Below, piece after piece: positions 1 through 53,348 of a stretch of DNA of 53,348 bases. The position numbers and the translations under genes were made by a program. Positions within the stretch are counted from its first letter, which is position 1, and each line of letters opens with the position of its first letter. This stretch comes from a virus, in the IMG/VR virus record IMGVR_UViG_3300011440_000005, positions 1 to 53,348 of that record; one strand, given 5' to 3'. The notes under the pieces are model-generated. The model did not search any database, was not told where the DNA came from, and saw only the letters and a list, made by a program, of their open reading frames with translations.

Positions 1-123
1 CAGGTCTGAGATGACAATGGCCGACTTCCAGTTGGTCTACCAGAACATCGACATCCCCGGGATCGGAGCTTCCTTCACGGAGGAAATGCTGGAGTTGACG
101 AAAGACCCGTTGCGGGTACTCGG
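1..123. repeat. Window-terminal direct repeat, identical to 53226-53348 (circular or terminally redundant genome; unit length 53,225 bp)
   Basis: Both ends read caggtctgagatgacaatggccgacttccag...gacccgttgcgggtactcgg; 123/123 identical by eye. Confidence 0.95.
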
Positions 124-928
124 ACAGTACGACCCGATGTGGCGGATGATCGGCGGGGTTGACCTGGCCGGTGGAGGCAAAGACTCTGGGTACTCGTGTC
201 TCACCATCATCGGCATCGACTTGAACACGGGCAGGCGTTACCTGGTTGACCAGTACGCCGAGAAGAGCATGAAAGCCCCCGACATCAAAGACCTGATGCT
301 CCGCTGGTCCGCTGAATACAACATCTACGAGTGGCGGGTCGAGTCGAACGCTTTGCAGAGTCAGATCATCCAGTACGACTTTGAGCTTGTGCGCCACCTC
401 GCTGCCCGTGGTGTGCGGGTCACCGCCCATGAGACCAGGGGCACGGGCCGCACAGGCAAATGGGACGCCCAGTTCGGGGTTGAGTCGATAGCGCCGCAGA
501 TGACCGCTGGCTTGTACAGCATCCCTTGGGGGAACGCCCCCACCGCCCAGCGCCTCCAGCCCCTCTTCGACGAGTTTATCAGCTTCCCCATGGGCATCAC
601 CTCTGACCGTGTGATGAGCTTGTGGATGGCTGAGCTTGGAGCCAGATCACTGTTCGACAGGGCGCATCTTCCCTTGTTCTCCGACAAGTTCCGTGCCCCC
701 AACAGGATCAAGCGGAAGCGTGTCCTCGTGGATTTCGCCAACCGGAAAGTGGAGCCGGTGCCCATGTACAAGCAGCGTCCCGGGATCGCCGCTGGAGGCC
801 GCTATGTGGTCGGCCCGATCATGCAGCCTGGAACGGTGCCTCGTGTCCCACAGGAGCTAGCTCAACCACCTGAGGAAGACCGGAGGCCGATGAATGTCGA
901 CCCCCGAATCTGGGCACCCCCCGCTTAG
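2..928 (+). CDS. terL: Terminase large subunit, C-terminal (nuclease) part; continuation of the ORF starting at 52246
   Basis: Frame of the 11..928 ORF is open back to base 2 and is in frame with 52246..53348 through the terminal repeat; lies directly upstream of the portal-like gene. Confidence 0.85.
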   Translation, partial: RSEMTMADFQLVYQNIDIPGIGASFTEEMLELTKDPLRVLGQYDPMWRMIGGVDLAGGGKDSGYSCLTIIGIDLNTGRRYLVDQYAEKSMKAPDIKDLMLRWSAEYNIYEWRVESNALQSQIIQYDFELVRHLAARGVRVTAHETRGTGRTGKWDAQFGVESIAPQMTAGLYSIPWGNAPTAQRLQPLFDEFISFPMGITSDRVMSLWMAELGARSLFDRAHLPLFSDKFRAPNRIKRKRVLVDFANRKVEPVPMYKQRPGIAAGGRYVVGPIMQPGTVPRVPQELAQPPEEDRRPMNVDPRIWAPPA

Positions 929-1100
929 CAACACTCTCCTGATAGGGGAGTTGCTCGGACCCGACGACGGGCCTTTCTTCGACTACGGCCTGACCTGTTT
1001 GGGGTGCGGGGCGAGGTACTCGGTGCATGCCCCCAACAACCATTACTACGAGACCGCCCACACTCAAGGCTTGCTCTGCGGCTTCTGTTGTCCAGCTTGA
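894..1100 (+). CDS. Hypothetical small Cys-rich protein (CxxC ... CGFCC)
   Basis: 68-aa ORF overlapping the terminase 3' end; third codon positions mostly G/C; GGAGG 3 nt upstream of the ATG (short spacing). Confidence 0.4.
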   Translation: MSTPESGHPPLSNTLLIGELLGPDDGPFFDYGLTCLGCGARYSVHAPNNHYYETAHTQGLLCGFCCPA

Positions 1101-1123
1101 GGACATCCCACGGGTGGTAAGTG

Positions 1124-1378
1124 ATGAAGCACCGTATTCCCCTCAATCCATCGTCTGCTGACCGTTTAAAGCAGGAGACAGAGAGGCTGGGTACCGGGGA
1201 GACCCTCTGTGGCTACATCAACGACGACGGGGAACTGATCCCCTTTGTCATGCCCGAGGAAGCCTCAGATGTTGAGGTGGCTCTTCGCACCTTTGAACTA
1301 AAGAACGGGCGTCCCATGAACACGTTGGAGTCCAGAATGCTCGATTTGGTGGTACAGGCCCGTGAAACGCAAGCCTGA
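1124..1378 (+). CDS. Hypothetical protein
   Basis: ORF 1121..1378 (GTG 1121, ATG 1124); sits between terminase and portal; 3' end overlaps the portal start. Confidence 0.55.
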   Translation: MKHRIPLNPSSADRLKQETERLGTGETLCGYINDDGELIPFVMPEEASDVEVALRTFELKNGRPMNTLESRMLDLVVQARETQA

Positions 1379-3218
1379 CCCTTTCGACATTGAGCGCCTC
1401 CCCGGTCTCTTCACTTCGTTCCGCACCCGTTTCACCGAACGGGACATGCGCCACCTCACCATTGATTCGATCCTTGAAGGTGACTTCGACGTGTACGACC
1501 CCGACGAAGAGAACGTCGGTATTCGCTCGCCCAACTACATCCAGGTCGCCTTGGAGGACACCAGTGAAGCGGCGTCCATGGTTCCCACTCTCCGGGTCAG
1601 GCCCACTGGCACCGACAAAGAGGGGGCTGCCGAACAGGAGCGGATAGGTGCAGGCTACTGGGAGGCCAACGACATTGAGCAACTCATCTCCCAGTCGATC
1701 ATGGACCTGGGGGCTTACGGGCTGGCTGCTTGGACGATCCTCCCCGACGACCACGAGAAGCCGAGAACCATTTCGATAGAGCGACGTGACCCCCGACAGT
1801 GCTATCCGGAGCCGGGTCACCGTCCAGGACAGAAGCTCCGCCGCTGCTTGTTCGCACGGGCCGTCCACTACACGACGCTGCCGGAAGAGTGGCGTCGTCA
1901 GATATGGGACTACCACCTTGAGCGTACCGGCACGGTGCCCGAGTACATGACCGCCTCGGGTCTCGACGAGAACACCATGGTTGTCATCGTCGAATACTTC
2001 GACGAATGGGAGTACATCATCGGTGCCATCTGGAAGGGTGCTGCTTCCTCCCTTCAGTATGAGGACACGGCTGGCGCTGAGCAGCTAGCCACCGAGTTGT
2101 ACCGCTGGACCCACGACCTTGAGGTTTGCCCCGTTGTGGTCGAAGGGCGGCTCACCTACGACGGTGAGTTCCGAGGGCAGTACGACCAGGCCATTGGGAT
2201 GCTGGAAGCCCACATCCGCCTCATGGGGATGGTGTTGGACTACGCCGACCAGGCCGTGTACTCGGACGTGTGGGTGCGTGACCTGATCGGGGAGATGTCC
2301 TATGGCGGCGGCTCTTATATCCAGCTTGGCCCTCAGGGTGCTATTGGTCGTGTCCCTCCCGCTGTGTCCAGCCTCAATATTCAGGAAGACCTACAGAACC
2401 TGGCGCAAGGTATCCACTTGGCTGGGCGTTGGCCGTCCACCCGTCCCGGGGAAGTAGACCAGTCGCAGGCTTCAGGGAAGTTCGTGGAAACCACGATGGG
2501 GATGATGAACACCGTCATCCGCACCTACCACAAGATTATGCGGAGACTGTTGAGTAGGGCCACCCGTATCGCTTTCACCGTCGATAAGAAACTCATCGGT
2601 GGGAAGCGCCGCACAGCGGGGATTCTCCGCAATCAGGAGTTCATGGTCGAGTACTCAAGCTCCGACATTGACCTCGACAACATCGTTCGTGTCGACTATG
2701 GCTTGGGTTTGGGTAAGACAGTCGAACAGTCCGCTGTGTTGCACCTCCAATACGGTGGTGAGAAGTACATCTCCAAAGAGTTCGTGCAGGAGAACATCGA
2801 CGGGTTGGCTGATGTGGCCCGGGAGAACTCCCGCATCGACGTGCAGGACTTCTCCGATATGGCTAAAGCGAAACTGATGATGGGTTTGGAACAGGGAACC
2901 ATCCCCGAAGAGGCTCTGATTCAAATGGCGAAAGCTCGGGAGCAGGGGCAAGACCTCTTCAAGCTCTACGACAAGTACATCGTCCAGCCGAAGAAGGCGA
3001 TGGAAGAAGAGCTAGTTCCAACAGGTCTGGGGGCACCGATGATGCCGGGTCTCCCGCCGCCGCCTCCCGGACCCCCAGGAGCGCCAGGCGCACCACCGGG
3101 ACCGGCTCCGATGCCCCCAGCACCCCCCGAGGGGGCCGACCTGCTCAGCCGCCTGAACGTCCCGGCTGGTCCGGGCGGCGTGCTTGGAAGTCAAGTCTTA
3201 AGTGAGGCGGGGCAATGA
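1362..3218 (+). CDS. Portal protein (by position and size)
   Basis: 618-aa ORF right after terminase; Pro/Gly-rich C-terminal tail; no motif-level proof. Confidence 0.65.
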   Translation: MKRKPDPFDIERLPGLFTSFRTRFTERDMRHLTIDSILEGDFDVYDPDEENVGIRSPNYIQVALEDTSEAASMVPTLRVRPTGTDKEGAAEQERIGAGYWEANDIEQLISQSIMDLGAYGLAAWTILPDDHEKPRTISIERRDPRQCYPEPGHRPGQKLRRCLFARAVHYTTLPEEWRRQIWDYHLERTGTVPEYMTASGLDENTMVVIVEYFDEWEYIIGAIWKGAASSLQYEDTAGAEQLATELYRWTHDLEVCPVVVEGRLTYDGEFRGQYDQAIGMLEAHIRLMGMVLDYADQAVYSDVWVRDLIGEMSYGGGSYIQLGPQGAIGRVPPAVSSLNIQEDLQNLAQGIHLAGRWPSTRPGEVDQSQASGKFVETTMGMMNTVIRTYHKIMRRLLSRATRIAFTVDKKLIGGKRRTAGILRNQEFMVEYSSSDIDLDNIVRVDYGLGLGKTVEQSAVLHLQYGGEKYISKEFVQENIDGLADVARENSRIDVQDFSDMAKAKLMMGLEQGTIPEEALIQMAKAREQGQDLFKLYDKYIVQPKKAMEEELVPTGLGAPMMPGLPPPPPGPPGAPGAPPGPAPMPPAPPEGADLLSRLNVPAGPGGVLGSQVLSEAGQ

Positions 3219-3313
3219 ACCCTTGCACAGAGTGCAATGCCCGCCCCCGTCGCTGTCACCGTATCCGCACCCATAGTGGAACGTTGGGCGCTCAGGTTCT
3301 GAGTGAGGGCTAA
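3215..3313 (+). pseudogene. 32-aa micro-ORF, possible remnant of an HNH endonuclease (CTECN...RRCHRIRTH)
   Basis: ATGA overlap with the portal stop and TAATG overlap with the next start. CHRIRTH matches the C-terminal motif of the HNH at 9323..9736. Its C-terminus (LGAQVLSEG) duplicates the portal C-terminus (LGSQVLSEAGQ). Confidence 0.3.
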
Positions 3314-3744
3314 TGGCGCTCTCCCCTGACCTTGAGAAGCGGGAGCTACCGGGCGGGAACACCAGTAAACCCGAGTCCGGTACCTACGGCGAGAAGGCCG
3401 CTCTAGCGAACCTGGAGTCAAGCCTTCCCATGGACGAGTCGCACGTCGAAGGGCAAGACTTGGACCCGATGCCTCGCCAGCCGGAAGGGCTGCCGGGGAT
3501 CGACGAAGCTGGTCGTCCACCCAGTGGCCCTCCTGGGCTTCCGTCTGCGCTGCTCCACCCCACGGAGTTGCCCGGGGTCGACGTCAACACTCCGCTCCAG
3601 CCTGCTCCCACCTCGGGGATGGCTTCCGCTGTGGACGACCGCCAGCGCCGTCTGCTGGTCCTCACAGACCTTGCTGAGTCACCTGACACGAGCGAGGCGA
3701 CCAGGGAGTGGGCGAAGATTCTGATTGAACTGCTCACGTCCTGA
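3313..3744 (+). CDS. Hypothetical Pro-rich acidic protein
   Basis: 143-aa ORF, start coupled to the upstream stop; its end overlaps the start of the next ORF by 1 nt. Confidence 0.55.
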   Translation: MALSPDLEKRELPGGNTSKPESGTYGEKAALANLESSLPMDESHVEGQDLDPMPRQPEGLPGIDEAGRPPSGPPGLPSALLHPTELPGVDVNTPLQPAPTSGMASAVDDRQRRLLVLTDLAESPDTSEATREWAKILIELLTS

Positions 3745-6700
3745 TGGACCCGGAAGAGCTTGGCGCAGGCATTCCGTCTGACCTTCCGATAGAGGAAGAG
3801 CCAGAGCAGGAACCAGGTTTGGTCCAGGAGGGTGGCGGGCTTCTCGACACCTTCCAGAACGAAGGGATCATGGCGGGTCTCGGCCAGACGGCTGAGATGT
3901 TCACCCCGCAGACGATCACCCAGCCTGGCACTGTCGGCCTCGACACCGTCTTCAACGACTTCGTCAACTTCTCCGTCGTTGGTGACATCTTCGACGTGCG
4001 GGCTGGCCTCGACCCGAACAGCGGTCTCGACCCTCTGGAGCGTGGACTGTCGTTGCTGCCCTTGGTCACTCCCTTGGCGGGTGGTGCCCTGGTGGCCGGT
4101 CACCTCGCCAAGGCTCGCACCGCTCGCTTGAACGCAGCACAAACCCAGACGGCTCTCCGGGGCATCGAGTCGATGGCTACCCCCGAAGGCTTCGGGCCTC
4201 TACCTGACCAGTTGCCGGACACTCCAGTAGACCAGTATGATGCACCTACACGTAGGAGGGTGGCTGCAATCCTGGAGCAGAAAGCGTTCGTCAGCGAACA
4301 AGCCTGGGCTGAGCGCTACCTGGAAGCCGACGATTTTGGCGAGTTGTCGGAACTGGTCACCTCCACTCGCAACCCTGTCGCTGAAGCTCACCTGCGCCTG
4401 ATCGGCACGAAACTGATCGAGTCCAACCCGGACCTGTACATGCAGGTCAACCCGGAGGACGGTCAGTTGTTCACGCCGGAAGAGCAGGCGCTGGTGGCAG
4501 CGAAGATGGCGATGACCCGTTATGAGGCAGCCATCCAGCAGGGCATCCTCCACGAGCTTGACGCTGCGGGCAATCTGAACGCCACGAGTTTTAGCTCCGC
4601 TAGCAAGGCATTGCGGGAAGCTCGACAGTCGGAATTTGACACCGCTTCGTGGATAGACGAGGTGGTGGCTTTGGAGCAGAAAGCAGCCAAGGTCACGGTT
4701 GGCCCCAACTGGATACCCACCCCGCAGTCCTCGACACGGTTGGTGTGGTTGGAGCGCAAGAACCCCAACGACTTCGCTGGGACCCCCCGCATGCTGCTTG
4801 GCATCGACCTGTTGCCTACGGAGCGCCTGTACAACCCGGACACTGGGGCGGTTTCGATCAAAGCTTTTCAGAAGCGTTTCAGCAGGATCGCCCCGGATGC
4901 TTTGCAGTCTGACATGGCAGCGAACCTCGCCCAGGGTTATCTGCGTGCTGACCAGATGCCGGGCAACGTCATTCAGGCTGGCTCCACTTGGTACAAGCGA
5001 GCCAACCGCACCGCCGAGGTTCTTTCCAGAGCGACAGGGTTTAAACAACAGCGTGTCACTGGTCTGATGTCGGCTCTCTCCCCTCAAACCAGATGGTCGC
5101 CTGACAATCTGATTGCCTCGATTCACCTCATCCTTCGTTACAAGTCGCAGGACTTGGACCCCTATTCGGCTGAGTACAGGGCCGTGGTCCGTGAGGCGAT
5201 AGAGGCTGGCGGGTGGGTTCACGACCTGCGTGACACAATGCGCAAAGACCAGCGGGCGATGACCGATGAGCAGATCATCGAGTTCTGGTCTGACCCCGCC
5301 AACATCATGGGCACCGGAGGCCAGGTTCGGGCCATGGAGATGAGGGACAAGCAGATCGCTGCGGCTTTGATGCTTTTCTCTGATGTGCCCTGGCAGGTGA
5401 TCCTGCGTCACACGAAGACCCACACGTTCGGTGCGCTTATGAACGACCCTTCGTTGCGAGAGTCCTCGGTCATTGACGCTCACTCGTGGCGTGCCTCTCT
5501 CGGGTCTTACCTTGTCGGTGATCCTATCTCGTCTGGCGCTACACGCAACCTCAAAGCGGGAGACACCTACGAGTTTGAGGTTTCCGGCGAGCAGATCACC
5601 GATGAGGAAATAGCGACTACTCGTGCCGAGTTGGAGCGCATCGGTGCCCCGGAACTGATTAGCCGCTACACCAATGTCCCTGGTCTCAAAGAACAGCGCC
5701 TGTATGAGGTGATAGAGGCAGCCCACCGCACCGTTCGGGACGTTTTCGCTGTGGACCAGGCCCATCAAGCGCAAGCGGTGGTCTGGACGGAACAGCAGAA
5801 ACGCTCCAAGAAGGTCGTGGACCAGATCAAAGCCATTCGTCGTCGCCTCAGGCACCAGGAGCCGGGGCCTCGGGATGCTGCGGACCTTCAGCGCCTGCTG
5901 CGTGCCCTGACTGTCGACAGCACCGTCCTCGGACACGCCGAAGGCAACCCACAACAGTTGGGCAGCTTCGTTGCTTGGACAGCGAACGCTTCGGAGAACC
6001 TCGACGTCACTCCCGGCCCTGCCGTCATGAGGACAGTAGGAACCAAGTCGCCCATCCTCGTCGAGCCTCTTGATGATGGCGTGGCCGTCTACGGCAAAGA
6101 CGACCCCGAGGTCTACGAAGCTCTTCGGCATCTTCGTCCTGCCCCTGTCGAGGCTGGCTCCGTTTACAGCCGGTTTGTTCCTCGCCGTGTCCAAGTTGTT
6201 GAAGACGTTGACCGTGTCGCCAAGCGGGTGTCCACCCAGCAAGACAACAATGGGTTGCCACTCTCCACGGAGACCCGCACCTGGATGGGTGACCCGGTGC
6301 AGTATGTGGGCACCCGGGCGGGCAACTTCATGGTGTTTGAAGTGGACCCTGCCGCTGCCCAGGAGCTTCGCTCGGAGATTCAGGGTCTTCCTTGGGCTTT
6401 CGATGTCATCGAGCAGCCGGTGTCCGTGGCCCGTGGTGGCGCAGGCCAGGGAGCCTGGGATGTCGCTGCTCTCGACGATGTCGACTGGCACGAGCCTGCC
6501 CGCAACCCCCTGACCCGTACTTCGTGGGTTGCCATGACCGCCTACAAGGGCGATTTGTCTGCTGCAGACAACTCCCGTCGCCAGGCAGAACTGCGGAAGG
6601 CTGTGAAGAGGTCGGGCGGGACTGTGGTGGAAACCGAGGGTATCTACGGTGGCGAAGTCGAGCCGTCGCTCTTCATCACAGGTCTCTCCTATTCCAAGGC

Positions 6701-8507
6701 TGTGGCTTTGGCGAAGAAGTTTGACCAGGAGAGTATCGCCACCCCCCAAGGGTTGCTCTTCTCAGATGGCACCTACGCTCCCTCTGACGGTGACCCCAGC
6801 TTCACCCCTGGTGACGGTGACCGCACCGCTTTCGCTGACGGTCGGGCTTTCTCCTGGGATTACGGCGACGACCCGTTCGACCCCCTCAACCGGGAGATGC
6901 TGCCCGAGAACCCCGATGACCTGATGGGTTTCCCGGAGCAGGGTCCAGCCACGGCTCTCGTGGTGGACCTGGGTCCGAACGGGACACCCTGGGTGGAAAC
7001 CGATCGCCTGTGGAAGCTGGCTTCCCAGCACCGTGGTACCAAGTCGTCTGCTGCTTACGTCCACGGTGCCCTGTATCAGCCTGCGGGCACTGAGGCCACC
7101 TATGAGCATTCCTACTCGGACACTGCCGGTCGGGTTACCACCATCCGCACCAGGGAGAATGTGGCTGGGGAGTCGTCCAACCAGACGAAGGTTTATATCC
7201 CTTCCCGTGAGGCTGCTGGCCTGTCCACGAAAGGCAACCGGCATGTCGCCCCTAAGCGCACCAAGAGCGAGGTGTGGCCGCTGGTGGAAACCGCCGAGAG
7301 CGGCAACGCCCTGATGATCCCCGACGAGGTGATCGTCCGTTACCCGGAGCCTCCGAAGGTGCGTCGTAACGGCACCCTTCTCACCGGTCGAGCACCTCGC
7401 ACCATTACCACAGCCTCCGTGGACTTGACTGGTCCTGTGCCGGTGATCGAGATGGGCGAGGCTGTGTTCACTGATGGCATAGCTCGCATCACTATCTCCG
7501 ACGAGAAGGTGAAGATCGACGCCACCAATCCCAACGACGCTCTGAAGGTGCATGACCTGATGAACCGCATTGGTATGGGGGTGCGTGGCAGGGCGAACAT
7601 CGGGGAACCTTCCATAGCTTTCGGGTTCAAAGAGGGGACGATGGCGACACCTGGTCGCAGGTCGATGGGTACCGTGTTCCCTGGAGACATTGAGGTGATG
7701 CCCCGGGACGCCGCTCTCAGTCAGAAAGCGGGCGTTAGCGTGACGTTGGGGCGTAATTTTAGCGACACTCAGGCCAACCTGGTCGCAGAGACCGTACAGC
7801 GCCTTCTAAGCGGTTCTTATCCTTCGGGTCGTCCGGTGCCACCTCGTACGCTGGCGCAGCTAGAACACGGCATTATGGGGGTCTCCTATGAAACGGCAGA
7901 CCTTCGGCCCAACCAGGCCACCTATGGATCGGTTCCCATCACCCGCACGAACGCCAAGGCCATCTATCTCAATGACCGTGTGGCCTACCTCGACCAGCAA
8001 CTGAAGGGTCGCCTCAGCGACATTCGCCGCCGCTTGTACCCTGACGTCCACAGAAGGATGCGTTTGGCTGGGGTGGACTGGCTGGAACACACGGTCATCC
8101 ACGAGATGGGCCACACCATCCACGCTGCCGCTGGTGCGGACGCTCTCCCCCTCGTGCGTCGTCGTGTAGAACGTGCCATCCAAGAGTTGGGCGGAGTACC
8201 TGGTGTGCGTCACCACATCTCAGCTTATGCCGTGAAAGACGGCGTGGAGATGTTCGCTGACGCCTACGCCTTGTACACGGTCAACCCGGATGGGCTGCAC
8301 CCAGCGGCCAAGTCCATGGTGGAGGATGTCCTCGATCTGGTGGAGATGATCCCCGAGGACGGGAAGTTCGACATGGCACTGGTGCCTGATGGTATCCTTG
8401 AGAAGTTTGAGATGCTTCACAAGACGGAGCATTTCCCGACCGCCCCTACACCTTTCGACTACGGAGGCGCCCCTATACCTTTCGACTACGGAGGCACCTA
8501 TGGATGA
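3744..8507 (+). CDS. Very large multidomain virion-associated protein (MuF-like position) with C-terminal HExxH zincin-type metallopeptidase motif
   Basis: 1587-aa uninterrupted ORF after the portal; HEMGH at 8100-8114 followed by ...GVEMFADAYALY; tandem PFDYGG at the C-terminus. Confidence 0.8.
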   Translation: MDPEELGAGIPSDLPIEEEPEQEPGLVQEGGGLLDTFQNEGIMAGLGQTAEMFTPQTITQPGTVGLDTVFNDFVNFSVVGDIFDVRAGLDPNSGLDPLERGLSLLPLVTPLAGGALVAGHLAKARTARLNAAQTQTALRGIESMATPEGFGPLPDQLPDTPVDQYDAPTRRRVAAILEQKAFVSEQAWAERYLEADDFGELSELVTSTRNPVAEAHLRLIGTKLIESNPDLYMQVNPEDGQLFTPEEQALVAAKMAMTRYEAAIQQGILHELDAAGNLNATSFSSASKALREARQSEFDTASWIDEVVALEQKAAKVTVGPNWIPTPQSSTRLVWLERKNPNDFAGTPRMLLGIDLLPTERLYNPDTGAVSIKAFQKRFSRIAPDALQSDMAANLAQGYLRADQMPGNVIQAGSTWYKRANRTAEVLSRATGFKQQRVTGLMSALSPQTRWSPDNLIASIHLILRYKSQDLDPYSAEYRAVVREAIEAGGWVHDLRDTMRKDQRAMTDEQIIEFWSDPANIMGTGGQVRAMEMRDKQIAAALMLFSDVPWQVILRHTKTHTFGALMNDPSLRESSVIDAHSWRASLGSYLVGDPISSGATRNLKAGDTYEFEVSGEQITDEEIATTRAELERIGAPELISRYTNVPGLKEQRLYEVIEAAHRTVRDVFAVDQAHQAQAVVWTEQQKRSKKVVDQIKAIRRRLRHQEPGPRDAADLQRLLRALTVDSTVLGHAEGNPQQLGSFVAWTANASENLDVTPGPAVMRTVGTKSPILVEPLDDGVAVYGKDDPEVYEALRHLRPAPVEAGSVYSRFVPRRVQVVEDVDRVAKRVSTQQDNNGLPLSTETRTWMGDPVQYVGTRAGNFMVFEVDPAAAQELRSEIQGLPWAFDVIEQPVSVARGGAGQGAWDVAALDDVDWHEPARNPLTRTSWVAMTAYKGDLSAADNSRRQAELRKAVKRSGGTVVETEGIYGGEVEPSLFITGLSYSKAVALAKKFDQESIATPQGLLFSDGTYAPSDGDPSFTPGDGDRTAFADGRAFSWDYGDDPFDPLNREMLPENPDDLMGFPEQGPATALVVDLGPNGTPWVETDRLWKLASQHRGTKSSAAYVHGALYQPAGTEATYEHSYSDTAGRVTTIRTRENVAGESSNQTKVYIPSREAAGLSTKGNRHVAPKRTKSEVWPLVETAESGNALMIPDEVIVRYPEPPKVRRNGTLLTGRAPRTITTASVDLTGPVPVIEMGEAVFTDGIARITISDEKVKIDATNPNDALKVHDLMNRIGMGVRGRANIGEPSIAFGFKEGTMATPGRRSMGTVFPGDIEVMPRDAALSQKAGVSVTLGRNFSDTQANLVAETVQRLLSGSYPSGRPVPPRTLAQLEHGIMGVSYETADLRPNQATYGSVPITRTNAKAIYLNDRVAYLDQQLKGRLSDIRRRLYPDVHRRMRLAGVDWLEHTVIHEMGHTIHAAAGADALPLVRRRVERAIQELGGVPGVRHHISAYAVKDGVEMFADAYALYTVNPDGLHPAAKSMVEDVLDLVEMIPEDGKFDMALVPDGILEKFEMLHKTEHFPTAPTPFDYGGAPIPFDYGGTYG

Positions 8508-8832
8508 ACTTCTCCCCCCGCTCTGCACTTTGTGCGAATACCTTGACCCGAGTGGGGCGAAGAAGTGCGTGGCGTTCCCTGAGGGGATACCGCCTGAGGT
8601 GTGGTCCAATCAGCATCCCCACTTCACCCCCTACCAGGGCGAGCGTGTTGTGTTTAAACGAGCAAGTGACGTGGAGCCGGATCAGGTGGCAGCTTGGCAA
8701 GAGTTGCATGCTGAGTTGCAGGTAGCTGGTGTGGCCCCGGGTCTTCCCCAGGAGATGCAGGACGACTTATACTCCGACGATGACGGCGAGAGTCCACCTG
8801 AAGAAGCAAGTTCGCCGCAGCCGAGTTATTGA
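8500..8832 (+). CDS. Hypothetical Cys-containing protein (CTLC ... C, AFPEGIPPEV)
   Basis: ATG at 8500 overlaps the stop of the 1587-aa ORF (ATGGATGA); 110 aa. Confidence 0.6.
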   Translation: MDELLPPLCTLCEYLDPSGAKKCVAFPEGIPPEVWSNQHPHFTPYQGERVVFKRASDVEPDQVAAWQELHAELQVAGVAPGLPQEMQDDLYSDDDGESPPEEASSPQPSY

Positions 8833-9031
8833 GCTTTACGGGTACAGGTGCTACATGTGTGGCTGCCTGCTTACTGACGAGACCATGACTCTTGACCATG
8901 TGCGACCGAGGTCGAAGGGTGGGTCCAACTCTGTCGAGAACTTGCGCCCCGCCTGTTTCTCCTGCAACCAGCGGAAGGGCAGTAGCTCCCTGGAGTGGGA
9001 CGCCATCAAGAAACTGACGTGGAGGACTTGA
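8780..9031 (+). CDS. HNH endonuclease
   Basis: YGYRCYMCGC...TLDHVRPRSKGGSNSVENLRPACFSCNQRKG is a classical HNH/ HNHc pattern; start could also be 8729. Confidence 0.8.
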   Translation: MTARVHLKKQVRRSRVIELYGYRCYMCGCLLTDETMTLDHVRPRSKGGSNSVENLRPACFSCNQRKGSSSLEWDAIKKLTWRT

Positions 9032-9038
9032 CAGAGGG

Positions 9039-9064
9039 CGAAGGGGCTGTCTACAGCCCCTTCG
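9039..9064 (+). terminator. Perfect 11-bp stem / 4-nt loop hairpin after the HNH gene (no U-tract)
   Basis: cgaaggggctg-tcta-cagccccttcg read directly. Confidence 0.4.
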
Positions 9065-9111
9065 ACTACACTCCCGGGGCAGTTAAAGAGAACTTGGATT
9101 AGGGGGCACCA

Positions 9112-9141
9112 AATTAAAGTTTCAGGCCCGAAACTTTAATT
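9112..9141. promoter_or_regulatory. AT-rich 12-bp inverted repeat (aattaaagtttc / gaaactttaatt, 6-nt spacer)
   Basis: Perfect palindrome arms in an otherwise GC-rich genome; lies in the non-coding gap. Confidence 0.4.
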
Positions 9142-9154
9142 GTCCAGGTCATGG

Positions 9155-9222
9155 GCCGCAGGCGCAGGGCGCAGGAGAGCTTCCAAACCTCTCCGGGCAG
9201 GGTTCGATACCTTGATGCGGTG
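9155..9222 (+). ncRNA. tRNA-like element: canonical anticodon-arm/variable/T-arm/acceptor geometry with a CCA (Trp) anticodon, but a truncated D-arm region
   Basis: Acceptor GCCGCA(G)/(A)TGCGGT. Anticodon stem AGAGC/CCTCT with loop TTCCAAA (anticodon 9183-9185). Variable region CCGGG. T-arm CAGGG-TTCGATA-CCTTG. Only 14 nt where about 19 are expected for positions 8-26. No encoded CCA. Confidence 0.3.
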
Positions 9223-9224
9223 CT

Positions 9225-9288
9225 GAGGGGGGCTGTCTGCGTGGTGACGACCAGGCACCCAGTCCTCTGGTTCAAGCCAGCCCCCCTC
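9225..9288 (+). ncRNA. 64-nt structured element closed by an 11-bp perfect stem (gaggggggctg / cagcccccctc)
   Basis: Stem read directly; the interior has a tggt-gacg-acca hairpin and a GGTTCAAGCC T-loop-like string, but does not fold as a tRNA. Confidence 0.35.
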
Positions 9289-9322
9289 ATTGGCCCCAAC
9301 TACAACCTACGGGTGGTAGTTG

Positions 9323-9736
9323 ATGCTATGCACGACAGAAGGCTGCAACCGTCCCGCTCAGATCGACAAGACACTCTGCGGTTGGTGCTATCAGGGGACT
9401 CGCCCGAAAAAGCCTAGGAAAGATCGACGGGAAGCTGGTCGAAGGTACTACCAGAAGAAGCGGGCAGAAGACTCGGAGTACCTCCGCACAATAGGGAACC
9501 GGCCCTGGCTTGATGACCTGAAGGCTTCGACTCCCTGCGCTGATTGTGGGCAGATATACCCTGCTTGCGTGATGGACTTCGATCATCGTCCTGGTGAAGA
9601 GAAGCTCTTTAGGGTTGCAGGCATGGTTACTCGTCGTCGAGAGCTTGTCGAAGCTGAGATTGAGAAGTGCGACATTGTTTGCTCCAACTGTCATCGGATT
9701 CGCACTCATCTGACTCGCAAGGGCCGAAATGCTTGA
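9323..9736 (+). CDS. HNH endonuclease (second copy, different family)
   Basis: CADCG...MDFDHRPGEEK...IEKCDIVCSNCHRIRTH pattern typical of actinophage HNH proteins; ATG 9323 (TTG 9320 in the track). Confidence 0.8.
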   Translation: MLCTTEGCNRPAQIDKTLCGWCYQGTRPKKPRKDRREAGRRYYQKKRAEDSEYLRTIGNRPWLDDLKASTPCADCGQIYPACVMDFDHRPGEEKLFRVAGMVTRRRELVEAEIEKCDIVCSNCHRIRTHLTRKGRNA

Positions 9737-12700
9737 CAACGTAAAGAGTGTAGATCATAACTTGCAGGCTATTCGCACCATTGAGAGTTCCTGGTCGCTC
9801 CCAGCTATCCCCGATGAGGTCAAACTCGACCTGGCGTCCTACACGCAGCTAACCCCTGCTGCCCTTTCCTCGCTCATGTACGGCCTCCAGGCCGACCTGG
9901 ACGAAGCGCAGAAGTCCGCTCTTCCTGCTCGTGACCCCGAGTCGACTCCCCTCTTCCGTGCCCAGCCCACCCAGTTTGCCCAGGAACTGGAGCAGGCACC
10001 ACAGCCGGAACCCGAATCCCTCGGCAGCTTCATCTACGGCGTGACCGGCACCCGTTCCCCCCAGGAGTTGTCCCGTGACTCGGTGATCGACTTGAAGACT
10101 CGGGCAGTCGAGAAAGGCTACCTCGACCTTACCCCCGCTCAGCAGGCTTCACCGTTGTGGCTTCCCGAGTACAGCCATGTGGCCTCGGAGATGGCCTACG
10201 ACGACATGGTGCAGGAGTTCTCCGGGCAGAAACCCGGCTCCGTGAGCATCGCCCAGGTGGGTGACATGGTGGAGAAATGGCTCTCCCCTCGGGGTCTCTA
10301 CAAGGCGGCTGTCGACCTGGACTTGTGGTGGGACTTCGACGCCATCGAGCGTGAGTTCTCAGGCTGGAAGGCGAAATGGAGCAAGTTTGCCGATGAGCCA
10401 TGGAACCCCATGAACCTCATCGACGCTCTCACTGGACCGATAGACGACGTCTTGTTCCCCATCATCAACTGGGGTCTTTTGGCTACCGGCGTGGGGGAAG
10501 TATACGCCACAGCCAGAGCGCTAACGTTGGTTGGTAAAGCAGCCACGATAGCAAATCCTGTAGCGGGTCTCTTCCGTGGGGCGAAGGGACTCCGCTACTT
10601 TGGTCGGTTCGCCAACGCAGCAGAACGGGCACTCATCCCAGCCGACCGTGCAGCCGACATAGCTCGCCTGCAAACCCAGTCGCTGATGTCGACCTTGATG
10701 ACCCCCACCGGCAAGGTTCCCGGCACCATCGTGGGTCAGGGGCTGGAGGCTTTCCGTGGTGCCTCAGCCACCCAGGCCGTGTCCGCTCAGATGGCACGCT
10801 GGCGGCAGTTGAGCGGCGTGGTTCTGGCGAAGAAAGCCAACCAGCAGGTCATGCGAATGGGGTTCGCCTCCAACCTCCAAGACCTGGTTGACGAAGAGCA
10901 AGGCGGGTCGGTGGCTCGGGTGACACCCGTTGATGATTGGATCAACGAGGCCATGTCCAACCCTCTGGTGGACTGGTCGGTGGACCTGTTGCTCATGCCC
11001 CCGAACATCTTCCAGCCTGGCATGTTTACACGCACAGCCACCGAGGTCGCCAAAGGGGTGACCGACAACAAGGGGATGGCTGAAGCTTTCTACCGCTCCA
11101 CCCGTGAACACCTCAGGGAGTCCGGTGGCGAAGAGGCTGTGAAAGAGTTTGAGCGCTCCATCGGCTCAGGCATGACCGGCAAAGGTCGAGGCTTGGTGCA
11201 GGCGCTGGCTGACGCCAGGACAGGGGGCGACGTCGAAGCTCTCGGGTCACAGATGGCCTACGTCACGGTGATGGCTTCGATTGACTCGCACGCTCGCACC
11301 CTCGCCAACGTGGAGCATGGCAAGAAGCTGGTGGACCTGATGGACGGCGACGACATCGTGTCGTTCCATCGGCACCGGGATCAGGCGATAGCTCAGCTAC
11401 GCAAACTGGGCGAAGACGACGTGGACACAGCGCTCCGTACCCTCGCCTACACGGACCCCGACCAGGTGAAGCGTAAGGGTTTGGCTGCCGTCGAGGCACG
11501 TTACAACACCCTCAGGGAGTCGTTCTCGGAGACCCAAGGGGAACAGATCGGTCGGGCTGGCCGCACACCCAACAACCACAAGCGCCTCTACGGGTACCGC
11601 CAGCGGGAAGACCCGGAGATTGTCCGCTGGACGAGCGACCTGAACACGGCTCGCCAGCACAACAGCGACCCCTACTTCGTGGACGTCAACCTCGACGAAT
11701 ACAAGCGCATCACCGGCAAAGCCCTTGGCGACGGTGACATAGACGACGTACCCGAAGGCTTGTTCAACCGCTATAGGGTGACCGGCATCGAAGGGTACAA
11801 GATCGTGCCGAAGTTGTCGCAGGCTCCGAAGGTCCGCATGTACAACTCGGAGAAGTTGACCCGGTTGCAGGATTTGATTGCGGCTCACAACGGTAAGAGG
11901 AACGCTCTCCTGCGGGACATGATGACCAACCTGAACCCGAGGGTGCTGGAACAGTACGACTATGAGATAGCCGACACCTACGGGAAGTGGACCGACTTCT
12001 ACTCTGGTGTCGACGAGTTGCGTGCTGCTGGACGTCGAGGCGACCTGAACAATGTGAAGTATGCGTCACCGGTTTCCCCTTCGGGACGGAGGGTTGCTTT
12101 CGACCCTGCCCCACCGGACGGGAAGAAGATGACCGACCGCATGTTTGAGTTGCACCAGCAGATGGCTGACGACCCTGACCTGGCGACCATGCTGAACAAG
12201 AGCGTGTTCTCCTGGTTCGGACGTGACATTGACGGTGGCATCCCCCGCTTCACGATAGGCCGTATGGACTCTCCCACCAAGCAGGACGTCCTGTCGCAGG
12301 TGGCCTATGCGAAGCTCCAGGTGGATCATCTGACGAGCTTCCAGCGTATCGCCCGGGGTGAGCGTATGGCGCAGATCACCGCTCGGGCTGACGAACTGAT
12401 AGGTCGTGCTGCCGATGAGGGCCGACCGCTGGGTGACTATGTGGAAGCTCTGATCGCTGAGTTCCAGATCAACGCTAAGCAGGCTGTCCGCATCAAGCGC
12501 CTGGTGAAGCTTGCAGCCGACCAGGGTATCTCCTTCGGAGACCTGGAGCGGGTGCTGGCCGATGAGGTTCACCGGTTGAATTTCGACCCGGCATGGTCGG
12601 AGAAGTGGGGCCTCGCCACGGGTTACGGTGGTGACGATGCCGTGAAAGGTCTCACCGCCAAATGGAAGGAACTGCGCCGCAGGTCACACTTCTACGCCTC

Positions 12701-15113
12701 CGAGGTGACCGGTGTTCCAGGCAAGCTCTCCGACCGCCTCTCCCAGTCGGGCTATCGGGTTGTCCACGGTGTTGAGTTCGGCGCACCCGAGGACGTGTTG
12801 GACCTGGTGCCCGAGATAGGTGACCTGACCCGACGTCAGCTGCAGAAAGCGAACTTGTCCCAGTGGTTCGGACGTCAAGCACCCGAGTATATCCGCAAAG
12901 AGAAGACGAAAGTTCTCACCTCCAGCCTGTGGTCGAACCTGACCCAGGGGCAGAAGAGGGGCGAGCAGGTCGTCGGTAACTTCGGCCCCGCCGCCACCTT
13001 GGACAACGGTGATTTGAAGAGAGTGGTTGATGACCTCCATGAAATCTTGTACGATGAAGTGCAGCGCCCAACTACTGAAGCTCTGGAGAATGCGAGAAAG
13101 ACCCGTGGACCGGTTGGACGTGCTGGGGCTAGATGGTCAGCCATGCTCACCCCAATGTCCGTGGAATCACTCGCTTCTGATATCGGTTACAAGCGCTTCA
13201 GTTCGCTTCTGAAAGCACGAGGCTACTCGGATGACGAAGTAAGAGCCATCTACAAGTCGGTGCAATCCGCTAAGAAGCTGGGGTTCAAAGACCAAGGGCT
13301 GTTCTCAATAGAAGCCCACCTTCGTGCCAACCCGGTACTGCTCGACGGGTTGCGACTCATGTCCCGTCATCAGATCGCTGACTCCTATGTGAAGAAAGCA
13401 GCGGGTACCAGCTTCACGTTCGGTGGGACCATGGGTGGTGGTCTGCTCGCTTCCGCTGAGGTGAGCCAACGTGACCCTGAGGCTGGCATCGCTGAGCGTG
13501 CCTTGGCGTTCGGTGTGGGTGCTGCTGCTGGTCGCATGGGGTCGAGTCTCATCAACCGCAAGCTCCTGGGCGCTATGCCCAAGGGCACGGGTCTCATCAG
13601 CAAGGGAGCCGACGCTTGGGAGCGGAGCCGCTACCTGCACTGGGCGTACCTCCCCGACAAGCTTGCCACCATCAGGGACTACGTCCGGTTTTCCCTCTCT
13701 CCCGTGTTCGACGCCTCCAGGTACACGGAGTCGATGATCCTCGGACAACTGGAGGGCACCGCTGAGGGTCTGCGTCTGCCGGTGAACCTGTCACCCTCCA
13801 ACTTCCGCAGGACAGTGGCGAAGGAAGCGAAGTTGGCTGGCGCTTCCGCTGACTCCGCTGCCCGCCAGGCTGAATCAGAGTGGGCTAGGGTCAGTGATGA
13901 ATTCGCCCACGCTGCCAGAGGCGACTTTGAGTGGGAAACCATTGATGGTCTCTCCCGGCGTTTCTCCAGCATCGGTATCCTCGGGTTCTCCCCTGCCAAC
14001 TGGATGGCTGCCACTTTCGCCCACTTGCGCCGTCAGGGTGTTGACGGGCAGAAGGCTTACAAGATGGTGCGTGATGTGTACACATACGGCACCACCGGTC
14101 GGTCCGCTGCTGAGCTTTCCATGAACTTCGTGTTCTTCCCCTTCTCGTTCACGAAGAAGACAGTGAAGCATATGAGTCGCTTCTTCAACCAGGACCTGTC
14201 CCGTTTGATAATCACCCAGGATATGATGGCGACTTATAACCTGCTGAACGAGGAATACAACCTCTCGGAGATGTGGCGGGAGCGCCTCCCCATCTTGGAT
14301 CGTCTGCGCCGCCTCAACCTGCTGGCCTACGGTGTCGGCCTTGGACAGTTCGGTGGCGTGAACGCTCCCCTTTTGGCGGCAGCACGGGAAGTTCCCGGCC
14401 TCGGCTCCCTCTATGTCGGGCCGCAGATAGACACCATTGCCTCCGCAACTGGCATGGAGATAGACCCGATCCTCAACTTGTTCATCCCCCAGTCGGTGAG
14501 TATGAGGAACGCAGAGGACGCCAGTGCCATCGAGGAACTGGTGCGGCGTGCCGTGCCTGCCTGGAACGACGTGCAGTCACTGGTCGACGACCTGGGCGAG
14601 CAGGGGAAGGTCGTCTTCTCCCAGACCCACATGACCACCTCGGCGGAGGTGAACCGTGCCTACACGGAGTGGCGTGAATACCAGGACACCTGGAAGCCTT
14701 TCATGATAACCCAGGATCGCTCGTGGGATTCGCTGATGGCTGACCCCGTGTACTCGGCCATCATCAAGCAGAAGCGGGCGGAGATACAGGACAAGTACCC
14801 CGCTTGGCGGGAAGCTCGGGCGCAGGCTGTGGAGAACCAGACGCTCATCGACATGGAGAAAGGTGAGCGCCTGGCTAACCCTGGTGACCCTGGTGATGAC
14901 CAGTTGGTCAAGTTTGAGTTTGTTCTCAAACAGCAGAAGAGCGCATTGGAGGAACAGAACGTCAGCTTGATAGGTGACTACGCCGATCCTCTCGCTCAGG
15001 ATCGGATGCGTGCGGTCGCCATCCAGCTTGTGGGTGAGAACCCTCAGTTCCTGAGACTGTACAACAAGTTCTATCGCTCAGATTTCGGGGATATCAGTCG
15101 GGAAGTCAAATGA
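9729..15113 (+). CDS. Giant hypothetical virion/internal protein (1794 aa)
   Basis: Uninterrupted 5.4-kb ORF; Gly-rich hydrophobic stretch (GGTMGGGLLASA...AFGVGAAAG); no catalytic motif recognised. Confidence 0.85.
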   Translation: MLDNVKSVDHNLQAIRTIESSWSLPAIPDEVKLDLASYTQLTPAALSSLMYGLQADLDEAQKSALPARDPESTPLFRAQPTQFAQELEQAPQPEPESLGSFIYGVTGTRSPQELSRDSVIDLKTRAVEKGYLDLTPAQQASPLWLPEYSHVASEMAYDDMVQEFSGQKPGSVSIAQVGDMVEKWLSPRGLYKAAVDLDLWWDFDAIEREFSGWKAKWSKFADEPWNPMNLIDALTGPIDDVLFPIINWGLLATGVGEVYATARALTLVGKAATIANPVAGLFRGAKGLRYFGRFANAAERALIPADRAADIARLQTQSLMSTLMTPTGKVPGTIVGQGLEAFRGASATQAVSAQMARWRQLSGVVLAKKANQQVMRMGFASNLQDLVDEEQGGSVARVTPVDDWINEAMSNPLVDWSVDLLLMPPNIFQPGMFTRTATEVAKGVTDNKGMAEAFYRSTREHLRESGGEEAVKEFERSIGSGMTGKGRGLVQALADARTGGDVEALGSQMAYVTVMASIDSHARTLANVEHGKKLVDLMDGDDIVSFHRHRDQAIAQLRKLGEDDVDTALRTLAYTDPDQVKRKGLAAVEARYNTLRESFSETQGEQIGRAGRTPNNHKRLYGYRQREDPEIVRWTSDLNTARQHNSDPYFVDVNLDEYKRITGKALGDGDIDDVPEGLFNRYRVTGIEGYKIVPKLSQAPKVRMYNSEKLTRLQDLIAAHNGKRNALLRDMMTNLNPRVLEQYDYEIADTYGKWTDFYSGVDELRAAGRRGDLNNVKYASPVSPSGRRVAFDPAPPDGKKMTDRMFELHQQMADDPDLATMLNKSVFSWFGRDIDGGIPRFTIGRMDSPTKQDVLSQVAYAKLQVDHLTSFQRIARGERMAQITARADELIGRAADEGRPLGDYVEALIAEFQINAKQAVRIKRLVKLAADQGISFGDLERVLADEVHRLNFDPAWSEKWGLATGYGGDDAVKGLTAKWKELRRRSHFYASEVTGVPGKLSDRLSQSGYRVVHGVEFGAPEDVLDLVPEIGDLTRRQLQKANLSQWFGRQAPEYIRKEKTKVLTSSLWSNLTQGQKRGEQVVGNFGPAATLDNGDLKRVVDDLHEILYDEVQRPTTEALENARKTRGPVGRAGARWSAMLTPMSVESLASDIGYKRFSSLLKARGYSDDEVRAIYKSVQSAKKLGFKDQGLFSIEAHLRANPVLLDGLRLMSRHQIADSYVKKAAGTSFTFGGTMGGGLLASAEVSQRDPEAGIAERALAFGVGAAAGRMGSSLINRKLLGAMPKGTGLISKGADAWERSRYLHWAYLPDKLATIRDYVRFSLSPVFDASRYTESMILGQLEGTAEGLRLPVNLSPSNFRRTVAKEAKLAGASADSAARQAESEWARVSDEFAHAARGDFEWETIDGLSRRFSSIGILGFSPANWMAATFAHLRRQGVDGQKAYKMVRDVYTYGTTGRSAAELSMNFVFFPFSFTKKTVKHMSRFFNQDLSRLIITQDMMATYNLLNEEYNLSEMWRERLPILDRLRRLNLLAYGVGLGQFGGVNAPLLAAAREVPGLGSLYVGPQIDTIASATGMEIDPILNLFIPQSVSMRNAEDASAIEELVRRAVPAWNDVQSLVDDLGEQGKVVFSQTHMTTSAEVNRAYTEWREYQDTWKPFMITQDRSWDSLMADPVYSAIIKQKRAEIQDKYPAWREARAQAVENQTLIDMEKGERLANPGDPGDDQLVKFEFVLKQQKSALEEQNVSLIGDYADPLAQDRMRAVAIQLVGENPQFLRLYNKFYRSDFGDISREVK

Positions 15114-15164
15114 AGACTTGTTCTCTTGTTCTGCCATCGAGTACATCTCTCGGGAGGTTAAGTA

Positions 15165-17036
15165 ATGGCTGATCCATACTCCGACGCTGGTCGGGAACTC
15201 CGGGACTGGTTGCTCAACTGGGTTCGTCCCTATGTAAACAACGACCAGATGTCTGAGTTGGAAGGGTTGAATGACCCTAACCAGATTCTGACTTCTGCCG
15301 CAGCTTATGGTGCTCCGGTCCATGACCTTCCTTCTCTGGTTGCGGGTGACAGAAGTGCGGCGAAAGCAGGAAAGCCAAGACCCCCAGGAGCCGACCCTGA
15401 GGCCCCTGTCGATTTGGAGTCACAGCTTGGATGGGCCGACGAGGAACTATATGGCCCCGGACCCTCTGGGGGAACCCCTAGCGTAGACGCTGACCGCTTG
15501 GACGCCATTTCCGCTGAGGGTGCTGGCATTCAGAATGCTACTGGTTCTTTGTCGCCGGACGATTTGGCGATCATTCGGAAGTCTGTCGTTGACTATAACG
15601 CTCTCTCCGCCGAAGAGGCCGCTCGGCTCAGCACCATTCAGCAGGAGGAGCCTCAAGATTTCGCTTTGGCGACCACTCAAGTCCAAGCTGAGATTGATGC
15701 GGGGATTCGCACCCAGGATATGCTGGAGAAGTCCTCCTGGATTTACTCCGAAGCGGGTGGCGTCGTCGGCACGGTCTCCAGCGCCAGGGAAGACCTCCTG
15801 GAAATATACGACGTTGCTCTCGACCTTGACCTGGGCACGCAGTTGGACGCTCTGCTCATGGACACTGAAGCTGAGGCAGGCGAAACAGAAGAGGATCGCC
15901 GCATCCGTGTGGTCACTGAGATGCTTCAGAACGGGAACACCCCGGAGAACCAGTTCATCCTGTCGTCCACGTTCTCCGCTGACAACCGGTGGCGTCCCAC
16001 TGTTACCATTGACGGGGTTTCCAACACGGTCATACAGCAGCTAATGCCGGTGGCTGGTGACGGTTCCACGGCCTTACTCATCGCCAAAGCAGCGATGACA
16101 CAGGACATTGATCCTGTTGCTTTCGGTCACGCCTGGTCTGGTTTCAAAGAGCGCATGACCGACTCCAGCTACTTGGGTGCTGCGGTTAGGGACATCGAAG
16201 AGACCGCTACGACTCCCGCTAATGCTGGCGCTGCTGAGCAGATAGCACGAGCCACATACGCCTCCCGTAAGAAGTCGCCCTACACGGGCGTGGGACGTCT
16301 GGCTCGTGAGTACCGGATGGCTCTCGACAAGTACGGTGACTCCCATTTGCTCGCCCAGGTGGCTGTGCAGGCACCCAACCTGGCTGAGAAGATGTACCTC
16401 GACCCCTGGTCGCTGTCCCGTGCGGAGCTTGAACGGGTGGTAGACCTGGTGGGCGGGTTGGAGAACCCGGACGGCACGCCACGAGGTGACCTTGCCACCG
16501 GTCAGACCGACTGGATGGCGATGCGGCTCTCCGGTGTGGGTGAGACCCGGGCCGTGGACACCATGACCGCTAACGAGGCGGCCCGCACCCTCGCCCAGTC
16601 GTGGGGCCTGCCGGTGGACGACGCCACCCTCAACACTATCGCTTCAGGTTTCAGCGGCCAGCTTGCCTCCACCTTCAGGGAGACCCTTGGTAACCCGTTT
16701 AAACCAGAGCAGCTTGGTGGGGAGCTAACCGTCGAGGACATTCCCACGTCACCGACAGCGTGGGCGGCTAACGCCCTTCGACAGTTGCCCGCCTACCAGC
16801 GGCTCTACCGGGGGAAGACCACCCAGGAGTCGGAAGAGCAGTACTACGGGCGCTTCGCTTCCAAGGCCCAGTCGGTGTTGGGGGATGAGAACCCTGAGGT
16901 GATTCAGGCTGCGATGTCTGAGGGTGACACGGGTGAGGTTGCCCGCTACGCCCTGTCCTCAGGGATCGGGTGGAAGTCCAGCACGTTCCAGCAGCGTGCC
17001 GCTTCCATCGCTGAGATGTTCCGCACGATGACATGA
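15165..17036 (+). CDS. Large hypothetical structural protein (623 aa)
   Basis: ORF with GGGAGG RBS 8 nt upstream; stop overlaps the next start (ATGA). Confidence 0.85.
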   Translation: MADPYSDAGRELRDWLLNWVRPYVNNDQMSELEGLNDPNQILTSAAAYGAPVHDLPSLVAGDRSAAKAGKPRPPGADPEAPVDLESQLGWADEELYGPGPSGGTPSVDADRLDAISAEGAGIQNATGSLSPDDLAIIRKSVVDYNALSAEEAARLSTIQQEEPQDFALATTQVQAEIDAGIRTQDMLEKSSWIYSEAGGVVGTVSSAREDLLEIYDVALDLDLGTQLDALLMDTEAEAGETEEDRRIRVVTEMLQNGNTPENQFILSSTFSADNRWRPTVTIDGVSNTVIQQLMPVAGDGSTALLIAKAAMTQDIDPVAFGHAWSGFKERMTDSSYLGAAVRDIEETATTPANAGAAEQIARATYASRKKSPYTGVGRLAREYRMALDKYGDSHLLAQVAVQAPNLAEKMYLDPWSLSRAELERVVDLVGGLENPDGTPRGDLATGQTDWMAMRLSGVGETRAVDTMTANEAARTLAQSWGLPVDDATLNTIASGFSGQLASTFRETLGNPFKPEQLGGELTVEDIPTSPTAWAANALRQLPAYQRLYRGKTTQESEEQYYGRFASKAQSVLGDENPEVIQAAMSEGDTGEVARYALSSGIGWKSSTFQQRAASIAEMFRTMT

Positions 17037-18766
17037 CATCCTCGTCGTACTTGGACCCGGGTCAGTACAACCTCATTTACATGCCGGTTGTCGGGGCGTC
17101 GAGGCCGACACGTTCGGAGATAGGTGATTGCCGTGATGGGTGTTCCAGAGGACATAAGGGACTCGATATTGGTGCGGCTTACGGTACGCCAATCGTGGCC
17201 GCTGTCGGCGGAACGGTTGTCTACGCTGGCTATCGGGGCGGCGGGTTTGGGTATGCAGTTGCTATCCGTGACGATTACGGAAATACGTGGGCCTATGCTC
17301 ATATTACTGAAGATTCCAGTCGTGTTGGTCTCCAGCCTGGGCAACGTGTCAATGCAGGGACTCTCATCGCTTATGTCGGACAGACTGGCAACGCCGAAGG
17401 GCCGCACCTGCATTTGTCGATCAATGAAACATCGGCATCGACAAACTCGACACTGTATGACGCATACGACCTGCTGACCGATCCGAGTGCCATCTACAAG
17501 CCAGCCGGTTGGAAGCCGCCTGGCGCTGGTTCCGCCTCGCCTGACCAGGGCAGTGGCGGTGGGGGAGGTAACAACGACAGTTCAGGGGCGGCTAGTAGTG
17601 GAGAACCTATAGTGTTGGCTACCGGCTATAAGAAATACACGGTGGGCGGGGTCACCTACCTCGTCTACGAGCTTGCTGGTACCGGTGGAGCTTCTGTTCC
17701 CGTGTACTACAAACTCACTGGGGTGAGCGCCCCAGGTTCCGCCACCTCCATGTCCGTGACGGACTGGAAAGCGATGACCAAAGGTTCCGGGTGGGTGAAT
17801 GGTGGCAGCACGGAAGCTTTCCGTGGCGTTGAGCCAGGCACCTCGTGGAAGAGCATGGTCGACCGTTTCCTGTATGAGACAGGTCTGAAAGGGTCCGATG
17901 CTCTCAACGACCAAGGTGTGCTTCGGGTGCTAGCCCAGTACATCTCCCGCCCGGATATGTCGCCCGAAGAGTTCGGGAACCGCCTGCGGAACACCCGCTG
18001 GTGGAGGCAGCACACGGACACCCAGAGGGCCTGGAATGATCTTTCCCCTGCCGAACAACAGCAGCGCACCATCGACGCTGCCGGGAAGCTCACGCAGATT
18101 TGGTTCACCTATGTGGGTGAGGAAATCAACTGGGGTTCCTACGACACCAACAAGGACGGCGTCGTTTCCACCAAGGAGTTGCAGGCAGGCAACAACCAGT
18201 TGTACAAGTGGGCACAGCGCCTCGCTTCCGGTGAGATAACCGAGGTGCAGGCCATCGAGTCCTGGGTGAAGGGTGAGGCCCGGAAGAACGAGAACAGCCC
18301 TTGGGCACGCATCGTCAGGGACGAAGCGAAGCAGGCTGGGCAGCACGAGGTGGACGTGGAGACCGCTGCCGCTCAGGTGGTTGACCTGTATGAGTCTTAC
18401 GGTATTCGCATCGGATGGAAGAAAGCCCAGGAGATAGGTGAGCAGCTTGTCATGAATGAGCAGTCTATCGCTGAGGTGGAAATGGGTGTGGACAAGCAGG
18501 CGAGCGCCCTCTATCCGGGTAAGCCGAAGGGTTCCACTGTGGTGGATTGGGCGCAACCGTACCTGCTCACCTACCAACAGCTACTGGAGACCGCCGACCC
18601 TGGCCTGTTCAACGGGAAGGTGCAGCGTGCTTTGAAGGACAACCAGTCCCTCGCTGACTTCTCCACGGTGCTGAGGAAAGACCCACGCTGGGAGCAAACC
18701 GCTAACGCTAGAGAGGAATATGCCAACACTGCCGCTGAGCTTGGCAGACAGATGGGCTTTGTCTGA
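17033..18766 (+). CDS. Virion-associated peptidoglycan hydrolase, N-terminal M23 (LytM-type) peptidase domain
   Basis: GHKGLDIGAAYGTPIVAAVGGTVVYAG...YAHI...GQTGNAEGPHLHLSI (c. 17150-17430) matches the HxxxD ... HxH M23 pattern. Confidence 0.85.
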   Translation: MTSSSYLDPGQYNLIYMPVVGASRPTRSEIGDCRDGCSRGHKGLDIGAAYGTPIVAAVGGTVVYAGYRGGGFGYAVAIRDDYGNTWAYAHITEDSSRVGLQPGQRVNAGTLIAYVGQTGNAEGPHLHLSINETSASTNSTLYDAYDLLTDPSAIYKPAGWKPPGAGSASPDQGSGGGGGNNDSSGAASSGEPIVLATGYKKYTVGGVTYLVYELAGTGGASVPVYYKLTGVSAPGSATSMSVTDWKAMTKGSGWVNGGSTEAFRGVEPGTSWKSMVDRFLYETGLKGSDALNDQGVLRVLAQYISRPDMSPEEFGNRLRNTRWWRQHTDTQRAWNDLSPAEQQQRTIDAAGKLTQIWFTYVGEEINWGSYDTNKDGVVSTKELQAGNNQLYKWAQRLASGEITEVQAIESWVKGEARKNENSPWARIVRDEAKQAGQHEVDVETAAAQVVDLYESYGIRIGWKKAQEIGEQLVMNEQSIAEVEMGVDKQASALYPGKPKGSTVVDWAQPYLLTYQQLLETADPGLFNGKVQRALKDNQSLADFSTVLRKDPRWEQTANAREEYANTAAELGRQMGFV

Positions 18767-19977
18767 TGGCTTTGGTCAACGTCAACTCAGGCAACGAGGA
18801 AGGAATGCCCTCCGGTGGTTCGGGTGGCGGCTCGGGTGGGTCGGGTTCGCCCTCTGGTTCCGGTGGTGGGGGTGGCAAGAAAGACAAGAACCCAGCCCAG
18901 GAGGCGAGGCAGGGCGCATTCCGGGACATGATGGAGTTCAACCCTTGGCTGAAGATGCTTGGCCTTGGCTCGTTCATCCGCCAGTTGATACGGGACGGGG
19001 CACCTGGGTCGGAGATTCTCCAGGCGGTCAGGCAGACCAACCAGTACAAGCGTATGTTCCCCGGGATTGTTCGTGCGGACGGTACCCGCCCGTGGACGGA
19101 GTCGGAGTACCTCGCCCGGACTGAGGACTACCGCAATGTGCTACGGCAGTTCGGTATGTGGAAAGCCTCGCAGGATTCCCCAATGGATTACGTGTCCTTC
19201 TTCGATCTTGGGGTGGACCCCAACGAGTTGCAGGAGCGCCTGGTCCGCTACCGCACTTTGCAGCGTTCCAGCCAGGCGACGAAGGATGCCTTCTTCGTGT
19301 ACGCAGGGATGGACGTCGACGACGACACCTTGTACAAGGCGATGGTGAACCCGACGTTCCGTCAGGCTCTCCAGTTGCAGTACAACGAGCGTGTCGCTGG
19401 TGGCGAGTTCACCTACAACAAGTTCATCCGTAGAGCCACCCAGCAGGGCTTGAAGCGGGTGGCGAAACTGCTCAAAGATATGCAGACCCAGGGCCTGGTC
19501 ACCGGTCAGGTCATCTCCAAGTTGATGACCGTCGATCCTGATTTCGCTCAGAAGATCATGGGTTCCCTCTTCCAGGGTGGGCAGAAGCACGCTGGCCGCA
19601 TGCTCGACCTGGACGAGTTGATGTCCAGCTTCGACTTCGCCATCCTCGGTAGTGCCGCTCGGGAGGCAGGGCTGGAGTTGCCCACTAAGCAGCGCATCCA
19701 GGCGCTGGTGCAGTCGGGCATCAGCCGTGCCCAGGCTGCTCGTTCGTGGGCGCAGTTCTCATCTACCAGAGGACTGTTGCAGGGTGCTGCGCAGCGTGCT
19801 GGTTTGGATGGGTTCTCCCAGGACTTGTGGGAAGAGGCCACATTGCTGGCCCGTGGTGACGCTGTTACCAAGCTGAACCGTGTGATCGGCGGGGAGAATG
19901 CTCTCGGCCAAGAGGGCACAGGGTTCGCTTCTGACCTTGAGGGTGGACGCATCACACAGCGTGGTAGGGCGCTCTGA
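18766..19977 (+). CDS. Hypothetical structural protein with Gly/Ser-rich N-terminus (403 aa)
   Basis: TGATG overlap with the upstream ORF; last gene before a regulatory gap. Confidence 0.8.
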   Translation: MALVNVNSGNEEGMPSGGSGGGSGGSGSPSGSGGGGGKKDKNPAQEARQGAFRDMMEFNPWLKMLGLGSFIRQLIRDGAPGSEILQAVRQTNQYKRMFPGIVRADGTRPWTESEYLARTEDYRNVLRQFGMWKASQDSPMDYVSFFDLGVDPNELQERLVRYRTLQRSSQATKDAFFVYAGMDVDDDTLYKAMVNPTFRQALQLQYNERVAGGEFTYNKFIRRATQQGLKRVAKLLKDMQTQGLVTGQVISKLMTVDPDFAQKIMGSLFQGGQKHAGRMLDLDELMSSFDFAILGSAAREAGLELPTKQRIQALVQSGISRAQAARSWAQFSSTRGLLQGAAQRAGLDGFSQDLWEEATLLARGDAVTKLNRVIGGENALGQEGTGFASDLEGGRITQRGRAL

Positions 19978-20032
19978 AACTACAGTTTATCTGTAGTTCT
20001 GCGTTCCCACTGCTGCGTGAAACTACAGTTTT
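19975..20032 (+). promoter_or_regulatory. X-X'-X repeat element: tgaaactacagttt (x2, direct) with the inverted copy ctgtagtt between them
   Basis: aactacag 19978-19985, ctgtagtt 19991-19998, aactacag 20021-20028 followed by tttt. The middle arm can pair with either flanking copy. Confidence 0.45.
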
Positions 20033-20106
20033 AGTTGAGTTCGACTCCATTCTGAGGACACTCTGCGGGGGGTATGTGAGAACCCCTTCGGTTCCCCAGG
20101 CTTGAA

Positions 20107-20131
20107 GGGCGTAGGACAACTGGGCGTAGGA
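20107..20131 (+). repeat. Direct repeat gggcgtagga x2 (5-nt spacer); the second copy overlaps the SD of the scaffold-like gene
   Basis: 20107-20116 and 20122-20131 read directly. Confidence 0.5.
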
Positions 20132-20139
20132 GCGAAGAC

Positions 20140-20613
20140 ATGGCTGAAGTGCAGTTTGAGGAAGACCTCGACAAGGTCACTGGCGGTGAACTTCGCAAGC
20201 GGTATGAGGACACCCTCAAGACGCTTCGTGAGCGGGACAGTGAGGTAGCCCTCCTGCGGGCCGATAAGGTCATAAGGGATAACGGCTACACGCTTGCAGA
20301 CCCTCAGGCGCTTGTAGGTGTTGAGGCGAGTGAGTTGGAAGAGAAGGCCAGAGAGCTTCATGAAGCGAAGTGGTCGGATCAGACTTCCCTCATCCGTCGA
20401 CACTTTGAGAGCCAAGGCATGAGTGGCGAGGTTCTTGAAGATGCGGTTCGGAAGTTCGTGGACGGTGGAGAGACAACCGCTGGCACGACCTACACCGGGT
20501 TCGCACCGGTCATCCCCGAAGGGGTGCCAGTGGGAACAGTGCAAGCTGATGTGCATGGCTACGACGCCCTTTTGTTGGGTGTCCAGCAGGCAGAGAAGAA
20601 AGCACGCCGTTAA
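20140..20613 (+). CDS. Scaffolding-like protein (by position and composition)
   Basis: 157-aa acidic, helix-prone ORF immediately upstream of the capsid-like gene. Confidence 0.55.
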   Translation: MAEVQFEEDLDKVTGGELRKRYEDTLKTLRERDSEVALLRADKVIRDNGYTLADPQALVGVEASELEEKARELHEAKWSDQTSLIRRHFESQGMSGEVLEDAVRKFVDGGETTAGTTYTGFAPVIPEGVPVGTVQADVHGYDALLLGVQQAEKKARR

Positions 20614-20652
20614 CCGTCCCAGTACACCTACAACCTAAAGGAAATACAAGAC

Positions 20653-21609
20653 ATGCCTTCGGGAGCATTGACTCTTCTTGAGGGCCTCAAGTATTCCAAG
20701 AACGTGATGAAGCGTGGGGTGGTCGAAACGATCATCCAGGAATCTCCACTACTGGAGATGTTCCCTTTCATCGGGTTCCAGGGGAATGCCATCGAGGTCA
20801 ACGTTGAGGGTACGCTTCCGACTCCAGAGTTCCGGCGAGTCAATGAGACTTACACCCGGTCCTGGGGTTCGGACACTAAGCGTTTCTTCGGCGTGTCGAT
20901 CCTCGGTGGAGAGGTCTTCGTAGACAACTTCATCCTGAAGGTGGCTGCTTCGCCAGCGGATACTAAGGCCCGTCAGTGGGCCAAGTTCTCCAAGGCGATG
21001 GCACTCACTTTCGACAAGACAGCCATCGACGGCACAGGACTCGCAGAGGATTTCATGGGCTTGAACGCCCTGATCGCTGAGGGCCTGGGCCAAACCTACC
21101 CGACCGCTTCTACCGGTCTCGACCTCAACGCCGCTCTGGGCGCAGGGCTGGAAGCCCTTGACGAGGCCAAGGACTTGCTGCGGTCAAAGTCGACACCTGA
21201 CGCCCTGCTTCTGAACCGTCTGAACCGCAGACAGATCACCCAGGCTGCCCGCAACATTGCTGGACAGTTCTCCCTGATCGACATGGGTACTTCGGTTCTC
21301 GGTAAGCAGGTCAGCATGTACGACAGTGTGCCCATGCGGATCATCGGTGATGACCGTACCGGCACGGCAATCCTCGGGAACGATGAGACCTACCAGTCTG
21401 CTGGTTCTTCCACTTCGTCCATGTACTTCATCGCTTTCGGCGCTGAAGAGAACGTGAGTGGTATCTCCGGTGCTGGCGGGTCGCTGGACGTTCACGACTT
21501 CGGTGAGACTGAGGCTGCTCCAGGGCACCTGGGTCGAGTCGAGTGGTACCCCGGTATCGCAGTGTACGACCCGTTCTCCCTGGTCCGTATTCCTGGAGTT
21601 CTTCCCTAA
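20653..21609 (+). CDS. Major capsid protein (by position and size)
   Basis: 318-aa ORF after the scaffold-like gene; a strong hairpin follows the next small gene. Confidence 0.65.
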   Translation: MPSGALTLLEGLKYSKNVMKRGVVETIIQESPLLEMFPFIGFQGNAIEVNVEGTLPTPEFRRVNETYTRSWGSDTKRFFGVSILGGEVFVDNFILKVAASPADTKARQWAKFSKAMALTFDKTAIDGTGLAEDFMGLNALIAEGLGQTYPTASTGLDLNAALGAGLEALDEAKDLLRSKSTPDALLLNRLNRRQITQAARNIAGQFSLIDMGTSVLGKQVSMYDSVPMRIIGDDRTGTAILGNDETYQSAGSSTSSMYFIAFGAEENVSGISGAGGSLDVHDFGETEAAPGHLGRVEWYPGIAVYDPFSLVRIPGVLP

Positions 21610-21621
21610 GGGAGGTGAATT

Positions 21622-22029
21622 ATGGCTCAAGCAACACTTACTCCGGGTCCAGGGACAGTCGTCCAGGACGCCCTAGAACCGGTTCTGCACAATGCCGTCG
21701 TGACCACCACCTCCAACGGGGCGTGGGTCGAAGTAGCCTTCCCCGAGAAGGTCCAGGCGGTCGTCACACTCGGTGTGATCGACGCTGGCGTGACCGCCTT
21801 CGACATTCTGGTGCAGGGGGCGGATGACGCTGGCGGCACCAACACGGTGACCTACGGTCGTATGGGTGCGATCACAGGAGCGTCAGACGGGCAGACCCGT
21901 CAGATGCCCACGAACATCCTGAAGCGGTACGTCCGTGTGGGTTTCGTTCAGGCGGGGGCGGGCAACGTCAACGTCTACGCCACGCTCCGTCCGTTCAACT
22001 GGAAGTGGAACAACACGTCAACGGCGTGA
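21622..22029 (+). CDS. Hypothetical head-associated protein
   Basis: 135-aa ORF with GGGAGG RBS directly after the capsid-like gene. Confidence 0.65.
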   Translation: MAQATLTPGPGTVVQDALEPVLHNAVVTTTSNGAWVEVAFPEKVQAVVTLGVIDAGVTAFDILVQGADDAGGTNTVTYGRMGAITGASDGQTRQMPTNILKRYVRVGFVQAGAGNVNVYATLRPFNWKWNNTSTA

Positions 22030-22035
22030 CCGATC

Positions 22036-22080
22036 CTTCGGAAGAGGTGGAGACTACAATTCTAGTCTCCACCTCCGAAG
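22036..22080 (+). terminator. Strong hairpin after the capsid module
   Basis: cttcgg-aaga-ggtggagacta / tagtctccacc-t-ccgaag: 11 bp plus 6 bp with a bulge; no clear U-tract. Confidence 0.55.
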
Positions 22081-22152
22081 AAGATTGGGTCACTCCGTTT
22101 GGTACCTTCAAACTTGTCATTCGGGCTGAAGGTAGAAAGGTTTCTAAAGACA

Positions 22153-22536
22153 ATGGTTGACAAGAATCTCCAATCTGAGCTTGCTCGGGTTCTGAGAAGC
22201 CAGTTCATCGCTGGTCCTGAACGCACTGCTCGTGACCTTGCGGCTGTGTTGGCTTCCTGGGCTGACGGTGTCCTCAATGCGGACGTCGTCGAGGTAGAAG
22301 CCGAGGCTCTGCCAGGACCGTCCGAAGAGCAGCTTGCTGCTGAGCAGGCCACCCGTGAGAACAACGCTCGGGTAGCTGAGCAAGACCTGGCACTTCAGGC
22401 TGTCGAGCAGGGTGTCGTGGACGTCGTTGTGACCGACGACGAAGACGATGACTCTGACGACGATGAGGTCGAGGAAGAGACAGTCGAAGAGGCTCCGAAG
22501 CCCAGTCGGCGCTCCGCTAAGAGCAATGGCGCTTAA
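22153..22536 (+). CDS. Hypothetical protein with poly-acidic C-terminal region
   Basis: ATG 22153 preferred over TTG 22099; DDEDDDSDDDEVEEE tract. Confidence 0.6.
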   Translation: MVDKNLQSELARVLRSQFIAGPERTARDLAAVLASWADGVLNADVVEVEAEALPGPSEEQLAAEQATRENNARVAEQDLALQAVEQGVVDVVVTDDEDDDSDDDEVEEETVEEAPKPSRRSAKSNGA

Positions 22537-22876
22537 CGACACAGCCAAGAATGCGATGCTCACGGAGTTGGGCACGCTGGTGACCCACCTGAGTCTCCAC
22601 TCGGGTACGGAAGGTTCAGGCTCGGGTAACGAGTTGACCGGTGGGTCACCAGCTTACGCACGCCAGGCCGTCACCTGGGGCACCGCTGCTTCGGGTTCCA
22701 TGGCGATGACAGGCACTGAGACTTGGGACCTTCCTGCGTCGACTGTGTCCCGTGTCGGCTTGTTCTCGGCGGTCACAGCGGGCACCTTCTACGGTGACGG
22801 CAACCTGACTGACGAAGTGTTCGCTGGTCAAGGTCAGTATCAGCTAACCGCTCTCACCCTTTCGATCACAGGCTAG
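22526..22876 (+). CDS. Hypothetical small virion protein
   Basis: ATG 22526 (MALNDTAKNAML...), 116 aa; overlaps the upstream gene by 11 nt. Confidence 0.65.
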   Translation: MALNDTAKNAMLTELGTLVTHLSLHSGTEGSGSGNELTGGSPAYARQAVTWGTAASGSMAMTGTETWDLPASTVSRVGLFSAVTAGTFYGDGNLTDEVFAGQGQYQLTALTLSITG

Positions 22877-22896
22877 TCGCCTAGCGGTGTAAGCCA

Positions 22897-24471
22897 ATGG
22901 CTATCACCGCCGACCACGCAACCTACGCTGGTGCGGGGTCTGCGACCAATGCTGCCTCCTATACCACTGGTTCACAGACCCCTGTAGCGGGCGACCGTGT
23001 CCTGGTTGCCGTAGGATCAGGGGTCACCTCGGGTACCCCCAACACCCCCACCATCGTCGGCAACGGGCAAACCTGGAATCAGATTGGTGTCATTGGTGTC
23101 GGCACTCACAAGCTCACCTTGTTTGAGTGCCTGGTTGCTTCCCCCTCGGCGGGCACCTGCGCCATTGCTTTCGGTGGTCAAACCCAGCTTCGTGCTGCCT
23201 GGTCTTTCGTTGGGTTCCGTTCCGGGCTGGGCACCATTACCCTCGGCACGGCAGCCACCAACTCGGGCACGAGTACCGGTGCTTCGGTGGTCATCACTGA
23301 TCCCGGTGGTGGAGATGGGGTCTTTGCTGCCTCGTACAAAGCTCAGACGGGCAACTTCTCCGCTAAGGACGCCAACTACACGCAGGCCGACCAGGTGTCG
23401 GCTGGAGGTGAGGCAGGCCACCTCAACACCCAGTACCTGATTAACTCGGTTTCCGACCTTACCGCCAACTGGACCATTTCCGCTTCTGTTGCTTGGGCTG
23501 CTTCCGGTGTGGTGCTGCTGGAGCCTAGCGGGCCGGTCACCGGCTCCGGTGCAATCTCCAACGGGCACACTGTCTCCGCTTCCGGCAAGAAGATAGGCAA
23601 GGGAAGTGCGACATTGTCGCACCCACACACTGTCACCCCTGCCGGTAAGAAGATCGGTAAGGGAAGCGTCACTGTCTCCCATCCTCACACGGTCGTTGCT
23701 TCCGGTACCGAGGTTATCGGTGGACCCTCCACCATCACTCATGGTCACACGGTCAACGCCACCGGTCGAAAGCTCGGGCGGGGTTCTTGCACTGTCAGCA
23801 ATGGTCAGACGGTTTCCCCAACGGGGAGGAAGATCGGTAAGAGCAGTGCAACCATCTCCCACCCCCACACGGTCTCGCCTGCTGGAAGGAAGGTCGGCCA
23901 GGGCAGTGCAACGATATCGCACCCACACACCGTCGTCCCTGCCGGACGAAAGCTTGGCCGGTCTTCGACCACGATTCCCCATGGTCATACCGTCGTCGCT
24001 GATGGTGCCCCAGTCGGAGCTATCCCTTCTGGTAGTTCGACGATCACTCATGGTCATACCGTCAATGCCACAGGACAGAAGATCGGTAAAGGTTCCGGCA
24101 CCATATCCAACGGCCAGACGGCCACACCTACGGGGAGGAAGATTGGCACAGGCTCAACGACTGTATCGCATGGTCAGGGTGTTGTCCCAGCCGGTAAGAA
24201 GATCGGCAAGAGTTCAGCCACCGTATCCCACGGTCACACCGTTAGTGCCTCGGGCGTCGGTATCGCAATCCCCTCGGGTTCCACGTCGATCACTCACCCC
24301 CATGGTGTGGTGGCTGCGGGGAGGAAACTAGCAAGTGGCACAGCCACGATCACACATCCTTCAGCCGTTGGTCCCACGGGTGGCCCGGTGTTTACGGGAC
24401 AGAGGGTTGGCCCTCTTGCGTTGCGTGTTGCCTTGCAGACCAGGGCATATAGGAGTAGGTGGCGTCGGTGA
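22897..24471 (+). CDS. Fibre/spike-like protein with 14 tandem 20-aa His-rich repeats
   Basis: N-terminal 215-aa domain, then repeats of consensus GS.T(I/V)SHPHTV.P.GRKIGK (23542-24384), then a basic C-terminal tail. Confidence 0.8.
   Translation: MAITADHATYAGAGSATNAASYTTGSQTPVAGDRVLVAVGSGVTSGTPNTPTIVGNGQTWNQIGVIGVGTHKLTLFECLVASPSAGTCAIAFGGQTQLRAAWSFVGFRSGLGTITLGTAATNSGTSTGASVVITDPGGGDGVFAASYKAQTGNFSAKDANYTQADQVSAGGEAGHLNTQYLINSVSDLTANWTISASVAWAASGVVLLEPSGPVTGSGAISNGHTVSASGKKIGKGSATLSHPHTVTPAGKKIGKGSVTVSHPHTVVASGTEVIGGPSTITHGHTVNATGRKLGRGSCTVSNGQTVSPTGRKIGKSSATISHPHTVSPAGRKVGQGSATISHPHTVVPAGRKLGRSSTTIPHGHTVVADGAPVGAIPSGSSTITHGHTVNATGQKIGKGSGTISNGQTATPTGRKIGTGSTTVSHGQGVVPAGKKIGKSSATVSHGHTVSASGVGIAIPSGSTSITHPHGVVAAGRKLASGTATITHPSAVGPTGGPVFTGQRVGPLALRVALQTRAYRSRWRR
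23542..24384 (+). repeat. In-frame tandem repeat array, about 14 x 60 nt (some units 66-69 nt)
   Basis: Periodicity visible in the translated ORF; explains the long antisense shadow ORF 23017..24057. Confidence 0.85.
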
Positions 24472-24495
24472 ACTACAGACTATGGGCGGTAAGTG

Positions 24496-25392
24496 ATGGC
24501 TTCGATCACCCTTGATGAACTTGTCGACGAGGCGCTGTCCAGGCTTCTTCGTTTAGGTGAGCGCCCCAAGCGGGTGATTATGGGCGTCAGTGCGCTCACC
24601 TCTTCCCCAACGGACACCACGTTCACGTTGACCGACACTTTGGGGGTGAACGTGTCGGATGTGCTGGAGTTCGGGGATGAGCTTCTCCTGGTCACAGCCA
24701 AATCCACTGCCGCTGACCCTGTTTACACGGCGTCCCGTGCCTACCTGGGTACACCTATCGGCACTCACGCCACCAACGCTGAAGGTGTGGTCAACCCGCC
24801 TTACGGTCGCATGGAGGTCACCAAGTGGGTGCTGCGTGCCTTCTCCGGGCCTTTAAACGCCTATGTGCCCTACGTTGTGAGTGACGCTCTCTTCCGTGTC
24901 ACAGCCAACCAGTACATCTTGATGCCTGAGGGCACCATCCAAGTGTACGAGGTGCGACATTTCACCCCGGTCAGCGGACGCATCGTCGACATTGGAGGCT
25001 GGCGATTTGAACGGCGCATGCCCACTGCGATCATCACCACAGGGTTGGCGCTGCGGTTGCCGGTGAACATCCTCGACGACGACGAACTGATCGTCACCTA
25101 CCAGTTGGATTGGACCGAAGCGTGGGTGGGTGAAACCGTCGAGCTTCCCACGGGTGCCGACGACCTGCCGGTCCTGTTCGCTGTCGCTTATGGGGTGGCC
25201 GGTCGTGAAGTGTCACGCTCCGAGTTGGATCGTATAGAAGAGTGGAACCAGGAGCAGGCTATCCGTGCGGGTGTGAACCTGCGGTTGCTGTCTGCCTTGT
25301 GGAACGACTTCTACCGGCGCATAGACGAAGTGCAACGCACCCAGTTTGTGCCCCGCCTGAGGATATTCCGCAAGATGCCTAAGGTTCGTTAG
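24496..25392 (+). CDS. Hypothetical tail/adaptor-region protein
   Basis: 299-aa ORF (GTG 24493 or ATG 24496); stop overlaps the next start. Confidence 0.75.
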   Translation: MASITLDELVDEALSRLLRLGERPKRVIMGVSALTSSPTDTTFTLTDTLGVNVSDVLEFGDELLLVTAKSTAADPVYTASRAYLGTPIGTHATNAEGVVNPPYGRMEVTKWVLRAFSGPLNAYVPYVVSDALFRVTANQYILMPEGTIQVYEVRHFTPVSGRIVDIGGWRFERRMPTAIITTGLALRLPVNILDDDELIVTYQLDWTEAWVGETVELPTGADDLPVLFAVAYGVAGREVSRSELDRIEEWNQEQAIRAGVNLRLLSALWNDFYRRIDEVQRTQFVPRLRIFRKMPKVR

Positions 25393-27995
25393 TGCCTAGC
25401 TTCGGCTCTTTAGGCACTGAAACTCTCGGTGAACCCACACTAGGTGGTTGGGGGTTCTTCGACCTTCCCGAAGTGAACGTCACCTCGGTGACTGCCACTA
25501 CCGGTCCCACTGTCACTGTCAACTGGACCTACTCCCAAGCTCAGGGTGCCCCGCAGGTGCTGTACCGGGTGGCGTTGCAGGACACCAGCATCGGGGGCAA
25601 CCCTGTGTTCTACGAGTCCGGCTGGCTGTCGGGTGCGATCACCTCCTATGAGATTGACGTGGTCGCCTTGGAGTACGGCGGGTTCTTGGACGCTGGTGGG
25701 TACGACGACCAGACGTTCCCCCAGGCGGTCGTGCAGGTCGCCACCTGGGCTGACTCTTCGCTGGTTGACACCATCGAGTCGTTGGAGGACACGCTCGCTT
25801 TCAACGTCGACTGGGGGCAGCCGACTGTCACCATCACCTCCCCGGTGTCGGGGTCCGTGGTGGAAACCTCCCCGCTCACGGTGACCTGGAACTACTCGGA
25901 CAGTGACGCTTTAGCTCAGGGTTCGTTCCGTGTGAAACTGATCGGACCTGACTCGGGTGTCGTCTTATACGACTCGGGTTACATCGTTTCCGCTGGCACC
26001 TCGCACCTCATCAACTTCCAGTTGCTTGATGATGTCACCTACGAGGTGGAGGTTGAGGCCCGCAACGTCGAGAGTGCCCCAGGGTTCGACACCAACTTGT
26101 TCCAGGTGTCCCTTGAGGACGTCATCAACTACACCCCTTCGTCGGCTGTCGGTCCCATCTACGACATTGGCATCAACGGTGTCGGCTACATACTGGCTGA
26201 CAACCCGGAGAAGACCATCGAGTATCGGCGTGGCACTTTGAGCTTGGACCCGCAGCGTTTCGCTGACGGCTCCACAGAGTTCTACCGCAACATCGAACGC
26301 TACTGGATTCAACCTCAAGGTGATTTCTCCGGTGGCGCAGGGCAGAAGTTCATGGACAGGGACAGATCAGACCGTTCCAAGTTCTACCTGTCGGAGGATT
26401 TGGACCCGTTCACGGTGACCGGGGAGATGAAACCTGTTCTCGGTTGGCGCAACTATTTGGCGTCCACACCTGACGGGTTGGCGACGGTTGTGGGCGACTA
26501 CATATTTGTAGCCACGACCACTTCGGCTATCGCCTACAACAACGACGGGTTGCCTAACGGTGGGGGTGGAACCTGGACAACTCTCTCTACTATTGCGGAC
26601 ACCACTGGCACGATTCCCGCCATTGAGGACATGACATCGGACGGGAAGTCATGGTATATCGCCACCGGTCGGTCGATCATCCGAGGGCTACTCGCTTCCC
26701 CTGGTGCTGACTGGACCGCTAACGATGCGACCCGGGTGAAGTGGGCGGCTGGTCGTATCTGCGCTGCGGTCAAGTCGGGTACGTCCACCACAGGCAACAA
26801 CTTCATCACTTACACCGACAGTGGCACCGCTGAAGCCACCCACCTGTCATTGCCGGAGAACTGGACGATTGAACTGGGTGGCACCGCTGGTGGCTTCTTC
26901 TATTTCGCTGCCTACGCTGGAACCCAAGGCTCAGTGTACGCCTGGAAGCTCGGGTTGGACGAAGGAGGCCAGCCTTTCATTCCGTTCATCGCCTGGGATT
27001 TGCCTCGTGGTCTCATCCCTATCGGCATCGGAGCGGAAGGCGACCAGGTGTGGGTCCGCACCTACCAGCCTGAAGGGAGCGGCTCGGGTGCCCAACGCTT
27101 GTACCGTGGCGTGCCCGGGCAGGACGGGAACCTCACCCCGTTCCTGATAGCGAACCTGCCTGTCCTCGACGTGATTCGCCGGTCGGGGATCACCTCGATA
27201 GGCGACATCGTGTTCGTCGGTGGTCCTGCTGCTGCCTCCGACGAAGGCGTGATCGGTGCCGTGTCCCTGACGACCGGTGGGTACACCACCTGGTTTAAAC
27301 GTCTACGTCCTTGGGCTGTGGTGGCCTGGCAGGGCCAGCTTGCACAGGTCACTACGGGCGCTGGGTTGTATGTGCAGGACGGCAACGCCTCCCCTGACCT
27401 GACACCTGTCCCGTGGATCAACTTCTCGATCGTCGACGGCAACAGTGTGTTGGACAAAGTGTTTGACACGGTGACGTTGGCTACGAGGCCGCTGACGGCA
27501 GGCCAGTCGATAGCTATTTACACGTCGACCGACCAGGGCGACTCCTACCAGTTGTTGGCGACCATGTCTGGTGCGGGCTTGACGAAGCAGTCGTTCCCGG
27601 TGATGAAGAAAGCTGAGTCGTTGGGGATCAGACTCCAGTTCACCGGTAGCCCCACATTGCAGTTCATGCAGTTGCGTTTCCACCAGTTGGGTTTGGCTGA
27701 CTCGATTGTGGTGGTTCCTATCGCCTGCTCAGACAACCTGTCGGGCAACAACGGTGCCGCTCTCGCTGAGAACGGCCCGGGTGTGGGGCAACGGAGGGCA
27801 CGCACTTTGGAGCAGTTGTCCCAGCAGAGAGTGCTGTTCCAGGATGTGGACTTCCCGTGGACTGGCTCCGCTGAGGTGTACGAGCTTGTGAACACTGAAA
27901 CCATCTCCACTGTGGGCATGCCTGAAGCCCGGTTGGGCCATAAGAACTGGTCTCTGATCGTGGCTGTGACCCTCCGCAAAGTGGGAACAGTCTGA
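25392..27995 (+). CDS. Large tail-region structural protein (867 aa)
   Basis: GTG start overlapping the upstream stop (TAGTG); beta-rich composition; function unassigned. Confidence 0.8.
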   Translation: MPSFGSLGTETLGEPTLGGWGFFDLPEVNVTSVTATTGPTVTVNWTYSQAQGAPQVLYRVALQDTSIGGNPVFYESGWLSGAITSYEIDVVALEYGGFLDAGGYDDQTFPQAVVQVATWADSSLVDTIESLEDTLAFNVDWGQPTVTITSPVSGSVVETSPLTVTWNYSDSDALAQGSFRVKLIGPDSGVVLYDSGYIVSAGTSHLINFQLLDDVTYEVEVEARNVESAPGFDTNLFQVSLEDVINYTPSSAVGPIYDIGINGVGYILADNPEKTIEYRRGTLSLDPQRFADGSTEFYRNIERYWIQPQGDFSGGAGQKFMDRDRSDRSKFYLSEDLDPFTVTGEMKPVLGWRNYLASTPDGLATVVGDYIFVATTTSAIAYNNDGLPNGGGGTWTTLSTIADTTGTIPAIEDMTSDGKSWYIATGRSIIRGLLASPGADWTANDATRVKWAAGRICAAVKSGTSTTGNNFITYTDSGTAEATHLSLPENWTIELGGTAGGFFYFAAYAGTQGSVYAWKLGLDEGGQPFIPFIAWDLPRGLIPIGIGAEGDQVWVRTYQPEGSGSGAQRLYRGVPGQDGNLTPFLIANLPVLDVIRRSGITSIGDIVFVGGPAAASDEGVIGAVSLTTGGYTTWFKRLRPWAVVAWQGQLAQVTTGAGLYVQDGNASPDLTPVPWINFSIVDGNSVLDKVFDTVTLATRPLTAGQSIAIYTSTDQGDSYQLLATMSGAGLTKQSFPVMKKAESLGIRLQFTGSPTLQFMQLRFHQLGLADSIVVVPIACSDNLSGNNGAALAENGPGVGQRRARTLEQLSQQRVLFQDVDFPWTGSAEVYELVNTETISTVGMPEARLGHKNWSLIVAVTLRKVGTV

Positions 27996-28019
27996 GAACA
28001 GTTTGGGGGCGGTATAGGT

Positions 28020-28478
28020 ATGACAGATGTAACCGTGTCGACGTCGCTGCCACCGGAAGAGTGGACCATCGGTTCTCTTATTGCGCTCCTTGATGAACGT
28101 CAGCAGTCGAACTTGCGGTTCGCTGAGGAACGGGACCGCCGTTACGCCGAAGTTACTTTTGAACGGGAGAAGGCGTTGAAGATCAAAGAGACCGCCGACC
28201 TTGCCGCCTTGTCACTGGCCCGGGAAATTCAGACCTACAAGGACGAGAAGGCGAACGAGTTGCGGGCGCAGATCAACTCGGAACGTGGGTTGTATGTGAC
28301 CCGCACCGACCTGAATGGGGCGATTGAGAAGGTCGATGCGACCATGGCTCCGCTTGTCAAGTATGTAACCGCTCAGCAGGGTCGCTCGGGCGGGCTGTCT
28401 TCAGTGTGGGTGGGTGTCATCGGCAGCTTCAGTGTTGTCGGTGTCCTCGCCGCTATAGCCATTGCTTTGCTGCAATGA
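28020..28478 (+). CDS. Coiled-coil protein with C-terminal transmembrane anchor
   Basis: 152 aa; ...SSVWVGVIGSFSVVGVLAAIAIALLQ at the C-terminus. Confidence 0.7.
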   Translation: MTDVTVSTSLPPEEWTIGSLIALLDERQQSNLRFAEERDRRYAEVTFEREKALKIKETADLAALSLAREIQTYKDEKANELRAQINSERGLYVTRTDLNGAIEKVDATMAPLVKYVTAQQGRSGGLSSVWVGVIGSFSVVGVLAAIAIALLQ

Positions 28479-28505
28479 AATCAAAGGGCTGGAGACGGGA
28501 GCATT

Positions 28506-28793
28506 GTGAGTGACTACGAGGACAACGGGGGAAGGGTGTGGGGTCCGCACGAGACCCAACGGCGCATCGTGGTGGTAGAGACCCTGCTGGAAGTATCAAG
28601 CCAGCGTTATGTGGCTCGGGAACTGTATGACCGTGACATTCGTGCCATTCAGAAAGACCAAGCGGACATGGAGAGCTTGAGTGCGGAGCGCTACAAGGAG
28701 ATAGTGGCTCGCATGAGTTCTGTCTCCCGTCAGATGTGGACCGTCATCGGAGCCATCATAGTTGCGTCGATAGCGAACTTCTTCACGCCATAA
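28506..28793 (+). CDS. Small protein with C-terminal transmembrane segment
   Basis: GTG start, 95 aa, MWTVIGAIIVASIANFF at the C-terminus. Confidence 0.6.
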   Translation: MSDYEDNGGRVWGPHETQRRIVVVETLLEVSSQRYVARELYDRDIRAIQKDQADMESLSAERYKEIVARMSSVSRQMWTVIGAIIVASIANFFTP

Positions 28794-28810
28794 GCAGGAA
28801 GCGTATTTAC

Positions 28811-29323
28811 ATGAGAAACCTTAGACGTAAGTTCATCATCCTTGCGGCCCTGGCCGTGGCCCTTGTGGCTCTCGGTGGAGCCAAGCCACCCAACTCGGAG
28901 GTATTGGAGGTTGTGTCCCAGGACGTGACCATCAACGCCAACGCCTCCGAGGTCACCTGCATCACCCCGTTCTTCGATGGTGGTCCCGCACACACCGGGT
29001 ATTGCTACAACTACAACGACGCTAATTGCTCCCCGGTTCAGCACCCGTTGACCAAGGTCTTCTTCAAGAGTGTGGGTACCGCTCAAGGCGCTAAGACCGC
29101 AGCAACCGTGATGATGGATGACAACGACGACCCCCCTGACTTCAAGACTACCTATCATCGTCAGGGAATAGTCCCTGGTGATGGTTGGAAGAAGGTAGCT
29201 CAGAAGGGCGGCAACATTGGCGACCTGGGCGACACTCTTCTCACAGGGCGAGGGTCCGGGTGGATCACGGTGACGGGCATAGGTCAATTCTTGATCCTGG
29301 TGAGGAACACTTGCACCGTTTGA
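28811..29323 (+). CDS. Exported or membrane-anchored protein (N-terminal signal/anchor)
   Basis: ATG 28811: MRNLRRKFIILAALAVALVALGGA...; locally AT-richer start region. Confidence 0.65.
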   Translation: MRNLRRKFIILAALAVALVALGGAKPPNSEVLEVVSQDVTINANASEVTCITPFFDGGPAHTGYCYNYNDANCSPVQHPLTKVFFKSVGTAQGAKTAATVMMDDNDDPPDFKTTYHRQGIVPGDGWKKVAQKGGNIGDLGDTLLTGRGSGWITVTGIGQFLILVRNTCTV

Positions 29324-29346
29324 GGACACTGCTCGGGCGGTAGGTG

Positions 29347-31278
29347 ATGAAACTCACCAAGAATCTTCTCGCCCTTGTCCTTGTCTTGCTGTTGGGTGGG
29401 GGAGCCACCTATGCGATAGCCCAATCTGACACTGTCACCATCCCTTTCGCTGAAGGTGACAAGGTTGTCCTTGATCTACCAGGTGACCTCAATGTGGTGC
29501 TGGAGGGTGTGGTGGAGACCACAACCACCACTACGGCTCCAACAACCACGACCACTGAGCCGCCCACTACCACAACCACGGAACCTCCGACGACCACTAC
29601 GGAGGCCACCACAACCACGACGTTGCCGCCTACGACGACAACGCTGCCGCCTACCACCACGACGGTCCCGCCGACAACGACGACCACAAGCCCCCCGGAG
29701 GGCCTTTGCGGGCCTGTTGATCGTACCATTACTGGCAATCAGCCTGGGTTTGTGGTACCTGAGGACGAACATTGGCGAGTGACCGGAACGCTCACCTCCA
29801 CGGGCACCATCATGGTCCACGGTTGCTTGTCCGCTCGCTCTGGTGTGACCATCAACATGGGTGGCAACCAGATACAGGTCATGGGCGACTCCAATTCGAT
29901 GGGTGTCCTCGACTTCGACGGGGGTAACGGTGGCCCACGGTGGACCCATGCTGACGGCTCCCCTTTACCCACAGGTTGGGCGCAGGGCACGACGGTACTA
30001 GCCGCACCCCACGTTCAGGGAGTCCGAGCCTCAAGTTCCGTCACTCTCGGCGCAAACCTGCCAACTCTGACCTACCCGGTTCCCGCTCACTCCCCTGCGT
30101 TCACTGAGCTTGTCCGCACCAATGCGGGGATCACTGTCAACCTCGCCAGCCGCATCATGTGGATGGTCGAAGGCGAGGACCAGGTGGGCGACGTGGCCCC
30201 CCTCATTCCCGGCTGCCCGTGTCCTTCACTGTTCTCCAATGTAGCCGTGATCGACTCGGGCAATGCCACAGCTAACGGTGGGTTGAGTTTCTATCCCATC
30301 CACTTCCACAGGGTAGGTAACAATGTCAGAGGAACAGTCGTCGATCACTCACTCGTGCTGCGGGGCAAGAATCACGCTTACGTCGCCCACGCTGCCCACG
30401 GAATCACCTTCCGGGACTCTGTGGCTGTTGATCCCGAAGGGGCTGCCTTCTGGTGGGACGTACGAGAAGCTGGCCGAGGAACTGATCCAGACCCTAGCTC
30501 TGAATCAGATGACGTGGTCTACGACCGAGTTGGGGTGCTTGGACAGCGACCAGGGAACGGTGTAGAAGCTCCACCGGAGACCACCGCTCTGCTCATCGGT
30601 CACGGTGTCGGCAACGTCATGCGTGATTCGTGGGTGGCTGGCTCACAGCTACAGGGTATACCCAACGGCTCCTGCGTCCACTGGTCCGCTGTAACCAACG
30701 GCTTTGAAGACACCTGGATCGTTGAACGCATCACCTGCCATCATTCCACCCAGGAGAACGGCCACTTCTGGTGGTACAACCACACGGGTTCCGGTGGAGG
30801 CGACGCTCACTTCGTCGTTGACAACATCATCGTGGACGCTGGGCAGAATGCCATAAGGGTGGGCGCTTACAACCAGTCGAGCGAACCAGCTAAGTACGTC
30901 AACCTTGTAACTGATGGGCGCATCCTCCTGAACGTGCAGGGTGTGAACACCCAGTCGCAGGACCATGTCACCATCCAAGGTGGGCACGCCGCCAACATCA
31001 CCGTCGCTCACCACGTCGCTGCTGGTCGAACCGAGTCAGCCACTGTTCGTCCCTCCTTTGAGGTGATAGGCATGGACTTGGAAACAGGTGTCATCATCAA
31101 CGAAAGCCTGGGCGGGCAGACGCAACCTGGTCGTGGAAGGTTCAGCGGTGTGACCGTGGACGGTTCACCGATTACGAGGTCGCAGGTGACCACACCGTTC
31201 ATCCAGTCGGGTTCCCGCTACTCGTTCTCCAATAACACTTGGCCCAACCAGACTTTCAGTTTCCATGTCCCTTCCTGA
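29347..31278 (+). CDS. Secreted protein: signal peptide, Thr/Pro-rich linker, beta-helix-like putative glycan-degrading domain
   Basis: MKLTKNLLALVLVLLLGGGATYAIA/QSD. About 60 aa of T/P repeats (c. 29520-29700). The YPIHFH string is, from memory, reminiscent of G8/parallel beta-helix glycanases. Confidence 0.75.
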   Translation: MKLTKNLLALVLVLLLGGGATYAIAQSDTVTIPFAEGDKVVLDLPGDLNVVLEGVVETTTTTTAPTTTTTEPPTTTTTEPPTTTTEATTTTTLPPTTTTLPPTTTTVPPTTTTTSPPEGLCGPVDRTITGNQPGFVVPEDEHWRVTGTLTSTGTIMVHGCLSARSGVTINMGGNQIQVMGDSNSMGVLDFDGGNGGPRWTHADGSPLPTGWAQGTTVLAAPHVQGVRASSSVTLGANLPTLTYPVPAHSPAFTELVRTNAGITVNLASRIMWMVEGEDQVGDVAPLIPGCPCPSLFSNVAVIDSGNATANGGLSFYPIHFHRVGNNVRGTVVDHSLVLRGKNHAYVAHAAHGITFRDSVAVDPEGAAFWWDVREAGRGTDPDPSSESDDVVYDRVGVLGQRPGNGVEAPPETTALLIGHGVGNVMRDSWVAGSQLQGIPNGSCVHWSAVTNGFEDTWIVERITCHHSTQENGHFWWYNHTGSGGGDAHFVVDNIIVDAGQNAIRVGAYNQSSEPAKYVNLVTDGRILLNVQGVNTQSQDHVTIQGGHAANITVAHHVAAGRTESATVRPSFEVIGMDLETGVIINESLGGQTQPGRGRFSGVTVDGSPITRSQVTTPFIQSGSRYSFSNNTWPNQTFSFHVPS

Positions 31279-31288
31279 AAGAGAGACC

Positions 31289-31516
31289 ATGTCCACGCCT
31301 CCCAGTGACCGACTGACCACACAGCCGACACACAATCCCACTAACAAATGGTGGGCCTTCTTCCTGACCGACGCTGTGCTTAGCGCTGTCATTGTGGTGT
31401 TGCAGCAACTGGACGCTTACACCCTCCCCGAACCGTACGAGAGTCTGACGGTCACTCTCGTGCCTCTCATCATCGCTGCTATCGCTGCTTACCTGAAGCG
31501 GGATAAGAAGAACTAG
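31289..31516 (+). CDS. Two-TM small membrane protein (holin-like)
   Basis: WWAFFLTDAVLSAVIVVL and LVPLIIAAIAAYL followed by KRDKKN; ATG 31289 preferred, 31265 possible. Confidence 0.6.
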   Translation: MSTPPSDRLTTQPTHNPTNKWWAFFLTDAVLSAVIVVLQQLDAYTLPEPYESLTVTLVPLIIAAIAAYLKRDKKN

Positions 31517-32278
31517 ATGGCTGCTACCAACCGCTTGTTCGTCAACTTCAACGAGGGCACTCTCACCAACAACCCTGGGACGGCGGGCACCTCGTTCCAG
31601 GCTGGTGACTTCGTGTCTTTGCCTGCGGTAGCTGACCCGGACTTCGTCACACTGGTGATCGACCCGGAGAACACCCAGGGGTTGGGCCGGGAAGTGGTGA
31701 TAGTGACAGCACACACTGCCTCTTCGACCACTTGCACTGTGACGAGGGCGCAGGAGGGAACCACAGCTAGGAACTGGCTTTCGGGTACCCGCTATGCGTT
31801 GGCTTTGACCGCTGACACCGTCGACGACATCAAGACGACAGCGGAAGCTCACCGCCTCAGGCATCTGGCTACCGGTGTCGACCCTAGCAACATAGATATC
31901 CAGTCGGCTATCGCTGCGGCGGGTGACAACACGGTCAACACTGCTTGGACTTCGGGTACCGGTGGAAACCAGTTGACCTCTGCGACCTACACGCCTCCTG
32001 CTGCATGGGGCGACTACGCCCTGTATGTGATCGCTCGTTGCAACATGAACCCTTCAGCGGACGTGGACGCTCGTATTTGGCTTCGCATTGACGGCACCGA
32101 CAACTCAGCAGCACGAGTGCGGGAAGCAAACGAAACCGCCATGAGTGTCACCGGGATTCTCGGTGGCTGCACCGGCACCACGCCAGTGATCTTACGGGGG
32201 TCGAGGGAGGCCAGCCCTGGTGGCTCGTGGACAGCGGGCAGCATCCAGATCATCATGTGGGGAGAGGCGACCTCGTGA
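31517..32278 (+). CDS. Hypothetical (possibly fibre-related) protein
   Basis: 253-aa ORF starting 1 nt after the upstream stop. Confidence 0.7.
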   Translation: MAATNRLFVNFNEGTLTNNPGTAGTSFQAGDFVSLPAVADPDFVTLVIDPENTQGLGREVVIVTAHTASSTTCTVTRAQEGTTARNWLSGTRYALALTADTVDDIKTTAEAHRLRHLATGVDPSNIDIQSAIAAAGDNTVNTAWTSGTGGNQLTSATYTPPAAWGDYALYVIARCNMNPSADVDARIWLRIDGTDNSAARVREANETAMSVTGILGGCTGTTPVILRGSREASPGGSWTAGSIQIIMWGEATS

Positions 32279-32484
32279 CCTGTCCGTTCTGCTCGGAGGA
32301 AACACCAGCTAACCGCAACTCCTGCCAGGCGTGTAAGCACCTGCTGAAGCGGGTGGTGCCACGGTTCCGCTGGGTGGGTGGCGCACCATCCAACTCTAAG
32401 CTGGAGATGTTCTGGACGACGGGCGAGCCTTCAGTGTTCGCTAGGCCTGGTGCCCCCGACTACAACCCTCGCTGGGATGTCTAA
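32275..32484 (+). CDS. Small zinc-ribbon-like protein
   Basis: GTGA overlap with the upstream stop; VTCPFCSEE...CQACKH. Confidence 0.5.
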   Translation: MTCPFCSEETPANRNSCQACKHLLKRVVPRFRWVGGAPSNSKLEMFWTTGEPSVFARPGAPDYNPRWDV

Positions 32485-32801
32485 CGGCAATGCCGCTCTT
32501 GCCACCCCATCGTACAATGCCCCCCGCCACTCCCCCCGCCCATCCAGTCGGGAACGCCTTCGATAAATGGTTCCCCCGGCTCGGGGATGATGTCGACCCA
32601 GCCGAGTCGGTCAGCCACTACTGCACCTGCGGCAAGGCAGCCGAGGAACAACAGGGTTGCGAGCCAGTCCTTTAGATGGACGAGGAAATCTTTCTTCTTA
32701 CTTGTGACCACGAGGGGTGTGACAACATCACCCTCTCGGTGAACGGACGCACGTCGATTGGGTGGTATGTGACTTGGGAACATCAGTTCTGTTCCAAACA
32801 T
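32481..32801 (-). CDS. Candidate membrane protein (mutually exclusive with + ORFs 32490..32675 and 32676..32846)
   Basis: Starts 10 nt after the stop of 32812..33060; has a KKKDFLVHLKDW + LATLLFLGCLAAGAVVA TM-like segment. GC3 does not discriminate between the strands. Confidence 0.3.
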   Translation of the reverse strand: MFGTELMFPSHIPPNRRASVHREGDVVTPLVVTSKKKDFLVHLKDWLATLLFLGCLAAGAVVADRLGWVDIIPEPGEPFIEGVPDWMGGGSGGGHCTMGWQERHCR

Positions 32802-32846
32802 CGTCCACCGGTCATAAGGGATCGCTCTCGTCCATCGTCACGATGA
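32676..32846 (+). CDS. Candidate 56-aa Cys/His protein (mutually exclusive with the minus ORF 32481..32801)
   Basis: ATG directly after the TAG of + ORF 32490..32675; MDEEIFLLTCDHEGCDN...WEHQFCSKH. It would overlap the convergent gene 32812..33060 by 35 nt. Confidence 0.3.
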   Translation: MDEEIFLLTCDHEGCDNITLSVNGRTSIGWYVTWEHQFCSKHRPPVIRDRSRPSSR

Positions 32847-33060
32847 TGTACAACGTGCGGTGGTCACCAGGGCAGACGTAGTACCACTTGTCGCCCTCGC
32901 CCTTGTGATAGAACGTTCTGTCAGGTTTCCGGTCTGTCCGAGTCCACAACACTGGCCCGTAGTTATACGGGTCATTGTCGGTGACGTGAACCGCACCTTC
33001 GTAGTCGCACCAAACGAAGCCATTGACTTCCTGTAGGGGTGGGGTCATCTTGGTCTTCAT
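32812..33060 (-). CDS. Hypothetical protein downstream of integrase
   Basis: ATG 33060 in ATGA overlap with the integrase stop; 82 aa. Confidence 0.6.
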   Translation of the reverse strand: MKTKMTPPLQEVNGFVWCDYEGAVHVTDNDPYNYGPVLWTRTDRKPDRTFYHKGEGDKWYYVCPGDHRTLYIIVTMDESDPL

Positions 33061-33962
33061 ATGTCCCAACCTGCCTTCCTCACCGCTCGGGCGGCAGCGT
33101 CGGCCCGCTTCTCCAAGTAGACCTGGGTGGTGCCCAGGTTGCTGTGCCGCAGAGCGGCAGAGGTCGCTTCGATCCCAGCGAGCTTGTGTACCTGACCGGC
33201 GAACGACCGTCGCATGTCGTGCGGACTGAACTTCCCGTAGCGGCGCACCACGTTGTATACACCACTCCCGGAGAGCCGTTGACCCCACTCAGGGGTCTGG
33301 CTAACTTCCCCGGTAGCGAAGTTGACCAGTCTACGGAACCGTACTATCACCGGAGAGGCCCCCAGAACGCCGTCTAAGCCATTCTTTGCCTCGACCCTTA
33401 GGTGGGAGAGGGTAGAAGCCAGAGAATCGCTCACAGCGACGACAGCAGCCTTCCTGTTCTTACCCACGACTCGTATCTCCCTGCGTTCCAGGTCCACGTC
33501 GCCCCAGTTGAGGCTGGCTATCTCCGTGCGGCGGAGACCACAACCGAAACCGAGGCGTAGGATCGCCATGTCACGGACCCCCATCAGGGTGTCAGGTACC
33601 GCCCCCAGGACGTCCTCTATCTCGGAGCGCTCCATCCAACGATGCACAGCCACAGGCACCGGCTTTACCGGCACGAGTGCAGTGAGCCTAGCGGCAGGAT
33701 TGCTGGGGATGAGGTCACGGGTGTGCGCCCAGGTGAAGAACCCTTTCAGGTGGGAGCGGTAGTTGGTGCGGGTGGTGTCGCCGCAGGTCTGCTCCAGCAA
33801 CCAGTCGACGAGGTGCTTCTCAGTGAAGTTTTCCAGGTCGACGTGCGGGTAGCGCTCCTGCACTCGGGACAGGAGCCTGCGGTAGGTGGTGGCAGACTGT
33901 GTGGTGTGCAACCAGGTTGGGTCCGCTGCTCCCAGTTTAAACGCTTCGGGGTAGAGCCTCAT
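33057..33962 (-). CDS. int: Tyrosine recombinase / integrase (XerC/D-sized, 301 aa)
   Basis: ...HDMRRSFAGQV...LRHSNLGTTQVYLE is the C-terminal catalytic H-x-x-R ... H ... Y pattern; SAM-like N-terminal domain; start MRLYPE in ATGA overlap with the upstream micro-ORF (alt. 33989). Confidence 0.9.
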   Translation of the reverse strand: MRLYPEAFKLGAADPTWLHTTQSATTYRRLLSRVQERYPHVDLENFTEKHLVDWLLEQTCGDTTRTNYRSHLKGFFTWAHTRDLIPSNPAARLTALVPVKPVPVAVHRWMERSEIEDVLGAVPDTLMGVRDMAILRLGFGCGLRRTEIASLNWGDVDLERREIRVVGKNRKAAVVAVSDSLASTLSHLRVEAKNGLDGVLGASPVIVRFRRLVNFATGEVSQTPEWGQRLSGSGVYNVVRRYGKFSPHDMRRSFAGQVHKLAGIEATSAALRHSNLGTTQVYLEKRADAAARAVRKAGWDI

Positions 33963-34084
33963 TGCATGCCCGCTCTGCACCCCCGGCACACCCAGGTAGC
34001 CAGGAAGTATTGGTTCAGCAGGACTCCGCTGAGGACATCCATCTCATCGAGGGGGTACGTCCACTTGCAGATTTCACAAGCCAT
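33959..34084 (-). CDS. 41-aa zinc-ribbon micro-protein (MACEICKW...CRGCRAGMQ)
   Basis: Not in the ORF track (<60 aa); two CxxC pairs; stop overlaps the integrase start (ATGA). Confidence 0.4.
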   Translation of the reverse strand: MACEICKWTYPLDEMDVLSGVLLNQYFLATWVCRGCRAGMQ

Positions 34085-34113
34085 GCTCTTCGTGACTTCA
34101 CGCTCTGGGTATG

Positions 34114-34311
34114 TCACGGGACCAGAATCCTCACGCACTCAGGGCACAGCCAGAACAGAGCGTGCAGGTTCTTCTGCCCCTTCAGCCGCACCACGGCGGC
34201 TGCGTTGAGCGAGAAGCTCGGCTCGATGTGGACGCTCATCGCTGGTCCAGGGTGGAGTTCCCGGCACGCCTCGCAAGCGAGGGTCTTGGTCAACTCCATC
34301 TTCACGGTCAT
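34114..34311 (-). CDS. Small zinc-ribbon protein
   Basis: CEAC...CPEC; ATG 34311 has GGGAGG 8 nt upstream (the track start 34320 is a GTG with no spacing). Confidence 0.55.
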   Translation of the reverse strand: MTVKMELTKTLACEACRELHPGPAMSVHIEPSFSLNAAAVVRLKGQKNLHALFWLCPECVRILVP

Positions 34312-34343
34312 CTCTGACACCTCCCAGGTGACTAGTTAAGGTG

Positions 34344-34372
34344 ACCGTAGCAGACCCGTCCCGACCAGTCAA
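34344..34372 (-). promoter_or_regulatory. Candidate sigma-70-type promoter TTGACT-N17-TACGGT for the Zn-ribbon/integrase cassette
   Basis: Reverse complement of 34344-34372 reads ttgactggtcgggacgggtctgctacggt; lies in a 127-nt gap. Confidence 0.3.
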
Positions 34373-34447
34373 GTCGTCTAAGTGGTTCGTCATGGGATCA
34401 GTGGGGATGGGCCTCTACGCACGGGATGCAGACTAGCTGACAGTTCC

Positions 34448-34687
34448 CTAGCTGCTGACGTACTGGTCGACCCGCCTGCCGTCGAAGCGCCTGCGCCCAT
34501 CGAACATGGTGTCCAACTCGACCGACGACAAGTACACGCCGGTCGGGATGAGCAGCCCCCTGACGATCTTCTCGTGGTAGTACCGGTCCACCCTGAAGCC
34601 GTCCTCCTGGTAGGCACGATGGAAAGGGCAGGTGCCTCCGACCTTCTGGATGCATGAGCCGAACTCGGTGACCTCGCCACAGGTCAC
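34448..34687 (-). CDS. Hypothetical Cys-containing protein
   Basis: GTG 34687 in GTGA overlap with the upstream stop; the alternative frames are Arg/Ser/Ala-rich shadows. Confidence 0.5.
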   Translation of the reverse strand: MTCGEVTEFGSCIQKVGGTCPFHRAYQEDGFRVDRYYHEKIVRGLLIPTGVYLSSVELDTMFDGRRRFDGRRVDQYVSS

Positions 34688-34974
34688 AGTAAACCTATCA
34701 TCATCGCATCGACCACCACGGGCAGCATCGAAGCGTCGATCTGTCGATCCCACGGGTGAGGCATGATCGGATACTCAGCCCCCTCGCACATGTCAGCGAG
34801 GGCGGACCCCTCCATTTCATAGCTAACAAAGTGGGGCAGCCCACGCTCCAGTGCCCGATGCCACCGATCCAACCGCTGCTCATAAGTGAGGGCGGGAAGA
34901 GGGGGGATGAGGCGGCTCAGTAGGCGCTCGGTTGATGCCCGAACTTCTTCGCTTACTATCAGGTGACCCCTCAC
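34684..34974 (-). CDS. Hypothetical protein
   Basis: 96 aa; GTGA overlap with the upstream gene. Confidence 0.6.
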   Translation of the reverse strand: MRGHLIVSEEVRASTERLLSRLIPPLPALTYEQRLDRWHRALERGLPHFVSYEMEGSALADMCEGAEYPIMPHPWDRQIDASMLPVVVDAMMIGLL

Positions 34975-35219
34975 AATGCCTCCCTAAGCATGTTTAAAGC
35001 TCGCTCCCAAGTGGCGTAGACGTGAGACCTGGCGATCCCAAGCTCCGTGGCAATGTCCGTCTTCGACATCTGCGCCCACAAGGTCAACTCCACGACAGAC
35101 CGCTCAGGTTCAGGCAGGTCGTCGATGCACCCTCGGAGGTGGTCGTGCGCTGCAGTAGGAACCACAGCGCTCGCCGGGAGGTGGGCGACCCAGTCTTCAT
35201 TGAGCGAGACCTCACGCAT
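34971..35219 (-). CDS. Sigma-70 region-4-like HTH protein
   Basis: LPEPERSVVELTLWAQMSKTDIATELGIARSHVYATWERALNMLR resembles sigma70_r4 / ECF region 4. Confidence 0.7.
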   Translation of the reverse strand: MREVSLNEDWVAHLPASAVVPTAAHDHLRGCIDDLPEPERSVVELTLWAQMSKTDIATELGIARSHVYATWERALNMLREAL

Positions 35220-35856
35220 CGTCTTCGTCGAGAGCCTTGTTGGCCTCGCCCGCCCTGGCAGGCCAAACCGACCGCATCATCTCGCCCGTCTTCCTTGCTT
35301 CCTTCTGCGGTGGCCTCAGCGCTAGCATCCGATCGTCGATGCGGCCATACAGGTCGTCGAACAGGCCCTGGTTCTTTAGCACGAAGTCGAACTCGTACTC
35401 GTCGAGGGCTATCTCCGAAGGATGTATGTCAGCTATCACACTCGACGGGGTGATGCGCTCCACCCGCCACATCTCCCCGCCCCGCTCACGGATAGCCTCG
35501 TACTCGTTGGGGAAGCGGACGTCGGAGATGACATAGTCCACGTCATCCTCCAGTCCCTCCATCACAGGCTTCACCCACACGTCTTCCCCGAAGTATTGGC
35601 GTGCCACCAGGCCGACATCTTGGAGGAACTTCCGTACCGAGTGGTGGCCCTTCAACCGATCCCAGTCGAGAACACCGTGGGCCTCACTCAAATGGATGAG
35701 GCCGAGGGTGCCGACGTCCACGAGGGGGTCAACCTTGAGTGCCGCTTCCTTCAGCTTGTCAGCGAAGGCACGACGCTGGAACCCGTACTCGTCGACCAGG
35801 TATTGGGCGACCGTATCCTTACCTGTCTCTTTCTTACCGCTCAGTCCAACAATCAT
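35212..35856 (-). CDS. Deoxynucleoside monophosphate kinase (P-loop)
   Basis: MIVGLSGKKETGKDTVAQYL...FADKLK, as in phage dNMP kinases; ATG 35856 lies 1 nt after the upstream stop. Confidence 0.75.
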   Translation of the reverse strand: MIVGLSGKKETGKDTVAQYLVDEYGFQRRAFADKLKEAALKVDPLVDVGTLGLIHLSEAHGVLDWDRLKGHHSVRKFLQDVGLVARQYFGEDVWVKPVMEGLEDDVDYVISDVRFPNEYEAIRERGGEMWRVERITPSSVIADIHPSEIALDEYEFDFVLKNQGLFDDLYGRIDDRMLALRPPQKEARKTGEMMRSVWPARAGEANKALDEDDA

Positions 35857-35857
35857 T

Positions 35858-36391
35858 TCATGGCTCCATTCCGACGACCAACTCAAGAAACTCACCCCAG
35901 TCACGCACATCAGGCACGCCCTCGATAGGGCGGTTCCAGGGGCGAACGAACCTGACGCCGTGCTTGCCTGCCGCCTTGATAGCTTCCAGAAAATGCGGGC
36001 CATCATCCAAGAACAGGTCCGCATCAACGTTGTGCTTATCTTCACGCAACATAACCTCGGTCACGGGCACACGGTGGTAAGCGATCCAACTGAGGGTGTC
36101 TTCCATCGCCCACTCGGGGCGGCTGGTGACAATGGCAAGGTCATGCCCTATCTGTTTGAGAACATCCATCACTTGGAGACCGTGAGTGTCGGGGGTGACA
36201 GCGAGGTAGCTGGTCTCTTTCCGATAGAAGTACCAGAACTCTTTCCAGTTGCGGAACCTGGTGAGGTGAAGGAAATCCCAGTCGGTGATGTCCGAATAGT
36301 TGATGCGCTCCCCGTAGCGTGCCTTGTAAGCACGAATCCAAGAGTTGTTCCAGTCACCGAGGACACCATCCAGATCAATAGCAATTCTCAT
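35858..36391 (-). CDS. HAD-family 5'(3')-deoxyribonucleotidase
   Basis: MRIAIDLDGVLGDW (DxDxV motif) ... IVTSR ... DD; start in ATGA overlap with the upstream micro-ORF. Confidence 0.75.
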   Translation of the reverse strand: MRIAIDLDGVLGDWNNSWIRAYKARYGERINYSDITDWDFLHLTRFRNWKEFWYFYRKETSYLAVTPDTHGLQVMDVLKQIGHDLAIVTSRPEWAMEDTLSWIAYHRVPVTEVMLREDKHNVDADLFLDDGPHFLEAIKAAGKHGVRFVRPWNRPIEGVPDVRDWGEFLELVVGMEP

Positions 36392-36528
36392 CGCTTGCAA
36401 TCCTCGGGGTTCAAGTGGAGAAAGCTCCACTCCTGGTTCAGCATCCCCTCAATGTCCAGCCAGTTACTTTCCACCATTACAAGGCTGGCATCAGTGGCGA
36501 AACGACCGCAGTTATCACAACGGTTCAT
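36388..36528 (-). CDS. 46-aa micro-protein (MNRCDNCGRF...)
   Basis: Not in the track; ATGA overlaps at both ends (with 36525 and 36391). Confidence 0.4.
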   Translation of the reverse strand: MNRCDNCGRFATDASLVMVESNWLDIEGMLNQEWSFLHLNPEDCKR

Positions 36529-37697
36529 CCGACCAGCTTCTCCGTTGTAGGGTTCCAACGAACCAGGTTGACTTGGAAGTCGTCACCCCTGTGGGTGACG
36601 TAAGCGAAGCCGGGTTGCCAGTCGGGGTTCTTCGCATAACCCAGGCCGTAAGGATCAGAGAGGACACCGGTCTCGACACCCGTATAGACGATCAACTCGG
36701 GGCGATCTTTGGGCCGTGGCACCCACCGACTCAGATGAGTGAGAGCCAGACGATGGGTGTGACCCATGGCGACCGAAGCGTTGACCCGTTCTATCTCCGC
36801 CCGGACTGAAGCTCCAGCGCCGGTCCTAACCTTGTCACCGTGGGTGGCGTAGAAGCCGGGGGCGATGTCCACCTCGGGGTACGGGTAGTCACCGAGAGGG
36901 CTGTTCGCATACTCGATCCCCAGGCCGTCGAACCTGAGCAGGTTCGAGATGGACAGCAAACGGGGAGCGTTCAAAGGCAAGCCGCCTTGCCTCAGGTTGA
37001 ATAGCTCGGGAGCAATACGAAGCAGGTACTCCTGTAAGCGGTGGTCGTGGTTCCCCGGGAGATAAGTCATGGGTGGGTACCCCGCAGCCTCCAGGCGCTC
37101 CACCAGCACCCGGTACATGACGTCGACACCCTGCTGGAGGGTCGCCATCCACTCGGGATGCTTCGGTGTGTACTTGGAGACCGAGTCGAAGTCACACCCG
37201 TCGCCCATGTAAATGATCCGGTCGGGCTGGGTGTCTTTCAGCCAGGCGAGCAGCGCCTCGTGGAGTCGCCAGTTGACGAACGGAGCCTGGTCGTCACCGA
37301 TAAGGACAGTGATGCCGCCAGTACGGTCCCAGGCTTTGTTGGGGGCGCTCCTGGTGCCAGTTCTTTGGCGTGCTGGCATCCCGCCGATCAGTGTCTCAAA
37401 GCGGCCCCAGGCTGTGTCCTCGGGGGGAACCACAGGCACGAGGTGAGCTTTGGTCTGATGAAGCATGGTGGGAGCCTCATCACCGTTGGGAGCCTGCCAC
37501 TGGTTGACCGTGAGAGACACGACCTGCCACTCTGCGGGGTCGTAGCCTCGCTCCAGGAGCATGAGGCCAACGGTACGAAGGTCGTCATCCTCGGTCGCTT
37601 CCCCTTCGACGGGGGGCATGGTAACGCTGACGTTTAAACCGTCCACTTTGACCGCTGGTTTCAGGGGTTTCGTATCCGAAGGTGGTCGCCTCACCAC
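36525..37697 (-). CDS. Calcineurin-like metallophosphoesterase
   Basis: VLIGDDQAP, YMGDGCDF, LPGNHDHR, ATHGDK, MGHTHR motifs in the canonical order. Confidence 0.85.
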   Translation of the reverse strand: MVRRPPSDTKPLKPAVKVDGLNVSVTMPPVEGEATEDDDLRTVGLMLLERGYDPAEWQVVSLTVNQWQAPNGDEAPTMLHQTKAHLVPVVPPEDTAWGRFETLIGGMPARQRTGTRSAPNKAWDRTGGITVLIGDDQAPFVNWRLHEALLAWLKDTQPDRIIYMGDGCDFDSVSKYTPKHPEWMATLQQGVDVMYRVLVERLEAAGYPPMTYLPGNHDHRLQEYLLRIAPELFNLRQGGLPLNAPRLLSISNLLRFDGLGIEYANSPLGDYPYPEVDIAPGFYATHGDKVRTGAGASVRAEIERVNASVAMGHTHRLALTHLSRWVPRPKDRPELIVYTGVETGVLSDPYGLGYAKNPDWQPGFAYVTHRGDDFQVNLVRWNPTTEKLVG

Positions 37698-37825
37698 GAT
37701 TTCGCCTCCAGGTCCGTGAGTAGGTTTCGTACTTGCCGTAGTAGCTCTTCGATTGTGGCCTGTAGCTCAAAGATTGTCTCCCGCTGCTGCTCCAGTACTT
37801 CCTTGTACTCAGAGAGGAAACTCAT
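37691..37825 (-). CDS. 44-aa coiled-coil micro-protein
   Basis: MSFLSEYKEVLEQQRETIFELQATIEELLRQV...; ATGA overlap with the upstream stop. Confidence 0.4.
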   Translation of the reverse strand: MSFLSEYKEVLEQQRETIFELQATIEELLRQVRNLLTDLEAKSW

Positions 37826-38085
37826 CGAGGTACTCGGTACGTTTCCCACGCTTCTCGCATCCAATAGGGATCGGGGCCGTAGTTGCTGTCGAACTTGGAG
37901 ATGAACCAGGTGAGATGCTGGAACCTGGTTGTGGTGTCGGCTGCCGCCCACTGCAACAGGAAGTTGGTGCGCTCTTCAAGTGACGCTTGCATTTCCCTGG
38001 AGTCCGGGGGGAATGGGGGGAGCAGCCAGCCTTTGGAGGTGAAACCTTCAGGTGTGTCAATGAGTAGGTTGAGTGCGTATCTCAT
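37822..38085 (-). CDS. Hypothetical protein
   Basis: MRYALNLLIDTPEG...; ATG 38085 in ATGA overlap with the upstream stop. Confidence 0.55.
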   Translation of the reverse strand: MRYALNLLIDTPEGFTSKGWLLPPFPPDSREMQASLEERTNFLLQWAAADTTTRFQHLTWFISKFDSNYGPDPYWMREAWETYRVPR

Positions 38086-38246
38086 CCGCTGACCTTGAAC
38101 CCCGCCAACAGAATCTCGACCAGTTGCGCCAATCGAGCTTCGATGGCAAGCAGAGCATGGGTCTGGCCCACCTGCATCCCAGGCCAATTCAACGCTTCTT
38201 GCCGGGAGTTCGCTACCAGTGCGTCAAGACGGTCAATTTCGCTCAT
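38082..38246 (-). CDS. 54-aa hypothetical protein
   Basis: MSEIDRLDALV...; AAAGGA RBS; the N-terminal extension in the track looks non-coding. Confidence 0.45.
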   Translation of the reverse strand: MSEIDRLDALVANSRQEALNWPGMQVGQTHALLAIEARLAQLVEILLAGFKVSG

Positions 38247-38256
38247 CGTGATCCTT

Positions 38257-38628
38257 TCACCACAACAATTCTCCAGGGTGCTTGGGGCATTCATAGTCGA
38301 GGGTGTCCTGGTCTTTCTGCCAAGACTTGAGTAGTTCCAATGCGAAAGGTTCGGGGAAGCACCAAGCAACATGAAGAGGGCGTCCTGCTGGTCGCTTGCC
38401 ATAAACAAAAGCCCACCGTTGACCGTGGAGGGCGAACATCAACTGGAGTCGGATAGCTGGGAAAGTCTCCCGGTACTTGGCCTCGACCGGGAACGGACAA
38501 CCCGCTATGTCCCAGCTTGGCTCGTTGTCCTTACGCCGATGGGTGGTGGGCCAGAGCGGCAGGAGCTTCCCTACCACTCGCCGCTCAAACCAAGAACCGA
38601 GTGCCTTGCTCTTGTTCATGTTGACCAC
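38257..38628 (-). CDS. PD-(D/E)xK nuclease, Holliday-junction-resolvase-like
   Basis: GSWFERRVV..L ... DIAGCPFPVEAKY resembles the Hjc-type G..FE..V ... D ... E.K pattern; start may be ATG 38619. Confidence 0.55.
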   Translation of the reverse strand: MVNMNKSKALGSWFERRVVGKLLPLWPTTHRRKDNEPSWDIAGCPFPVEAKYRETFPAIRLQLMFALHGQRWAFVYGKRPAGRPLHVAWCFPEPFALELLKSWQKDQDTLDYECPKHPGELLW

Positions 38629-38652
38629 TCTAGTAGACTCGGTGTCACCAAG

Positions 38653-39009
38653 TCAAGCGCTCCGACGTTGAGCCTTGTAGTGGTCGAGCCACAGATACTG
38701 CTCCCGATCCGTGGCCGACATGCCACCCCACACGCCCGTGGTGACCCGGTTGATGATCGCCCACTCCCCGCAGGGGATGATGGCGGGGCACTCCTGGCAG
38801 ACCTCTTTAGCTGTCTGCGTGAGCCTTCGGGACACACCACCCGTCTTCGGGAAGAACACATCCTCCTGCCCAAGGCAGGGAGCGTTCGGGTTGCCGTCTT
38901 CCCCTTTGGTTAGACGTCGCACTTCCCTGATTAGGTCTTCCCGGTGGAATGGGATTGGCTCCATCTCGTCTATGGAGCCTCGGGGCCTACCTCGTCCACG
39001 TTCGGTCAT
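38653..39009 (-). CDS. whiB: WhiB-family transcription factor
   Basis: C-x21-CQEC-x5-C cysteines plus GVWGG turn; start in ATGA overlap with the primase stop. Confidence 0.85.
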   Translation of the reverse strand: MTERGRGRPRGSIDEMEPIPFHREDLIREVRRLTKGEDGNPNAPCLGQEDVFFPKTGGVSRRLTQTAKEVCQECPAIIPCGEWAIINRVTTGVWGGMSATDREQYLWLDHYKAQRRSA

Positions 39010-39890
39010 AGTCTCCATCCTTCCATTACTGATTCTGCAAACCGTCCGGTGGGTGGGACTTTGGCGACAGCGAAAGCACCAGGGGTTACGATCTTCCACA
39101 CTTTGACCGCTGCGTTACGACCGGCCTCGTCGTCGTCGAAAAAGATGACAACATCCCGGTACTTGAAGTCTTTGAACCAGTCTTCGTGAATGACGTTGGC
39201 ACCGGAGGGGAGAGCAGCTACGTCGTAGCGGTCACCGAAATGCTTCCATGCCACCCAAGCATCCGACTCCCCCTCAACCAGGAGTAACTTGTTGTTGCCA
39301 CACACACCCATGGGCCAGTAAAGGCCGTAGGTGAACTTGGAACCTGTGACGGCGCTCTTGTTGCCAGTGTTAAGGTGTCGCCGCTTGATGCCACGCACAA
39401 CGAGCAACGTGGGGTCAAAGTGGGCCGTGTACAGGTAAAGGGGGCCAAGCTTGTTGGTGGGGAACTCAAGCACCTCGTCTGCTGTGAGGCCCCACTTCTC
39501 CGGTGCCCAAGTCTCAAGAAGACGACGGTCAATGTCTTCAGGCTCGGGGATGTCCCGCCAGTACTGGGTAAGGTCGGGCGGTGGAGGCGGCTTGTCAGGC
39601 TCCCGCTTTACTGGAGCTAACCCGATGCCACTGGCGAGGAACTGGACAGCTTCGGGGAAGCGAACGTTTAAATACTCCATGACGAACCTGATCTGGTCGC
39701 CACCCTTACCGGTCGAGTAGTCGAACCAATCATGCCGGTAGAGGTGGAGTGACGGGTCAGTGTCGGCAGACCAAGGGCTGCGGAGCTTCCGGTTGCGAGG
39801 CACCTGAGCGGCGAGGCCGACCGCTGCGACCACGTCATCCATGGTCACGTTGTCCTTGATGGTCTTGATGAGAGTCGGGTCGAACTTCAT
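39006..39890 (-). CDS. DNA primase (Toprim domain, degenerate zinc-finger region)
   Basis: LLLVEGESDAWV ... VVIFFDDDEAGRNAA are Toprim motifs; the N-terminus resembles the DnaG Zn-binding region without its cysteines. Confidence 0.8.
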   Translation of the reverse strand: MKFDPTLIKTIKDNVTMDDVVAAVGLAAQVPRNRKLRSPWSADTDPSLHLYRHDWFDYSTGKGGDQIRFVMEYLNVRFPEAVQFLASGIGLAPVKREPDKPPPPPDLTQYWRDIPEPEDIDRRLLETWAPEKWGLTADEVLEFPTNKLGPLYLYTAHFDPTLLVVRGIKRRHLNTGNKSAVTGSKFTYGLYWPMGVCGNNKLLLVEGESDAWVAWKHFGDRYDVAALPSGANVIHEDWFKDFKYRDVVIFFDDDEAGRNAAVKVWKIVTPGAFAVAKVPPTGRFAESVMEGWRL

Positions 39891-40093
39891 AGGCTCTTCA
39901 CCGCCTTATCGAACTTCTCCATCACCATGGATAGGTCAGTGCCTGTGAAGACGGCCCACCCTTGCTCGGCGTCAAAGATGGCTTGGTTGTAGTCTCGACG
40001 CCGTTGATCAGTGGTCTCGCTGTCTTCGGTGAGCAAGCGGACGAACTCGGCTCGCAACTCCTGAACCAACGGGTCCATTGCTGCGTGTCTCAC
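39887..40093 (-). CDS. Hypothetical protein
   Basis: GTG 40093 with GGAGG 7 nt upstream and GTGA overlap with the upstream stop. Confidence 0.5.
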   Translation of the reverse strand: MRHAAMDPLVQELRAEFVRLLTEDSETTDQRRRDYNQAIFDAEQGWAVFTGTDLSMVMEKFDKAVKSL

Positions 40094-40329
40094 AGCGTGC
40101 CCTCCATAACCCTGTACTCGGCCCACTCCTGGGCGCTGGCGAAGTCGTCGAACAGTGGCCCCTCGTCGATGTTCTTCACACCAGGGCGGTAGAGCATGTC
40201 GAACTCGCCGGTCTCGTCGGGGATGAGAGCGACGATGGCTAGCTCCCCTTCAAACTCAGCTTCAAAGTCCCAGTCGCAGGACTCACATTCCACAGCCACC
40301 CAATCGAGGGCGTAGGGGTAGTCGCTCAC
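40090..40329 (-). CDS. Hypothetical acidic protein
   Basis: GTGA overlap with the helicase stop; AGGAGG 6 nt upstream. Confidence 0.55.
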   Translation of the reverse strand: MSDYPYALDWVAVECESCDWDFEAEFEGELAIVALIPDETGEFDMLYRPGVKNIDEGPLFDDFASAQEWAEYRVMEGTL

Positions 40330-41195
40330 CACATGCCTCCTGTATTGCGACGTATGTCACTCATACGCCAAGTGTCAGGGTCCAAGTACAACTGGGTGCC
40401 CTCAAAGGGTCCGGGTGGACCGTTACGGTTCTTCAAGATTTGGAACTTCATCTGGTTACGCATCATGTAGCGTGTTTCCTCGGTGATGTTTGGACTCATA
40501 GCGGGGCGATAGAGACCGATCTGATAGTCGACTGCCATCTCCCCACCGAAGCGAGCGTCCGTCTTCGTGAGCGGACGGTGACCTTGGTTCATGGAGCCTT
40601 TATCAAACTCACCACGCTTCACCTGATGCACCACGAGGACAGCGGTGTCAGTCATGCGAGCAAACTCTTTGACGTTCCAGGCAAGCTGGTCGACTATCTC
40701 CATGCGACCCATACCGAAGCTCTTTATCAATTCCAGGTAGTCGATCACGACCAGCTTGGGTCGGGGATCGAGAGCTTCGACCTCTTCCATCATCTCGGGG
40801 ATGGTCTTAGCTTGCGAGTCATCTATCCAAAGGTGGGGCATTTCCCGCACCGTCTTACGGATAGCTTCGGAACCTCCGGTCTCCATTACTTCCTTCTGTA
40901 CTTCGGAAGCTGGGGTGTTCGTATAAACGGCAGCTAGGCGCTCAAGCACATAGCGACCAGCCATCTCGATGGAGAAGAACACACACGGGGTGGACGGGTT
41001 GTTCACCATGACGTTGACGGCGAACCAGGTCTTACCCACTTCGGTGCGTGCCATCACCATGGCAACCTCGCCGTTGGCGATGCCACCATTGGTGCGACTG
41101 TCGAAGCAGTCGTAGCCGAGGGGAACTCTCGGGTGGTCCTGTGAGGCCCATTCTTCAAGTTCCCCTGCGACGACATGGAGAGTCTTAGCTCCCAC
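40326..41195 (-). CDS. DnaB-like / RecA-fold replicative helicase (C-terminal domain only)
   Basis: Walker A MARTEVGKTW, Walker B LVVIDYLELI, ...VVHQVKR. Confidence 0.8.
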   Translation of the reverse strand: MGAKTLHVVAGELEEWASQDHPRVPLGYDCFDSRTNGGIANGEVAMVMARTEVGKTWFAVNVMVNNPSTPCVFFSIEMAGRYVLERLAAVYTNTPASEVQKEVMETGGSEAIRKTVREMPHLWIDDSQAKTIPEMMEEVEALDPRPKLVVIDYLELIKSFGMGRMEIVDQLAWNVKEFARMTDTAVLVVHQVKRGEFDKGSMNQGHRPLTKTDARFGGEMAVDYQIGLYRPAMSPNITEETRYMMRNQMKFQILKNRNGPPGPFEGTQLYLDPDTWRMSDIRRNTGGMW

Positions 41196-41198
41196 TGC

Positions 41199-41738
41199 CT
41201 AGAAGGGTTCGCCGCTGGCCTCAGCGAGCAGACCGATCTTGCCAAGCTCGTTGAAGACCCACTCGGGGGCATCGCCGTAGCTGCCCTTCAGGAAGAGACT
41301 GAGGGGCCAGTCTTTGCCGTCCTTCGGGTTGCGCTTGGTGATGCGCTTGTGCTTGAAGTCGGGGCGGTTGCCACCGACCAGCGAGGTGCCCTCTTGGCCG
41401 ATGTTGTTGTACCAGTCCCTGAAGCCTTCGCCAGCGTCCCGGATCAGGTCACCCCACAACTCTTCCGTGGTCGACTGAGCGTCAACGGGTCGAGCCGAGG
41501 GGTTGGTGGGCTGCGGCAGGGCCTGGCCGTTGGACGCCTGCACGGGCTGTTGTACGGCCTGGATGACCTGCTTCAGCGAAAACGGGTTGGTCAACCAGGC
41601 GTAGAACACCTCGGCGTCGAGGATGACAGCGTCGTTGGCTGAGACACCGTTGGTGTCCACGGCAGCCTTGAGCGCCACCTGGCGCATGATCGAGAGGTCT
41701 CTGGCCTCGATGGATACGGGCGTGGAGTCTGACTCCAT
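41199..41738 (-). CDS. Hypothetical replication-module protein
   Basis: 179-aa ORF between the nuclease and the helicase; no motif recognised. Confidence 0.7.
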   Translation of the reverse strand: MESDSTPVSIEARDLSIMRQVALKAAVDTNGVSANDAVILDAEVFYAWLTNPFSLKQVIQAVQQPVQASNGQALPQPTNPSARPVDAQSTTEELWGDLIRDAGEGFRDWYNNIGQEGTSLVGGNRPDFKHKRITKRNPKDGKDWPLSLFLKGSYGDAPEWVFNELGKIGLLAEASGEPF

Positions 41739-41794
41739 GGGTGCTACCTCCTGTAGCTTGGGTTGCCCACTCTAGTGGACTGGTCGGACACTAG

Positions 41795-42601
41795 TCAACT
41801 GGCGTTGAGAGTCTGGCCGTAAGGACATTCTTGGTAGAAGTCGCAGTAGGTCTCTGAGCAGAGGTTGCTGGACGGGTTGGGCAGGAACGGCCCGTTACGT
41901 TCGATCAGGTCGGCCACCTGGATGGCCCTGACCTTGGTGAGAGCGATCTGAGGTTCAGTGCGGTGAGCGGGGATGCGGTCGAACCGGCCAGCGTGGGTCA
42001 TCACGTCGTAGACGAAGCTCACCTCATGCGTGCCGAGTATCTCCCGGTAGACGTCGAGGTACCAGGCAGCCTGGCTGGAGGCAGCAGCCGTGGATTTCTT
42101 CGCTGACCAGCGCTTGGTGCTGGTCTTGTGGTCCACGAGGTAGTACCAGCCGGTGTTTAGGTTCTGGAGCAGCAGGTCGATGGTGCCGTGACGCTTCCAC
42201 CCTTCGATCCAGTCGAGCGTGAAGGGTTGTTCCACAGCAACGACCCGGTACTCGTCGGGCCACTGGCACCCTTGGTCGAGGTACGCCAAGAGCATGCTTT
42301 CGATTAGCTCCTGAACCTCCCCGTAGGTCCAGATACGGTCGTTGACTTTCCAGTTGAACTGGTCAGTCCAGCGGAGGGTCTCGACGAAGCTCGCTGCTCC
42401 AGCAGCAAGGACATCTTCCTTGATGTACGCCAGACCGTTTAAACGACAGGTGTAGAGGTGGTCGAGTCCAGCGTGGTAGCCGGTGCCGAGGGCACGGCTC
42501 ACTCCCCCACGGTTCGGGCGATCAGGGTCGAGCGTGAACTCCAGTCGGGTCTGGCATATGTCGGCTGTGTTCAGCAGCGACTGGCGCATCAGCCGGGTCA
42601 T
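41795..42601 (-). CDS. Cas4/RecB-family PD-(D/E)xK exonuclease with Cys cluster
   Basis: N-terminal C (DICQ), D...VDHKT core, C-terminal C-x3-C-x5-C (CSETYCDFYQEC). Confidence 0.8.
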   Translation of the reverse strand: MTRLMRQSLLNTADICQTRLEFTLDPDRPNRGGVSRALGTGYHAGLDHLYTCRLNGLAYIKEDVLAAGAASFVETLRWTDQFNWKVNDRIWTYGEVQELIESMLLAYLDQGCQWPDEYRVVAVEQPFTLDWIEGWKRHGTIDLLLQNLNTGWYYLVDHKTSTKRWSAKKSTAAASSQAAWYLDVYREILGTHEVSFVYDVMTHAGRFDRIPAHRTEPQIALTKVRAIQVADLIERNGPFLPNPSSNLCSETYCDFYQECPYGQTLNAS

Positions 42602-42747
42602 GGCTGCACCTCAACCCTCTTGCCACACCGACACCAGGCAAGGTTCATGACCCGCCCGTAGTCTTCGATGTTGAGCCAACGGACCATCTGGTGGCCGGAC
42701 AGGGCGCAGGTCAGGAAAGCTTTCGCCAGCCACCACCAGCGCCTCAC
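42598..42747 (-). CDS. 49-aa micro-protein
   Basis: Not in the track; GTGA overlap upstream and ATGA overlap downstream. Confidence 0.4.
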   Translation of the reverse strand: MRRWWWLAKAFLTCALSGHQMVRWLNIEDYGRVMNLAWCRCGKRVEVQP

Positions 42748-43034
42748 CGGCCTACCGCCTCCCGCACCTGGTCGTAGGTGACGTGCATGCGGCGGGATAT
42801 CGACGCCATTGACTCGCCTGCGTCGTAGGCTGTGCGGATACGGGTGGCCTGGGACACCGTTAGCTCAGGCGTCCAAGTCCGGTTGGGTCGCAAGCCCGCC
42901 CGCTTTAGGTAGTAGTAAACGAGAGGACGTGATATATGCCCGTCGAGAGCTTGGTGAATCTCCCCGGGGGTCATGCCTTGGGCATGCAGAACAAGAACTT
43001 CGTCGATCATGGATTCGTCAACCTTCCTGGTCAT
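42744..43034 (-). CDS. HTH DNA-binding protein (leftward arm of the divergent switch)
   Basis: MTPGEIHQALDGHISRPLVYYYLKRAG and SMASISRRMHVTYDQVREAV HTH-like segments; candidate leaderless start. Confidence 0.75.
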   Translation of the reverse strand: MTRKVDESMIDEVLVLHAQGMTPGEIHQALDGHISRPLVYYYLKRAGLRPNRTWTPELTVSQATRIRTAYDAGESMASISRRMHVTYDQVREAVGR

Positions 43035-43040
43035 GTGGAC

Positions 43041-43070
43041 ACTCTACCCGACCACTGTGACATTGGTCAA
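43041..43070 (-). promoter_or_regulatory. Candidate promoter TTGACC-N18-TAGAGT ending 6 nt before the ATG (leaderless-type)
   Basis: Reverse complement reads ttgacc aatgtcacagtggtcggg tagagt gtccac ATG. Confidence 0.35.
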
Positions 43071-43124
43071 GGGTATTGGATTTCGGTCGGGCGACCGAGC
43101 TTGGTGACGGCTTCGACCCGGGAG

Positions 43125-43153
43125 TTGACAAACTTAAGTAGACAGTTCAGAAT
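43125..43153 (+). promoter_or_regulatory. Candidate promoter TTGACA-N17-CAGAAT for the rightward HTH gene
   Basis: ttgacaaacttaagtagacagttcagaat read directly. Confidence 0.35.
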
Positions 43154-43231
43154 GGGGCTAACGGCCCTAGGGGCGGGACTCTGGTCTCGTGGTCGCCAGG
43201 GGGAACAACCTGGAGACAACGGAGAGATGAA

Positions 43232-43519
43232 GTGACTAGAGAGCAGGAAATAATCGAGGCTTACGAGGCCCACGAGGGCACCGTCGATGCACTCGTCGAC
43301 CAATTGGGGATCAGCAAACAACGGCTGTACCAGGTGCTTGCCAAGCATGGGATCGCACCTCGGACCCGGAGGCCCGACATCAACGGGAGACTCCCGGGCA
43401 ACATGGACGACGCCCTGGGCAAGATGATGGCTGACAACGCTCTGGCGTTCCTGGTCAACCAGTTGACTGAAGCGAGGATGGAGCTAGCCGAGTACCGAGA
43501 GAAGTACGGTCCGCTTTAG
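43232..43519 (+). CDS. HTH DNA-binding protein (rightward arm of the divergent switch)
   Basis: GTG start after a GGAGAG RBS; VDALVDQLGISKQRLYQVLAKHG HTH; the only + gene within the leftward block. Confidence 0.7.
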   Translation: MTREQEIIEAYEAHEGTVDALVDQLGISKQRLYQVLAKHGIAPRTRRPDINGRLPGNMDDALGKMMADNALAFLVNQLTEARMELAEYREKYGPL

Positions 43520-43791
43520 TCCTCGTCCTCGTCGAACTCAATCTCGGTTTCGCCAGGCGACATCGCTGTCATGCGATCCAGTGCCCACTGGAGCATCCCC
43601 ACGAAGCGCCACCTCGGCAGGTTCTGGCTGTGCAGGTAGCCGAGGTTGTAGTCGCCTTCGGAGTCGATCAACTCGTAGACCATGAACGCCCCTGTAGACA
43701 TGGTGCCTTCGGGACCGGCGATCAGGCCAGCCTGAGAAGCAAGCTGTTCTAGCTGGTCAGTGGCAGCGTTCACACGGTCACCGAGGCTCAT
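43516..43791 (-). CDS. Hypothetical acidic protein
   Basis: ATG 43791 in ATGA overlap with the upstream micro-ORF; C-terminal EIEFDEDED. Confidence 0.6.
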   Translation of the reverse strand: MSLGDRVNAATDQLEQLASQAGLIAGPEGTMSTGAFMVYELIDSEGDYNLGYLHSQNLPRWRFVGMLQWALDRMTAMSPGETEIEFDEDED

Positions 43792-43856
43792 ATCAGCCTC
43801 GTCAGAACAATCACCAGGATGATGACCACAACGACGACAAGGACTAAGCCGATCAT
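43788..43856 (-). CDS. 22-aa hydrophobic peptide (MIGLVLVVVVVIILVIVLTRLI)
   Basis: Not in the track; ATGA overlaps with both the amidase stop and the next start. Confidence 0.35.
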   Translation of the reverse strand: MIGLVLVVVVVIILVIVLTRLI

Positions 43857-44644
43857 GGCGCAACATCTCCCGTCTTGGTGCCCTTGTGCTTGTGCGGTGG
43901 GACGGCTCCCCCAGCGCCCCCAGGGTTAGCCCAGTTGGGTCCAAGAGCATGGATGCCCTTGCCCAGGTCGACGGCGTAGGTCTGGAGCGCCTGGTCGAGG
44001 AACACGACCTTCTCAGCCTCCGTACCTGTGCCTGTGGGTATCTTCTTACTGAGGCGGTTGACCACGTTGAGGATCATCGCCACTTGTTCGTCTGTGAATT
44101 GAGCCATGTCGTCGTCGCTCCAATCGACTGCCCTTAGCCAGTCATAGATAGGGTTGCCAGGGCAGTCGCCCCGCAGGTCGTCGTAGTCGTCATCGAAGTC
44201 ACGCCAGTCACGGTGCCCTCGTACTTGGCCTGGTGCCAAGCTCCACAGTGCCATGGCAGCGTTCTTCATGGCTGTGGTCGGGACGTCGGCGTACAGGAAG
44301 AGAACGGCACGAGTGGTCGAGGTCTTGTTCTTGGTGGCGTTGCCTCGTGTCTCCCCCACGCACCCGTACACGGTGCCATTGCGGTCAATGGCGTAGTTAT
44401 AAGCGAAAGAGTCCCATCCGAGTGTGCTGATGTGATAGCTCTCGATGTTGCGTATCCACAACTTGGGGTCGACGGTGTCAGTGTCGGAGCTACCTCCCGG
44501 CCAGTGAAAGACCCAGCCGTCCGAGGTGTCCCATGGAGCCTGTGTGAACTGCTCCAAGGTGATCCCCGTACCAGTGAGGGAACCGTGACGGCTCCCCCAC
44601 TGTGTGGGTGTGACCAAACCGGGGTACGGGAGGTAGCGGCCCAT
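43853..44644 (-). CDS. N-acetylmuramoyl-L-alanine amidase (PGRP / Amidase_2-type endolysin)
   Basis: ...YHISTLGWDSFAYNYAIDRNGTVYGCVGETRGNAT... and GHRDW...CPGNPIY. Confidence 0.85.
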   Translation of the reverse strand: MGRYLPYPGLVTPTQWGSRHGSLTGTGITLEQFTQAPWDTSDGWVFHWPGGSSDTDTVDPKLWIRNIESYHISTLGWDSFAYNYAIDRNGTVYGCVGETRGNATKNKTSTTRAVLFLYADVPTTAMKNAAMALWSLAPGQVRGHRDWRDFDDDYDDLRGDCPGNPIYDWLRAVDWSDDDMAQFTDEQVAMILNVVNRLSKKIPTGTGTEAEKVVFLDQALQTYAVDLGKGIHALGPNWANPGGAGGAVPPHKHKGTKTGDVAP

Positions 44645-44645
44645 C

Positions 44646-45173
44646 TTAGTAAGGGATCGGCGTCCACCAGTTGGGGTCAAACACGTTGGCGCATGAGTAA
44701 GCGAGGCGCACTCGGAAGTTGCCTGCCGATGACACTTGCAATTTCACTTGAGCGTGTCCACCGTCGAATAGCCCTGGGTTGGTGTTGTGGCTGACGGTGA
44801 TCCCAACGTCATGGCTCGATGACCAATTCTGCGTGAGGGTGCGGTTGCCAGTGTCGGTAACCGGCCCGTACTCGGTCTCCCCGCCGTTGTCAATAACCAT
44901 CCACGCTTTGCCTTCGTCGTAGATGGCCTGACCGGGAGCGCTGTCTGCTTCACGAGCGCCTATGGCGAGATAGCGTGATTCGGTGGCCTGGTCACAGACC
45001 CATCCAAGGTTGTTGGGCGAATCCATAACGATGACCCGTTCACCGGCTGCTTTGAAGACGGTCTTGAACTGATCCTCCGAGGGGTCAGCGAGGGCTGGTG
45101 CGGCTGTAGCCGCAAGGAATACGGATGCGGTCAGGACGCCTAATGCGAGCTTCCGCTTGAGAGGGGTCTTCAT
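44646..45173 (-). CDS. Secreted beta-rich protein of unknown function
   Basis: Signal peptide MKTPLKRKLALGVLTASVFLAATAAPALA/DP; two Cys. Confidence 0.75.
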   Translation of the reverse strand: MKTPLKRKLALGVLTASVFLAATAAPALADPSEDQFKTVFKAAGERVIVMDSPNNLGWVCDQATESRYLAIGAREADSAPGQAIYDEGKAWMVIDNGGETEYGPVTDTGNRTLTQNWSSSHDVGITVSHNTNPGLFDGGHAQVKLQVSSAGNFRVRLAYSCANVFDPNWWTPIPY

Positions 45174-45181
45174 ACCTACCG

Positions 45182-45205
45182 CCCGGGGCGTGTAGTCGCC
45201 CCAGG
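45182..45205 (-). terminator. Intergenic hairpin upstream of the secreted-protein gene
   Basis: Minus sense cctggggcg-actaca-cgccccggg (9 bp incl. one G.U); no U-tract. Confidence 0.3.
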
Positions 45206-45239
45206 TCGGGGCGGGATGAGATGAGTGAGAACCTCTCGC

Positions 45240-45449
45240 TCAGTTGGCTGAGACCCGGAGAGCGAAGAGCGCTCCCCCAGTGAATGCCTCAGCCTGGTCG
45301 GTGGTGAACATTTCCTGGTTAAACCGGTCGATCTGGATGATCCACCGGATACGGTCACTGTCGGGTTCGGAGTCACGCACGAAACCCTGGATCACGTTCA
45401 GGGTTCGCAACTGCTCCAACTTCTCAGCAAGCCGACTAGATCGGCTCAT
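45240..45449 (-). CDS. Hypothetical protein
   Basis: ATG 45449 (MSRSSRLAEK...) in ATGA overlap with the upstream stop. Confidence 0.55.
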   Translation of the reverse strand: MSRSSRLAEKLEQLRTLNVIQGFVRDSEPDSDRIRWIIQIDRFNQEMFTTDQAEAFTGGALFALRVSAN

Positions 45450-45631
45450 ATTAAGTACTCCAATCTCAGGGCAGCGCACTCTTTGCAGCGCAGCTTCCCT
45501 GTTCGTTTCGCTTCCTTGATTACGGTGGTCTGATTGACGGGCTGCCAACCCACCACTTCGACCTGGATTTGGTCACGGGCAGTGAGAGCGGTTCCGCATT
45601 TAACGCAGAGGCCGAGTATCATCTCAGCCAC
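45446..45631 (-). CDS. Zinc-ribbon protein
   Basis: CVKCG ... CKEC; start GTG 45631 or ATG 45622. Confidence 0.6.
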   Translation of the reverse strand: MAEMILGLCVKCGTALTARDQIQVEVVGWQPVNQTTVIKEAKRTGKLRCKECAALRLEYLI

Positions 45632-45818
45632 GCTCCCACCACCTCGGGTGTTGGTAGACGGCCCTATTGCCCCTTTCGGGACAACTCGGGCTGCATACGA
45701 ACAACCCCACGCCTGGCATGTCGGGATAGTTGGCGGGGGTCAGGTAGGTGTTGAAGGCGGGTGTGTCTATCCCACACAGCGCACATACTGGTTCCCACGG
45801 TTTACGCTTAGCGTTCAC
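45624..45818 (-). CDS. Small Cys-rich protein
   Basis: GTG start with GGAGG 8 nt upstream; CALCG ... CSPSC. Confidence 0.55.
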   Translation of the reverse strand: MNAKRKPWEPVCALCGIDTPAFNTYLTPANYPDMPGVGLFVCSPSCPERGNRAVYQHPRWWERG

Positions 45819-45839
45819 CAGTGGCCTCCAAATGGTCAG

Positions 45840-45927
45840 GTAGAACGTTCGGACGTTCTACTACGGTCTTCTGAGGTCATGGTCGTGCGCCTTGGGGCTG
45901 GACGAGTGTAAGCCCTTCACCAGCCCC
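45840..45927. promoter_or_regulatory. Two further hairpins in the 270-nt gap
   Basis: gtagaacgt-tcgg-acgttctac (45840-45861) and ggggctgg-N18-ccagcccc (45894-45927). Confidence 0.4.
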
Positions 45928-45958
45928 TCGGCGTTCCTGTCTTCCTCCTTGTGGTCAG

Positions 45959-46062
45959 CCGGTCCTGGTTTGGACCGGTCATTGAGGGGCAGCCTATAGG
46001 TAGGTCCAAAGCCTTACCGGATAAACCGGACACTTGGCACTAAACCCTGCCCCTCAATGGCC
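45959..46062. promoter_or_regulatory. Double-hairpin element A (paralogue of 48636-48723)
   Basis: S1 ccggtcc-tggttt-ggaccgg; S2 cattgaggggcag ... ctgcccctcaatg (13 bp). Flanked by an SD-like string, aggaggaagaca in minus sense, with no start codon after it. Confidence 0.55.
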
Positions 46063-46080
46063 CACCTCGTAGTCGAGGTG
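46063..46080 (-). terminator. Hairpin just downstream of gene 46091..46339
   Basis: cacctcg-tagt-cgaggtg, 7-bp stem. Confidence 0.35.
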
Positions 46081-46090
46081 AGCCAACCTT

Positions 46091-46339
46091 TCACTCAAAC
46101 AAGTAGTCGAAGTCCTCGGTCATTGCGGCGATGCCGTCAATGTCGTCACCGAGTAGCTCAAACATTGCCGCACTTACTGCGGCTGCCGCCTTGTTCTCGT
46201 TCACGCTGTGGTTCTCACCGAAGACATGGCAGCCCTCGGCTGCGAAGAGCCGCTGCGCTTGTTTAAACGGCACGTCATCGACCTCGTGCAGCGAGTCCAT
46301 CTCCCAGGGTTCGCCACACTGTGGGCAGCGAATATCCAT
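46091..46339 (-). CDS. Hypothetical protein (N-terminal CPQCG)
   Basis: 82 aa with a GAAGGAGG RBS. Confidence 0.65.
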   Translation of the reverse strand: MDIRCPQCGEPWEMDSLHEVDDVPFKQAQRLFAAEGCHVFGENHSVNENKAAAAVSAAMFELLGDDIDGIAAMTEDFDYLFE

Positions 46340-46402
46340 GATTCCTCCTTCTCCAAGTCCGAATGGCTTGGACAGAGCGCACCTTGATGCGCTCTGCTCA
46401 AG
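46340..46402 (-). repeat. Intergenic cassette copy 1 (hairpin 1 + hairpin 2 + AGAAGGAGG)
   Basis: Minus sense: cagagcgca-tcaagg-tgcgctctg; tccaag-ccattcgga-cttgga; gaaggaggaatcATG. Confidence 0.7.
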
Positions 46403-46990
46403 TCACCCATCGATCATTTCTATGTTGTCCTGCGGGCATATCGGGTAGCCGGTGTCCAACCATTTCTGCGTGACTCGCACCGTGTACCCACACTCAACGC
46501 ACATAGCCTTCAGCAGCCGGGTGCCCTGCTTGGGTCCACTGCTACTTGAGCCGGTTTTGATTGCTGTGTGCGGATACTCACCGAGGCGCTTCAATAACGG
46601 CTGAATAGCCTTCTTGAAGTCATCACCTGCGACCGTGGCGCTTGGTTTGCCAACTAGGCCGATCGCCCTGACGCTCTTCGTGAACCCCGCCTTGTGTCCA
46701 TCCGTGGGATGAGCAACATGCACAAGCTCGTGAGCGAGGGTTGCCAGCACCTCGACCGGGTCACTCAGTACTGGACTGACGAACAAATGACTGTCTTTGC
46801 GTTCCCCTGCGGGGTGCCAGCACTCACCGATCCGACGCTGACGGGCCGACGTTGCTCCCTTGGACGGCCAACCCACGCTAACCGTCCAGGGACTAAGCAA
46901 CTTGACTCCTGCGCCCTCCAGGAAGCCCTCCAGCAGCTTCCCGGCTTTGATGAGCCACTGCTCCCGGGTTACGGGCCTAGTGGCGCTCAT
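46403..46990 (-). CDS. SprT-like zinc metalloprotease with C-terminal zinc ribbon
   Basis: LAHELVHVAH (HExxH) and CVECGYTVRV...ICPQ. Confidence 0.75.
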   Translation of the reverse strand: MSATRPVTREQWLIKAGKLLEGFLEGAGVKLLSPWTVSVGWPSKGATSARQRRIGECWHPAGERKDSHLFVSPVLSDPVEVLATLAHELVHVAHPTDGHKAGFTKSVRAIGLVGKPSATVAGDDFKKAIQPLLKRLGEYPHTAIKTGSSSSGPKQGTRLLKAMCVECGYTVRVTQKWLDTGYPICPQDNIEMIDG

Positions 46991-47214
46991 AGCTCATCCT
47001 CGTGGCTGGCGTTGATCGCCAGCCAATCCTCTGCGATGTCACCGTTTGGGGCGATGAGTCCCGCATCAATGAGAGCTTGAGCGGTTCGACCATACGAACC
47101 TTGCAGACTCCAGGCCATACCAGTCCCAATCAAGTGACTGAACAACTCCAGAATCGCCTGGTCATCGGCCTCGCCAGTTTCGTAGGCCATGATGCCACTG
47201 ACTAAGTCATACAT
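46987..47214 (-). CDS. Hypothetical protein
   Basis: ATG 47214 (MYDLVSGIMAYE...) with a GAGAAGGAGG RBS; the long N-terminal extension in the track is Arg/Ser-rich shadow. Confidence 0.6.
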   Translation of the reverse strand: MYDLVSGIMAYETGEADDQAILELFSHLIGTGMAWSLQGSYGRTAQALIDAGLIAPNGDIAEDWLAINASHEDEL

Positions 47215-47287
47215 TCTCTGCCTCCTTCTCCAGTACTGAATGCACTGGTGGGAATGCACCGTGTTTAAACGGCACACTCCCATCAGG
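47215..47287 (-). repeat. Intergenic cassette copy 2
   Basis: Minus sense: 13-bp hairpin gggagtgtgccgt-ttaaac-acggtgcattccc (3 G.U) containing GTTTAAAC; ccagt-gcattcagt-actgg; agaaggaggcagagaATG. Confidence 0.7.
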
Positions 47288-47704
47288 TCACTCACACCAC
47301 ACCTTCTCGGTGCGCTTCTCAATGGTCGCACCAGGCCAGAACACACCATGCTCGGCCTCGACCGAACGCAAGTGTGCCAGCCACTTGTCCGCTTCCGCCT
47401 TCGTGCGGAAGTAGGCAATATGAACGGGGTAACCGAAGTTCGGCTCAGGGAAGGTTGCCTCCCACGAGGTGACCGTGATCTGTCGGTCATAACCCATTTC
47501 GCACGCCTGGCACAAATAGTCCGGTCCCGCCCAGGAGCCGATGAAGCTCCCATGACGGCAGTACTGCGAGGGGTCGTTGTGGTTGGCGTCGTAGCCAAGC
47601 TCGTCGTCTAGGTCACTGGTGGGGAACGGTGCCAGCCCGCCGTTGTCGACGGTTGGCCCGTCCTCATACCAGGACATTGGAACGTTGGTCTCTCCGTATG
47701 CCAT
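47288..47704 (-). CDS. Hypothetical protein
   Basis: ATG 47704 (MAYGETN...) after an AGGAGGAAG RBS; 138 aa. Confidence 0.65.
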   Translation of the reverse strand: MAYGETNVPMSWYEDGPTVDNGGLAPFPTSDLDDELGYDANHNDPSQYCRHGSFIGSWAGPDYLCQACEMGYDRQITVTSWEATFPEPNFGYPVHIAYFRTKAEADKWLAHLRSVEAEHGVFWPGATIEKRTEKVWCE

Positions 47705-47777
47705 GACTCTTCCTCCTGTTTTCCCCAATGCCTAATTGCACTGGTGAGAACGCCCCGTAGGGCGCTCTCATCAGCCT
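47705..47777 (-). repeat. Intergenic cassette copy 3
   Basis: Minus sense: gagagcgccc-tacg-gggcgttctc; ccagtg-caattagg-cattgg; aggaggaagagtcATG. Confidence 0.7.
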
Positions 47778-47810
47778 TCAGGCGTCAGATCGTTGGGTTG
47801 ACTTCGGCAT

Positions 47811-47876
47811 TTCCTATCCTCCTTCTCCAAGCTCCAATGGCCTGGTGGAAACGCAGCACGCTGCGCTCCCATTAGG
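47811..47876 (-). repeat. Intergenic cassette copy 4 (followed only by a 10-codon micro-ORF, 47778..47810)
   Basis: Minus sense: gcgcag-cgtg-ctgcgt hairpin; ccagg-ccattggag-cttgg; ggagaaggaggataggaaATG, identical to copy 5. Confidence 0.7.
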
Positions 47877-48125
47877 TCACGAGAATCGAAGTTCACTAAC
47901 AATGGCGTCGAACAGGTTCTCGCCACGCATCCAAGCGGTCTCGCCTTTGAAGGTCTTAGCCCGACCCTTGTAGGATCGACCACGCCACGGCTTGCTCGTT
48001 TCGATGTCTCGGGCTGTAACTCGCCACACGCCATATTCGTGATGGAAACCATCGGGTGTGGTGTATGCATCGGACTCCAATGTCACCGACACACCTTTGA
48101 CGGTGATTGAGTCGTGCAATTTCAT
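47877..48125 (-). CDS. Hypothetical protein
   Basis: 82 aa with a GGAGAAGGAGG RBS. Confidence 0.65.
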   Translation of the reverse strand: MKLHDSITVKGVSVTLESDAYTTPDGFHHEYGVWRVTARDIETSKPWRGRSYKGRAKTFKGETAWMRGENLFDAIVSELRFS

Positions 48126-48192
48126 TTCCTATCCTCCTTCTCCAGTCCACAGTGGGCTGGTGGGAATGCCCCGTAAGGCGCTCCCATCAAGC
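48126..48192 (-). repeat. Intergenic cassette copy 5
   Basis: Minus sense: gggagcgcc-ttacgg-ggcattccc; ccag-cccactgtgga-ctgg; ggagaaggaggataggaaATG. Confidence 0.7.
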
Positions 48193-48408
48193 TCACCAGC
48201 GGTCGACCTCATGCTCCCATTGAGCCTTCTCAACCTGGCTCATTGCTTGCCACTCTTTGAACTGGTCGAGGTGGCCTAGGCACATCGGCTCGTCCTTGCT
48301 GACGATTGCTCGCTCGCAACGACCACCCGAAGGGCCGAAGTCCTCATCGAAGTAAGGCACTATCTCGGCGCAAAGACCAGCGTCGTGAAGTGCTTCCTCG
48401 TAGTTCAT
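48193..48408 (-). CDS. Hypothetical protein
   Basis: 71 aa with a TAGGAGGAAG RBS. Confidence 0.65.
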   Translation of the reverse strand: MNYEEALHDAGLCAEIVPYFDEDFGPSGGRCERAIVSKDEPMCLGHLDQFKEWQAMSQVEKAQWEHEVDRW

Positions 48409-48419
48409 GCTTCCTCCTA

Positions 48420-48617
48420 TCAGATCGTCACGTCGAAATGGTCAATGGTCAGAACGTTGCTGTCGGGCAGCATCACTTCGTAGTAACGCTCATCAGCGGG
48501 GTAACGGCGAACCGAAACCTCAGTGCCAACAGCAAAGCTTGCACCAGTGAAATGACCAATCTCCCGGTTCAACCATGCGGTGAACCAGGGGTTGTTTGAA
48601 TCTTGGAAGTAGCTCAT
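48420..48617 (-). CDS. Hypothetical protein, first gene of the leftward block
   Basis: ATG 48617 (MSYFQDSNNPW...) after AGGAGGAAGACAA; the track start 48656 lies inside element B. Confidence 0.6.
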   Translation of the reverse strand: MSYFQDSNNPWFTAWLNREIGHFTGASFAVGTEVSVRRYPADERYYEVMLPDSNVLTIDHFDVTI

Positions 48618-48635
48618 TTGTCTTCCTCCTATCAG

Positions 48636-48723
48636 CCGGTGACGTTCACCGGTCATTGAGGGGATCAGAGCATCCAGGCTTGCCTAGGTTCCTGGTAGCT
48701 ATAGCCCGATCCCCTTAATGGCC
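48636..48723. promoter_or_regulatory. Double-hairpin element B (paralogue of 45959-46062)
   Basis: S1 ccggtga-cgt-tcaccgg; S2 cattgaggggatc ... gatccccttaatg (13 bp, one G.T); lies 19 nt from the start of 48420..48617. Confidence 0.55.
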
Positions 48724-49795
48724 CGCCAGGTTGTCCTAGCGAGCCGAAGGAAGAAAAAGAGGTTCTCACTCACCCCTGCGTGACCTGGCCGTGGTTGTCT
48801 CTCCACGGTCGCCCGCTCCCGAGGTGGTCGGGGTGGTCCTTCCGGTGCTGCGCACCTTCAGCTTTCCCCTGGCGATCGGCTGGAGAGCCGATCAACCCCC
48901 TCCGGGGTCAAGGCCAGGTTCTGAGGGCAGGAGCCACTCCCGAGGCCGGTGGTGACCTTGGCCCGAGGGCTGATCGAGTACCGGCAAGCCGGACTCTAGT
49001 CGACCAGTACGACAACGTCAAGTTCACCAGTAAACCCCAGTTCTGGCCGTTCTCGAGAAGGTTGCACAGTGCAACCAACAGGGGAACGGGCCGAACTGCC
49101 CGATAAGCCTGGCGCTTAACCCCCCGCCCCCAGTGGGTGGAGCGAAATTGAGCGCCCACTCAAACTAAGGCTGGCACCCGAAGGAGGGGCAGCACGCAGG
49201 TAGATGTCAAAGACAGCGCCACTAACAGAGGTGATGCACCAGGCACCATGCGGTGGTGATGCAGCCAACAGCCTTACAGCGTTATATAGCTCACTCGAAC
49301 AGTGTTCGATAGCTCAAATGAGTGTGATCTGCACCCACAACGAGCACGTGACCAGCCCGTCCTGCGAGTGCAACGGTCCAACCAACAACACAGCGCACAA
49401 ACACCCAGGTCAGGAGCAGAAATCAACACCAACAGCCGAAAGGCTGACCGGGGTCCATTTATTTCCCCAGCAGCAGTGTGGGGAAGGTCACTGTCACAAG
49501 TACCGGACAGTCCAGTGTCTGTTAGGGGTGCTAGTAGCCTGTTTAGTAGCTGTTTGTTGGCTTGGGCCAGGTCAACTTGGGGCTTGGTGGGGGCTTCGCC
49601 CCCTTTAGCCACCTGTTTCTTGGTGTTTGTCAGTGGTTGACTACATGTGGAGGGGGTGTCCCACCCCCGACGTGTCAGCAAACTAAGAACTAGTGCGGCT
49701 TCGCCGCCTTGCTGGACGCAAAGAACGACCCTAGGGCCGGGGGGGTATCTTTCGACTGTGCCTGGTAGGGGCTGCCAGGGCTAGACGAAACCCGG
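48724..49795. other. 1.07-kb region without credible ORFs; hairpin- and repeat-rich (candidate large ncRNA(s) and/or replication origin)
   Basis: All track ORFs here have implausible composition. Multiple 6-9-bp perfect stems, tandem repeats and an AT-rich palindrome are listed under findings. Confidence 0.6.
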
Positions 49796-50278
49796 TTAGG
49801 AAGGTAGAACCTTCTGGACTCGACGCTTCAATTCTTGTAGCTGCTCGTCAACAGTGGAGTTGACACTCGGACGGCTGTCGGTGTTGGTTACGCTCCGCCC
49901 AGCCCACGAATCTTTGTTGGTTCGTTGAAGCTGGTCGATGAGCCTGGAGGCTTCTCGCCTGGCGATGGGTATTTCCCCAGCCCAGCCAAGACCTCGTATG
50001 TAGTTCCGCTGTGCCTGGGTTGTCTCCCACCCTGGCGCTGCTGGCTTCCTAACAGGTCGGGACGAGCGGACTAGTGGTTTCTGCTCCAATGGTCGGGTGT
50101 CTGCTCCAACGAGCTTCGCCCAAGCTTCGATCCGGCTCGGGTCGTTGCGGAGTAGGCCGATGAGTTGAGTGGCCGCTCCGAGGGTGGGCGGGATTTCCGC
50201 CTCCCATCCCATTGAACGGAGAGTGTCGATCTCTCGTTGTGATGGGCCGACCTGGCCTCTCCGTCGTCTTGTGGTCAC
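49796..50278 (-). CDS. Hypothetical protein with two copies of a c. 35-aa helical repeat
   Basis: SQREIDTLRSMGWEAEIPPTLGAATQLIGLL and TQAQRNYIRGLGWAGEIPIARREASRLIDQL; GTG 50278 preferred over the Arg/Pro-rich extension to 50389. Confidence 0.55.
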   Translation of the reverse strand: MTTRRRRGQVGPSQREIDTLRSMGWEAEIPPTLGAATQLIGLLRNDPSRIEAWAKLVGADTRPLEQKPLVRSSRPVRKPAAPGWETTQAQRNYIRGLGWAGEIPIARREASRLIDQLQRTNKDSWAGRSVTNTDSRPSVNSTVDEQLQELKRRVQKVLPS

Positions 50279-50444
50279 TGTCTCTTCCTGCTGTCGTGTT
50301 CGATGGTGGAAGCCCCGCCCCCCGAGGGGGGAAGGAGGGAAAACCACCTCGGGCACCCTTGCGGGCCAGCCTGAGCGAGGCTTCCACACATACCCCCCGA
50401 GAAGTGTCCTCAGAGGGCTTGACCAAGCTAGCCGACCAGTCGAC

Positions 50445-50473
50445 TTGCATGCAAGGGTTGACTCGTCTAAGGT
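50445..50473 (+). promoter_or_regulatory. Candidate promoter TTGCAT-N17-TAAGGT; the -35 lies inside the 12-bp palindrome cttgcatgcaag
   Basis: Read directly; about 140 nt upstream of the first rightward gene. Confidence 0.3.
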
Positions 50474-50612
50474 GTGGGGGTACGCACTGACTAAGCCGTA
50501 ACAGGCAGAAAGAACGTGCCTACAGCGTCACCCGCAGGGGCGGGGGGAAGTTCTCTAGCGGAACTACCGCTTGGAACCCGCCCCGGTGGGTTTAAACGAA
50601 AGGAGTTGAGAG

Positions 50613-50843
50613 GTGGCAGTAGAGATAACAGCGGCTCCGTCACGGGAGCGTGACGTTGTTGGGGTGCTGCTGTACGACGAGCACCACGAGAATTTCAGTC
50701 TCAGCGTCAACATTTCGGTGGATGAGGCGAAAGACCTGATCTACAGGCTCGAAGTGGCCGTTCGCAAGATCGAACGCCGAGGGTCGCCGGATGAGTCCAT
50801 TTGGGGGCATCGGCATCCGAGTTACGACGAGATGGGAGGCTGA
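50613..50843 (+). CDS. Hypothetical protein
   Basis: GTG start with a GAAAGGAG RBS; 76 aa. Confidence 0.6.
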   Translation: MAVEITAAPSRERDVVGVLLYDEHHENFSLSVNISVDEAKDLIYRLEVAVRKIERRGSPDESIWGHRHPSYDEMGG

Positions 50844-50844
50844 T

Positions 50845-51156
50845 ATGGCTGAACGGATATCGAACCTTGATTTCCTGACGATCACCCCGGATCGGGTGAA
50901 CCAGCGGGTCACCCTGACCACAGACGGGGGGCGCAACTTCCACCTCCCGTTGGATGCCGTCGATGAACTGGTCGCCGGTCTGATGGAAGCAGCCGGTCAG
51001 GTGTCCGACCAGTCCCTCTTTGTGATAGGCGAATACGTCTGGTTGGTGGAAGACGTCGTGCTGTTTGTCGAGGACATCAAATGGGAGGGTGACACCTCCT
51101 ATGCGGTTCTTTCGGTCACGGTCCCGACCAGCAACATTTCAAGGACCCTACCGTGA
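50845..51156 (+). CDS. Hypothetical protein
   Basis: ATG 50845 (MAERISNLDF...) with a GGGAGG RBS. Confidence 0.6.
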   Translation: MAERISNLDFLTITPDRVNQRVTLTTDGGRNFHLPLDAVDELVAGLMEAAGQVSDQSLFVIGEYVWLVEDVVLFVEDIKWEGDTSYAVLSVTVPTSNISRTLP

Positions 51157-51350
51157 TAGAGACACTGAGCAACCCCTGGCTCACCCTAACCGAGAGTGAC
51201 AAGCGGCTCATCCGTGGCGCACTGTCGGCCAGGTACCACGAGTTGATTTCTTATAGATCTGATCTGAAAGGGTTTTATGCAACCGATGTGGCGCACAGGC
51301 TCGCTGTGCGGATCGCTGAATTGGGCGAGCGCTTAGAGGAAGACGGATGA
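51153..51350 (+). CDS. Hypothetical protein
   Basis: GTGA overlap with the upstream stop; 65 aa. Confidence 0.6.
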   Translation: MIETLSNPWLTLTESDKRLIRGALSARYHELISYRSDLKGFYATDVAHRLAVRIAELGERLEEDG

Positions 51351-51366
51351 ACGCTTGGAGGAAGCG

Positions 51367-51624
51367 ATGAGTGACGAAGCGGTCATAAGCGCCATCGAGC
51401 AGAGCCGTAAGGTGCTGGAACAGAAGGAACTTCACACTCGTTTGTTGTTGGAGCAGCTTTATGAGCAGGCAGGGTTTATGAAGCCTCGGACGGAGAACTA
51501 CCAGTCTCTAACCGAAACGAGGCGGGCTGTCATGGAACGCTGGGCCGAACACGCCAAGCTCGCCAGAGCGGAAGGTTTAAACGCCGCAGCCAACTATTGC
51601 GAACGAAAGGCCAACGGACGATGA
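51367..51624 (+). CDS. Hypothetical protein
   Basis: ATG 51367 after GGAGGAAGCG. Confidence 0.6.
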   Translation: MSDEAVISAIEQSRKVLEQKELHTRLLLEQLYEQAGFMKPRTENYQSLTETRRAVMERWAEHAKLARAEGLNAAANYCERKANGR

Positions 51625-51821
51625 CCATGCCGATTCTGATAGTGATGTTGGGTTTGGTGAACTATGTTCTAGCCTTGCGGAACTTCTACCTGTTGGGCCG
51701 TTATGCTGACATCCCCAGGTTCTGGGTAGCCTATTTCTTCGTCCATGCCTCGTTCACCGTACCGCTCCTGGCTTTCGGGGTGGTGCGAGTGTTGCAGCAG
51801 TCGGGTGTGCTAAGTGCCTAA
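51621..51821 (+). CDS. Two-TM small membrane protein
   Basis: ATGA overlap; MPILIVMLGLVNYVLAL and FVHASFTVPLLAFGVV. Confidence 0.6.
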   Translation: MTMPILIVMLGLVNYVLALRNFYLLGRYADIPRFWVAYFFVHASFTVPLLAFGVVRVLQQSGVLSA

Positions 51822-52221
51822 GCGCCTCTTGGTCACCGGGAGTCGAGACCTGGTCACCGATATTTGGCACTGGCTGAAATGGGACAAGGCGGTAAAGGCT
51901 TTAATCGGTAAAGGCTTTGAAGTGGTTCACGGAGCAGCACGAGGTGTGGACTCGATAGCTGGGAGCTTCTACAGCCACGAGGGTCGCACAGTCCACACCC
52001 TCTCTGTTACCAGCGAAGAGTGGGAGAAACACGGTAAGGCTGCTGGTCAGATACGGAACATGAGAATGATCCGGGGCGAATGCGCCTGCCACGAGAAGTG
52101 GAACAAACCTTCGCTTGTGCTGGCTGTAAGCAAAGATTTGGATTTCTCCCCTGGAACTAGAGGCTGTGTGTTTAACGCCAACCGTGCTGGCGTCCCTGTG
52201 CTGTTGGTATCGCCTGACTGA
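51814..52221 (+). CDS. DUF2493 / SLOG-superfamily protein
   Basis: RLLVTGSRD ... VVHGAARGVDSIAG ... W.KHGKAAGQIRNMRMI ... NRAGVPVLLV matches my recollection of the DUF2493 pattern. Confidence 0.7.
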   Translation: MPKRLLVTGSRDLVTDIWHWLKWDKAVKALIGKGFEVVHGAARGVDSIAGSFYSHEGRTVHTLSVTSEEWEKHGKAAGQIRNMRMIRGECACHEKWNKPSLVLAVSKDLDFSPGTRGCVFNANRAGVPVLLVSPD

Positions 52222-52245
52222 CGACGTTCCTGGGGCGGTTAGCGA

Positions 52246-53348
52246 ATGGCTGACCCCACCAACCCCGCTTACGCCGCCTGGTCCCGCCCCCGCCGAGTAG
52301 CAGCCGCAGTCCGCAAAGTCGTCGAAGACCAGTGGACCATTGTTGATTCCGCCCGTGAGTTCGGTGTCTCCCGTCCCTGGCTCTCCAAGAAGGTGGGGGA
52401 AGAGCGCCAAGCCATCGAAGCGAAAGTCGCTCGTGCTAGGGAGATACTCAGCCAGCGAGGGCCACGCATCGAAGAGAACACCCGGGTCGGCACCTTTGCT
52501 GAGTTTGAGCGCCGCTACTTCGGCCACCTCGGATGCCCCGACTGTGACGGGCAGATGCACGAGGTGCCCGACTGGCAGATCAAAGCCGATGAGGTGGTCA
52601 CTTCCACTGCCAAGCGGAAGCTCATCAACGTTCCACCGTTCCACGGTAAGACCACCCGCTATTCCATTCGGCACACCATTTATGACATTTGCCGTGACCC
52701 GAACAGCCGGACGATCATCCTTTCCAAGGCTGCCCCTCTGGCGGAAGACATCCTCGGGGCGATCAAAGCTCACCTCATGGACGAGGCGCTCTACGACAGC
52801 CACAACCTGATTGGAGACTACGGGCCGTTCTACAAGCCTGGCTCCTGGTCCGACGACCACATCTTCGTCACCGGTCGGGTCACCTCGGAGAAAGACCCAA
52901 CGGTTCTCACCATGGGTTGGACGGGTTCCCTTTACGGTCGGCGTGCCGACAAGATCAAGTTCGATGACGTAGCGGACGAACAGAACCAGGCGAACCCCGA
53001 CCAGGTCGCCAAGATGCTGAAGTGGATTGACCGCACCGCCCTGTCCCGTATCGGGAAGACCGGCCAGGCCGTCTTCATTGGTACCCGGGTCTCCAGCGGT
53101 GACATCTACTACCACCTGGCTAAGAGGCCAGGGTATGAGGTGGTCCGCTTCCCCTGTGTCCTCGATGAGACCAACGAGGAAGTGTTGTGGCCCGACCATT
53201 TCCCCTATGAGCAGGCGCTGATCCACAGGTCTGAGATGACAATGGCCGACTTCCAGTTGGTCTACCAGAACATCGACATCCCCGGGATCGGAGCTTCCTT
53301 CACGGAGGAAATGCTGGAGTTGACGAAAGACCCGTTGCGGGTACTCGG
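52246..53348 (+). CDS. terL: Terminase large subunit, N-terminal part (HTH-like leader + ATPase); continues at base 2
   Basis: ATG 52246. WTIVDSAREFGVSRPWLSKKV is HTH-like. Walker A PPFHGKTT (c. 52645) and Walker B KIKFDDVADE. The ORF is open to the window end; the full gene is 635 aa across the junction. Confidence 0.85.
   Translation, partial: MADPTNPAYAAWSRPRRVAAAVRKVVEDQWTIVDSAREFGVSRPWLSKKVGEERQAIEAKVARAREILSQRGPRIEENTRVGTFAEFERRYFGHLGCPDCDGQMHEVPDWQIKADEVVTSTAKRKLINVPPFHGKTTRYSIRHTIYDICRDPNSRTIILSKAAPLAEDILGAIKAHLMDEALYDSHNLIGDYGPFYKPGSWSDDHIFVTGRVTSEKDPTVLTMGWTGSLYGRRADKIKFDDVADEQNQANPDQVAKMLKWIDRTALSRIGKTGQAVFIGTRVSSGDIYYHLAKRPGYEVVRFPCVLDETNEEVLWPDHFPYEQALIHRSEMTMADFQLVYQNIDIPGIGASFTEEMLELTKDPLRVL
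53226..53348. repeat. Window-terminal direct repeat, identical to 1-123
   Basis: See first feature. Confidence 0.95.

Follow-up and report, generated by a model that had tools for sequence, protein, structure and literature searches.

A dispersed 8-bp palindromic word in the genome of a temperate actinophage and its association with a phage-encoded SprT-like zinc metalloprotease

The stretch of DNA analyzed here, which is called the window below, is 53,348 nucleotides long and is the complete circular genome (53,225 bp) of a temperate actinophage. The feature under study is the 8-bp word GTTTAAAC, whose exact copies, counted as strings, number 11 across the 53 kb and lie in both operons, with all 11 being found where the first-pass annotation had placed them. 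As independent assemblies of the same phage (L001 and L003) carry the same sites, an assembly artefact is ruled out. Megablast of 25 kb of the window against the GenBank phages gave no close relative, and Rfam gave no family anywhere in the window.

Nine of the 11 sites are intragenic, with five being read as Phe-Lys and four as Leu-Asn, and the other two are intergenic. The coding sites use both of the allowed frames, with the rare codons TTT, AAA and TTA. Of the sites in plus-strand genes, site 1 (5039–5046, Phe-Lys) lies in the gene of a 1587-aa polyvalent virion protein (3744–8507), site 2 (8652–8659, Leu-Asn) in a 73-aa gene (8504–8725), site 3 (16697–16704, Phe-Lys) in the gene at 15165–17036, site 4 (27293–27300, Phe-Lys) in an 867-aa gene (25392–27995), and site 11 (51575–51582, Leu-Asn) near the 3' end of the gene at 51355–51624, with 15 nt between it and the point where the next gene starts. 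Of those in minus-strand genes, site 5 (33935–33942, Phe-Lys) occupies about codons 7–9 of the tyrosine integrase gene (33057–33962), site 6 (37632–37639, Leu-Asn) is at about codon 20 of a 390-aa metallophosphoesterase-like gene (36525–37697), and site 7 (42437–42444, Leu-Asn) is in the gene of a PD-(D/E)XK (Cas4/RecB-like) nuclease (41795–42601). Site 8 (46261–46268) is in the gene of an 82-aa Cys/His-rich protein (46091–46339, minus strand), 134 bp downstream of the gene of a 195-aa SprT-like zinc metalloprotease (46403–46990, minus strand), which is considered in detail below. The intergenic site 9 (47263–47270) is located, in the minus sense, upstream of a DUF7417 gene and of the SprT-like gene, the reading frames of which overlap by 4 bases. 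Finally, site 10 (50590–50597) belongs to the 5' leader of the late operon, which runs rightward; a GC-rich stem-loop precedes it and the RBS of the gene at 50613–50843 follows it.

The enrichment of the word is extreme and is independent of codon usage and protein sequence. Depending on the control (dinucleotide, Markov, codon-shuffle or synonymous resampling), only 0.08–0.23 copies are expected versus the 11 seen. With the dinucleotide-shuffled window the mean is 0.23 and the maximum 3; with codons shuffled inside genes 0.09 copies are expected versus the nine coding copies; and with synonymous resampling, where the proteins are held fixed, 0.18 copies are expected, with a maximum of 2 in 2000 trials. 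Among the 8-mers of the window GTTTAAAC ranks first in over-representation for Markov orders 1–4. The sequence specificity is also strict. The core TTTAAA occurs 15 times in the window, with 14 occurrences being GTTTAAA, 12 being TTTAAAC and 11 being the full word, while the number of one-mismatch neighbours of GTTTAAAC is at the chance level (8 observed versus about 7.4 expected). The flank-extended forms CGTTTAAAC and GTTTAAACG occur three and eight times, respectively, with one copy having both extensions, so that 10 of the 11 copies are extended by one flanking base, and the conservation ends at this flanking C or G. The site is thus an 8-bp palindrome and has no orientation. The near-miss at 1164–1171 (GTTTAAAG, with the TTTAAA core intact) and the similar ones at 24851 (CTTTAAAC), 34992 (GTTTAAAG) and 39666 (GTTTAAAT) may be weak or decayed sites. 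The over-representation, the one-base extension, the existence of near-misses and the split of the coding copies into Phe-Lys and Leu-Asn had all been described in the first-pass annotation and are confirmed here, with the over-representation standing under the codon-preserving and Markov controls.

Two further claims of that annotation, that the copy at 47263 forms the loop of an intergenic hairpin and that the copy at 50590 sits between a structured leader and the RBS of the first rightward gene, are borne out by the folding calculations. Site 9 is at the apex of a hairpin (47245–47288, minus strand) whose stem is 14 bp long and, on the transcribed strand, includes three G-U pairs; no U-tract follows it, and the sense-strand RNA has a folding energy of −33.9 kcal/mol with z = −6.6. 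The leader structure at site 10 has z = −2.3. It might then be argued that the word acts as a signal on the RNA, or via RNA polymerase with a phage factor, for which a promoter element, a consensus of leaders or RBS spacers, a site of RNA processing and a −1 frameshift heptamer (U_UUA_AAC) come into question. The position of site 10 just upstream of the RBS and the hairpin of site 9, which is stronger on the transcribed strand, are in line with this, and in two phages discussed below (L244 and, at some sites, Streptomyces phage Intolerant) the word fills the spacer between the RBS and the start codon, implying that part of the signal there could be a translation-initiation consensus. TTTAAAC is, moreover, a classic slippery heptamer. 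However, nine of the 11 sites are intragenic, with no fixed distance from the starts; an RNA signal does not require palindromy, with only 1 in 256 8-mers being palindromic; and the link to the SprT-like gene, as presented below, would be left unexplained. The −1 programmed frameshifting in particular is rejected on the reading frames, because the required Leu-Asn frame is present in only four of the nine coding sites, the other five being Phe-Lys, and because two sites are intergenic. A signal of this kind is therefore considered to be improbable. Note also that a promoter and terminator consensus scan of 45.5–52.3 kb gave nothing at the sites, that a repeat search of the gene-free stretch of 48.5–50.7 kb gave only short weak repeats, and that the idea of extended inverted repeats shared by the sites in general is rejected, since among 22 sites of four genomes only about 6 have strong hairpins.

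We now consider the relatives of the phage. In the closest whole-genome relative all four TTTAAA are GTTTAAAC, which is the top 8-mer of that genome, and the same holds for five of five TTTAAA in L230 and two of two in L235. By contrast, GTTTAAAC is nearly absent from the other relatives, which make up about 1 Mb at 57–66% GC and have five TTTAAA in total. An avoidance of TTTAAA throughout the group was considered and rejected, since the low-order composition itself predicts 4–8 occurrences. Phage Immanuel3, which has a similar genome layout and no SprT-like gene, has zero copies.

The first-pass annotation took the positional conservation in relatives as one of the tests of the sites. Site for site, no conservation of positions is seen between the window and the closest relative, and the sites turn over. 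What is kept is the word and its enrichment, together with the regions where it recurs, which are the 5' end of the integrase gene, the neighbourhood of the SprT-like gene, and the Cas4-like and polyvalent-protein genes. For example, the integrase of the closest relative, being 40% identical to that of the window, carries a separate site, placed about 11 codons deeper in the gene and in the other frame; the homologue of the PD-(D/E)XK nuclease gene in L230 also has a site, at a codon different from that of site 7; L235 has a site in a small gene at the same gene-order position as the gene of site 2; and in the closest relative and L230 comparable motif-centred hairpins adjoin the SprT-like gene, with different stem sequences. 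In the terminase gene, the site GGTTTAAACGC (Pro-Gly-Leu-Asn) has persisted in at least six relatives (the closest one, L123, L125, L132, L230 and L235) while the neighbouring synonymous positions differ, and on this comparison it is under purifying selection. Positional conservation is thus too strict a test for these sites.

When gene co-occurrence was scored in the motif-bearing genomes wherever the region concerned is covered, the SprT-like gene was found to be present in the closest relative and L230 and to be absent from all of more than 200 motif-free loci. The integrase, HTH, sigma-r4-like, dNMP kinase, primase, helicase and Cas4-like genes were rejected as correlates of the motif, all of them being present also in motif-free relatives. 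It is noted that the SprT-like gene was not among the candidates that the first-pass annotation had named.

The 195-aa protein is composed of an N-terminal minimal zincin domain, with H87-E88-x-x-H91 and H99, and a C-terminal Cys-rich zinc-ribbon-like domain (about residues 150–195), with K-Q-G-T-R ... C-x-x-C-G-Y-T-V-R-V-T-Q-K-W ... C-P. Residues H87, E88, H91 and H99 are invariant in alignments of 9 and 41 sequences. The protein matches phrog_6361 (E = 4e-40), a family with no assigned function, and its homologues in GenBank phages are annotated as 'SprT-like protease', while Pfam PF10263 is not reached by the window protein and is matched only faintly or weakly by some homologues. The AF2 model has high confidence (pLDDT 91.8), and its top Foldseek match is abylysin (4jiu, E = 2.9e-3, probability 1.0), giving the N-terminal domain as a minimal zincin; the second match, CapP, is weak. 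Searching the PDB sequences with an HMM of the alignment gave only chance-level matches.

With homologues of this protein, the comparison can be carried to unrelated phages, for which we used a panel of about 15 genomes picked by homology. The 195-aa protein is the only window protein having homologues throughout this panel. GTTTAAAC occurs 7 times in Enterobacter phage Arya (1.0 expected), 4 times in Pseudomonas phage Persinger (0.10 expected), 12 times in L243 (0.08 expected), 4 times in L249 (0.002 expected) and, with weak enrichment, twice in L248 (0.30 expected). In three other phages a one-base variant, GTTTACAC, is enriched instead, with 17 copies in Arthrobacter phage Emotion (0.12 expected), 17 in Microbacterium phage Caron (0.03 expected) and 37 in Streptomyces phage Intolerant (0.04 expected). 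The same word or its one-base variant is thus enriched in at least five independent phage lineages with the canonical form of the gene, and the consensus across the homologue-bearing phages is C-GTTTA[A/C]AC-G. It is important to note that GTTTACAC is asymmetric by one base and hence not palindromic, so that the palindromy of GTTTAAAC may be incidental. In Intolerant, where nearly all genes share one strand, GTTTACAC nevertheless points one way in 17 copies and the opposite way in 20.

Moreover, a copy is located within 40 bp of the SprT-like gene in the closest relative, L230, Arya, Persinger, Emotion, Caron, Intolerant and L244, and within the gene in L249, while from the site densities the chance of such a nearby copy is about 0.01–0.08 per genome. 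The motif also varies with the C-terminal domain. The homologue of L244 has T-N and I-L-Y in place of T-R and T-V-R of the others (in the window protein, the Arg of T-R is R158 and T-V-R is 170–172), and the enriched word in that phage is ATTTAAAT (13 copies versus 0.8 expected). The Dismas homologue has a divergent C-terminus, and in that phage the motif is absent and CTATATAG occurs four times instead; Bordetella phage CN1 has a homologue with no zinc-ribbon domain and has no motif. From these alignments, an altered or missing C-terminal domain goes with a changed or absent motif. Three cases count against the link, namely L245, which has a near-canonical homologue yet only one site in 20.6 kb, L248 with its weak enrichment, and L243, which has no site near its SprT-like gene.

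Based on these data, we propose that the eleven (C)GTTTAAAC(G) words are selected double-stranded DNA recognition sites for the phage's own SprT-like protein, a reading to which we assign a probability of about 0.6. As the word or its variant is enriched where an SprT-like gene with the particular zinc-ribbon tail is present, the sites are probably landing pads of that protein; the link between protein and motif, resting on genome comparison, is a correlative one. The C-terminal domain, with the conserved segments K-Q-x-T-R and G-Y-x-V-R-x-T-x-K-W, would read the word, and the predicted preferred target of the 195-aa protein or of this domain is CGTTTAAACG. The sites would position the protease at set points along both operons, these being the leader of the late operon, the position beside its own gene, the start of the integrase gene and the interior of many other genes. 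Two roles then seem most likely. The first one is regulation, where the protein would regulate its own gene and exert operator- or roadblock-type control of transcription and lysogeny. The other is that the protease would cleave DNA-bound proteins or clear them from the phage genome, with a repressor, host silencers and defence proteins as possible targets.

With this proposal, the suggestion in the first-pass annotation of dispersed, stoperator-like sites for a phage DNA-binding protein stands in its core, for which the comparative support is the best, while the stoperator analogy is only a loose one. As in the Cluster A mycobacteriophages, where the stoperators are read by an L5 gp71-type repressor, there are many dispersed copies on both arms, in and between genes, with some at promoters or leaders and with one phage-encoded protein as the reader, which here is a proposed one. 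However, the stoperators are asymmetric, 13–14 bp long and oriented with transcription, whereas the window site is an exact 8–10-bp palindrome (asymmetric by one base in other phages) lying within genes in 9 of 11 cases; and they are read by an HTH repressor, whereas the present motif is associated with a zinc metalloprotease that has a zinc ribbon. Among the window proteins scanned, none was recognised as a CI- or gp71-like repressor. The CIRs of Streptomyces phage phiC31 are another example of palindromic sites scattered over the genome of a temperate actinophage and bound by a phage regulator; they are 17 bp long, lie mostly between genes in the early region and are bound by a conventional repressor.

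It might be that the sites are read by a different phage protein (the small HTH, sigma-r4-like or WhiB protein, the 82-aa Cys/His protein or an untraceable small protein) or by a host protein, with the SprT-like protease being co-inherited because this reader is its target, as would be the case for an anti-repressor protease. In ImmA/ImmR, IrrE/DdrO and CapP/CapH, a zinc metalloprotease of a mobile element or defence system cleaves a DNA-bound repressor and thereby controls expression. The likeness lies in the zinc metalloprotease; in those systems a separate HTH protein binds DNA and the sites are at one promoter, whereas here the protease has its own putative reader and the sites are genome-wide. 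Such a reading would be consistent with the weak Foldseek match to CapP, with the overlap of the variant motif with promoter-like sequences in Emotion and Caron, which is operator-like, with the cluster AZ and EH descriptions naming no repressor, and with the conservation of a sigma-like HTH protein beside the SprT-like gene in AZ phages. The 82-aa neighbour, too, is common to the window and its closest relative, and a small, fast-evolving partner that BLAST cannot trace could be the real reader. However, the small HTH, sigma-r4-like and WhiB proteins, which the first-pass annotation had proposed as readers, are poor candidates, having homologues in about 25, about 26 and 3 motif-free relatives, respectively. 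In addition, the SprT-like protein is the sole one detectably common to the panel, the motif shifts with its C-terminal domain, and a host reader would have to span Actinobacteria and Proteobacteria and yet matter only for phages with the SprT-like gene. We thus regard another reader as rather unlikely.

A further alternative is a restriction-modification-like, nicking or epigenetic system, with the sites being targets of methylation, nicking or programmed cutting, for instance in replication or packaging; the first-pass annotation had also suggested nicking, modification or packaging-related sites. An exact 8-bp palindrome with strict specificity is typical of type IIP enzymes, and some sites are in hairpin loops, as rolling-circle nicking sites are. 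However, a scan of about 30 proteins with Pfam/PHROGs and the precomputed Pfam calls for 30–51 kb, which together cover part of the small ORFs, gave neither a methyltransferase nor a restriction-type nuclease; the only nuclease near a site is the Cas4-like one, the gene of which is also in motif-free relatives; the equivalent motif GTTTACAC of related systems is not palindromic; and phages normally avoid restriction sites, which are here enriched. Such a system is considered to be very improbable. GTTTAAAC is identical to the site of PmeI / MssI, but as the word is enriched here and no gene for the cognate enzyme was found, the resemblance is probably coincidental.

A host-driven genome signature, with a temperate phage drifting toward a word-rich host, has a precedent in HIP1 (GCGATCGC) of cyanobacteria, an exact, hyper-abundant 8-bp palindrome that is over-represented in coding and non-coding DNA through DNA-level selection (PMC5861425), and the present phage, having an integrase, is temperate. 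However, HIP1 is a property of the host genome, where it occurs about once per gene and where its reader is not known, whereas the present word is specific to phages with one particular gene. Relatives of similar GC from similar samples have no such word, and the word is also enriched in phages of Enterobacter and Pseudomonas and in unrelated actinophages, with the SprT-like gene being all that they have in common. We hold this explanation to be extremely improbable. As to the host, ARAGORN gave no tRNA or attP clue, and scanning a genome collection with the helicase yielded two contigs, one from an Acidimicrobiaceae MAG and one from Gordonia, both having no motif.

Returning to the SprT-like protein as the reader, its architecture resembles that of the DNA-dependent metalloproteases SprT, Spartan and Wss1, which have an HExxH minimal zincin followed by a small zinc-binding, DNA-binding module. 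A point against the present reading is that, to our knowledge, the characterised zinc-binding domains of SprT and Spartan bind DNA by structure (ssDNA or junctions) with no sequence specificity, and we know of no genome-wide recognition word reported for a member. A pairing of this kind is found in ArdC, a protein of mobile elements in which a metalloprotease domain is combined with DNA binding (PMC7213743). In the published literature that was searched, the motif is undescribed, and so is GTTTACAC in AZ or EH phages.

It is possible, and we propose it tentatively, that there is a widespread, undescribed class of phage SprT-like zinc metalloproteases with a zinc ribbon that reads C-GTTTA[A/C]AC-G, including re-targeted variants such as that for ATTTAAAT, with the code scattered in 4 to about 40 copies per genome and the phages being those of both Actinobacteria and Proteobacteria. 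At these sites the protease would be tethered to the phage DNA or activated there, leading to the cleavage of bound proteins or to the control of transcription. If true, such proteases might provide the regulation or immunity that is missing from the descriptions of the Arthrobacter AZ and Microbacterium EH clusters, or they might form a new anti-defence device.

If the link between gene and motif is real, the 'SprT-like protease' of many actinophage records gains a testable property, namely a recognition word repeated in its own genome, and gene and motif together give a simple predictor that can be read from sequence. It would be a sequence-addressed protease, of which we found no earlier description, and a candidate for the regulatory system of temperate Arthrobacter and Microbacterium phages. 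The link would also account for the 50- to 1000-fold enrichment of an AT-rich rare-cutter site in GC-rich phages, which comes at the price of rare codons and amino-acid changes. Moreover, the apparent re-targeting by Arg-to-Asn and Arg-to-Tyr changes, with the flanks shifting from G...C to A...T, suggests that the specificity could be engineered.

Finally, we note that a Chi-like recombination hotspot was also considered and rejected, because the word is palindromic, with no orientation bias, and is absent from related phages lacking the SprT-like gene. Arya does have a genuine enrichment of Chi, as a separate word.

All 11 exact copies of the 8-base palindrome GTTTAAAC that the first-pass annotation had located in the window (starting at 5039, 8652, 16697, 27293, 33935, 37632, 42437, 46261, 47263, 50590 and 51575) are found on recounting and, as it had also noted, 10 of the 11 extend to CGTTTAAAC or GTTTAAACG. 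The over-representation holds against shuffled controls, with the dinucleotide-preserving shuffles (n = 100) giving a mean of 0.23 and a maximum of 3 copies versus the 11 observed, and when all 8-mers of the window are ranked under Markov models of order 1 to 4, GTTTAAAC is the top over-represented one. The core TTTAAA occurs 15 times, being 14 times GTTTAAA, 12 times TTTAAAC and 11 times the full GTTTAAAC, and the specificity for GTTTAAAC is sharp because its one-mismatch neighbours as a class are only at the chance level (8 observed versus about 7.4 expected). Nine sites are inside genes on both strands, where they are read, as had been described, as Phe-Lys (five) or Leu-Asn (four), the only two frames without a TAA stop, with the use of rare codons (TTT, 15% of Phe; AAA, 25% of Lys; TTA, 2% of Leu). 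Codon shuffling within the genes gives 0.09 copies, and synonymous codons re-drawn with the proteins fixed give 0.18 (maximum 2 in 2000 trials for each), and therefore the sites are not explained by protein sequence or codon usage. We consider it very likely that the enrichment is real and is selected at the DNA level.

The relatives studied here are loci fetched around homologues of the helicase and of the terminase. In about 1 Mb of them, with 57-66% GC, there are 5 TTTAAA in total, which matches the 4-8 expected from Markov models of order 2-4, so that TTTAAA is just rare there and a special avoidance of it in this phage group is excluded. In the closest whole-genome relative, IMGVR_UViG_3300037722_000278 (called rel; 49,173 bp rebuilt from four loci), which is collinear with the window at protein identities of 40-65%, all four TTTAAA are GTTTAAAC, which is again the top 8-mer, and the same identity is seen for 5 of 5 in L230 (21.9 kb) and 2 of 2 in L235 (13.6 kb), two further motif-bearing relatives. 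Between the window and rel, the sites are not conserved at homologous nucleotides, and it is the neighbourhoods that recur. For example, the integrase genes of the two (40% identical) each have one site in the first 60 bp, differing in codon and in frame; a site is present 15-18 bp downstream of the gene of a SprT-like protein in rel and L230, the nearest ones in the window being 134 bp downstream (46261) and 273 bp upstream; and the Cas4-like gene, the polyvalent-protein gene and the small gene after the latter carry sites repeatedly. Moreover, the terminase site GGTTTAAACGC (Pro-Gly-Leu-Asn) is kept in rel, L123, L125, L132, L230 and L235 with the surrounding synonymous positions varying, where the family consensus is Leu-Gly and the window has Ile-Gly and no site. 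The terminase site shows the pattern that would be expected of a selected DNA word with turnover of its copies. It is noted that another relative, the TARA contig L012, has no GTTTAAAC and contains 13 GATTGACA and 15 AGGAGGAA in 17.5 kb, which are probably a repeated early promoter and RBS consensus.

Every window protein was then compared with all fetched loci, the motif-bearing side being counted over the genomes where the relevant region is covered (the window, rel and L230). The sole gene that tracks the word is that at 46403-46990 (minus strand), encoding the 195-aa SprT-like protein, which is present in these three and absent from all of the more than 200 motif-free loci. The integrase, dNMP kinase, primase, helicase and Cas4-like nuclease are rejected as correlates, all being found in motif-free relatives. 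The small HTH protein and the sigma-r4-like protein, which had been suggested for binding assays, are also present in motif-free relatives and are poor candidates for the reader. The earlier proposal of dispersed sites for a phage DNA-binding protein gains comparative support, with the tracked protein being the SprT-like one in place of those two. This protein has an H-E-L-V-H motif, a further His downstream and a Cys-rich C-terminal segment, and matches phrog_6361 with E = 4e-40; its AF2 model is confident (pLDDT 91.8) and has as best structural match the minimal zincin abylysin (4jiu), the match that the cluster AZ preprint also gives for the homologous 'SprT-like protease' in these Arthrobacter phages. 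Note also that a second palindrome, CAGTACTG, occurs at 39559, 46766, 47231 and 47559 (4 copies versus 0.76 expected), three of them less than 800 bp apart, around the SprT-like gene and upstream of it, and one at a distance of 24 bp from the GTTTAAAC hairpin at 47263; the palindrome is absent in rel.

Homologues of the SprT-like protein are present in 164 GenBank phage records (tblastn) and in many more metagenomic ones (protein search), and for a fetched panel of these genomes all 8-mers were ranked per genome. GTTTAAAC has 7 copies in Enterobacter phage Arya (1.0 expected; second only to Chi), 4 in Pseudomonas phage Persinger (0.10), and 12, 4 and 2 in the metagenomic L243 (0.08), L249 (0.002) and L248 (0.30, a weak case). 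The one-base variant GTTTACAC leads the 8-mer ranking by a wide margin in Arthrobacter phage Emotion (17 copies, 0.12 expected), Microbacterium phage Caron (17, 0.03) and Streptomyces phage Intolerant (37, 0.04), and has the flanked form C-GTTTACAC-G, paralleling the C or G flanks of the window sites. These cases amount to at least five independent lineages (the window's clade; AZ/EH; Intolerant; Arya/Persinger; L243 and L249), and the SprT-like protein alone among the window proteins has homologues across the whole panel. Streptomyces phage Immanuel3, with a similar genome layout and without the SprT-like gene, has no GTTTAAAC, no GTTTACAC and no TTTAAA. Separately from the GTTTAAAC enrichment, E. 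coli Chi, GCTGGTGG, is the most enriched 8-mer of Arya (26 copies on both strands versus 6.4 expected).

Two further features point to the SprT-like protein itself as the candidate reader. Firstly, a motif copy is within 40 bp of its gene in rel, L230, Arya, Persinger, Emotion, Caron, Intolerant and L244, and inside it in L249, where the chance of a copy so near is about 0.01-0.08 per genome from the site densities. Arya and Persinger have their copy 18-20 bp before the start codon, a placement that would suit an autoregulated gene, and in the window site 47263 precedes the DUF7417 and SprT-like genes, which overlap each other. Secondly, the C-terminal K-Q-x-T-R ... C-x-x-C-G-Y-x-V-R-x-T-x-K-W is kept in all carriers of GTTTA[A/C]AC, whereas in the L244 protein (P0180) T-N and I-L-Y replace T-R and T-V-R and the enriched palindrome is ATTTAAAT (13 copies versus 0.8 expected), with two arginines gone where the flanking G and C turn to A and T. 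Microbacterium phage Dismas, with a divergent C-terminus, has no motif and has another AT-rich palindrome, CTATATAG, four times (about 0 expected); Bordetella phage CN1 has the protease domain with an unrelated C-terminus and no motif. L245 (K-Q-V-G-R-N), with a single motif copy, is counted as an unexplained exception. On these well-supported comparative grounds, the SprT-like protein is probably the reader of the word, with a probability of about 0.6. Since the pairing of gene and word recurs in phages of two bacterial phyla, the finding is of more interest than could be seen from the window sequence alone.

The word looks like a protein-binding one, placed preferentially though not exclusively at gene boundaries and control regions. 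Intergenic sites are 2 of 11 in the window and 13 of 38 in Intolerant, a genome with 8% non-coding DNA, where the coding copies use stop-free frames only and the rarest codons and short inter-site gaps are scarce; in L243, 8 of 12 are outside called genes. GTTTACAC directly follows promoter-like -10 hexamers in Emotion and is within promoter spacers in Caron, and in Intolerant (GTTTACAC) and L244 (ATTTAAAT) several copies occupy the stretch from the RBS to the start codon. Emotion has repeated promoter-like units TTGCGTGAAACGC-N-TAGACT-GTTTACAC (19705-19760, 20067-20122; 35753-37520), two copies being identical over at least 68 bp; these units are possibly the 'repeat sequences (data not shown)' of the cluster AZ preprint. 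In four genomes of the window's clade, 6 of 22 sites are at the apex of strong hairpins with stems differing in sequence, and the hairpin previously noticed at 47263 indeed has a folding energy of -33.9 kcal/mol (z = -6.6) on the transcribed strand, with three G-U pairs and no U-tract. This placement fits regulation (autoregulation, operator or roadblock), and it fits a tethering code for the protease too, and we do not rank the two.

The nearest functional analogy is the stoperators of Cluster A mycobacteriophages, followed by the phiC31 CIR sites, although both the site type and the protein type differ here. The SprT-like protein is similar to the protease domains of SprT/Spartan/Wss1 and ArdC, with a looser similarity to the proteases that pair with ImmR, DdrO and CapH; to our knowledge, none of these carries a sequence reader of its own or has a word spread over a genome. 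Among over-represented 8-bp palindromes the best known is HIP1, which belongs to host genomes and has no known reader. GTTTAAAC is identical to the PmeI site, apparently by coincidence. The gene, or the absence of a repressor, is covered in the cluster AZ preprint and the Microbacterium phage paper, neither of which describes the motif, and no published description of it was found in the literature searched.

The window is a temperate phage of an actinobacterial host. Since bases 1-123 are identical to 53226-53348, it represents a complete genome, 53,225 bp long, that was assembled as a circle. The ORF list does not contain the large terminase gene because this gene crosses the junction (about 52243 to 928). 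Among the products encoded by the phage are a tyrosine integrase, WhiB, a DnaB-type helicase, a DnaG-type primase, a dNMP kinase, a Cas4-like nuclease, the portal, the major capsid protein and two virion proteins of very large size. From a control region near 50.4-50.6 kb, an early operon runs leftward (about 50389 to 32481) and a late operon runs rightward (50613, via the junction, to about 32480). No close relative was found among GenBank phages; the portal shares 25% identity with the portals of Streptomyces phages, for example Immanuel3. Near-identical copies from other samples (L001, L003) have the same GTTTAAAC sites; L001 is without 195 bp (51625-51819), most of gene 51597-51821, and its identity is 95.6% over the first part of the terminase gene (52017-53348) and above 99% elsewhere. 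In the otherwise tightly packed genome, the public gene caller gives no gene for about 1.2 kb (48617-49796), where there are weak repeats only, no Rfam family and a single sigma-70-like promoter match (49021-48993, minus strand). The 1587-aa virion-associated polyvalent protein (3744-8507; homologues of 1557-1802 aa in relatives) has DUF7178 and a segment resembling DUF3293/SAM lyase, and may be injected to counter restriction. A 41-codon ORF that was not called (33959-34084, minus strand) contains two CxxC pairs, and its end overlaps the start of the integrase gene as ATGA, which suggests translational coupling; this ATGA arrangement is shared by rel. Finally, an intergenic element of about 25 nt, TGAGGACACT-N3-5-CGGGGGGTATG, has three copies (20054-20080, 29322-29348 and, on the minus strand, 50380-50411) that terminate at or near a start codon, one before the first leftward gene, like the start-associated sequences described for some actinophage clusters.

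Follow-up and report, generated by a model that had tools for sequence, protein, structure and literature searches.

Two copies of a folded RNA leader cassette in the leftward small-gene array of a viral genome

In the 53,348-nt stretch of viral DNA analyzed here (the window), positions 45938-46084 (element A) and 48619-48745 (element B) of the minus strand hold two copies of one folded RNA leader cassette of about 130-150 bases. The first-pass annotation had argued that the secondary structure is selected, and this is supported by eight compensatory pairs and by the intactness of both copies. Wobble pairs and folding energies favor a role in the mRNA (minus) sense. Our preferred reading, which we hold tentatively, is that A and B represent a portable cis-acting mRNA "punctuation" cassette that serves processing, stability and translation start, and that is also a recombination joint. 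Because the copies number only two, what happens at them, be it cleavage, stabilization, regulation or recombination, is something that we infer.

A and B had been described as paralogous double hairpins, and every statement made about their sequence held on re-checking. The S1 stems (ccggtcc/ggaccgg in A, ccggtga/tcaccgg in B) differ yet remain complementary, S2 opens with CATTGAGGGG and closes with CCCCT(C/T)AATGGCC in both elements, and the innermost three S2 pairs co-vary (cag/ctg in A, atc/gat in B). The identical string AGGAGGAAGACA has just two occurrences in the window, 45938-45949 and 48619-48630 (0.39 expected); it is followed by an ATG in B (48617-48615), while in A no start codon lies close enough to be used. 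The layout stood, but not the extent, as both elements are larger than described and include a third helix, H0, that had been missed. One of three "further hairpins" reported around A (46059-46084) is in fact this helix; we assign it to the element since it abuts S2 without a spacer and has a covarying counterpart (48720-48745) adjoining B. The other two (45894-45927 and 45840-45861) were confirmed and are absent from B.

On the minus strand, which is the sense of the leftward genes, the order is H0, S2, S1, CUGA and AGGAGGAAGACA, with H0 stacking straight onto S2, S1 lying 2 nt beyond S2, and CUGA together with a strong ribosome-binding site (Shine-Dalgarno, SD) and spacer at the 3′ end. Little separates each cassette from whatever feature comes before it. 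The limits of the cassette are sharp: A and B begin to resemble each other at the 5′-most base of H0 and cease to do so right before the position of the start codon. The copies share the same SD and, in each helix, the same 5-9 bp next to the junction, and the conserved unpaired nucleotides are few (GA, CUGA, the loop AC.A and CUAUAG). The S2 interiors cannot be aligned except for an 8-bp palindrome around CTATAG, which is CCTATAGG in A (45993-46000, minus strand) and GCTATAGC in B (48698-48705, minus strand).

Covariance model R1 scores A, from H0 to the orphan SD string, at 161 bits. According to folding and the pair tally, A-H0 is an 11-bp hairpin with the loop ACUA that begins 6 nt past the UGA stop of the 82-aa gene g82 (46091-46339); three of its pairs differ from B-H0 on both sides, and one U.G pair is valid in the minus sense only. 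A-S2 (45981-46058), identified by folding, pattern search and pair tally, is a 12-bp stem (AUUGAGGGGCAG/CUGCCCCUCAAU) with a 54-nt branched interior, and is followed after 2 nt (GA) by A-S1 (45959-45978), a 7-bp hairpin (CCGGUCC/GGACCGG) seen by folding and pair tally. The orphan SD string is predicted to be mostly unpaired. Beyond it, the two hairpins not shared with B occupy 45840-45927 (minus strand), and the 64-aa gene g64 starts at 45818. A sits at the border between the variable small-gene array and the conserved replication genes. An intact A could mean recent acquisition and not function in its present place, a consideration that goes against the punctuation reading.

Element B scores 128 bits with R1 and spans 48619-48754 on the minus strand if one counts the pyrimidine tract on its 5′ side, which is predicted to form helix P0 with the SD. 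Its H0 (48720-48745) is an 11-bp hairpin with the loop ACAA, its S2 (48655-48719) a 12-bp stem with one A.C mismatch in the minus sense and a 41-nt interior, and its S1 (48636-48652) a 7-bp hairpin (CCGGUGA/UCACCGG), all three resting on folding and pair tally. The SD string, one spacer base and the ATG (together 48615-48630) start the 65-aa gene g65 (48420-48617), the first small gene after B. In silico, the P0 5′ strand UCUUCCUUC (48746-48754) pairs with GGAGGAAGA of the SD (p ~0.9) and closes a predicted four-way junction ahead of this gene; it is also part of the U/C tract (48746-48757) of a weak terminator-like hairpin at 48758-48777 (minus strand). The first-pass annotation had not noticed this SD pairing. 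B had been placed at the head of a leftward gene block, but it does not head the whole leftward arm, since a 197-aa gene (49796-50389) lies upstream. The only promoter-like site found in 45.4-50.8 kb (TTGACG-17-TAGAGT, 48993-49021) is about 250 nt upstream of B and about 2.9 kb from A. There are no promoter-like hexamers inside A and B, and no canonical terminators were found after either.

When the 30 pairs of H0, S2 and S1 were compared between A and B, 20 were unchanged, 8 had changed on both sides and were still Watson-Crick, and 2 had changed on one side. All 30 are intact in A despite the 10 that differ from B on at least one side, which suggests that pairing was maintained while the copies diverged. 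Searched with the combined S2 pattern, the window gave A and B and nothing else, and 100 shuffles gave no match. A slide control of the pairing was clear (98% of cells paired versus at most 52%); the formal covariation shuffle control, having only two sequences, was weak, with 32 of 500 shuffles reaching the observed value. This covariation comes from two copies in one genome lineage, and as the near-identical contigs L001-L005 are invariant in A and B, they offer no independent phylogenetic covariation. The functional strand, previously considered unclear, now leans modestly to the mRNA sense, in which there are three G.U cells and one A.C mismatch, versus one G.U and three C.A mismatches in the plus sense. 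Folding energies are likewise lower in the minus sense for both elements, with z-scores against shuffled sequence of -5.8 (A) and -4.6 (B) in the minus sense and -4.8 and -4.2 in the plus sense.

The genes between B and A form an accessory array. They are missing from relatives collected via DnaB, apart from a g82 homologue in a single related locus (L018), whereas conservation is seen in the genes below A. Intergenic repeat comparison identified in this array (46335-48195, minus strand) five copies of a double-hairpin family separate from A/B, here called IGR, at 46335-46405, 47212-47290, 47708-47778, 47809-47879 and 48124-48195. Their layout is UGA stop, hairpin 1, hairpin 2, AGAAGGAGG and AUG, and in 5 of 6 copies a G.U pair is valid in the minus sense only. 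Gene turnover is visible at such repeats: the natural variant L002 has a 604-bp indel, with intergenic repeats on its flanks, by which it gained three genes precisely at a different repeat between genes of this array, and the window array holds a gene remnant between two intergenic repeats. The suggestion that A and B are recombination sites can be retained in part, for homologous-recombination joints, which are consistent with a unit ending at the start-codon position, the orphan SD in A, the accessory nature of the B-A genes and the gain in L002. It does not extend to site-specific sites. No deletion or inversion of the A-B segment was seen among six contigs, and no indel bounded by A and B themselves among the contigs compared.

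A covariance model built from A and B, as the first-pass annotation had proposed, was used to search related loci and gave no homologue; neither the 54 related loci, nor five loci around a g82 homologue, nor IMG/VR or GTDB genomes yielded one. No Rfam family, tRNA or tmRNA matched A/B, ARAGORN and the Rfam tRNA/tmRNA models being negative in the window. Ribozyme models, including hammerheads, did not match A/B at E<=5 to 10, and models of the relatives' hammerhead and mini tRNA-like (R2) families had no match in the window. In the relatives, the slot "stop codon, structured RNA, SD, ATG" of the small-gene array is filled by either of two elements, in every case on the same strand as the genes. 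One is the type II hammerhead, present as arrays in L018, L022, L025, L047, L052 and L070 (8 copies in L070, 7 in L025, 5 in L052 and 2 in L018). The other, with 75 matches and 16 pairs that all covary, consists of a mini tRNA-like element, a hairpin and an SD, in this order. Since different relatives mix the two module types, we argue that these do the same job, and A and B may, by an argument from position only, be functionally equivalent to them. This comparative context makes mRNA processing, stability and translation the most likely function of A and B.

As a punctuation cassette, A/B would be a cis-acting part of the leftward early mRNA (minus sense), in which a compact folded domain could mark the ends of mRNA segments, either as a cleavage site for a host endonuclease or as a barrier to exonucleolytic decay. 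The downstream segment may be shielded by the hairpins and the ribosome-bound SD, and the cassette would set translation initiation of whatever follows. In B, where P0 is predicted to mask the SD, translation of the first small gene would await opening of the junction or processing. A, with its exposed SD lacking a start codon at the seam of accessory and conserved genes, may be a stabilizer or a recombination scar. The two copies, having the same junction-proximal pairs and the same SD, would offer homology for cassette gain and loss.

A sequence match revealed a possible diverged third copy, C (9198-9321), consisting of a hairpin, a stem CTGAGGGGGGCTG/CAGCCCCCCTCA, then TTGGCCCC and a hairpin. 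Two HNH ORFs flank it, and its absolute orientation is that of A/B, although local transcription runs the other way. Its 14-mer at <=1 mismatch is expected 0.03 times, and R1, when run on the window, did not recover C. The shared CTATAG palindrome and the possible copy C, antisense to its local genes, fit a DNA-level or strand-independent role better than punctuation.

Several other explanations were considered. In put-like processive antitermination, which had been proposed earlier, nascent cassette RNA would bind RNA polymerase and allow read-through of the following hairpins. We found two sense-oriented paralogues in one direction of transcription, with conserved helix bases and covarying tips (the type of evidence available for HK022 putL/putR), B close downstream of the only promoter-like site, and hairpins after each element (five IGR double hairpins after B, two after A). 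However, canonical terminators were not found downstream, A is so far from the promoter that it would be redundant if a modification made at B were processive, and the three helices with a long branched S2 differ from the two-stem put fold; with no sequence similarity to anything known, and with RNA-cleaving modules rather than antiterminators in the relatives' slot, we consider this role unlikely. A P4-like regulatory RNA source or target, also suggested before, is unsupported, as A and B are direct repeats that are not complementary to each other, a small RNA would have no promoter or terminator to delimit it, and wobble pairs favor the mRNA sense. Alternatively, the four-way junction of B may be a protein-, temperature- or ligand-driven switch masking the g65 SD, with A as a decoy, titrator or relic. 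The predicted SD occlusion and the strict sequence conservation of junction-proximal pairs, as for a recognized surface, would suit such a translational operator or riboregulator, but it is doubtful given that A is intact without a masking strand and gene, that the P0 strand is also the U tract of a terminator-like hairpin, and that no candidate binding protein was found, the neighboring proteins being without known domains. A new class of self-cleaving ribozyme in the hammerhead slot would be in keeping with earlier classes, historically found beside hammerheads and twisters in such contexts (PMC5737381). We regard it as very improbable, given few conserved unpaired nucleotides, perfect junction helices without internal loops, no ribozyme model match, and no CUGANGA and GAAA hammerhead core.

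The cassette may instead work as DNA, its three palindromes and CTATAG forming cruciforms or hairpins for protein binding, priming/replication, or recombination/inversion around the array. Each helix doubles as a DNA inverted repeat, and CTATAG, with just 5 occurrences in 53 kb, is in both S2 interiors, its outer pair covarying and its position flipped. C keeps its absolute orientation despite reversed local genes, the direct repeats surround a variable block, and a tyrosine recombinase is encoded at 33057-33989. This gene is, however, 12-15 kb from A/B, C was missed by the covariance model, and the 41-54 bp S2 interiors are too short for invertase synapsis. Together with the wobble asymmetry favoring the mRNA-sense strand, distal stems that covary without sequence conservation, unlike protein half-sites, an SD within a cassette that stops at the start-codon position, and six contigs without A-B deletion or inversion, this leaves little probability to a DNA-level element. 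It is also improbable, in our opinion, that A is a by-product, namely a recently duplicated or horizontally acquired B-like leader whose gene has since been lost, with only B functional, if either. The orphan SD does stop exactly at the lost start-codon position, gene remnants lie between repeats in the same array, and no orthologues demonstrate long-term retention; yet A has kept its 30 pairs with 8 of the 10 differences from B on both sides, and the CTATAG palindrome is kept in a wholly different S2 interior. We see very little chance that the elements are plus-sense (antisense) small RNAs or small RNA genes in their own right. The B-S2 G.U pair is valid in the plus sense only, plus-sense folding is good and C is sense-oriented for the plus strand, but there are the three C.A mismatches, no plus-strand promoter or terminator was found, and the SD ends the cassette on the minus sense.

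Among the closest known systems are the hammerhead ribozyme arrays that flank single genes in (pro)phages, for which a role in dividing long transcripts into gene-length mRNAs has been put forward (Perreault et al., 2011; PMC3088659). Like A/B, they occupy a slot directly after a stop codon, where folded RNA of about 60-130 nt precedes an SD and a further small gene, are repeated along an early small-gene array always in the mRNA sense, and have paralogous copies with an identical SD string (GGAGGACAACATG twice in L018). Unlike them, A/B lack the hammerhead core and have three helices in series instead of a three-way catalytic junction, and their cleavage is putative. The relatives' mini tRNA-like modules and mini-tmRNA tRNA-like domains (TLDs) share with A/B a location near the array/core-gene seam and an order of parts, namely a branched domain with a G/C-rich closing stem, a linker of 5 nt (ACGAU versus AAUGA), a 7-8-bp hairpin, a linker of 5-9 nt, SD and ATG. 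In A, the inner stem of S2 (GGGGCAG/CUGCCCC) differs from the TLD acceptor stem only at the G3.U70 position. A/B, however, have no T-arm and no ACGA/ACCA tail, and they alone have H0 as an additional 5′ hairpin and a closing stem of 12 bp. Conceptually, these modules parallel the "tRNA punctuation" seen in mitochondrial transcripts.

RNase III signals between T7 early genes are paralogous irregular hairpins between cistrons, with common sequence near the base; once processed, they leave protective hairpins behind and can affect how the following gene is translated; SP82 has a 5′ stabilizer. A/B resemble the T7 signals as paralogous intercistronic hairpins with a common base sequence, but S2 has 12 perfect bp and a helix past a branch, whereas the T7 signal is a single ~20-bp hairpin with an internal loop. 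HK022 putL and putR, each of two stems, lie just downstream of promoters and upstream of terminators. They likewise are two paralogous multi-stem RNAs per phage with pairing-preserving differences, acting in cis and in sense, as A/B would if at all, but A is far from any promoter, canonical terminators do not follow, and there is no sequence similarity. In Cluster K mycobacteriophages, start-associated sequences (SAS) that include the ribosome-binding site lie directly upstream of some gene starts, about half with an upstream imperfect inverted repeat at variable spacing, and a role in translation initiation has been suggested for them (Pope et al., 2011; PMC3203893). They are, like A/B, conserved repeats with a ribosome-binding site adjoining the start codon, but their sequence (GGGATAGGAGCCC) differs, the extended SAS (ESAS) has one 17-bp inverted repeat in place of three helices, and genomes hold 11-19 copies versus two A/B plus five IGR here. 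In T4-type phages, PeSL cassettes (Arbiol et al., 2010, PMC2839356; Comeau et al., 2014, PMC4122927) are regulatory stem-loop repeats that lie in intergenic regions on the flanks of small accessory genes and mediate their modular gain and loss among close relatives, as seen here at IGR repeats between L002 and the window. PeSL combine an early promoter with a terminator stem-loop, unlike A/B, which are without promoter-like hexamers and bound no observed indel. The STAB-SD of Bacillus thuringiensis cryIIIA is an mRNA stabilizer that acts near a mapped 5′ end. Although a 5′ end is mapped for STAB-SD only, and organism and context differ, A resembles it in ending in a strong, unpaired SD-like sequence with no start codon and a long mRNA downstream.

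Elements A (45938-46084) and B (48619-48745) are paralogous cassettes that, read in the sense of the leftward genes, comprise an 11-bp hairpin (H0), a 12-bp stem topped by a branched tip of 41-54 nt (S2), the dinucleotide GA, a 7-bp hairpin (S1), CUGA plus 1-5 nt, and the string AGGAGGAAGACA. The features described in the first-pass annotation, which had noticed two double-hairpin elements, were all present in the sequence. The extent it gave them was too small, as a further shared hairpin, H0 (46059-46084 in A, 48720-48745 in B), covaries between the two copies and abuts S2 without a spacer. Similarity between A and B runs from the first base of H0 to the last base ahead of the start-codon position. 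Within the window, the S2 pattern (CATTGAGGGG, 35-65 nt, CCCCTYAATG) matched A and B and nothing else, none of 100 shuffles producing a match, and the terminal string was found only after A and B. Both elements fold far better than shuffled sequence. The three helices contain 30 pairs, of which 20 are identical, 8 are changed on both sides yet remain Watson-Crick, and 2 are changed on one side. Automated counting on the MAFFT alignment captured 4 of the 8 double changes because inner pairs are misaligned there; in the same alignment, 98% of paired cells were complementary, compared with at most 52% when the partners were slid. A shuffle control on the covariation (32/500) is weak because there are only two sequences.

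Several observations bear on which strand is folded. In the minus sense, the alignment contains three G.U cells, all in H0, and one A.C mismatch, in S2 of B, while in the plus sense these become three C.A mismatches and a single G.U. The minus sense also has the better minimum free energies and z-scores, and the ribosome-binding site at the end of the cassette is on the minus strand. A separate family of intergenic double hairpins in the same region (IGR) has a G.U pair in five of six copies that is valid only in the minus (mRNA) sense. Together, these wobble pairs, energies and the terminal ribosome-binding site point, with moderate confidence, to the leftward mRNA as the molecule that folds. 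In B, a pyrimidine tract (UCUUCCUUC) just 5′ of H0 is predicted to pair with GGAGGAAGA of the ribosome-binding site with a probability of ~0.9, extending the element to 48754 and closing a predicted four-way junction (P0, H0, S2, and S1) ahead of g65, the 65-aa gene that follows (genes are named here by product length). The same tract doubles as the U-rich tail of a weak terminator-like hairpin at 48758-48777. The only consensus-like promoter in the region (TTGACG-17-TAGAGT, 49021-48993) is ~250 nt upstream of B. Element A is without a partner strand for its ribosome-binding site, and the string is predicted to be mostly unpaired. No start codon follows it; downstream of A come two unrelated hairpins and then the separate ribosome-binding site of g64.

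The window (53,348 bases, G+C ~59%) is essentially a complete phage genome. The first and last 123 bp (1-123 and 53226-53348) are the same sequence, and the ORF of the large terminase runs through the junction without a break, which indicates a complete genome of ~53.2 kb that is circularly closed or terminally redundant. GenBank phages include no close relative: identity to them is at most 34% for the major head protein and ~46% for the SprT-like protease, and megablast and blastn searches of GenBank phages gave no match to the A/B region or to the 1.2-kb non-coding stretch upstream of B. Several metagenome assemblies hold identical or near-identical contigs. The structural genes point rightward, and a long leftward arm runs from ~50.4 kb down to ~33 kb. 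It begins with g197 (49796-50389), upstream of B, and g197 is separated from B by a 1.18-kb stretch with no called gene (48618-49795). That stretch contains three spaced repeats of a ACAGTGCAACCAACA-like sequence (at 49066, 49213, and 49373), a tandem pair at 49276 and 49299, and a 30-nt imperfect palindrome at 49038-49098, and its promoter-like site and terminator-like hairpin could bound a leader RNA of ~230 nt, at roughly 48985-48750. Eight leftward genes lie between B and A (48617-46091), namely the SprT-like protease and seven small genes (g65, g71, g82b, a 10-codon mini-ORF, g138, g75, and g82). Below A follow, in order, g64, g58, g69, g175, g263, an HTH protein, a PD-(D/E)XK nuclease, DnaB, and primase, with a tyrosine recombinase further down the arm, beyond primase. 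When ten small flanking proteins were compared with Pfam and PHROGs, only g75 had a counterpart (DUF7417 and a PHROG, both of unknown function); one further protein had a sub-threshold DUF2180 match. At the g65/g71 junction (48410-48433), the 3′ half of the S1 hairpin of B plus CUGAUAGGAGGAAG is repeated at 20 of 24 bases, suggesting that the ribosome-binding module has been reused beyond A and B.

The IGR family occupies the gaps inside the small-gene array, with five minus-strand copies at 46335-46405, 47212-47290, 47708-47778, 47809-47879, and 48124-48195. Each opens with a UGA stop, after which two hairpins, the first of 11 bp (GGGAG..UCCC) and the other CCAG..CUGG, stack directly on each other, and closes with AGAAGGAGG and ATG; 8 of 17 pairs covary. 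The family is confined to the array, occurring only within 46.3-48.2 kb, and is not found in relatives. A variant contig (L002), more than 99.5% identical to the window over shared sequence, carries three extra small genes (604 bp, in the stretch 4143-4854 of that contig), whose insertion point coincides exactly with an IGR copy and which have IGR repeats on either side. The comparison was with 47771-47812 and 48124-48195 of the window, and the mini-ORF at 47771-47812 is the 3′-end remnant of one of the three. The variant directly documents gain and loss of cassettes at IGR repeats: the intergenic repeats of the array do act as joints for genes entering and leaving, like the PeSL cassettes of T4-type phages (PMC2839356, PMC4122927).

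The most informative result of our analysis was what fills the same intergenic slots in relatives. We fetched related loci via DnaB, obtaining L016 and L018 (~50% identity), 39 metagenome loci and 15 IMG/VR loci, several of the latter duplicating metagenome loci. By DnaB the nearest non-identical relatives are ~50% identical, and for both SprT and DnaB we found no homologues between ~52% and 95-100% identity. Of the window's genes, g69, g263 and the HTH protein alone recur in many of these loci, and g82 recurs in a single one (L018), indicating that the genes between B and A are accessory except for g82 and that A sits at the seam with the core. In GC-rich relatives, almost all of the gaps that separate small early genes hold a type II hammerhead on the gene strand, right after the stop codon, followed 5-15 nt later by a conserved ribosome-binding string and ATG. 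There are eight in L070 (474-3915), seven in L025 (1933-3916), five in L052 (3107-7352), two in L018 (1-725), and one each in L022 (101-164) and L047 (6196-6262). Arrays of hammerheads flanking single genes have been described in prophages and were proposed to process long transcripts into gene-length mRNAs (Perreault et al., 2011; PMC3088659). Further gaps, and most gaps of L047, L060, L019 and AT-rich marine relatives, hold a mini tRNA-like family, a three-way junction with a 6-bp closing stem, a 5-bp arm, and a T-arm-like 5-bp hairpin whose loop has 7 nt; the sequence ACGA is invariant. On the 3′ side of the junction are a 7-8-bp hairpin, a short linker, a ribosome-binding site, and ATG. 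All 16 predicted pairs covary, and the covariance model of this family (R2) matched 75 copies, all on the gene strand, as in L047 (~15 copies, 739-5904), L060 (667-4995), L019 (63-4094), L025 (4157-5413), L031, L065, and L067. These copies had no match to an Rfam family at E ≤ 0.1 on L025 and L070 or at gathering scores on L019, L031, L047, L060, and L065. That they occupy hammerhead slots suggests tRNA-type punctuation of phage mRNAs. Near the array/core border, L018 (1936-2018), L070 (4979-5060), and L025 (6066-6146) additionally have mini tmRNA-like domains (44-61 bits with Rfam tmRNA), in which ~26 nt replace the mRNA-like part and the 3′ context is that of the mini tRNA-like modules. Rfam and R2 searches found none of these hammerhead, mini tRNA-like or tmRNA-like elements in the window, which instead has two private families in the same slots, IGR five times and A/B at the two ends.

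The zinc-ribbon-like g82 (82 aa), just upstream of A, has a single non-phage homologue, at 53% identity, found on Logan contigs and on the NCBI MAG contig JAIXKQ010000217.1 (L073-L077). Its context there (RadC, DUF932, DUF6094, and a helicase) resembles an integrative conjugative element or plasmid and is unrelated to the window; one copy is in a MAG labelled Dehalococcoidia. From this, the genes of the array might be accessory or anti-defence genes of mobile elements.

A covariance model of A and B (R1), which the first-pass annotation had envisaged as a route to relatives, matched A and B alone: nothing significant appeared in the 54 related loci or the five loci around the g82 homologue, and matches were limited to the window and identical contigs. 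The near-identical contigs (L001-L005) have no substitutions in A or B and thus add no covariation. Exact and degenerate S2 patterns gave 0 matches in IMG/VR and 10 in GTDB genomes, approximately the number estimated for chance; one actinomycete match that we inspected is without the long stem. Gathering and permissive Rfam scans of the window returned nothing relevant, ARAGORN found 0 tRNA or tmRNA genes in it, and neither R2 nor the IGR model (R3) matched at A or B. The best R2 match in the window (11.2 bits, E = 0.2, filters off) is inside a coding region. A hammerhead core requires CUGANGA, GAAA and NUH at a three-way junction; S1 is followed by CUGAUAG in B and CUGACCA in A, with no GAAA before a stem, and a hammerhead reading of any type (I, II, or III) was rejected on this ground. 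Rfam hammerhead models likewise found nothing in 45500-49200 at E ≤ 10 or in the window at E ≤ 5, in scans that do find the hammerheads of relatives, and the same thresholds returned no twister, twister-sister, pistol, hatchet, HDV-like or hairpin ribozyme. A tRNA-like domain combines an acceptor stem and a T-arm, whose T-loop has 7 nt, with an NCCA-type tail at its 3′ end. Here there is no Rfam or ARAGORN match and no T-arm beside the 3′ strand of S2, and the tail is UCAAUGA; GGGGCAG in S2 weakly resembles the acceptor stem of the tRNA-like domains of relatives and is absent from B, and a tRNA-like reading of S2 was rejected. RNase III sites of the T7 type lie between cistrons and consist of largely paired RNA some two helical turns long, in many cases interrupted by an internal loop. 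S2 is a perfect 12 bp with further helices past a branch, and the helical length in total is plausible, if irregular. The SAS/ESAS repeats known from Cluster K mycobacteriophages are 13-bp GGGATAGGAGCCC motifs located at start sites, in some cases preceded by 17-bp inverted repeats (PMC3203893); that motif is missing from A and B, which share AGGAGGAAGACA, and only the layout is analogous. The PeSL elements of T4-type phages pair an early promoter with a stem-loop on either side of accessory genes, and indels that distinguish close relatives end at them (PMC2839356, PMC4122927). A and B have no promoter-like hexamers, and the L002 indel is bounded by IGR repeats rather than by A or B. The cassette belongs to none of the sequence-defined families tested and therefore counts as a new RNA motif, albeit one whose general kind is known.

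Other roles for the two elements deserve consideration. The put RNA of HK022 consists of two stem-loops just downstream of a promoter and makes RNA polymerase terminator-resistant in cis, and put-like antitermination was among the roles first suggested. B lies ~250 nt from a promoter-like site and A has none nearby; a consensus scan, which would miss terminators without a U tract, found no minus-strand terminator-like site downstream of B or A (45.4-48.6 kb) that could be suppressed, and the only such site nearby is upstream of B. We consider this role improbable. It is equally doubtful that the masked site of B is a translational operator for which A, with its exposed site, serves as a decoy, or that A, which leads into no start codon, is a recent relic. 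A new ribozyme would be a very remote prospect, as the helices are perfect and conserved unpaired bases are scarce, and a small RNA expressed in the plus sense, on which pairing and folding energies are the poorer, is just as improbable.

A role at the DNA level, or one independent of strand, is also unlikely, with two features in its favor. One is CTATAG, which occurs five times in the whole genome and is the center of an 8-bp palindrome in each S2 interior (CCTATAGG in A, GCTATAGC in B), adjoining opposite S2 arms in the two elements. Beyond the position of the palindrome, the interiors align in neither orientation, so that an inversion of the S2 interior between A and B is not supported. 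The other is a possible diverged third copy (C, 9198-9321), which has the stem UGAGGGG/CCCCUCA and the flank TGGCCC in common with A and B and is flanked by two HNH genes encoded on the opposite strand. A 14-mer allowed at most one mismatch matches A, B and C only, with 0.03 matches expected, and R1 did not recover C. The 290-nt gap that holds C (9032-9320) is highly structured and also contains a perfect 12-bp AT-rich hairpin (~9112-9143); the HNH endonuclease ORFs on either side (8729-9031 and 9320-9736) are wedged between giant ORFs of 1587 and 1794 aa. The earlier suggestion that A and B are recombination sites bracketing the array has indirect evidence in its favor, namely their sharp boundaries, the orphan ribosome-binding site and their bracketing position. 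No contig has the A-B segment deleted or inverted. A site-specific invertible or excisable segment is not supported, as six independent contigs, a small sample, have the same arrangement and the tyrosine recombinase is 12-15 kb away. Recombination at A and B themselves may have occurred.

We tentatively propose that A and B could be copies of a portable cis-acting mRNA cassette that marks transcript-segment boundaries and supplies a translation start signal. Boundaries would be marked via processing and/or protection from decay, B would add a mask on the ribosome-binding site, and as a by-product the cassette would give homology for cassette exchange. Cleavage, stabilization and regulation by A and B would all be parts of such a mechanism. 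If A and B are processing or stability modules, the phage lineage offers a natural experiment in which one slot is filled by a hammerhead, a mini tRNA-like element or a triple hairpin across relatives. The purpose of phage hammerhead arrays, a long-open question, would then become directly testable by module swapping, and it would be seen how ribosome-binding sites move together with RNA structures, in cassettes primed for recombination that reshuffle small genes of an accessory and possibly anti-defence nature. There is some small chance that A and B, perhaps with the five IGR copies, represent a third, undescribed punctuation module, either a new self-cleaving fold or a mimic of an RNase P, III or E substrate, interchangeable with hammerheads and mini tRNA-like elements; early polycistronic RNA would in that case be cut to gene-length pieces by swappable modules carrying their own ribosome-binding sites. 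Should A and B be only structural relics or DNA sites, they would be of local interest. The main value of these data is the lineage-wide picture of interchangeable intergenic RNA modules. The tRNA-like modules and A/B have a common layout, in which a branched domain with a G/C-rich closing stem is followed by a 5-nt linker, a hairpin, a linker and a ribosome-binding site. The nearest functional analogues of the proposed cassette are prophage hammerhead arrays, tRNA-type punctuation and T7-type RNase III signals, and for element A the STAB-SD stabilizer is an analogue. In layout, the nearest known elements are the SAS/ESAS repeats of Cluster K mycobacteriophages (PMC3203893).

Follow-up and report, generated by a model that had tools for sequence, protein, structure and literature searches.

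What are the hairpin-bearing gaps that separate a series of small leftward genes in an uncultured temperate phage, and what might they do for the genes around them? The window, by which is meant the whole analysed stretch of 53,348 nucleotides (IMG/VR record IMGVR_UViG_3300011440_000005), is a 53-kb temperate phage genome with a G+C content of 59%, and its host is probably actinobacterial. A first-pass annotation had picked out five gaps that seemed to follow one plan in minus sense (stop codon, two hairpins, SD, ATG) and had likened them to the PeSL cassettes of T4-type phages.

The units and their setting

A homologous unit was found in all five gaps, at the coordinates originally read. The five cassettes lie on the minus strand in a single orientation and span 1.85 kb of a leftward small-gene operon, probably an early one. 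The cassettes, with their scores under covariance model R1, the boundary elements of the array and a recombinase gene are as follows.

48615..48745, minus strand: upstream "type II" element at the array boundary; three hairpins, then CTGATAGGAGGAAGACAAATG
48126..48192, minus strand: cassette c5, between the 71-aa and 82-aa genes (73.3 bits); hairpin 1 at 48186-48161, hairpin 2 at 48160-48142, SD block GGAGAAGGAGG at 48143-48133, ATG at 48125-48123
47811..47876, minus strand: cassette c4, downstream of the 82-aa gene (70.9 bits); hairpin 1 at 47871-47846, hairpin 2 at 47845-47827, SD at 47828-47818
47769..47810, minus strand: "empty slot", a 10-codon ORF overlapping a gene remnant; runs into the start of c3
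47705..47777, minus strand: cassette c3, upstream of the 138-aa gene (58.2 bits); hairpin 1 at 47770-47745, hairpin 2 at 47744-47725, AGGAGG at 47717-47712 within a diverged version of the SD block, GGGGAAAACAGGAGG
47215..47287, minus strand: cassette c2, between the 138-aa gene and the DUF7417 gene (64.5 bits); hairpin 1 at 47282-47249 (14 bp, 3 G.U pairs), hairpin 2 at 47248-47230, SD at 47231-47221
46340..46402, minus strand: cassette c1, between the SprT-like protease gene and an 82-aa gene (71.9 bits); hairpin 1 at 46397-46372, hairpin 2 at 46371-46353, SD at 46354-46344
45950..46092, minus strand: downstream "type II" element at the array boundary; SD AAGGAGGAAGACA
33057-33989: tyrosine recombinase gene (Xer-like, a generic phage integrase), ~13 kb from the array

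Five of the seven genes that flank the cassettes have no family match, and for the remaining two the matches are confined to an unnamed PHROG or a DUF. Protein comparison found the flanking genes to be non-paralogous, indicating that the cassettes are not hitch-hikers of gene duplication; derivation of the repeats from paralogy of the flanked genes was rejected on the same ground.

Each unit is about 55-60 nt long and runs from the stop codon through 5-7 nt, hairpin 1, hairpin 2 and CUGGAGAAGGAGG to an ATG 4-7 nt further on. The first-pass annotation had put the distance from stop codon to hairpin 1 at 3-7 nt. Hairpin 1 has a stem of 10-14 bp and a loop of 4-6 nt, a tetraloop in every copy except c2. 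Hairpin 2 retains the CCAG/CTGG stem first described; its loop had been given as 8-11 nt, but the stems (5-7 bp) extend further and leave loops of 3-6 nt. A "(c)CA(c)C spacer" supposed to lie between the hairpins does not exist, as its A belongs to the closing pair of hairpin 1 and its CC to the start of hairpin 2; the two therefore adjoin with 0 nt between them and form a quasi-continuous helix of ~18-21 bp. NCCA follows hairpin 1 in all copies, and only ~40 nt, partly taken up by the SD, separate hairpin 1 from the ATG. CATT had been noted in four of the five hairpin 2 loops, although that of copy 3 occupies a non-homologous position, and the identical 3' end of copies 4 and 5 is 22 nt long including the ATG, not 20. 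The SD block GGAGAAGGAGG has four exact occurrences, all inside units; allowing at most one mismatch gives five matches against 1.6 expected.

Structure and signals in the sense of the mRNA

Covariance modelling of the five units, proposed with the original observation as a check, gave a model (R1) that recovers exactly five copies in the 53-kb genome, with scores of 58.2-73.3 bits and E values of 1e-14 to 7e-19. These stand far above the top unrelated match (10.5 bits, E 0.24), and the next matches after the five (at most 17 bits) are the antisense of the same hairpins. Sixth and seventh sequence variants, c6 and c5L, are present in sister genomes. Paired cells amount to 93.7%, and both sides have changed at 8 of the 16 modelled pairs, which was reached by 0 of 500 shuffles; sliding the pairing partners lowers pairing to 26-50%. 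The stems thus differ between copies and remain complementary, as had been said of them. Primary sequence is also conserved well beyond the needs of pairing, with GAG.G, GC.T and CCA invariant.

The strands were compared by folding each hairpin separately, in place of whole-unit MFE, which is confounded by the complement of the SD. Hairpin 1 folds better in the mRNA sense in all six distinct copies (summed -107.8 versus -77.1 kcal/mol), and the pair G7.U30 is kept in five of the six, bearing out the suggestion that the G.U pairs fit minus-sense RNA. Hairpin 2 shows only a weak preference, the sense strand being favored in four of the six copies. Cassette hairpin stability ranges from -14 to -22 kcal/mol. 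Judged from these sequences, cassette structure is selected at the RNA level.

Occlusion of the SD, which had been put forward as a means of translational control, finds no echo in the folds: none of the five MFE structures pairs the SD, and RBS opening energies are not distinguishable from those of shuffled-hairpin controls, with 0.05-0.55 of shuffles at or below the native value. Five of the nine AAGGAGG heptamers in the genome lie in the array region. An alternative pairing of the hairpin 1 5' arm with hairpin 2 was discarded, as it occurs in c2 only and is not conserved, and a loop-to-flank pseudoknot (CCAUU/AAUGG) confined to c4 was likewise dropped.

A consensus scan that covers sigma70-type promoters only, and so leaves room for a phage-specific type, returned no promoter-like site in any unit, and its only such site lies upstream of the array at 49021-48993. 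By inspection, the TANNNT -10 element is absent from every copy. The corresponding scan for terminators gave six sites within 45000-51000 and none inside the units. Neither hairpin is followed by a U-tract, hairpin 1 giving way to CCAG and hairpin 2 to AGAAGGAGG, and the units do not have the GC-rich hairpin with an adjoining U-tract that marks an intrinsic (Rho-independent) terminator. The lack of sigma70-like sites and of hairpins with U-tracts within the units would place them in the interior of a transcript. Mycobacterial RNase E cleaves at the motif RN|CNU, with cleavage enriched in intergenic regions (PMC10641625). The linker from stop codon to hairpin 1 fits this motif in five of six copies on reading, and is a possible RNase E processing site. 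ARAGORN reported no tRNA-like match and Rfam nothing at the gathering threshold; a permissive Rfam scan of the array region yielded three sub-threshold matches to eukaryotic snoRNA and miRNA families, which were taken as chance.

Haplotypes of the array and the reach of the cassette family

Natural variants of the phage are 98-100% identical to the window apart from a few short divergent patches, and within ~1 kb of the array they fall into three haplotypes, each found in at least two independent samples. Haplotype A, that of the window and of L040-L042, has the single chimeric cassette c5. Haplotype B (L039, L070) has a 661-bp module of three ORFs between cassettes c5L and c6, at the very place that a single chimera occupies in the window, in direct support of the earlier suggestion that the units are recombination hot-spots at which small genes are shuffled. 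The chimera consists of the 5' part of c5L and the 3' part of c6 (both cassettes being present in L039, L059, L070, and L071), and the switch from one to the other falls within a common 12-nt block, CTGGAGAAGGAG, located in the SD block and not in the hairpin core. Haplotype C (L059, L071) carries a 131-bp deletion that begins at the 5' end of c4 and stops in the hairpin 2 loop of c3, and so lacks the "empty slot" and both hairpins upstream of the 138-aa gene. That a hairpin-less arrangement nevertheless occurs in two samples indicates that the hairpins are dispensable, at least upstream of this gene. Misassembly is an unlikely source of the differences, since every haplotype was recovered from two or more samples and the assembly k-mer implied by the contig names (k141) greatly exceeds the crossover repeat in length.

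The slot itself had been described as empty, the sole ORF behind c4 being one of 10 codons (47810-47778), and the description has gained substance: 26 of 27 nt at 47795-47769 match the 3' end of a 77-aa ORF of L039, one of the three in the module (E 1.7e-7 within the window), and a further 10 of 10 nt at 47806-47797 match the same gene. The 10-codon ORF is the leftover of a deleted gene homologous to that 77-aa ORF, in a slot that haplotype C has lost. Genes have therefore been gained or lost at the units among relatives, contrary to the expectation, offered as a refutation, that no gene exchange would be seen there. This phage also has mosaic patches and small-gene indels that involve no cassette. 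Selection, moreover, retains those indels whose end-points are intergenic. Taken together, these two points indicate that the cassettes are favored, and not required, sites of gene flux.

The cassette family was found only in this phage lineage in searches of IMG/VR, JGI metagenomes and GTDB genomes, to the extent that sequence patterns can reveal it. A Megablast search of 50,697 phage records with the array found nothing similar. The pattern CACCAG-N8-18-TGGAGAAGGAGG had 36 single matches in IMG/VR, which score 15-21 bits, lack hairpin 1 and are attributed to chance. A second pattern, ATGGGAGYG-N8-24-GCRTTYCCACCAG, matched twice in IMG/VR, 21 times in JGI metagenomes and nine times in GTDB genomes; only L059 and L063, both of the same phage lineage, are true matches, and the remainder, about as numerous as expected by chance, fall in coding sequence of unrelated organisms and were set aside. 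Pattern search of the JGI metagenomes and GTDB genomes found no prophage copy and pointed to no host. Relatives identified through the SprT-like protein (L066-L069, 47-52% protein identity) have tightly packed genes and no cassettes, and homologue searches with the 138-aa and 77-aa proteins yielded no additional close relatives.

Explanations and comparison with known systems

The reading that we favor, at a probability of about 0.55, is that the units are lineage-specific, promoter-less intercistronic expression cassettes that double as short-homology recombination points. On a polycistronic mRNA, each would fold as two abutting hairpins 5-7 nt past the upstream stop codon and present an unpaired, near-maximal SD (AAGGAGG) 4-7 nt before the next ATG. 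We infer that the array is co-transcribed and that the hairpins punctuate the transcript, blocking 3'-to-5' exonucleases and/or capping the 5' end of the piece that a cut in the short single-stranded linker would set free. The strong SD would allow efficient translation of each small accessory gene whatever gene precedes it. A part in mRNA stabilization or processing, among the roles first proposed, is plausible. As direct repeats of ~55 nt in the same orientation between unrelated genes, they would also act as short-homology crossover points at which gene modules could be deleted, and possibly inserted, without harm to neighboring genes. Weighing against this reading are the confinement of the family to one lineage, which leaves it no deep conservation as support, the haplotype C junction that has lost its hairpins, the weak strand preference of hairpin 2 and the conservation of primary sequence past what pairing demands.

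Specific endonucleolytic cutting of the early RNA into monocistronic pieces at the units, as at the RNase III sites of T7, is unlikely, though less so than the other rivals; it overlaps the favored explanation and differs solely in requiring a specific cut. In both T7 and SP82, intercistronic hairpins serve as processing sites of the early mRNA. Cleavage has been demonstrated at the T7 sites, five RNase III targets in the early region that each form one irregular hairpin, ~50-60 nt long and interrupted by an internal loop; processed SP82 RNA is stabilized by a polypurine, SD-like sequence. The resemblance lies in having several homologous structured elements between genes of what would be an early polycistronic transcript, whereas the present units, in contrast to T7 sites, have two short hairpins and are only putative cleavage sites. 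The enzyme might be RNase III on the coaxial stack, RNase E in the linker, or RNase P on a minihelix-NCCA. The quasi-continuous helix, the linkers that fit the RNase E motif in five of six copies and the NCCA behind hairpin 1 in all copies argue for cutting of this sort, although hairpin 1, taken singly, is a short substrate for RNase III, the CCA is paired within the covarying hairpin 2, and ARAGORN and Rfam gave no tRNA-like match.

Rather improbable is a role for the units as mRNA sites through which a trans-acting regulator, protein or small RNA, co-ordinates all cassette genes. Conservation beyond pairing, including the G.U pair in five of six copies and the invariant GAG.G, GC.T, and CCA, hints at a trans-acting factor over passive structure, and the SD block is conserved past the 16S-complementary core, as in SAS motifs (PMC3203893). 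The copies are, however, recent paralogues whose conservation may reflect age, the hairpins are dispensable at one position (haplotype C), and no candidate regulator was identified.

A comparably low probability attaches to the inverted repeats being DNA-level protein sites, operators like the ESAS of Cluster K or the inverted repeats of Clusters O and EG, or N4-type hairpin promoters. SAS and ESAS occur in Cluster K mycobacteriophages and Cluster EF Microbacterium phages (PMC3203893, PMC7302621), where start-associated inverted repeats have been read as DNA-binding sites. The present units share with them an over-conserved SD-containing motif a few nucleotides before the ATG, association with non-structural genes that follow uncommonly long gaps, an inverted repeat just ahead of the motif, and a lineage-specific, one-orientation distribution. 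The defining SAS arrangement recurs in that CUGGAGAAGGAGG lies 4-7 nt before the ATG in four of the five units, all on the minus strand; its sequence is nevertheless unlike that of SAS, GGGATAGGAGCCC. The 17-bp imperfect inverted repeats of ESAS have non-covarying arms and were judged to be DNA-binding sites on that account (PMC3203893), whereas the arms here covary (8 of 16 pairs), with strand-specific G.U pairs and a strand-asymmetric structure; there are also two hairpins in place of one inverted repeat, and cassette-bounded indels are documented. Several arm positions are invariant and the phage encodes very large proteins lacking assigned function, as a DNA-site reading might have it. Against this, the arms vary between copies while complementarity is kept, a G.U pair would turn into an A.C mismatch in the complement, and in six of six copies the antisense form of hairpin 1 is the weaker. 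No RNA polymerase was recognized in the very large 1587- and 1794-aa proteins, which, together with the weaker hairpin 1 on the template strand, led to rejection of an N4-type hairpin promoter.

Still less probable is that the units are true PeSL-type cassettes, independent transcription units in which hairpin 1 would end transcription arriving from upstream and a promoter at or near hairpin 2 restart it. The defining features of PeSLs (Arbiol et al., 2010, PMC2839356; Comeau et al., 2014, PMC4122927) are a strong sigma70-like promoter and a terminator stem-loop (PMC2839356), and excised cassette mini-circles are among their traits. PeSLs and the present units are repeated intergenic modules that extend from the upstream stop codon through the downstream SD and start, with G.U (G-T) pairs in the stem-loop, and both cluster among small ORFans in a hyperplastic region. 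The contrast between a two-cassette module and a single chimera likewise has its counterpart, RB49 ORF192 versus phi1 there (PMC2839356) and haplotype B versus A here. There are also differences. The units have stable hairpins and lack a sigma70-like promoter, an AT-rich upstream tract and a terminator U-tract; scans found no promoter-like or terminator-like site in them and no TANNNT, and the ~40 nt between hairpin 1 and ATG are in part SD. Two abutting hairpins stand against one, ~5-6 copies in one operon against ~50 genome-wide, and a 59% G+C temperate phage against T4-like myoviruses; the crossover here lies in a 12-nt SD block. The PeSL comparison first drawn is accordingly useful as a working analogy and fails as a statement of membership, there being no promoter-like hexamers, TANNNT or U-tract. 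The units are members of neither the PeSL nor the SAS/ESAS family.

Very doubtful is the idea that hairpin 1 plus the invariant NCCA mimics a tRNA acceptor minihelix, such that the early polycistronic mRNA would be cut at each cassette by host RNase P, or by some other enzyme of tRNA processing, and hairpin 2 would toggle the availability of CCA. The phage would then apply to a bacterial mRNA the punctuation by tRNA that is known in mitochondrial transcripts and in MALAT1/mascRNA. A substrate of this type has an acceptor-like helix of ~12 bp and an unpaired NCCA behind it; the hairpin 1 stems measure 10-14 bp, and the CCA that follows is, as stated, paired within hairpin 2.

Least credible of all is the proposal that the units are selfish REP/MITE-like elements or attC sites, spread by a dedicated recombinase and without an expression role. 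REP/BIME sequences are elements of enterobacterial hosts, with hundreds of copies, a GTAG motif, RAYT transposases and no SD block; REPs protect upstream mRNA from 3' exonucleases and can affect translation when within ~15 nt of a stop codon. The units are alike in being stable intercistronic hairpins close behind stop codons within operons, but number five in one operon and, on reading, lack GTAG where their hairpins begin. Mobility of this kind could be suggested by palindromes that recur between promoter-less small genes arrayed in one orientation, in a phage with a tyrosine recombinase. The fixed register with stop and start codons, the inclusion of the SD and the restriction to one operon speak against it, as do the position of the crossover in the SD block, not in the hairpin core, and the absence, on reading, of terminal inverted repeats, target duplications, GTAG, and GTTRRRY. 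The recombinase, the only one of the tyrosine class recognized, is a generic Xer-like integrase ~13 kb away that scores 31 bits against the integron-integrase model TIGR02249 (cut-off 265 bits); with no R/L core site (GTTRRRY) in the units, an integron attC interpretation was rejected. No transposase match was obtained among the ~30 ORFs scanned, which were the larger ones and those of the array region.

To our knowledge, repeated start-associated motifs have been described in many actinophage clusters over more than a decade with no demonstrated role, and accounts of PeSL-mediated shuffling have been all but confined to T4-like phages. The present case joins the two in a promoter-less, RNA-structured cassette of an uncultured temperate phage, with natural haplotypes that capture "two cassettes plus module," "one chimeric cassette" and a decayed slot. 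If the favored explanation is true, modular expression signals that double as recombination points would be convergent in unrelated phage groups and would serve accessory-gene turnover. The unit of hairpins and RBS would then be a compact natural part and a candidate intercistronic insulator for high-G+C hosts, although its practical value is at present modest.

The "type II" elements that bound the array are a separate repeat family built on the same plan of stop, hairpins, SD, and start. The CTGATAGGAGGAAGACAAATG of the upstream element starts the first array gene (65 aa); on reading, no start codon follows the SD AAGGAGGAAGACA of the downstream element. The downstream copy shows compensatory changes relative to the upstream copy.

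Architecture and covariation of the cassettes

Five intergenic gaps on the minus strand align as a single homologous unit, running from an upstream stop codon through two hairpins to a Shine-Dalgarno (SD) sequence and an ATG.

46340-46402 (-), cassette c1
47215-47287 (-), cassette c2
47705-47777 (-), cassette c3
47811-47876 (-), cassette c4
48126-48192 (-), cassette c5

A covariance model built from six distinct sequences (these five and c6, a variant from a sister genome) recovered exactly five copies in the window at 58-73 bits, with all else at ≤17 bits, bearing out the five modular cassettes described in a first-pass annotation. Some details of that layout required revision: hairpin 1 begins 5-7 nt past the stop codon, the loop of hairpin 2 spans 3-6 nt, and the identical 3' end shared by c4 and c5 is real but measures 22 nt. 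The proposed CCA(C)C spacer does not exist as such, being the closing A of hairpin 1 and the first CC of hairpin 2, and the hairpins abut.

Each unit folds into the two hairpins. On a hand-specified structure, standard pairs make up 93.7% of cells and 8 of the 16 pairs display changes on both sides; the observed pairing and covariation values were reached in 0/500 shuffles, and pairing falls to 26-50% when partners are slid. Covariation among six related sequences is suggestive of RNA structure without being statistically rigorous, yet it is consistent across both helices. In isolation, hairpin 1 folds more stably as sense than as antisense strand in each of the six copies (summed energies -107.8 vs -77.1 kcal/mol) and the G7.U30 wobble is retained in 5/6, in agreement with the annotated fit of G.U pairs to minus-sense RNA; for hairpin 2 the sense strand is more stable in only 4/6. 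The units are sense-strand RNA structures. Conservation also reaches features that pairing does not require, namely the G.U wobble and invariant GAG.G, GC.T and CCA, and this is compatible with a trans-acting factor. Every unit has an additional TGA or TAA directly against hairpin 1 (e.g., window 47290-47282), 5-7 nt past the actual stop codon (in c6, 11 nt), and the two stops make up a conserved tandem-stop motif, TGA-N2-4-TRA, in the 9-13 nt ahead of hairpin 1; the tandem stops occupy differing reading frames in 5/7 units. The genome has its strongest SD sequences in these units, with five of its nine AAGGAGG heptamers located in the array region. These SDs stay single-stranded in the folds, and the energy for opening the RBS does not stand apart from that of shuffled-hairpin controls (0.05-0.55 of shuffles at or below the native value); the suggestion of translational control by SD occlusion finds no support.

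Consensus scans of 45000-51000 detected neither a promoter-like site nor a hairpin with a U-tract in any unit, the sole sigma70-like site lying upstream (49021-48993), and by reading of the sequence the TANNNT hexamer is absent from every copy. Judged by consensus scans, the units lie inside a transcription unit. The units gave no match with ARAGORN or with Rfam at the gathering threshold, and a permissive Rfam search across the array region yielded only three sub-threshold eukaryotic snoRNA/miRNA matches, taken as chance. An integron reading was rejected, the integrase being a generic Xer-like enzyme far under the integron-integrase cut-off, and residue of tandem gene duplication was ruled out because the flanked proteins have no mutual relationship.

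Haplotypes and gene flux

Exact protein and DNA-pattern look-ups in ENA, Logan and JGI samples recovered ten partial contigs from this phage lineage in addition to L038, the contig of the window itself. The ten are 98-100% identical to the window except in a few short divergent patches and together with it define three haplotypes. The window, L040, L041 and L042 share haplotype A, in which c5 separates the 71-aa gene from the 82-aa gene. In L039 and L070 (haplotype B) this site has 661 bp more, in the order c5L (a further cassette variant), three ORFs (27, 85, and 77 aa), c6 and the 82-aa gene. The window's c5 equals c5L throughout both hairpins and c6 from GGATAGGAAATG on, with the switch point inside 12 nt common to c5L and c6, CTGGAGAAGGAG. 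The same topology defines shuffling by the promoter-early stem-loop (PeSL) cassettes of T4-type phages in RB49 vs phi1 (PMC2839356). The event that separates A from B may have been a deletion or an insertion.

Haplotype C (L059 and L071, from different sources) keeps the module and carries a 131-bp deletion joining TGACCTAATG, at the c4 5' end, to CAATTAGG, in the c3 hairpin-2 loop, through a 2-nt microhomology. With this deletion the mini-ORF is gone, and so are the two hairpins that precede the 138-aa gene; at this one position, then, the hairpins can be dispensed with. The 10-codon ORF after c4, annotated as an 'empty slot', aligns to the 77-aa ORF at its 3' end over 26/27 nt and a further 10/10 nt (E 1.7e-7), identifying the slot as the scar of a lost gene. 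Misassembly is an unlikely source of the haplotypes, since each occurs in at least two samples and the 12-nt repeat falls far below the assembly k-mer length that the k141 contig names imply.

Intergenic end-points are subject to survival bias, such indels being those that pass selection. The 66-aa gene at window 51625-51819 (+) is missing in L039 from a site without a cassette, leaving an ATGA-type start/stop overlap at the junction, and the gene after it is only ~81% identical. L059 and L039 have 32 differences over 1.84 kb, all of them in a 157-nt patch of the 82-aa gene (L059 1813-1969; compared region window 47877-48125 (-)) with ~80% identity; recombination here was internal to the gene, and no cassette bounds the patch. 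At the SprT-like gene and c1 (window 46384-46900 (-)), the SprT-like gene accounts for 45/50 differences in L063 and 28/28 in L037, its neighbours on either side are identical, and the L063 patch ends in the hairpin-1 loop of c1; both are allelic mosaic patches. Given the cassette-less indel and the gene-internal patches, recombination is pervasive in this population, and the cassettes are favoured, not exclusive, sites of gene flux.

Known systems and possible function

The units resemble PeSLs in their modular stop-to-start layout, hyperplastic region and chimeric-cassette indel but fail the defining PeSL promoter test; as to the PeSL terminator, their hairpins are stable (-14 to -22 kcal/mol) and have no U-tract behind them. 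The interpretation in the first-pass annotation is partly supported: the observation is confirmed, the cassette-bounded difference between haplotypes B and A and the match at the vacant slot show its gene-shuffling and empty-slot ideas to hold, and the PeSL comparison serves as an analogy only. REP elements and the RNase III sites of T7/SP82 are looser functional analogues. The (extended) start-associated sequences (SAS/ESAS) of Cluster K and EF actinophages also combine an over-conserved RBS motif with an upstream inverted repeat at non-structural genes (PMC3203893; PMC7302621). Their sequence is different, however, and ESAS arms do not support pairing (PMC3203893), whereas the hairpins described here co-vary as strand-specific RNA. 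Beyond this lineage, searches of IMG/VR, JGI metagenomes, GTDB genomes, GenBank phages and more distant SprT-bearing phages yielded no member of the cassette family.

In the most likely reading, hairpin 1, which begins 5-7 nt past the stop codon, and a stacked hairpin 2 punctuate the early polycistronic RNA, where they would block 3' exonucleases and/or cap the 5' ends of linker-cleaved segments, while the SD block would give efficient, context-independent translation of any small gene behind it. The linker fits RN|CNU, the RNase E preference in mycobacteria (PMC10641625), in 5/6 copies. From a resemblance to a tRNA minihelix, NCCA could instead be read as a punctuation signal for RNase P, a very improbable reading that is weakened by the pairing of CCA inside the co-varying hairpin 2.

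Genomic setting and other repeats

The window is a complete phage genome of ~53.2 kb (59% G+C) that assembled as a circle, bases 1-123 recurring at 53226-53348, and ENA contig ERZ27267691 k141_719533 is identical to it. It encodes portal, major head protein, M23 peptidase, Xer-like tyrosine integrase, DnaB-like helicase and primase proteins, PD-(D/E)XK exonuclease and WhiB. The SprT-like protease of the array is ~45% identical to Arthrobacter and Microbacterium phage counterparts and the capsid only ~34% identical to anything cultured; from gene content and these identities we infer a temperate phage with an actinobacterial host. Giant ORFs between the portal and capsid genes, at 3744-8507 (+) and 9729-15113 (+), are an unusual layout for an integrase-bearing temperate phage; the 1587-aa product contains DUF7178 and a SAM-lyase-like segment, and the 1794-aa product has no family or PDB sequence match. 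The array lies close to the beginning of a long operon that runs leftward.

49796-50389, leftward operon, 197-aa gene, first in order
48618-49795 (-), 1.18 kb without a called gene, between the 197-aa gene and the array
45.9-48.7 kb, leftward operon, array of small genes, with replication genes next

The gene-less stretch has many hairpins, the sigma70-like site (TTGACG-17-TAGAGT), a terminator-like hairpin and T-tract (48777-48758) directly ahead of a type II element, and the site of a 46-bp deletion in L059 (window 49050-49095). Rfam gave no credible match to it, with just three sub-threshold, chance-level matches anywhere in 45700-49900. The type II repeats, a larger family than the cassettes, bracket the array at 48615-48745 (-) and 45950-46092 (-) and comprise three hairpins in which the copies differ by compensatory changes (e.g., GGCUCGCUAGG/CCUGGCGGGCC vs GGCUCACCUCG/CGAGGUGGGCC), conserved blocks GGGCCATTRAGGGG and CCCCTCAATGACCGGT, and the SD AGGAGGAAGACA. 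In the downstream copy no start codon stands behind the SD, and this copy may therefore be another decayed slot. The 65-aa/71-aa gene junction (48409-48419 (-)), an 11-nt gap without a hairpin (TGATAGGAGGAAGCATG), may be a minimal form or deletion derivative of a hairpin-bearing element.

The motif GAGGACA-N10-GGTAnGTG occurs four times (0 expected), on both strands and mainly in the structural half, often leading straight into ATG; candidate roles are those of a phage-specific promoter and of a second start-associated sequence.

1099-1123 (+), full motif
20054-20078 (+), full motif
29322-29346 (+), full motif
50387-50411 (-), full motif
9311, 24484 and 26123, partial copies

In-frame coding repeats are found at 23554-24239 (+) and 29521-29681 (+); a 524-aa ORF with internal units of ~60 nt and a 644-aa beta-helix-like ORF with ACC/ACG-rich, Thr-rich repeats of 18-24 nt probably encode tail or fibre proteins. 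Two palindromic pairs appear operator- or promoter-like: TGAAACTACAGTTT...CTGTAGTTC, present twice 43 nt apart at 19975-20042 (+), and GTTGMCCACTCTAGTRGACT...AGTCAA, present twice 3.1 kb apart at 38620-38656 and 41762-41798 (+).

Follow-up and report, generated by a model that had tools for sequence, protein, structure and literature searches.

The window analysed here, a stretch of 53,348 nucleotides, is a complete circularly assembled phage genome of 53.2 kb (123-bp overlap), whose hosts are probably Acidimicrobiia. Its plus-strand structural genes begin with TerL, which spans the circle junction, and a leftward block starting at 48617 encodes a primase, a DnaB-like helicase, an exonuclease and a SprT-like protease. 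Next to this block lies the largest gap of the genome, more than twofold above any other. It measures 1178 nt, slightly longer than the 48724-49795 of the original prediction, and is bordered on the left by the ATG of the first leftward gene (48617, with a good SD) and on the right by the stop of a 197-aa gene (49796). No tRNA or tmRNA was found. The features are as follows.

48618 to 49795, no strand: the whole gene-free stretch, bounded by the start codon (ATG) of the first leftward gene and the stop codon of the minus-strand 197-aa gene
48612 to 48748, minus strand: R1 copy 1, a suggested structured leader element (paralogue comparison; MFE -59.3 kcal/mol)
45938 to 46087, minus strand: R1 copy 2, between two leftward genes and outside the stretch (CM 172.6 bits; MFE -75.8 kcal/mol)
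48748 to 48777, minus strand: terminator- or attenuator-like hairpin, then UUUUUCUUCCUUC (terminator scan)
48976 to 48996, minus strand: 21-bp palindrome GAGTaCCGGC-AA-GCCGGACTC, overlapping the candidate promoter
48996 to 49008, minus strand: 13-nt motif CTAGTCGACCAGT, overlapping the candidate promoter
49021 to 48993 (region 48976 to 49021), minus strand: candidate early leftward promoter TTGACG-17-TAGAGT (sigma-70 consensus match)
49038 to 49098, no strand: 61-nt imperfect palindrome (arms of 30 nt with 77% complementarity), immediately ahead of the candidate promoter
49260 to 49266, no strand: site A (TGCAGCC), a putative cos-type cleavage region and physical genome end, from contig ends
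49276 to 49293 and 49299 to 49316, plus strand: two 18-nt direct repeats ACAG(C/T)GTT..ATAGCTCA, 23 nt apart, just inside the putative left end
49330 to 49440, plus strand: C/A-rich tract (72% C+A), ending in GCAGAAATC and then the hairpin CAGCC-GAAA-GGCTG
49441 to 49511, plus strand: motif B, ACCGGGGTCCAT...GGGGAAGG...GACA, candidate terminase-recognition (cosB-like) site
49520 to 49588, plus strand: G/T-rich tract (74% G+T), containing a tandem TAGTAGCCTGTT twice
49585 to 49613, plus strand: terminator-like hairpin GGUGGGGGC-UUC-GCCCCC-UUUAG-CCACC, with a perfect 6-bp stem and a short U run
49652 to 49668, no strand: GC hairpin GGGGGTG-TCC-CACCCCC, with no U tail on either strand
49707 to 49695 and 49739 to 49726, minus strand: two terminator-like hairpins, 57-100 nt past the stop of the 197-aa gene (terminator scan)
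49796 to 50389, minus strand: 197-aa gene with two DUF3072-like helix repeats, called in all assemblies

The original prediction had called the region free of plausible ORFs, and this is borne out. In three public assemblies of the same phage the gene callers place no gene within 48618-49795, all five ORFs of at least 83 aa have negative scores under a log-odds model of codon use with the family as training set, and tblastn matched none of the five (0/5) in 79 related loci. That unrecognised or decayed genes are nevertheless hidden in the stretch is very improbable: ORFs of 83-135 aa do occur on both strands, and a plus-strand ORF of 134 aa has a hydrophobic C-terminal segment adjoining a hairpin, but the scores, the missing calls and the missing matches argue against them, as do a 1-nt insertion after 49013 in a near-identical genome, within two of the five ORFs, and a putative DNA end at 49260 inside the 134-aa ORF.

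A gap of 1.0-1.5 kb between the leftward block and TerL is present in almost every relative with enough upstream DNA. At the DNA level, no similarity to the region, near or distant, was found in 50,697 GenBank phages, and searches of the 79 related loci gave no BLAST or nhmmer match. Closer relatives for covariation analysis were absent from the collections searched, the TerL homologues jumping from 100% to 55% identity.

Contigs of the same phage break off at one place within the gap. From the left, L244 stops at 49266 and L245 at about 49262, and from the right L001 begins at 49260. Six contig ends of this lineage fall in the region; three of the six lie within 7 nt at site A and derive from different samples and assemblers, and the others are scattered (49210, 49170 and 49030). 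In the relatives L024, L218 and L081 the contigs start from one identical position within a conserved CTT|GC(G/C)CCGCT, 185-189 nt upstream of motif B (191 nt in the window), and two more (L237 and L077) begin at most 15 nt from the homologous site, to which site A of the window, GA|TGCAGCC, bears a loose resemblance only. The coinciding contig ends suggest 49260-49266 as a physical genome end of the cos type. Site A lies upstream of the terminase gene, as expected of a cos from which packaging proceeds towards that gene, at 2.95 kb from TerL in the window and about 0.6 kb in the relatives; site A and motif B are on the same side of TerL and in the same orientation in all cases. The opposing contig ends overlap by 3-7 nt (TGCAGCC), a hint of complementary overhangs that is suggestive only, and assembly breaks at a strain-variable site could mimic a genome end. 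Neither a genome terminus nor a packaging site had been among the readings offered originally.

Three contigs of relatives (L019, L045 and L040) begin at motif B instead of site A, which a simple cos at A does not explain. They leave a small chance of a T7-like arrangement, in which a short direct terminal repeat of some 190 bp would span the interval between site A and motif B, in place of cohesive ends at A. The relatives would then owe their two hotspots of contig starts, 185-190 nt apart, to this repeat, and L081 and L045, which have identical motif-B regions and apparently belong to one lineage, do start at A and B, respectively. T7 has SRL/SRR arrays of short repeats beside its terminal repeat, which the strand-asymmetric tract of short repeats recalls. 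However, contigs of the window's own lineage that come from the left stop at A (49262, 49266) and not at B (49450), and all contigs starting at B run rightwards, the wrong direction for the right boundary of a repeat.

Motif B, about 70 nt long, is the only sequence common to the window and relatives with approximately 50% TerL identity. It occurs on the TerL strand in at least 27 distinct relatives, distant ones included, and its alignment contains invariant columns. An HMM built from 27 relatives, without the window, has its sole match in the window at 49441-49511 in the expected orientation (E = 0.0016). The conserved family motif can be written as GAAAC-N26-GGGGTSCATAA...GGGGAAAGG. No conserved secondary structure was found around it, which fits a protein-binding sequence. 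An alignment of 330 columns between site A and motif B gave weak alifold energies on both strands (-15 to -17 kcal/mol), and a conserved RNA structure between the two was rejected for this reason. A promoter -10 element (TAAGAT) within motif B was likewise rejected: the last T is present in about half of the lineages, and the window reads TTTATT. Promoter scans of the relatives were uninformative.

Motif B is a candidate terminase-recognition site. In the relatives, the interval from the gap to TerL contains no gene for a small terminase. Pfam HTH domains are present in several TerL homologues, and the TerL of the window has a weak SpoIIID-type HTH match at residues 17-70. Motif B would be the recognition sequence of the family, about 190 bp inside the left end and on the terminase side, where the large terminase would probably bind it with its helix-turn-helix N-terminus; its counterpart in lambda would be cosB, with site A in the place of cosN. 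Further parts of the packaging region may be the two 18-nt repeats and the tracts on either side of motif B, C/A-rich and G/T-rich. Most relatives also switch from C/A-rich to G/T-rich across motif B; they have a stronger C/A tract and the conserved GAAAC 26-28 nt ahead of the motif. The 18-nt repeats, putatively a protein-binding site, have no further copies anywhere in the genome.

On the other side of site A, the signals point leftward. A scan of 48300-50800 returned one sigma-70-like site only, TTGACG-17-TAGAGT at 49021-48993, which has the spacing of 16-18 nt and the TANNNT -10 box of sigma-70/SigA promoters and precedes the first leftward gene by about 370 nt. The 21-bp palindrome, a putative operator, overlaps it, and so does the 13-nt motif, which recurs exactly once more (50428-50440) in the other promoter region; CTAGYCGACCAGT may be the target of the phage's repressor candidate. 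The early promoters proposed originally are thus plausible, although the site is a consensus prediction of which about 0.5 chance matches are expected in the 2.5 kb scanned. The 61-nt palindrome could be an insulating terminator or a protein site.

Between the candidate promoter and the first leftward gene lies the R1 element, consisting of an 11-bp hairpin H1, a long-range helix H2 that closes a variable hairpin, and a 7-bp hairpin H3. In copy 1, H3 is followed by CUGA and then by AGGAGGAAG, the SD of the first leftward gene. All 25 of the 25 modelled pairs are kept in both copies, with four doubly compensatory changes (outside the aligned columns there are two more pairs in H3 and two in H2), the U.G pairs are compatible with the minus strand only, and slid control alignments pair in 27-50% of the cells. 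With two sequences only, the covariation was matched by 32 of 500 shuffles. The two copies are the sole matches of the CM; R1 was not found in the relatives or IMG/VR, and has no match in Rfam. The two copies are paralogous, and the observations on them no more than suggest a structured RNA element, which would probably control the processing or translation of the first leftward gene. The hairpin at 48748-48777 is predicted to act as a terminator or attenuator, and CUUCCUUC is complementary to the SD 120 nt downstream.

Phage operons punctuated by hammerheads are known from the type II hammerhead RF02276 (Perreault et al. 2011, PMC3088659). The relatives resemble these, with 4-7 hammerheads between their leftward genes (40-61 bits) and, by eye, a hammerhead-like core before the first gene with the SD in one stem. 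At the equivalent place the window has R1, likewise ending in CUGA and the SD; however, it has no hammerhead in 31000-53348 even at E <= 5, and R1 contains CUGAU but not the CUGAUGA/GAAA core that three stems flank in a hammerhead. Self-cleavage of R1 is pure conjecture.

Every stem listed in the original prediction is present at its position. The density of hairpins that it claimed is real, at 2-3 times that of shuffled sequences, but modest in size: dinucleotide shuffles contain 2.0 +/- 1.3 perfect stems of at least 6 bp and 7.3 of at least 5 bp, where the region has six (p about 0.02) and 15, respectively, and the hairpin content is in the top ~6% among windows of the same size in the genome. 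Several hairpins fall within 48780-48975 and 49100-49260, outside all parts to which a function was assigned. The C/A-rich tract at 49330-49440 is also as described. 'Repeat-rich' was an overstatement, the few repeats being two 18-nt direct repeats, one 11-nt tandem duplication and one palindrome. Folding z-scores are clearly negative for 48600-49150 only, with extremes of -5.6 (minus strand, near 48650-48800) and -4.0 (plus strand, near 48950-49100), and 49150-49550 is structured no more than expected by chance.

The original prediction had raised the alternative of one or more large structured ncRNAs of the GOLLD/ROOL kind, without recognising an RNA family by eye. The Rfam scan that it proposed agrees with this failure: against Rfam 15, the whole window gave no match at gathering score (GOLLD, ROOL, hammerheads, twister, pistol, hatchet and riboswitches included), and E-value thresholds returned noise only (19-24 bits against thresholds of 39-83). 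The stretch is like GOLLD and ROOL in being a gene-free, hairpin-rich sequence of several hundred nt in a phage, but it differs in the missing Rfam match, in its unstructured middle third, in having only about 70 nt conserved with relatives, and in probably being interrupted by the genome end. A giant RNA, apparently split by a physical DNA end, is therefore not upheld, and what is left of the structured ncRNAs are smaller pieces, namely R1 on the minus strand here and two plus-strand elements in the relatives. These two, element G (14 of 21 pairs with compensatory changes, 99% of cells paired) and a pre-TerL domain (9 of 25 pairs compensatory), lie at both ends of the homologous gap, and their G.U pairs are possible on the plus strand only.

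A long plus-strand ncRNA of 600-850 nt seems improbable, though slightly less so than a terminal repeat. It would be made after circularisation from a promoter near 48750-49050, cross site A and motif B, and end at the hairpin at 49585-49613, as the window's version of the ~1.1-kb leader of the relatives, for example an antitermination or packaging-coupled regulatory RNA. The covarying plus-strand structures at both ends of the relatives' gap speak for it, as do the folding of the 511-nt block 48750-49260, which is better for the plus strand (z = -3.9) than for the minus (-2.6), the terminator-like plus-strand hairpin that follows motif B in the window and in the relatives (GACAAAACGAC...GTCGTTTTTTT), and a C-rich, G-poor tract that would suit Rho loading. 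However, element G and the pre-TerL domain are both undetectable in the window, the scan of 48300-50800 found no promoter-like site on the plus strand, 49150-49550 lacks structure beyond chance, no Rfam family matches, and a minus-strand gene with its own terminators separates the stretch from the late genes. A likeness to antitermination leaders (HK022 put RNA, lambda pR'-qut-tR' 6S RNA) exists in the relatives only, whose long untranslated leader has a plus-strand element of ~70 nt with two hairpins near its start and then, ahead of the late operon, a C-rich tract plus a terminator-like hairpin; they differ in having no match by sequence or model, and the window lacks the element.

The replication origin of the original prediction received no positive support. 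An origin should show at least three iterons or initiator boxes and an AT-rich unwinding element; the stretch has no iterons beyond two direct repeats and no such element, its lowest local GC being about 42%. Cumulative GC skew has its minimum near 49 kb, which is uninformative since it coincides with the switch in gene orientation. An origin that uses the 18-nt repeats and the palindromes as initiator sites is compatible with promoters in the same region, but I consider it unlikely. The phage does encode its own DnaB-like helicase and primase, the two repeats adjoin the segment of lowest GC (49270-49330), and besides the skew minimum the switch from C/A-rich to G/T-rich sequence across 49450 is as at a bidirectional origin; on the other hand, the orientation switch alone explains the skew, the repeats, only two in number, lack conservation in relatives, and no initiator gene can be recognised next to them.

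Taken together, I lean towards a reading of the stretch as a control region at the termini and the junction of the genome arms, in which DNA and RNA signals form a mosaic, and not as one large RNA, at somewhat better than even chances. The linear virion DNA would end at about 49260-49266, so that in the particle 48618-49260 would be the right genome end and 49260-49795 the left end, joined only after circularisation. The right-end segment would carry a promoter and operator (48976-49021) and then a structured 5' leader of ~370 nt, the last ~140 nt of which would be R1, ribosome-binding site included. The RNA structure of the early leftward operon is proposed because of the paralogue comparison of R1, and its promoter is a prediction. 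None of this overturns current understanding, and a giant ncRNA is not borne out for the window.

This arrangement recalls the cosQ-cosN-cosB region of lambda in its putative fixed end in non-coding DNA, which precedes the terminase gene and shares its orientation, in the conserved sequence between cut and terminase gene (at 190 bp from the cut here, 50-170 bp for cosB), and in late genes that transcription would reach only once the ends are joined. It differs in that no separate small terminase is present and TerL itself seems to carry the DNA-binding HTH, that motif B is unrelated in sequence to the lambda R sites, that the distance from the end to the terminase gene is 2.95 kb here (about 0.6 kb in the relatives), and that the proposed ends derive from contig ends alone. 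In mycobacteriophage L5 and other Cluster A actinophages, which are temperate phages of actinobacteria, early and replication genes are also transcribed leftward, with P-left a few hundred bp from the right end in a gene-free stretch of ~1 kb. The phage of the window would likewise be temperate and actinobacterial, and it is alike in its leftward early genes and in its candidate promoter near the right end within a gene-free stretch of such size, but it has no sequence similarity to these phages, no dispersed repeats resembling stoperators and, probably, Acidimicrobiia as hosts.

The largest 'empty' stretch of an uncultured phage thereby becomes a testable map of a genome end, a packaging signal, an early promoter and a leader, and the conserved motif including GAAAC could mark the termini of a widespread marine and freshwater family of Acidimicrobiia phages in metagenomes. 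Three elements are absent from Rfam: R1, which is suggestive only, and element G and the pre-terminase domain, supported by covariation in the relatives. Since they adjoin dense hammerhead arrays, the family is useful for studying how phages swap RNA-processing devices. More speculatively, and with a probability I would put as low as that of the long plus-strand ncRNA, this phage family would have previously undescribed RNA devices around its genome junction. Transcription of the relatives' structured plus-strand leader of ~1.1 kb, with element G and the pre-terminase domain, would run over the joined ends and on into the terminase gene, and the relatives' hammerheads would have been replaced in the window's lineage by the two copies of the ~140-nt R1. 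If true, the leader could couple circularisation or concatemer formation to the late genes, for example by cis-acting antitermination, and R1, besides gating the ribosome-binding site, would undergo self-processing or recruit a nuclease.

At the right border, the hairpins between 49585 and 49739 are predicted to be terminators of the 197-aa gene, and possibly also of a plus-strand transcript; the one at 49585-49613 fell short of the 5-T rule of the terminator scan. The three GC stems with 3-nt loops had suggested N4-like hairpin promoters for a virion RNA polymerase, an idea that was rejected since the hairpins are better explained as terminators; in the two giant virion proteins, sequence searches of Pfam, NCBIfam and PDB gave no signal of such a polymerase. 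Of the proteins flanking the region, those of 197 aa and 78 aa match near-identical copies only, the former being an orphan at word-index sensitivity. With HMMER, the 197-aa protein has eight weak homologues on its repeat (best E = 2.4e-7), one of which shows a weak DUF3072 match, and the start of its gene carries a promoter-like motif that is common to three late-gene sites.

The window was assembled circularly as a complete phage genome, the first 123 bases recurring as the last 123 (53,225 unique bp, 59% GC), and has the following layout:

across the circular junction: large terminase gene (TerL), 635 aa
after TerL to about 31.3 kb, plus strand: portal, two giant virion proteins, capsid and tail genes
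33057-33989: tyrosine integrase
48617 down to about 31.3 kb, minus strand: leftward block (kinase, phosphoesterase, primase, DnaB-like helicase, exonuclease, SprT-like protease)
49796-50389, minus strand: 197-aa gene
from 50613, plus strand: small genes leading into TerL

The window is only distantly related to cultured phages (capsid at most 34% identity, SprT-like protease at most 47%), and no DNA match to it was found among them. Metagenomic homologues of TerL number in the hundreds at 45-55% identity, with none between 55% and 100%; the MAG records holding such homologues are assigned to the Acidimicrobiia. The giant proteins, of 1587 and 1794 aa, are encoded between the portal and capsid genes (3744-8507 and 9729-15113, plus strand); the first contains DUF7178 and SAM-lyase-like segments, and the second remained unmatched in Pfam, PHROGs, NCBIfam and PDB sequences.

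The largest gap of this genome, 48618-49795, is a real non-coding region, enriched in hairpins. The public gene annotations of three independent assemblies place nothing in it, its ORFs score negatively with a family-trained codon model, and none of them has a tblastn match among relatives. All stems listed in the original prediction are present, perfect stems being two to three times commoner than in dinucleotide shuffles (p about 0.01-0.02), and by stem content the gap ranks among the highest ~6% of genome windows. Only within 48600-49150 does folding stability exceed expectation, the middle part of the gap not being unusually structured. The C/A tract is as described (C+A = 72%), few repeats were found in what had been called a repeat-rich region, and searches for Rfam families, tRNAs and tmRNAs found none in it. 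Near-identical genomes differ in this region only at 49013 (L003) and 49502 (L001). The best reading of the gap is as a genome-end and packaging site, combined with an early leftward promoter and leader and with terminators.

Applying a simple codon-based gene caller to 79 loci around TerL homologues, I found that a gap of 1.0-1.5 kb (2.5 kb once) separates a leftward gene from TerL in almost all relatives with enough upstream DNA. These gaps have conserved blocks in common, none of which BLAST finds in the window. One block is family-wide, and consists of GAAAC, 26-28 nt, GGGGT(C/G)CATAA, about 25 nt, GGGGAAAGG and then GACAAAACGACA, in every case on the TerL strand about 400 nt ahead of TerL. 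Its counterpart in the window, motif B, is located at 49441-49511 (ACCGGGGTCCAT...GGGGAAGG...GACA, preceded at the correct spacing by GCAGAAATC), which is the sole window match of a profile made from 27 relatives with the window left out (E = 0.0016). As there is no conserved pairing around motif B, I read it as a protein-recognition sequence, and as a candidate site for terminase binding. In L001, a contig of the window's own lineage, a 9-nt tandem duplication (CCGGACAGT) is observed within motif B, at 49502. The pre-TerL gap of some relatives holds tRNA genes or tRNA-like (truncated tmRNA-model) matches (L033 9602-9674 and 9777-9849, L052 3389-3469, all plus strand).

Several contigs of relatives that reach rightwards to TerL start at one of two places. 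L019, L045 and L040 start at motif B or at most 13 nt from it, while L024, L218 and L081 start at the same nucleotide of a conserved CTT|GC(G/C)CCGCT, 185-189 nt upstream of motif B, here called site A; L077 and L237 start at most 15 nt from site A. In the window's lineage, L001, which comes from the right, starts at 49260, 191 nt upstream of motif B, and on the other side L244 and L245, which extend from the leftward block, stop at 49266 and about 49262, respectively; these three contigs represent three samples and assemblers. The region has three further lineage ends, making six in all, and these are dispersed (49210, 49170, 49030). With half of the six ends within 7 nt of each other, reached from both sides, and with this position matching the hotspot of the relatives by homology, a physical double-strand end at site A (49260-49266), presumably a cos-type terminus, best accounts for the clustering. 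Given such an end, motif B would be placed as cosB is in lambda, on the terminase side within the left end. A terminal repeat of 190 bp from A to B, as in T7, fits less well, since contigs from the left should then continue to B; a simple cos at A, in turn, does not account for the three contigs starting at B. L045, which starts at B, and L081, which starts at A, have identical motif-B regions. No small-terminase gene is found ahead of TerL in relatives; HTH domains occur in TerL homologues, and the window's TerL has a weak HTH match.

With a cos-type end at site A, the gap would be divided as follows:

48618-49260: left half, right end of virion DNA
49260-49795: right half, left end of virion DNA, with, in order, two 18-nt direct repeats, the C/A tract, motif B, a G/T-rich tract, a terminator-like hairpin (49585-49613, plus strand), a GC hairpin and two terminator-like hairpins (minus strand)

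In the left half, the early promoters of the original prediction are a reasonable proposal, the sole sigma-70-like site in 48300-50800 being TTGACG-17-TAGAGT at 49021-48993 (minus strand); that the gap contains the replication origin proposed alongside them seems improbable. The candidate promoter is overlapped by the palindrome at 48976-48996, already listed in the original prediction, and by CTAGTCGACCAGT, whose only other exact copy (C allowed at position 5) is at 50428, in the other promoter region. Written as CTAG(T/C)CGACCAGT, this motif has exactly two copies in the genome, 48996-49008 and 50428-50440 (plus strand), one per putative early promoter region, and looks like an operator. In the near-identical genome L003, one nucleotide is inserted after 49013, within the candidate promoter's spacer.

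From this promoter a leader of ~370 nt is predicted, with a hairpin and U-tract at its promoter-distal end, where CUUCCUUC is complementary to the SD. The last ~140 nt (48612-48748) are a structured element, R1, of which a second copy is located between two other leftward genes (45938-46087). In each copy, a hairpin of 11 bp is accompanied by a long-range helix that closes a variable hairpin and by a 7-bp hairpin; conserved CAUU, CAAUGA and CUGA separate the helices, and AGGAGGAAGAC comes after them. None of the 25 modelled pairs is non-standard in either copy, four of them having changed at both positions; more compensated pairs are found beyond the aligned columns, and the conserved U.G pairs exist on the minus strand only. 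The copies are paralogous in structure, which, from two sequences, is suggestive of a conserved RNA structure, possibly with a role in processing. A covariance model detects no further copies in the window, 83 related loci or IMG/VR. About 115 nt downstream of the second copy, the gene caller missed a 64-codon ORF with CxxC...C motifs and a GGAGG site (~45624-45818, minus strand), so that the 459-nt "gap" 45632-46090 is partly coding.

In the right half, the two minus-strand terminator-like hairpins are located 57-100 nt past the stop of the 197-aa gene, which is probably real; its protein has weak homologues on an internal repeat (HMMER), one of them weakly matching DUF3072. The start of this gene shares with three late-gene sites the motif TTGAGGACAC-N5-CGGGNGGTAnGTG, a candidate phage-specific (late?) promoter or initiation signal:

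1098-1130, plus strand: directly before start codon 1124
20050-20080, plus strand: about 60 nt before the gene at 20140
29321-29350, plus strand: directly before start codon 29344/29347
50414-50380, minus strand: directly before the start codon of the 197-aa gene

The relatives contain several RNA elements:

L020 2016-4537, L007 3406-4685, L076 6058-8479, minus strand: hammerhead arrays, spacing about 350-450 nt
L007 4849-4930, minus strand, also L020, L022, L030: hammerhead-like core
L020 5025-5115, L027 5932-6018, L012 1854-1941, L017 2660-2749 and others, plus strand: element G
L007 5745-6008, homologous in 13 relatives, plus strand: pre-TerL conserved stretch, roughly 260 nt

The arrays consist of four to seven type II hammerhead ribozymes (Rfam RF02276, 40-61 bits) between leftward-operon genes; multi-hammerhead phage operons were already known (PMC3088659), and the window has none. 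The hammerhead-like core (CUGAUGAG...GAAAC), recognised by eye ahead of the first leftward gene and unreported by Rfam at gathering score, has an open stem, an anti-SD pairing with the SD of that gene. R1 occupies its position in the window. Element G, of about 70 nt and without an Rfam entry, comprises two hairpins enclosed by P1; in a model-fitted alignment, compensatory changes are observed in 14 of 21 pairs, and 99% of cells are paired versus 45-59% in slid controls. The pre-TerL domain shows compensation in 9 of 25 pairs, many G.U pairs possible on the plus strand only, and covarying hairpins such as GAGC-UGUCGUC-GCUC and CCGACCAGCC...GGCUCGGG; the terminase mRNA probably has this stretch as its structured 5' UTR. 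Judging by both structures, the terminase operon of the relatives probably has a structured plus-strand leader that takes up much of the gap and crosses the joined ends. Neither structure is detectable in the window, where the minus-strand gene and several small genes intervene between gap and TerL. The alternative first put forward for the gap, one large structured ncRNA, is unsupported for the window, while the relatives probably transcribe their own version as a long structured leader.

Elsewhere in the genome, a 533-nt gene-poor gap (32279-32811) separates the end of the plus-strand block at 32278 from a small minus-strand ORF (32812-33060) abutting the tyrosine integrase, and is the likely location of attP.
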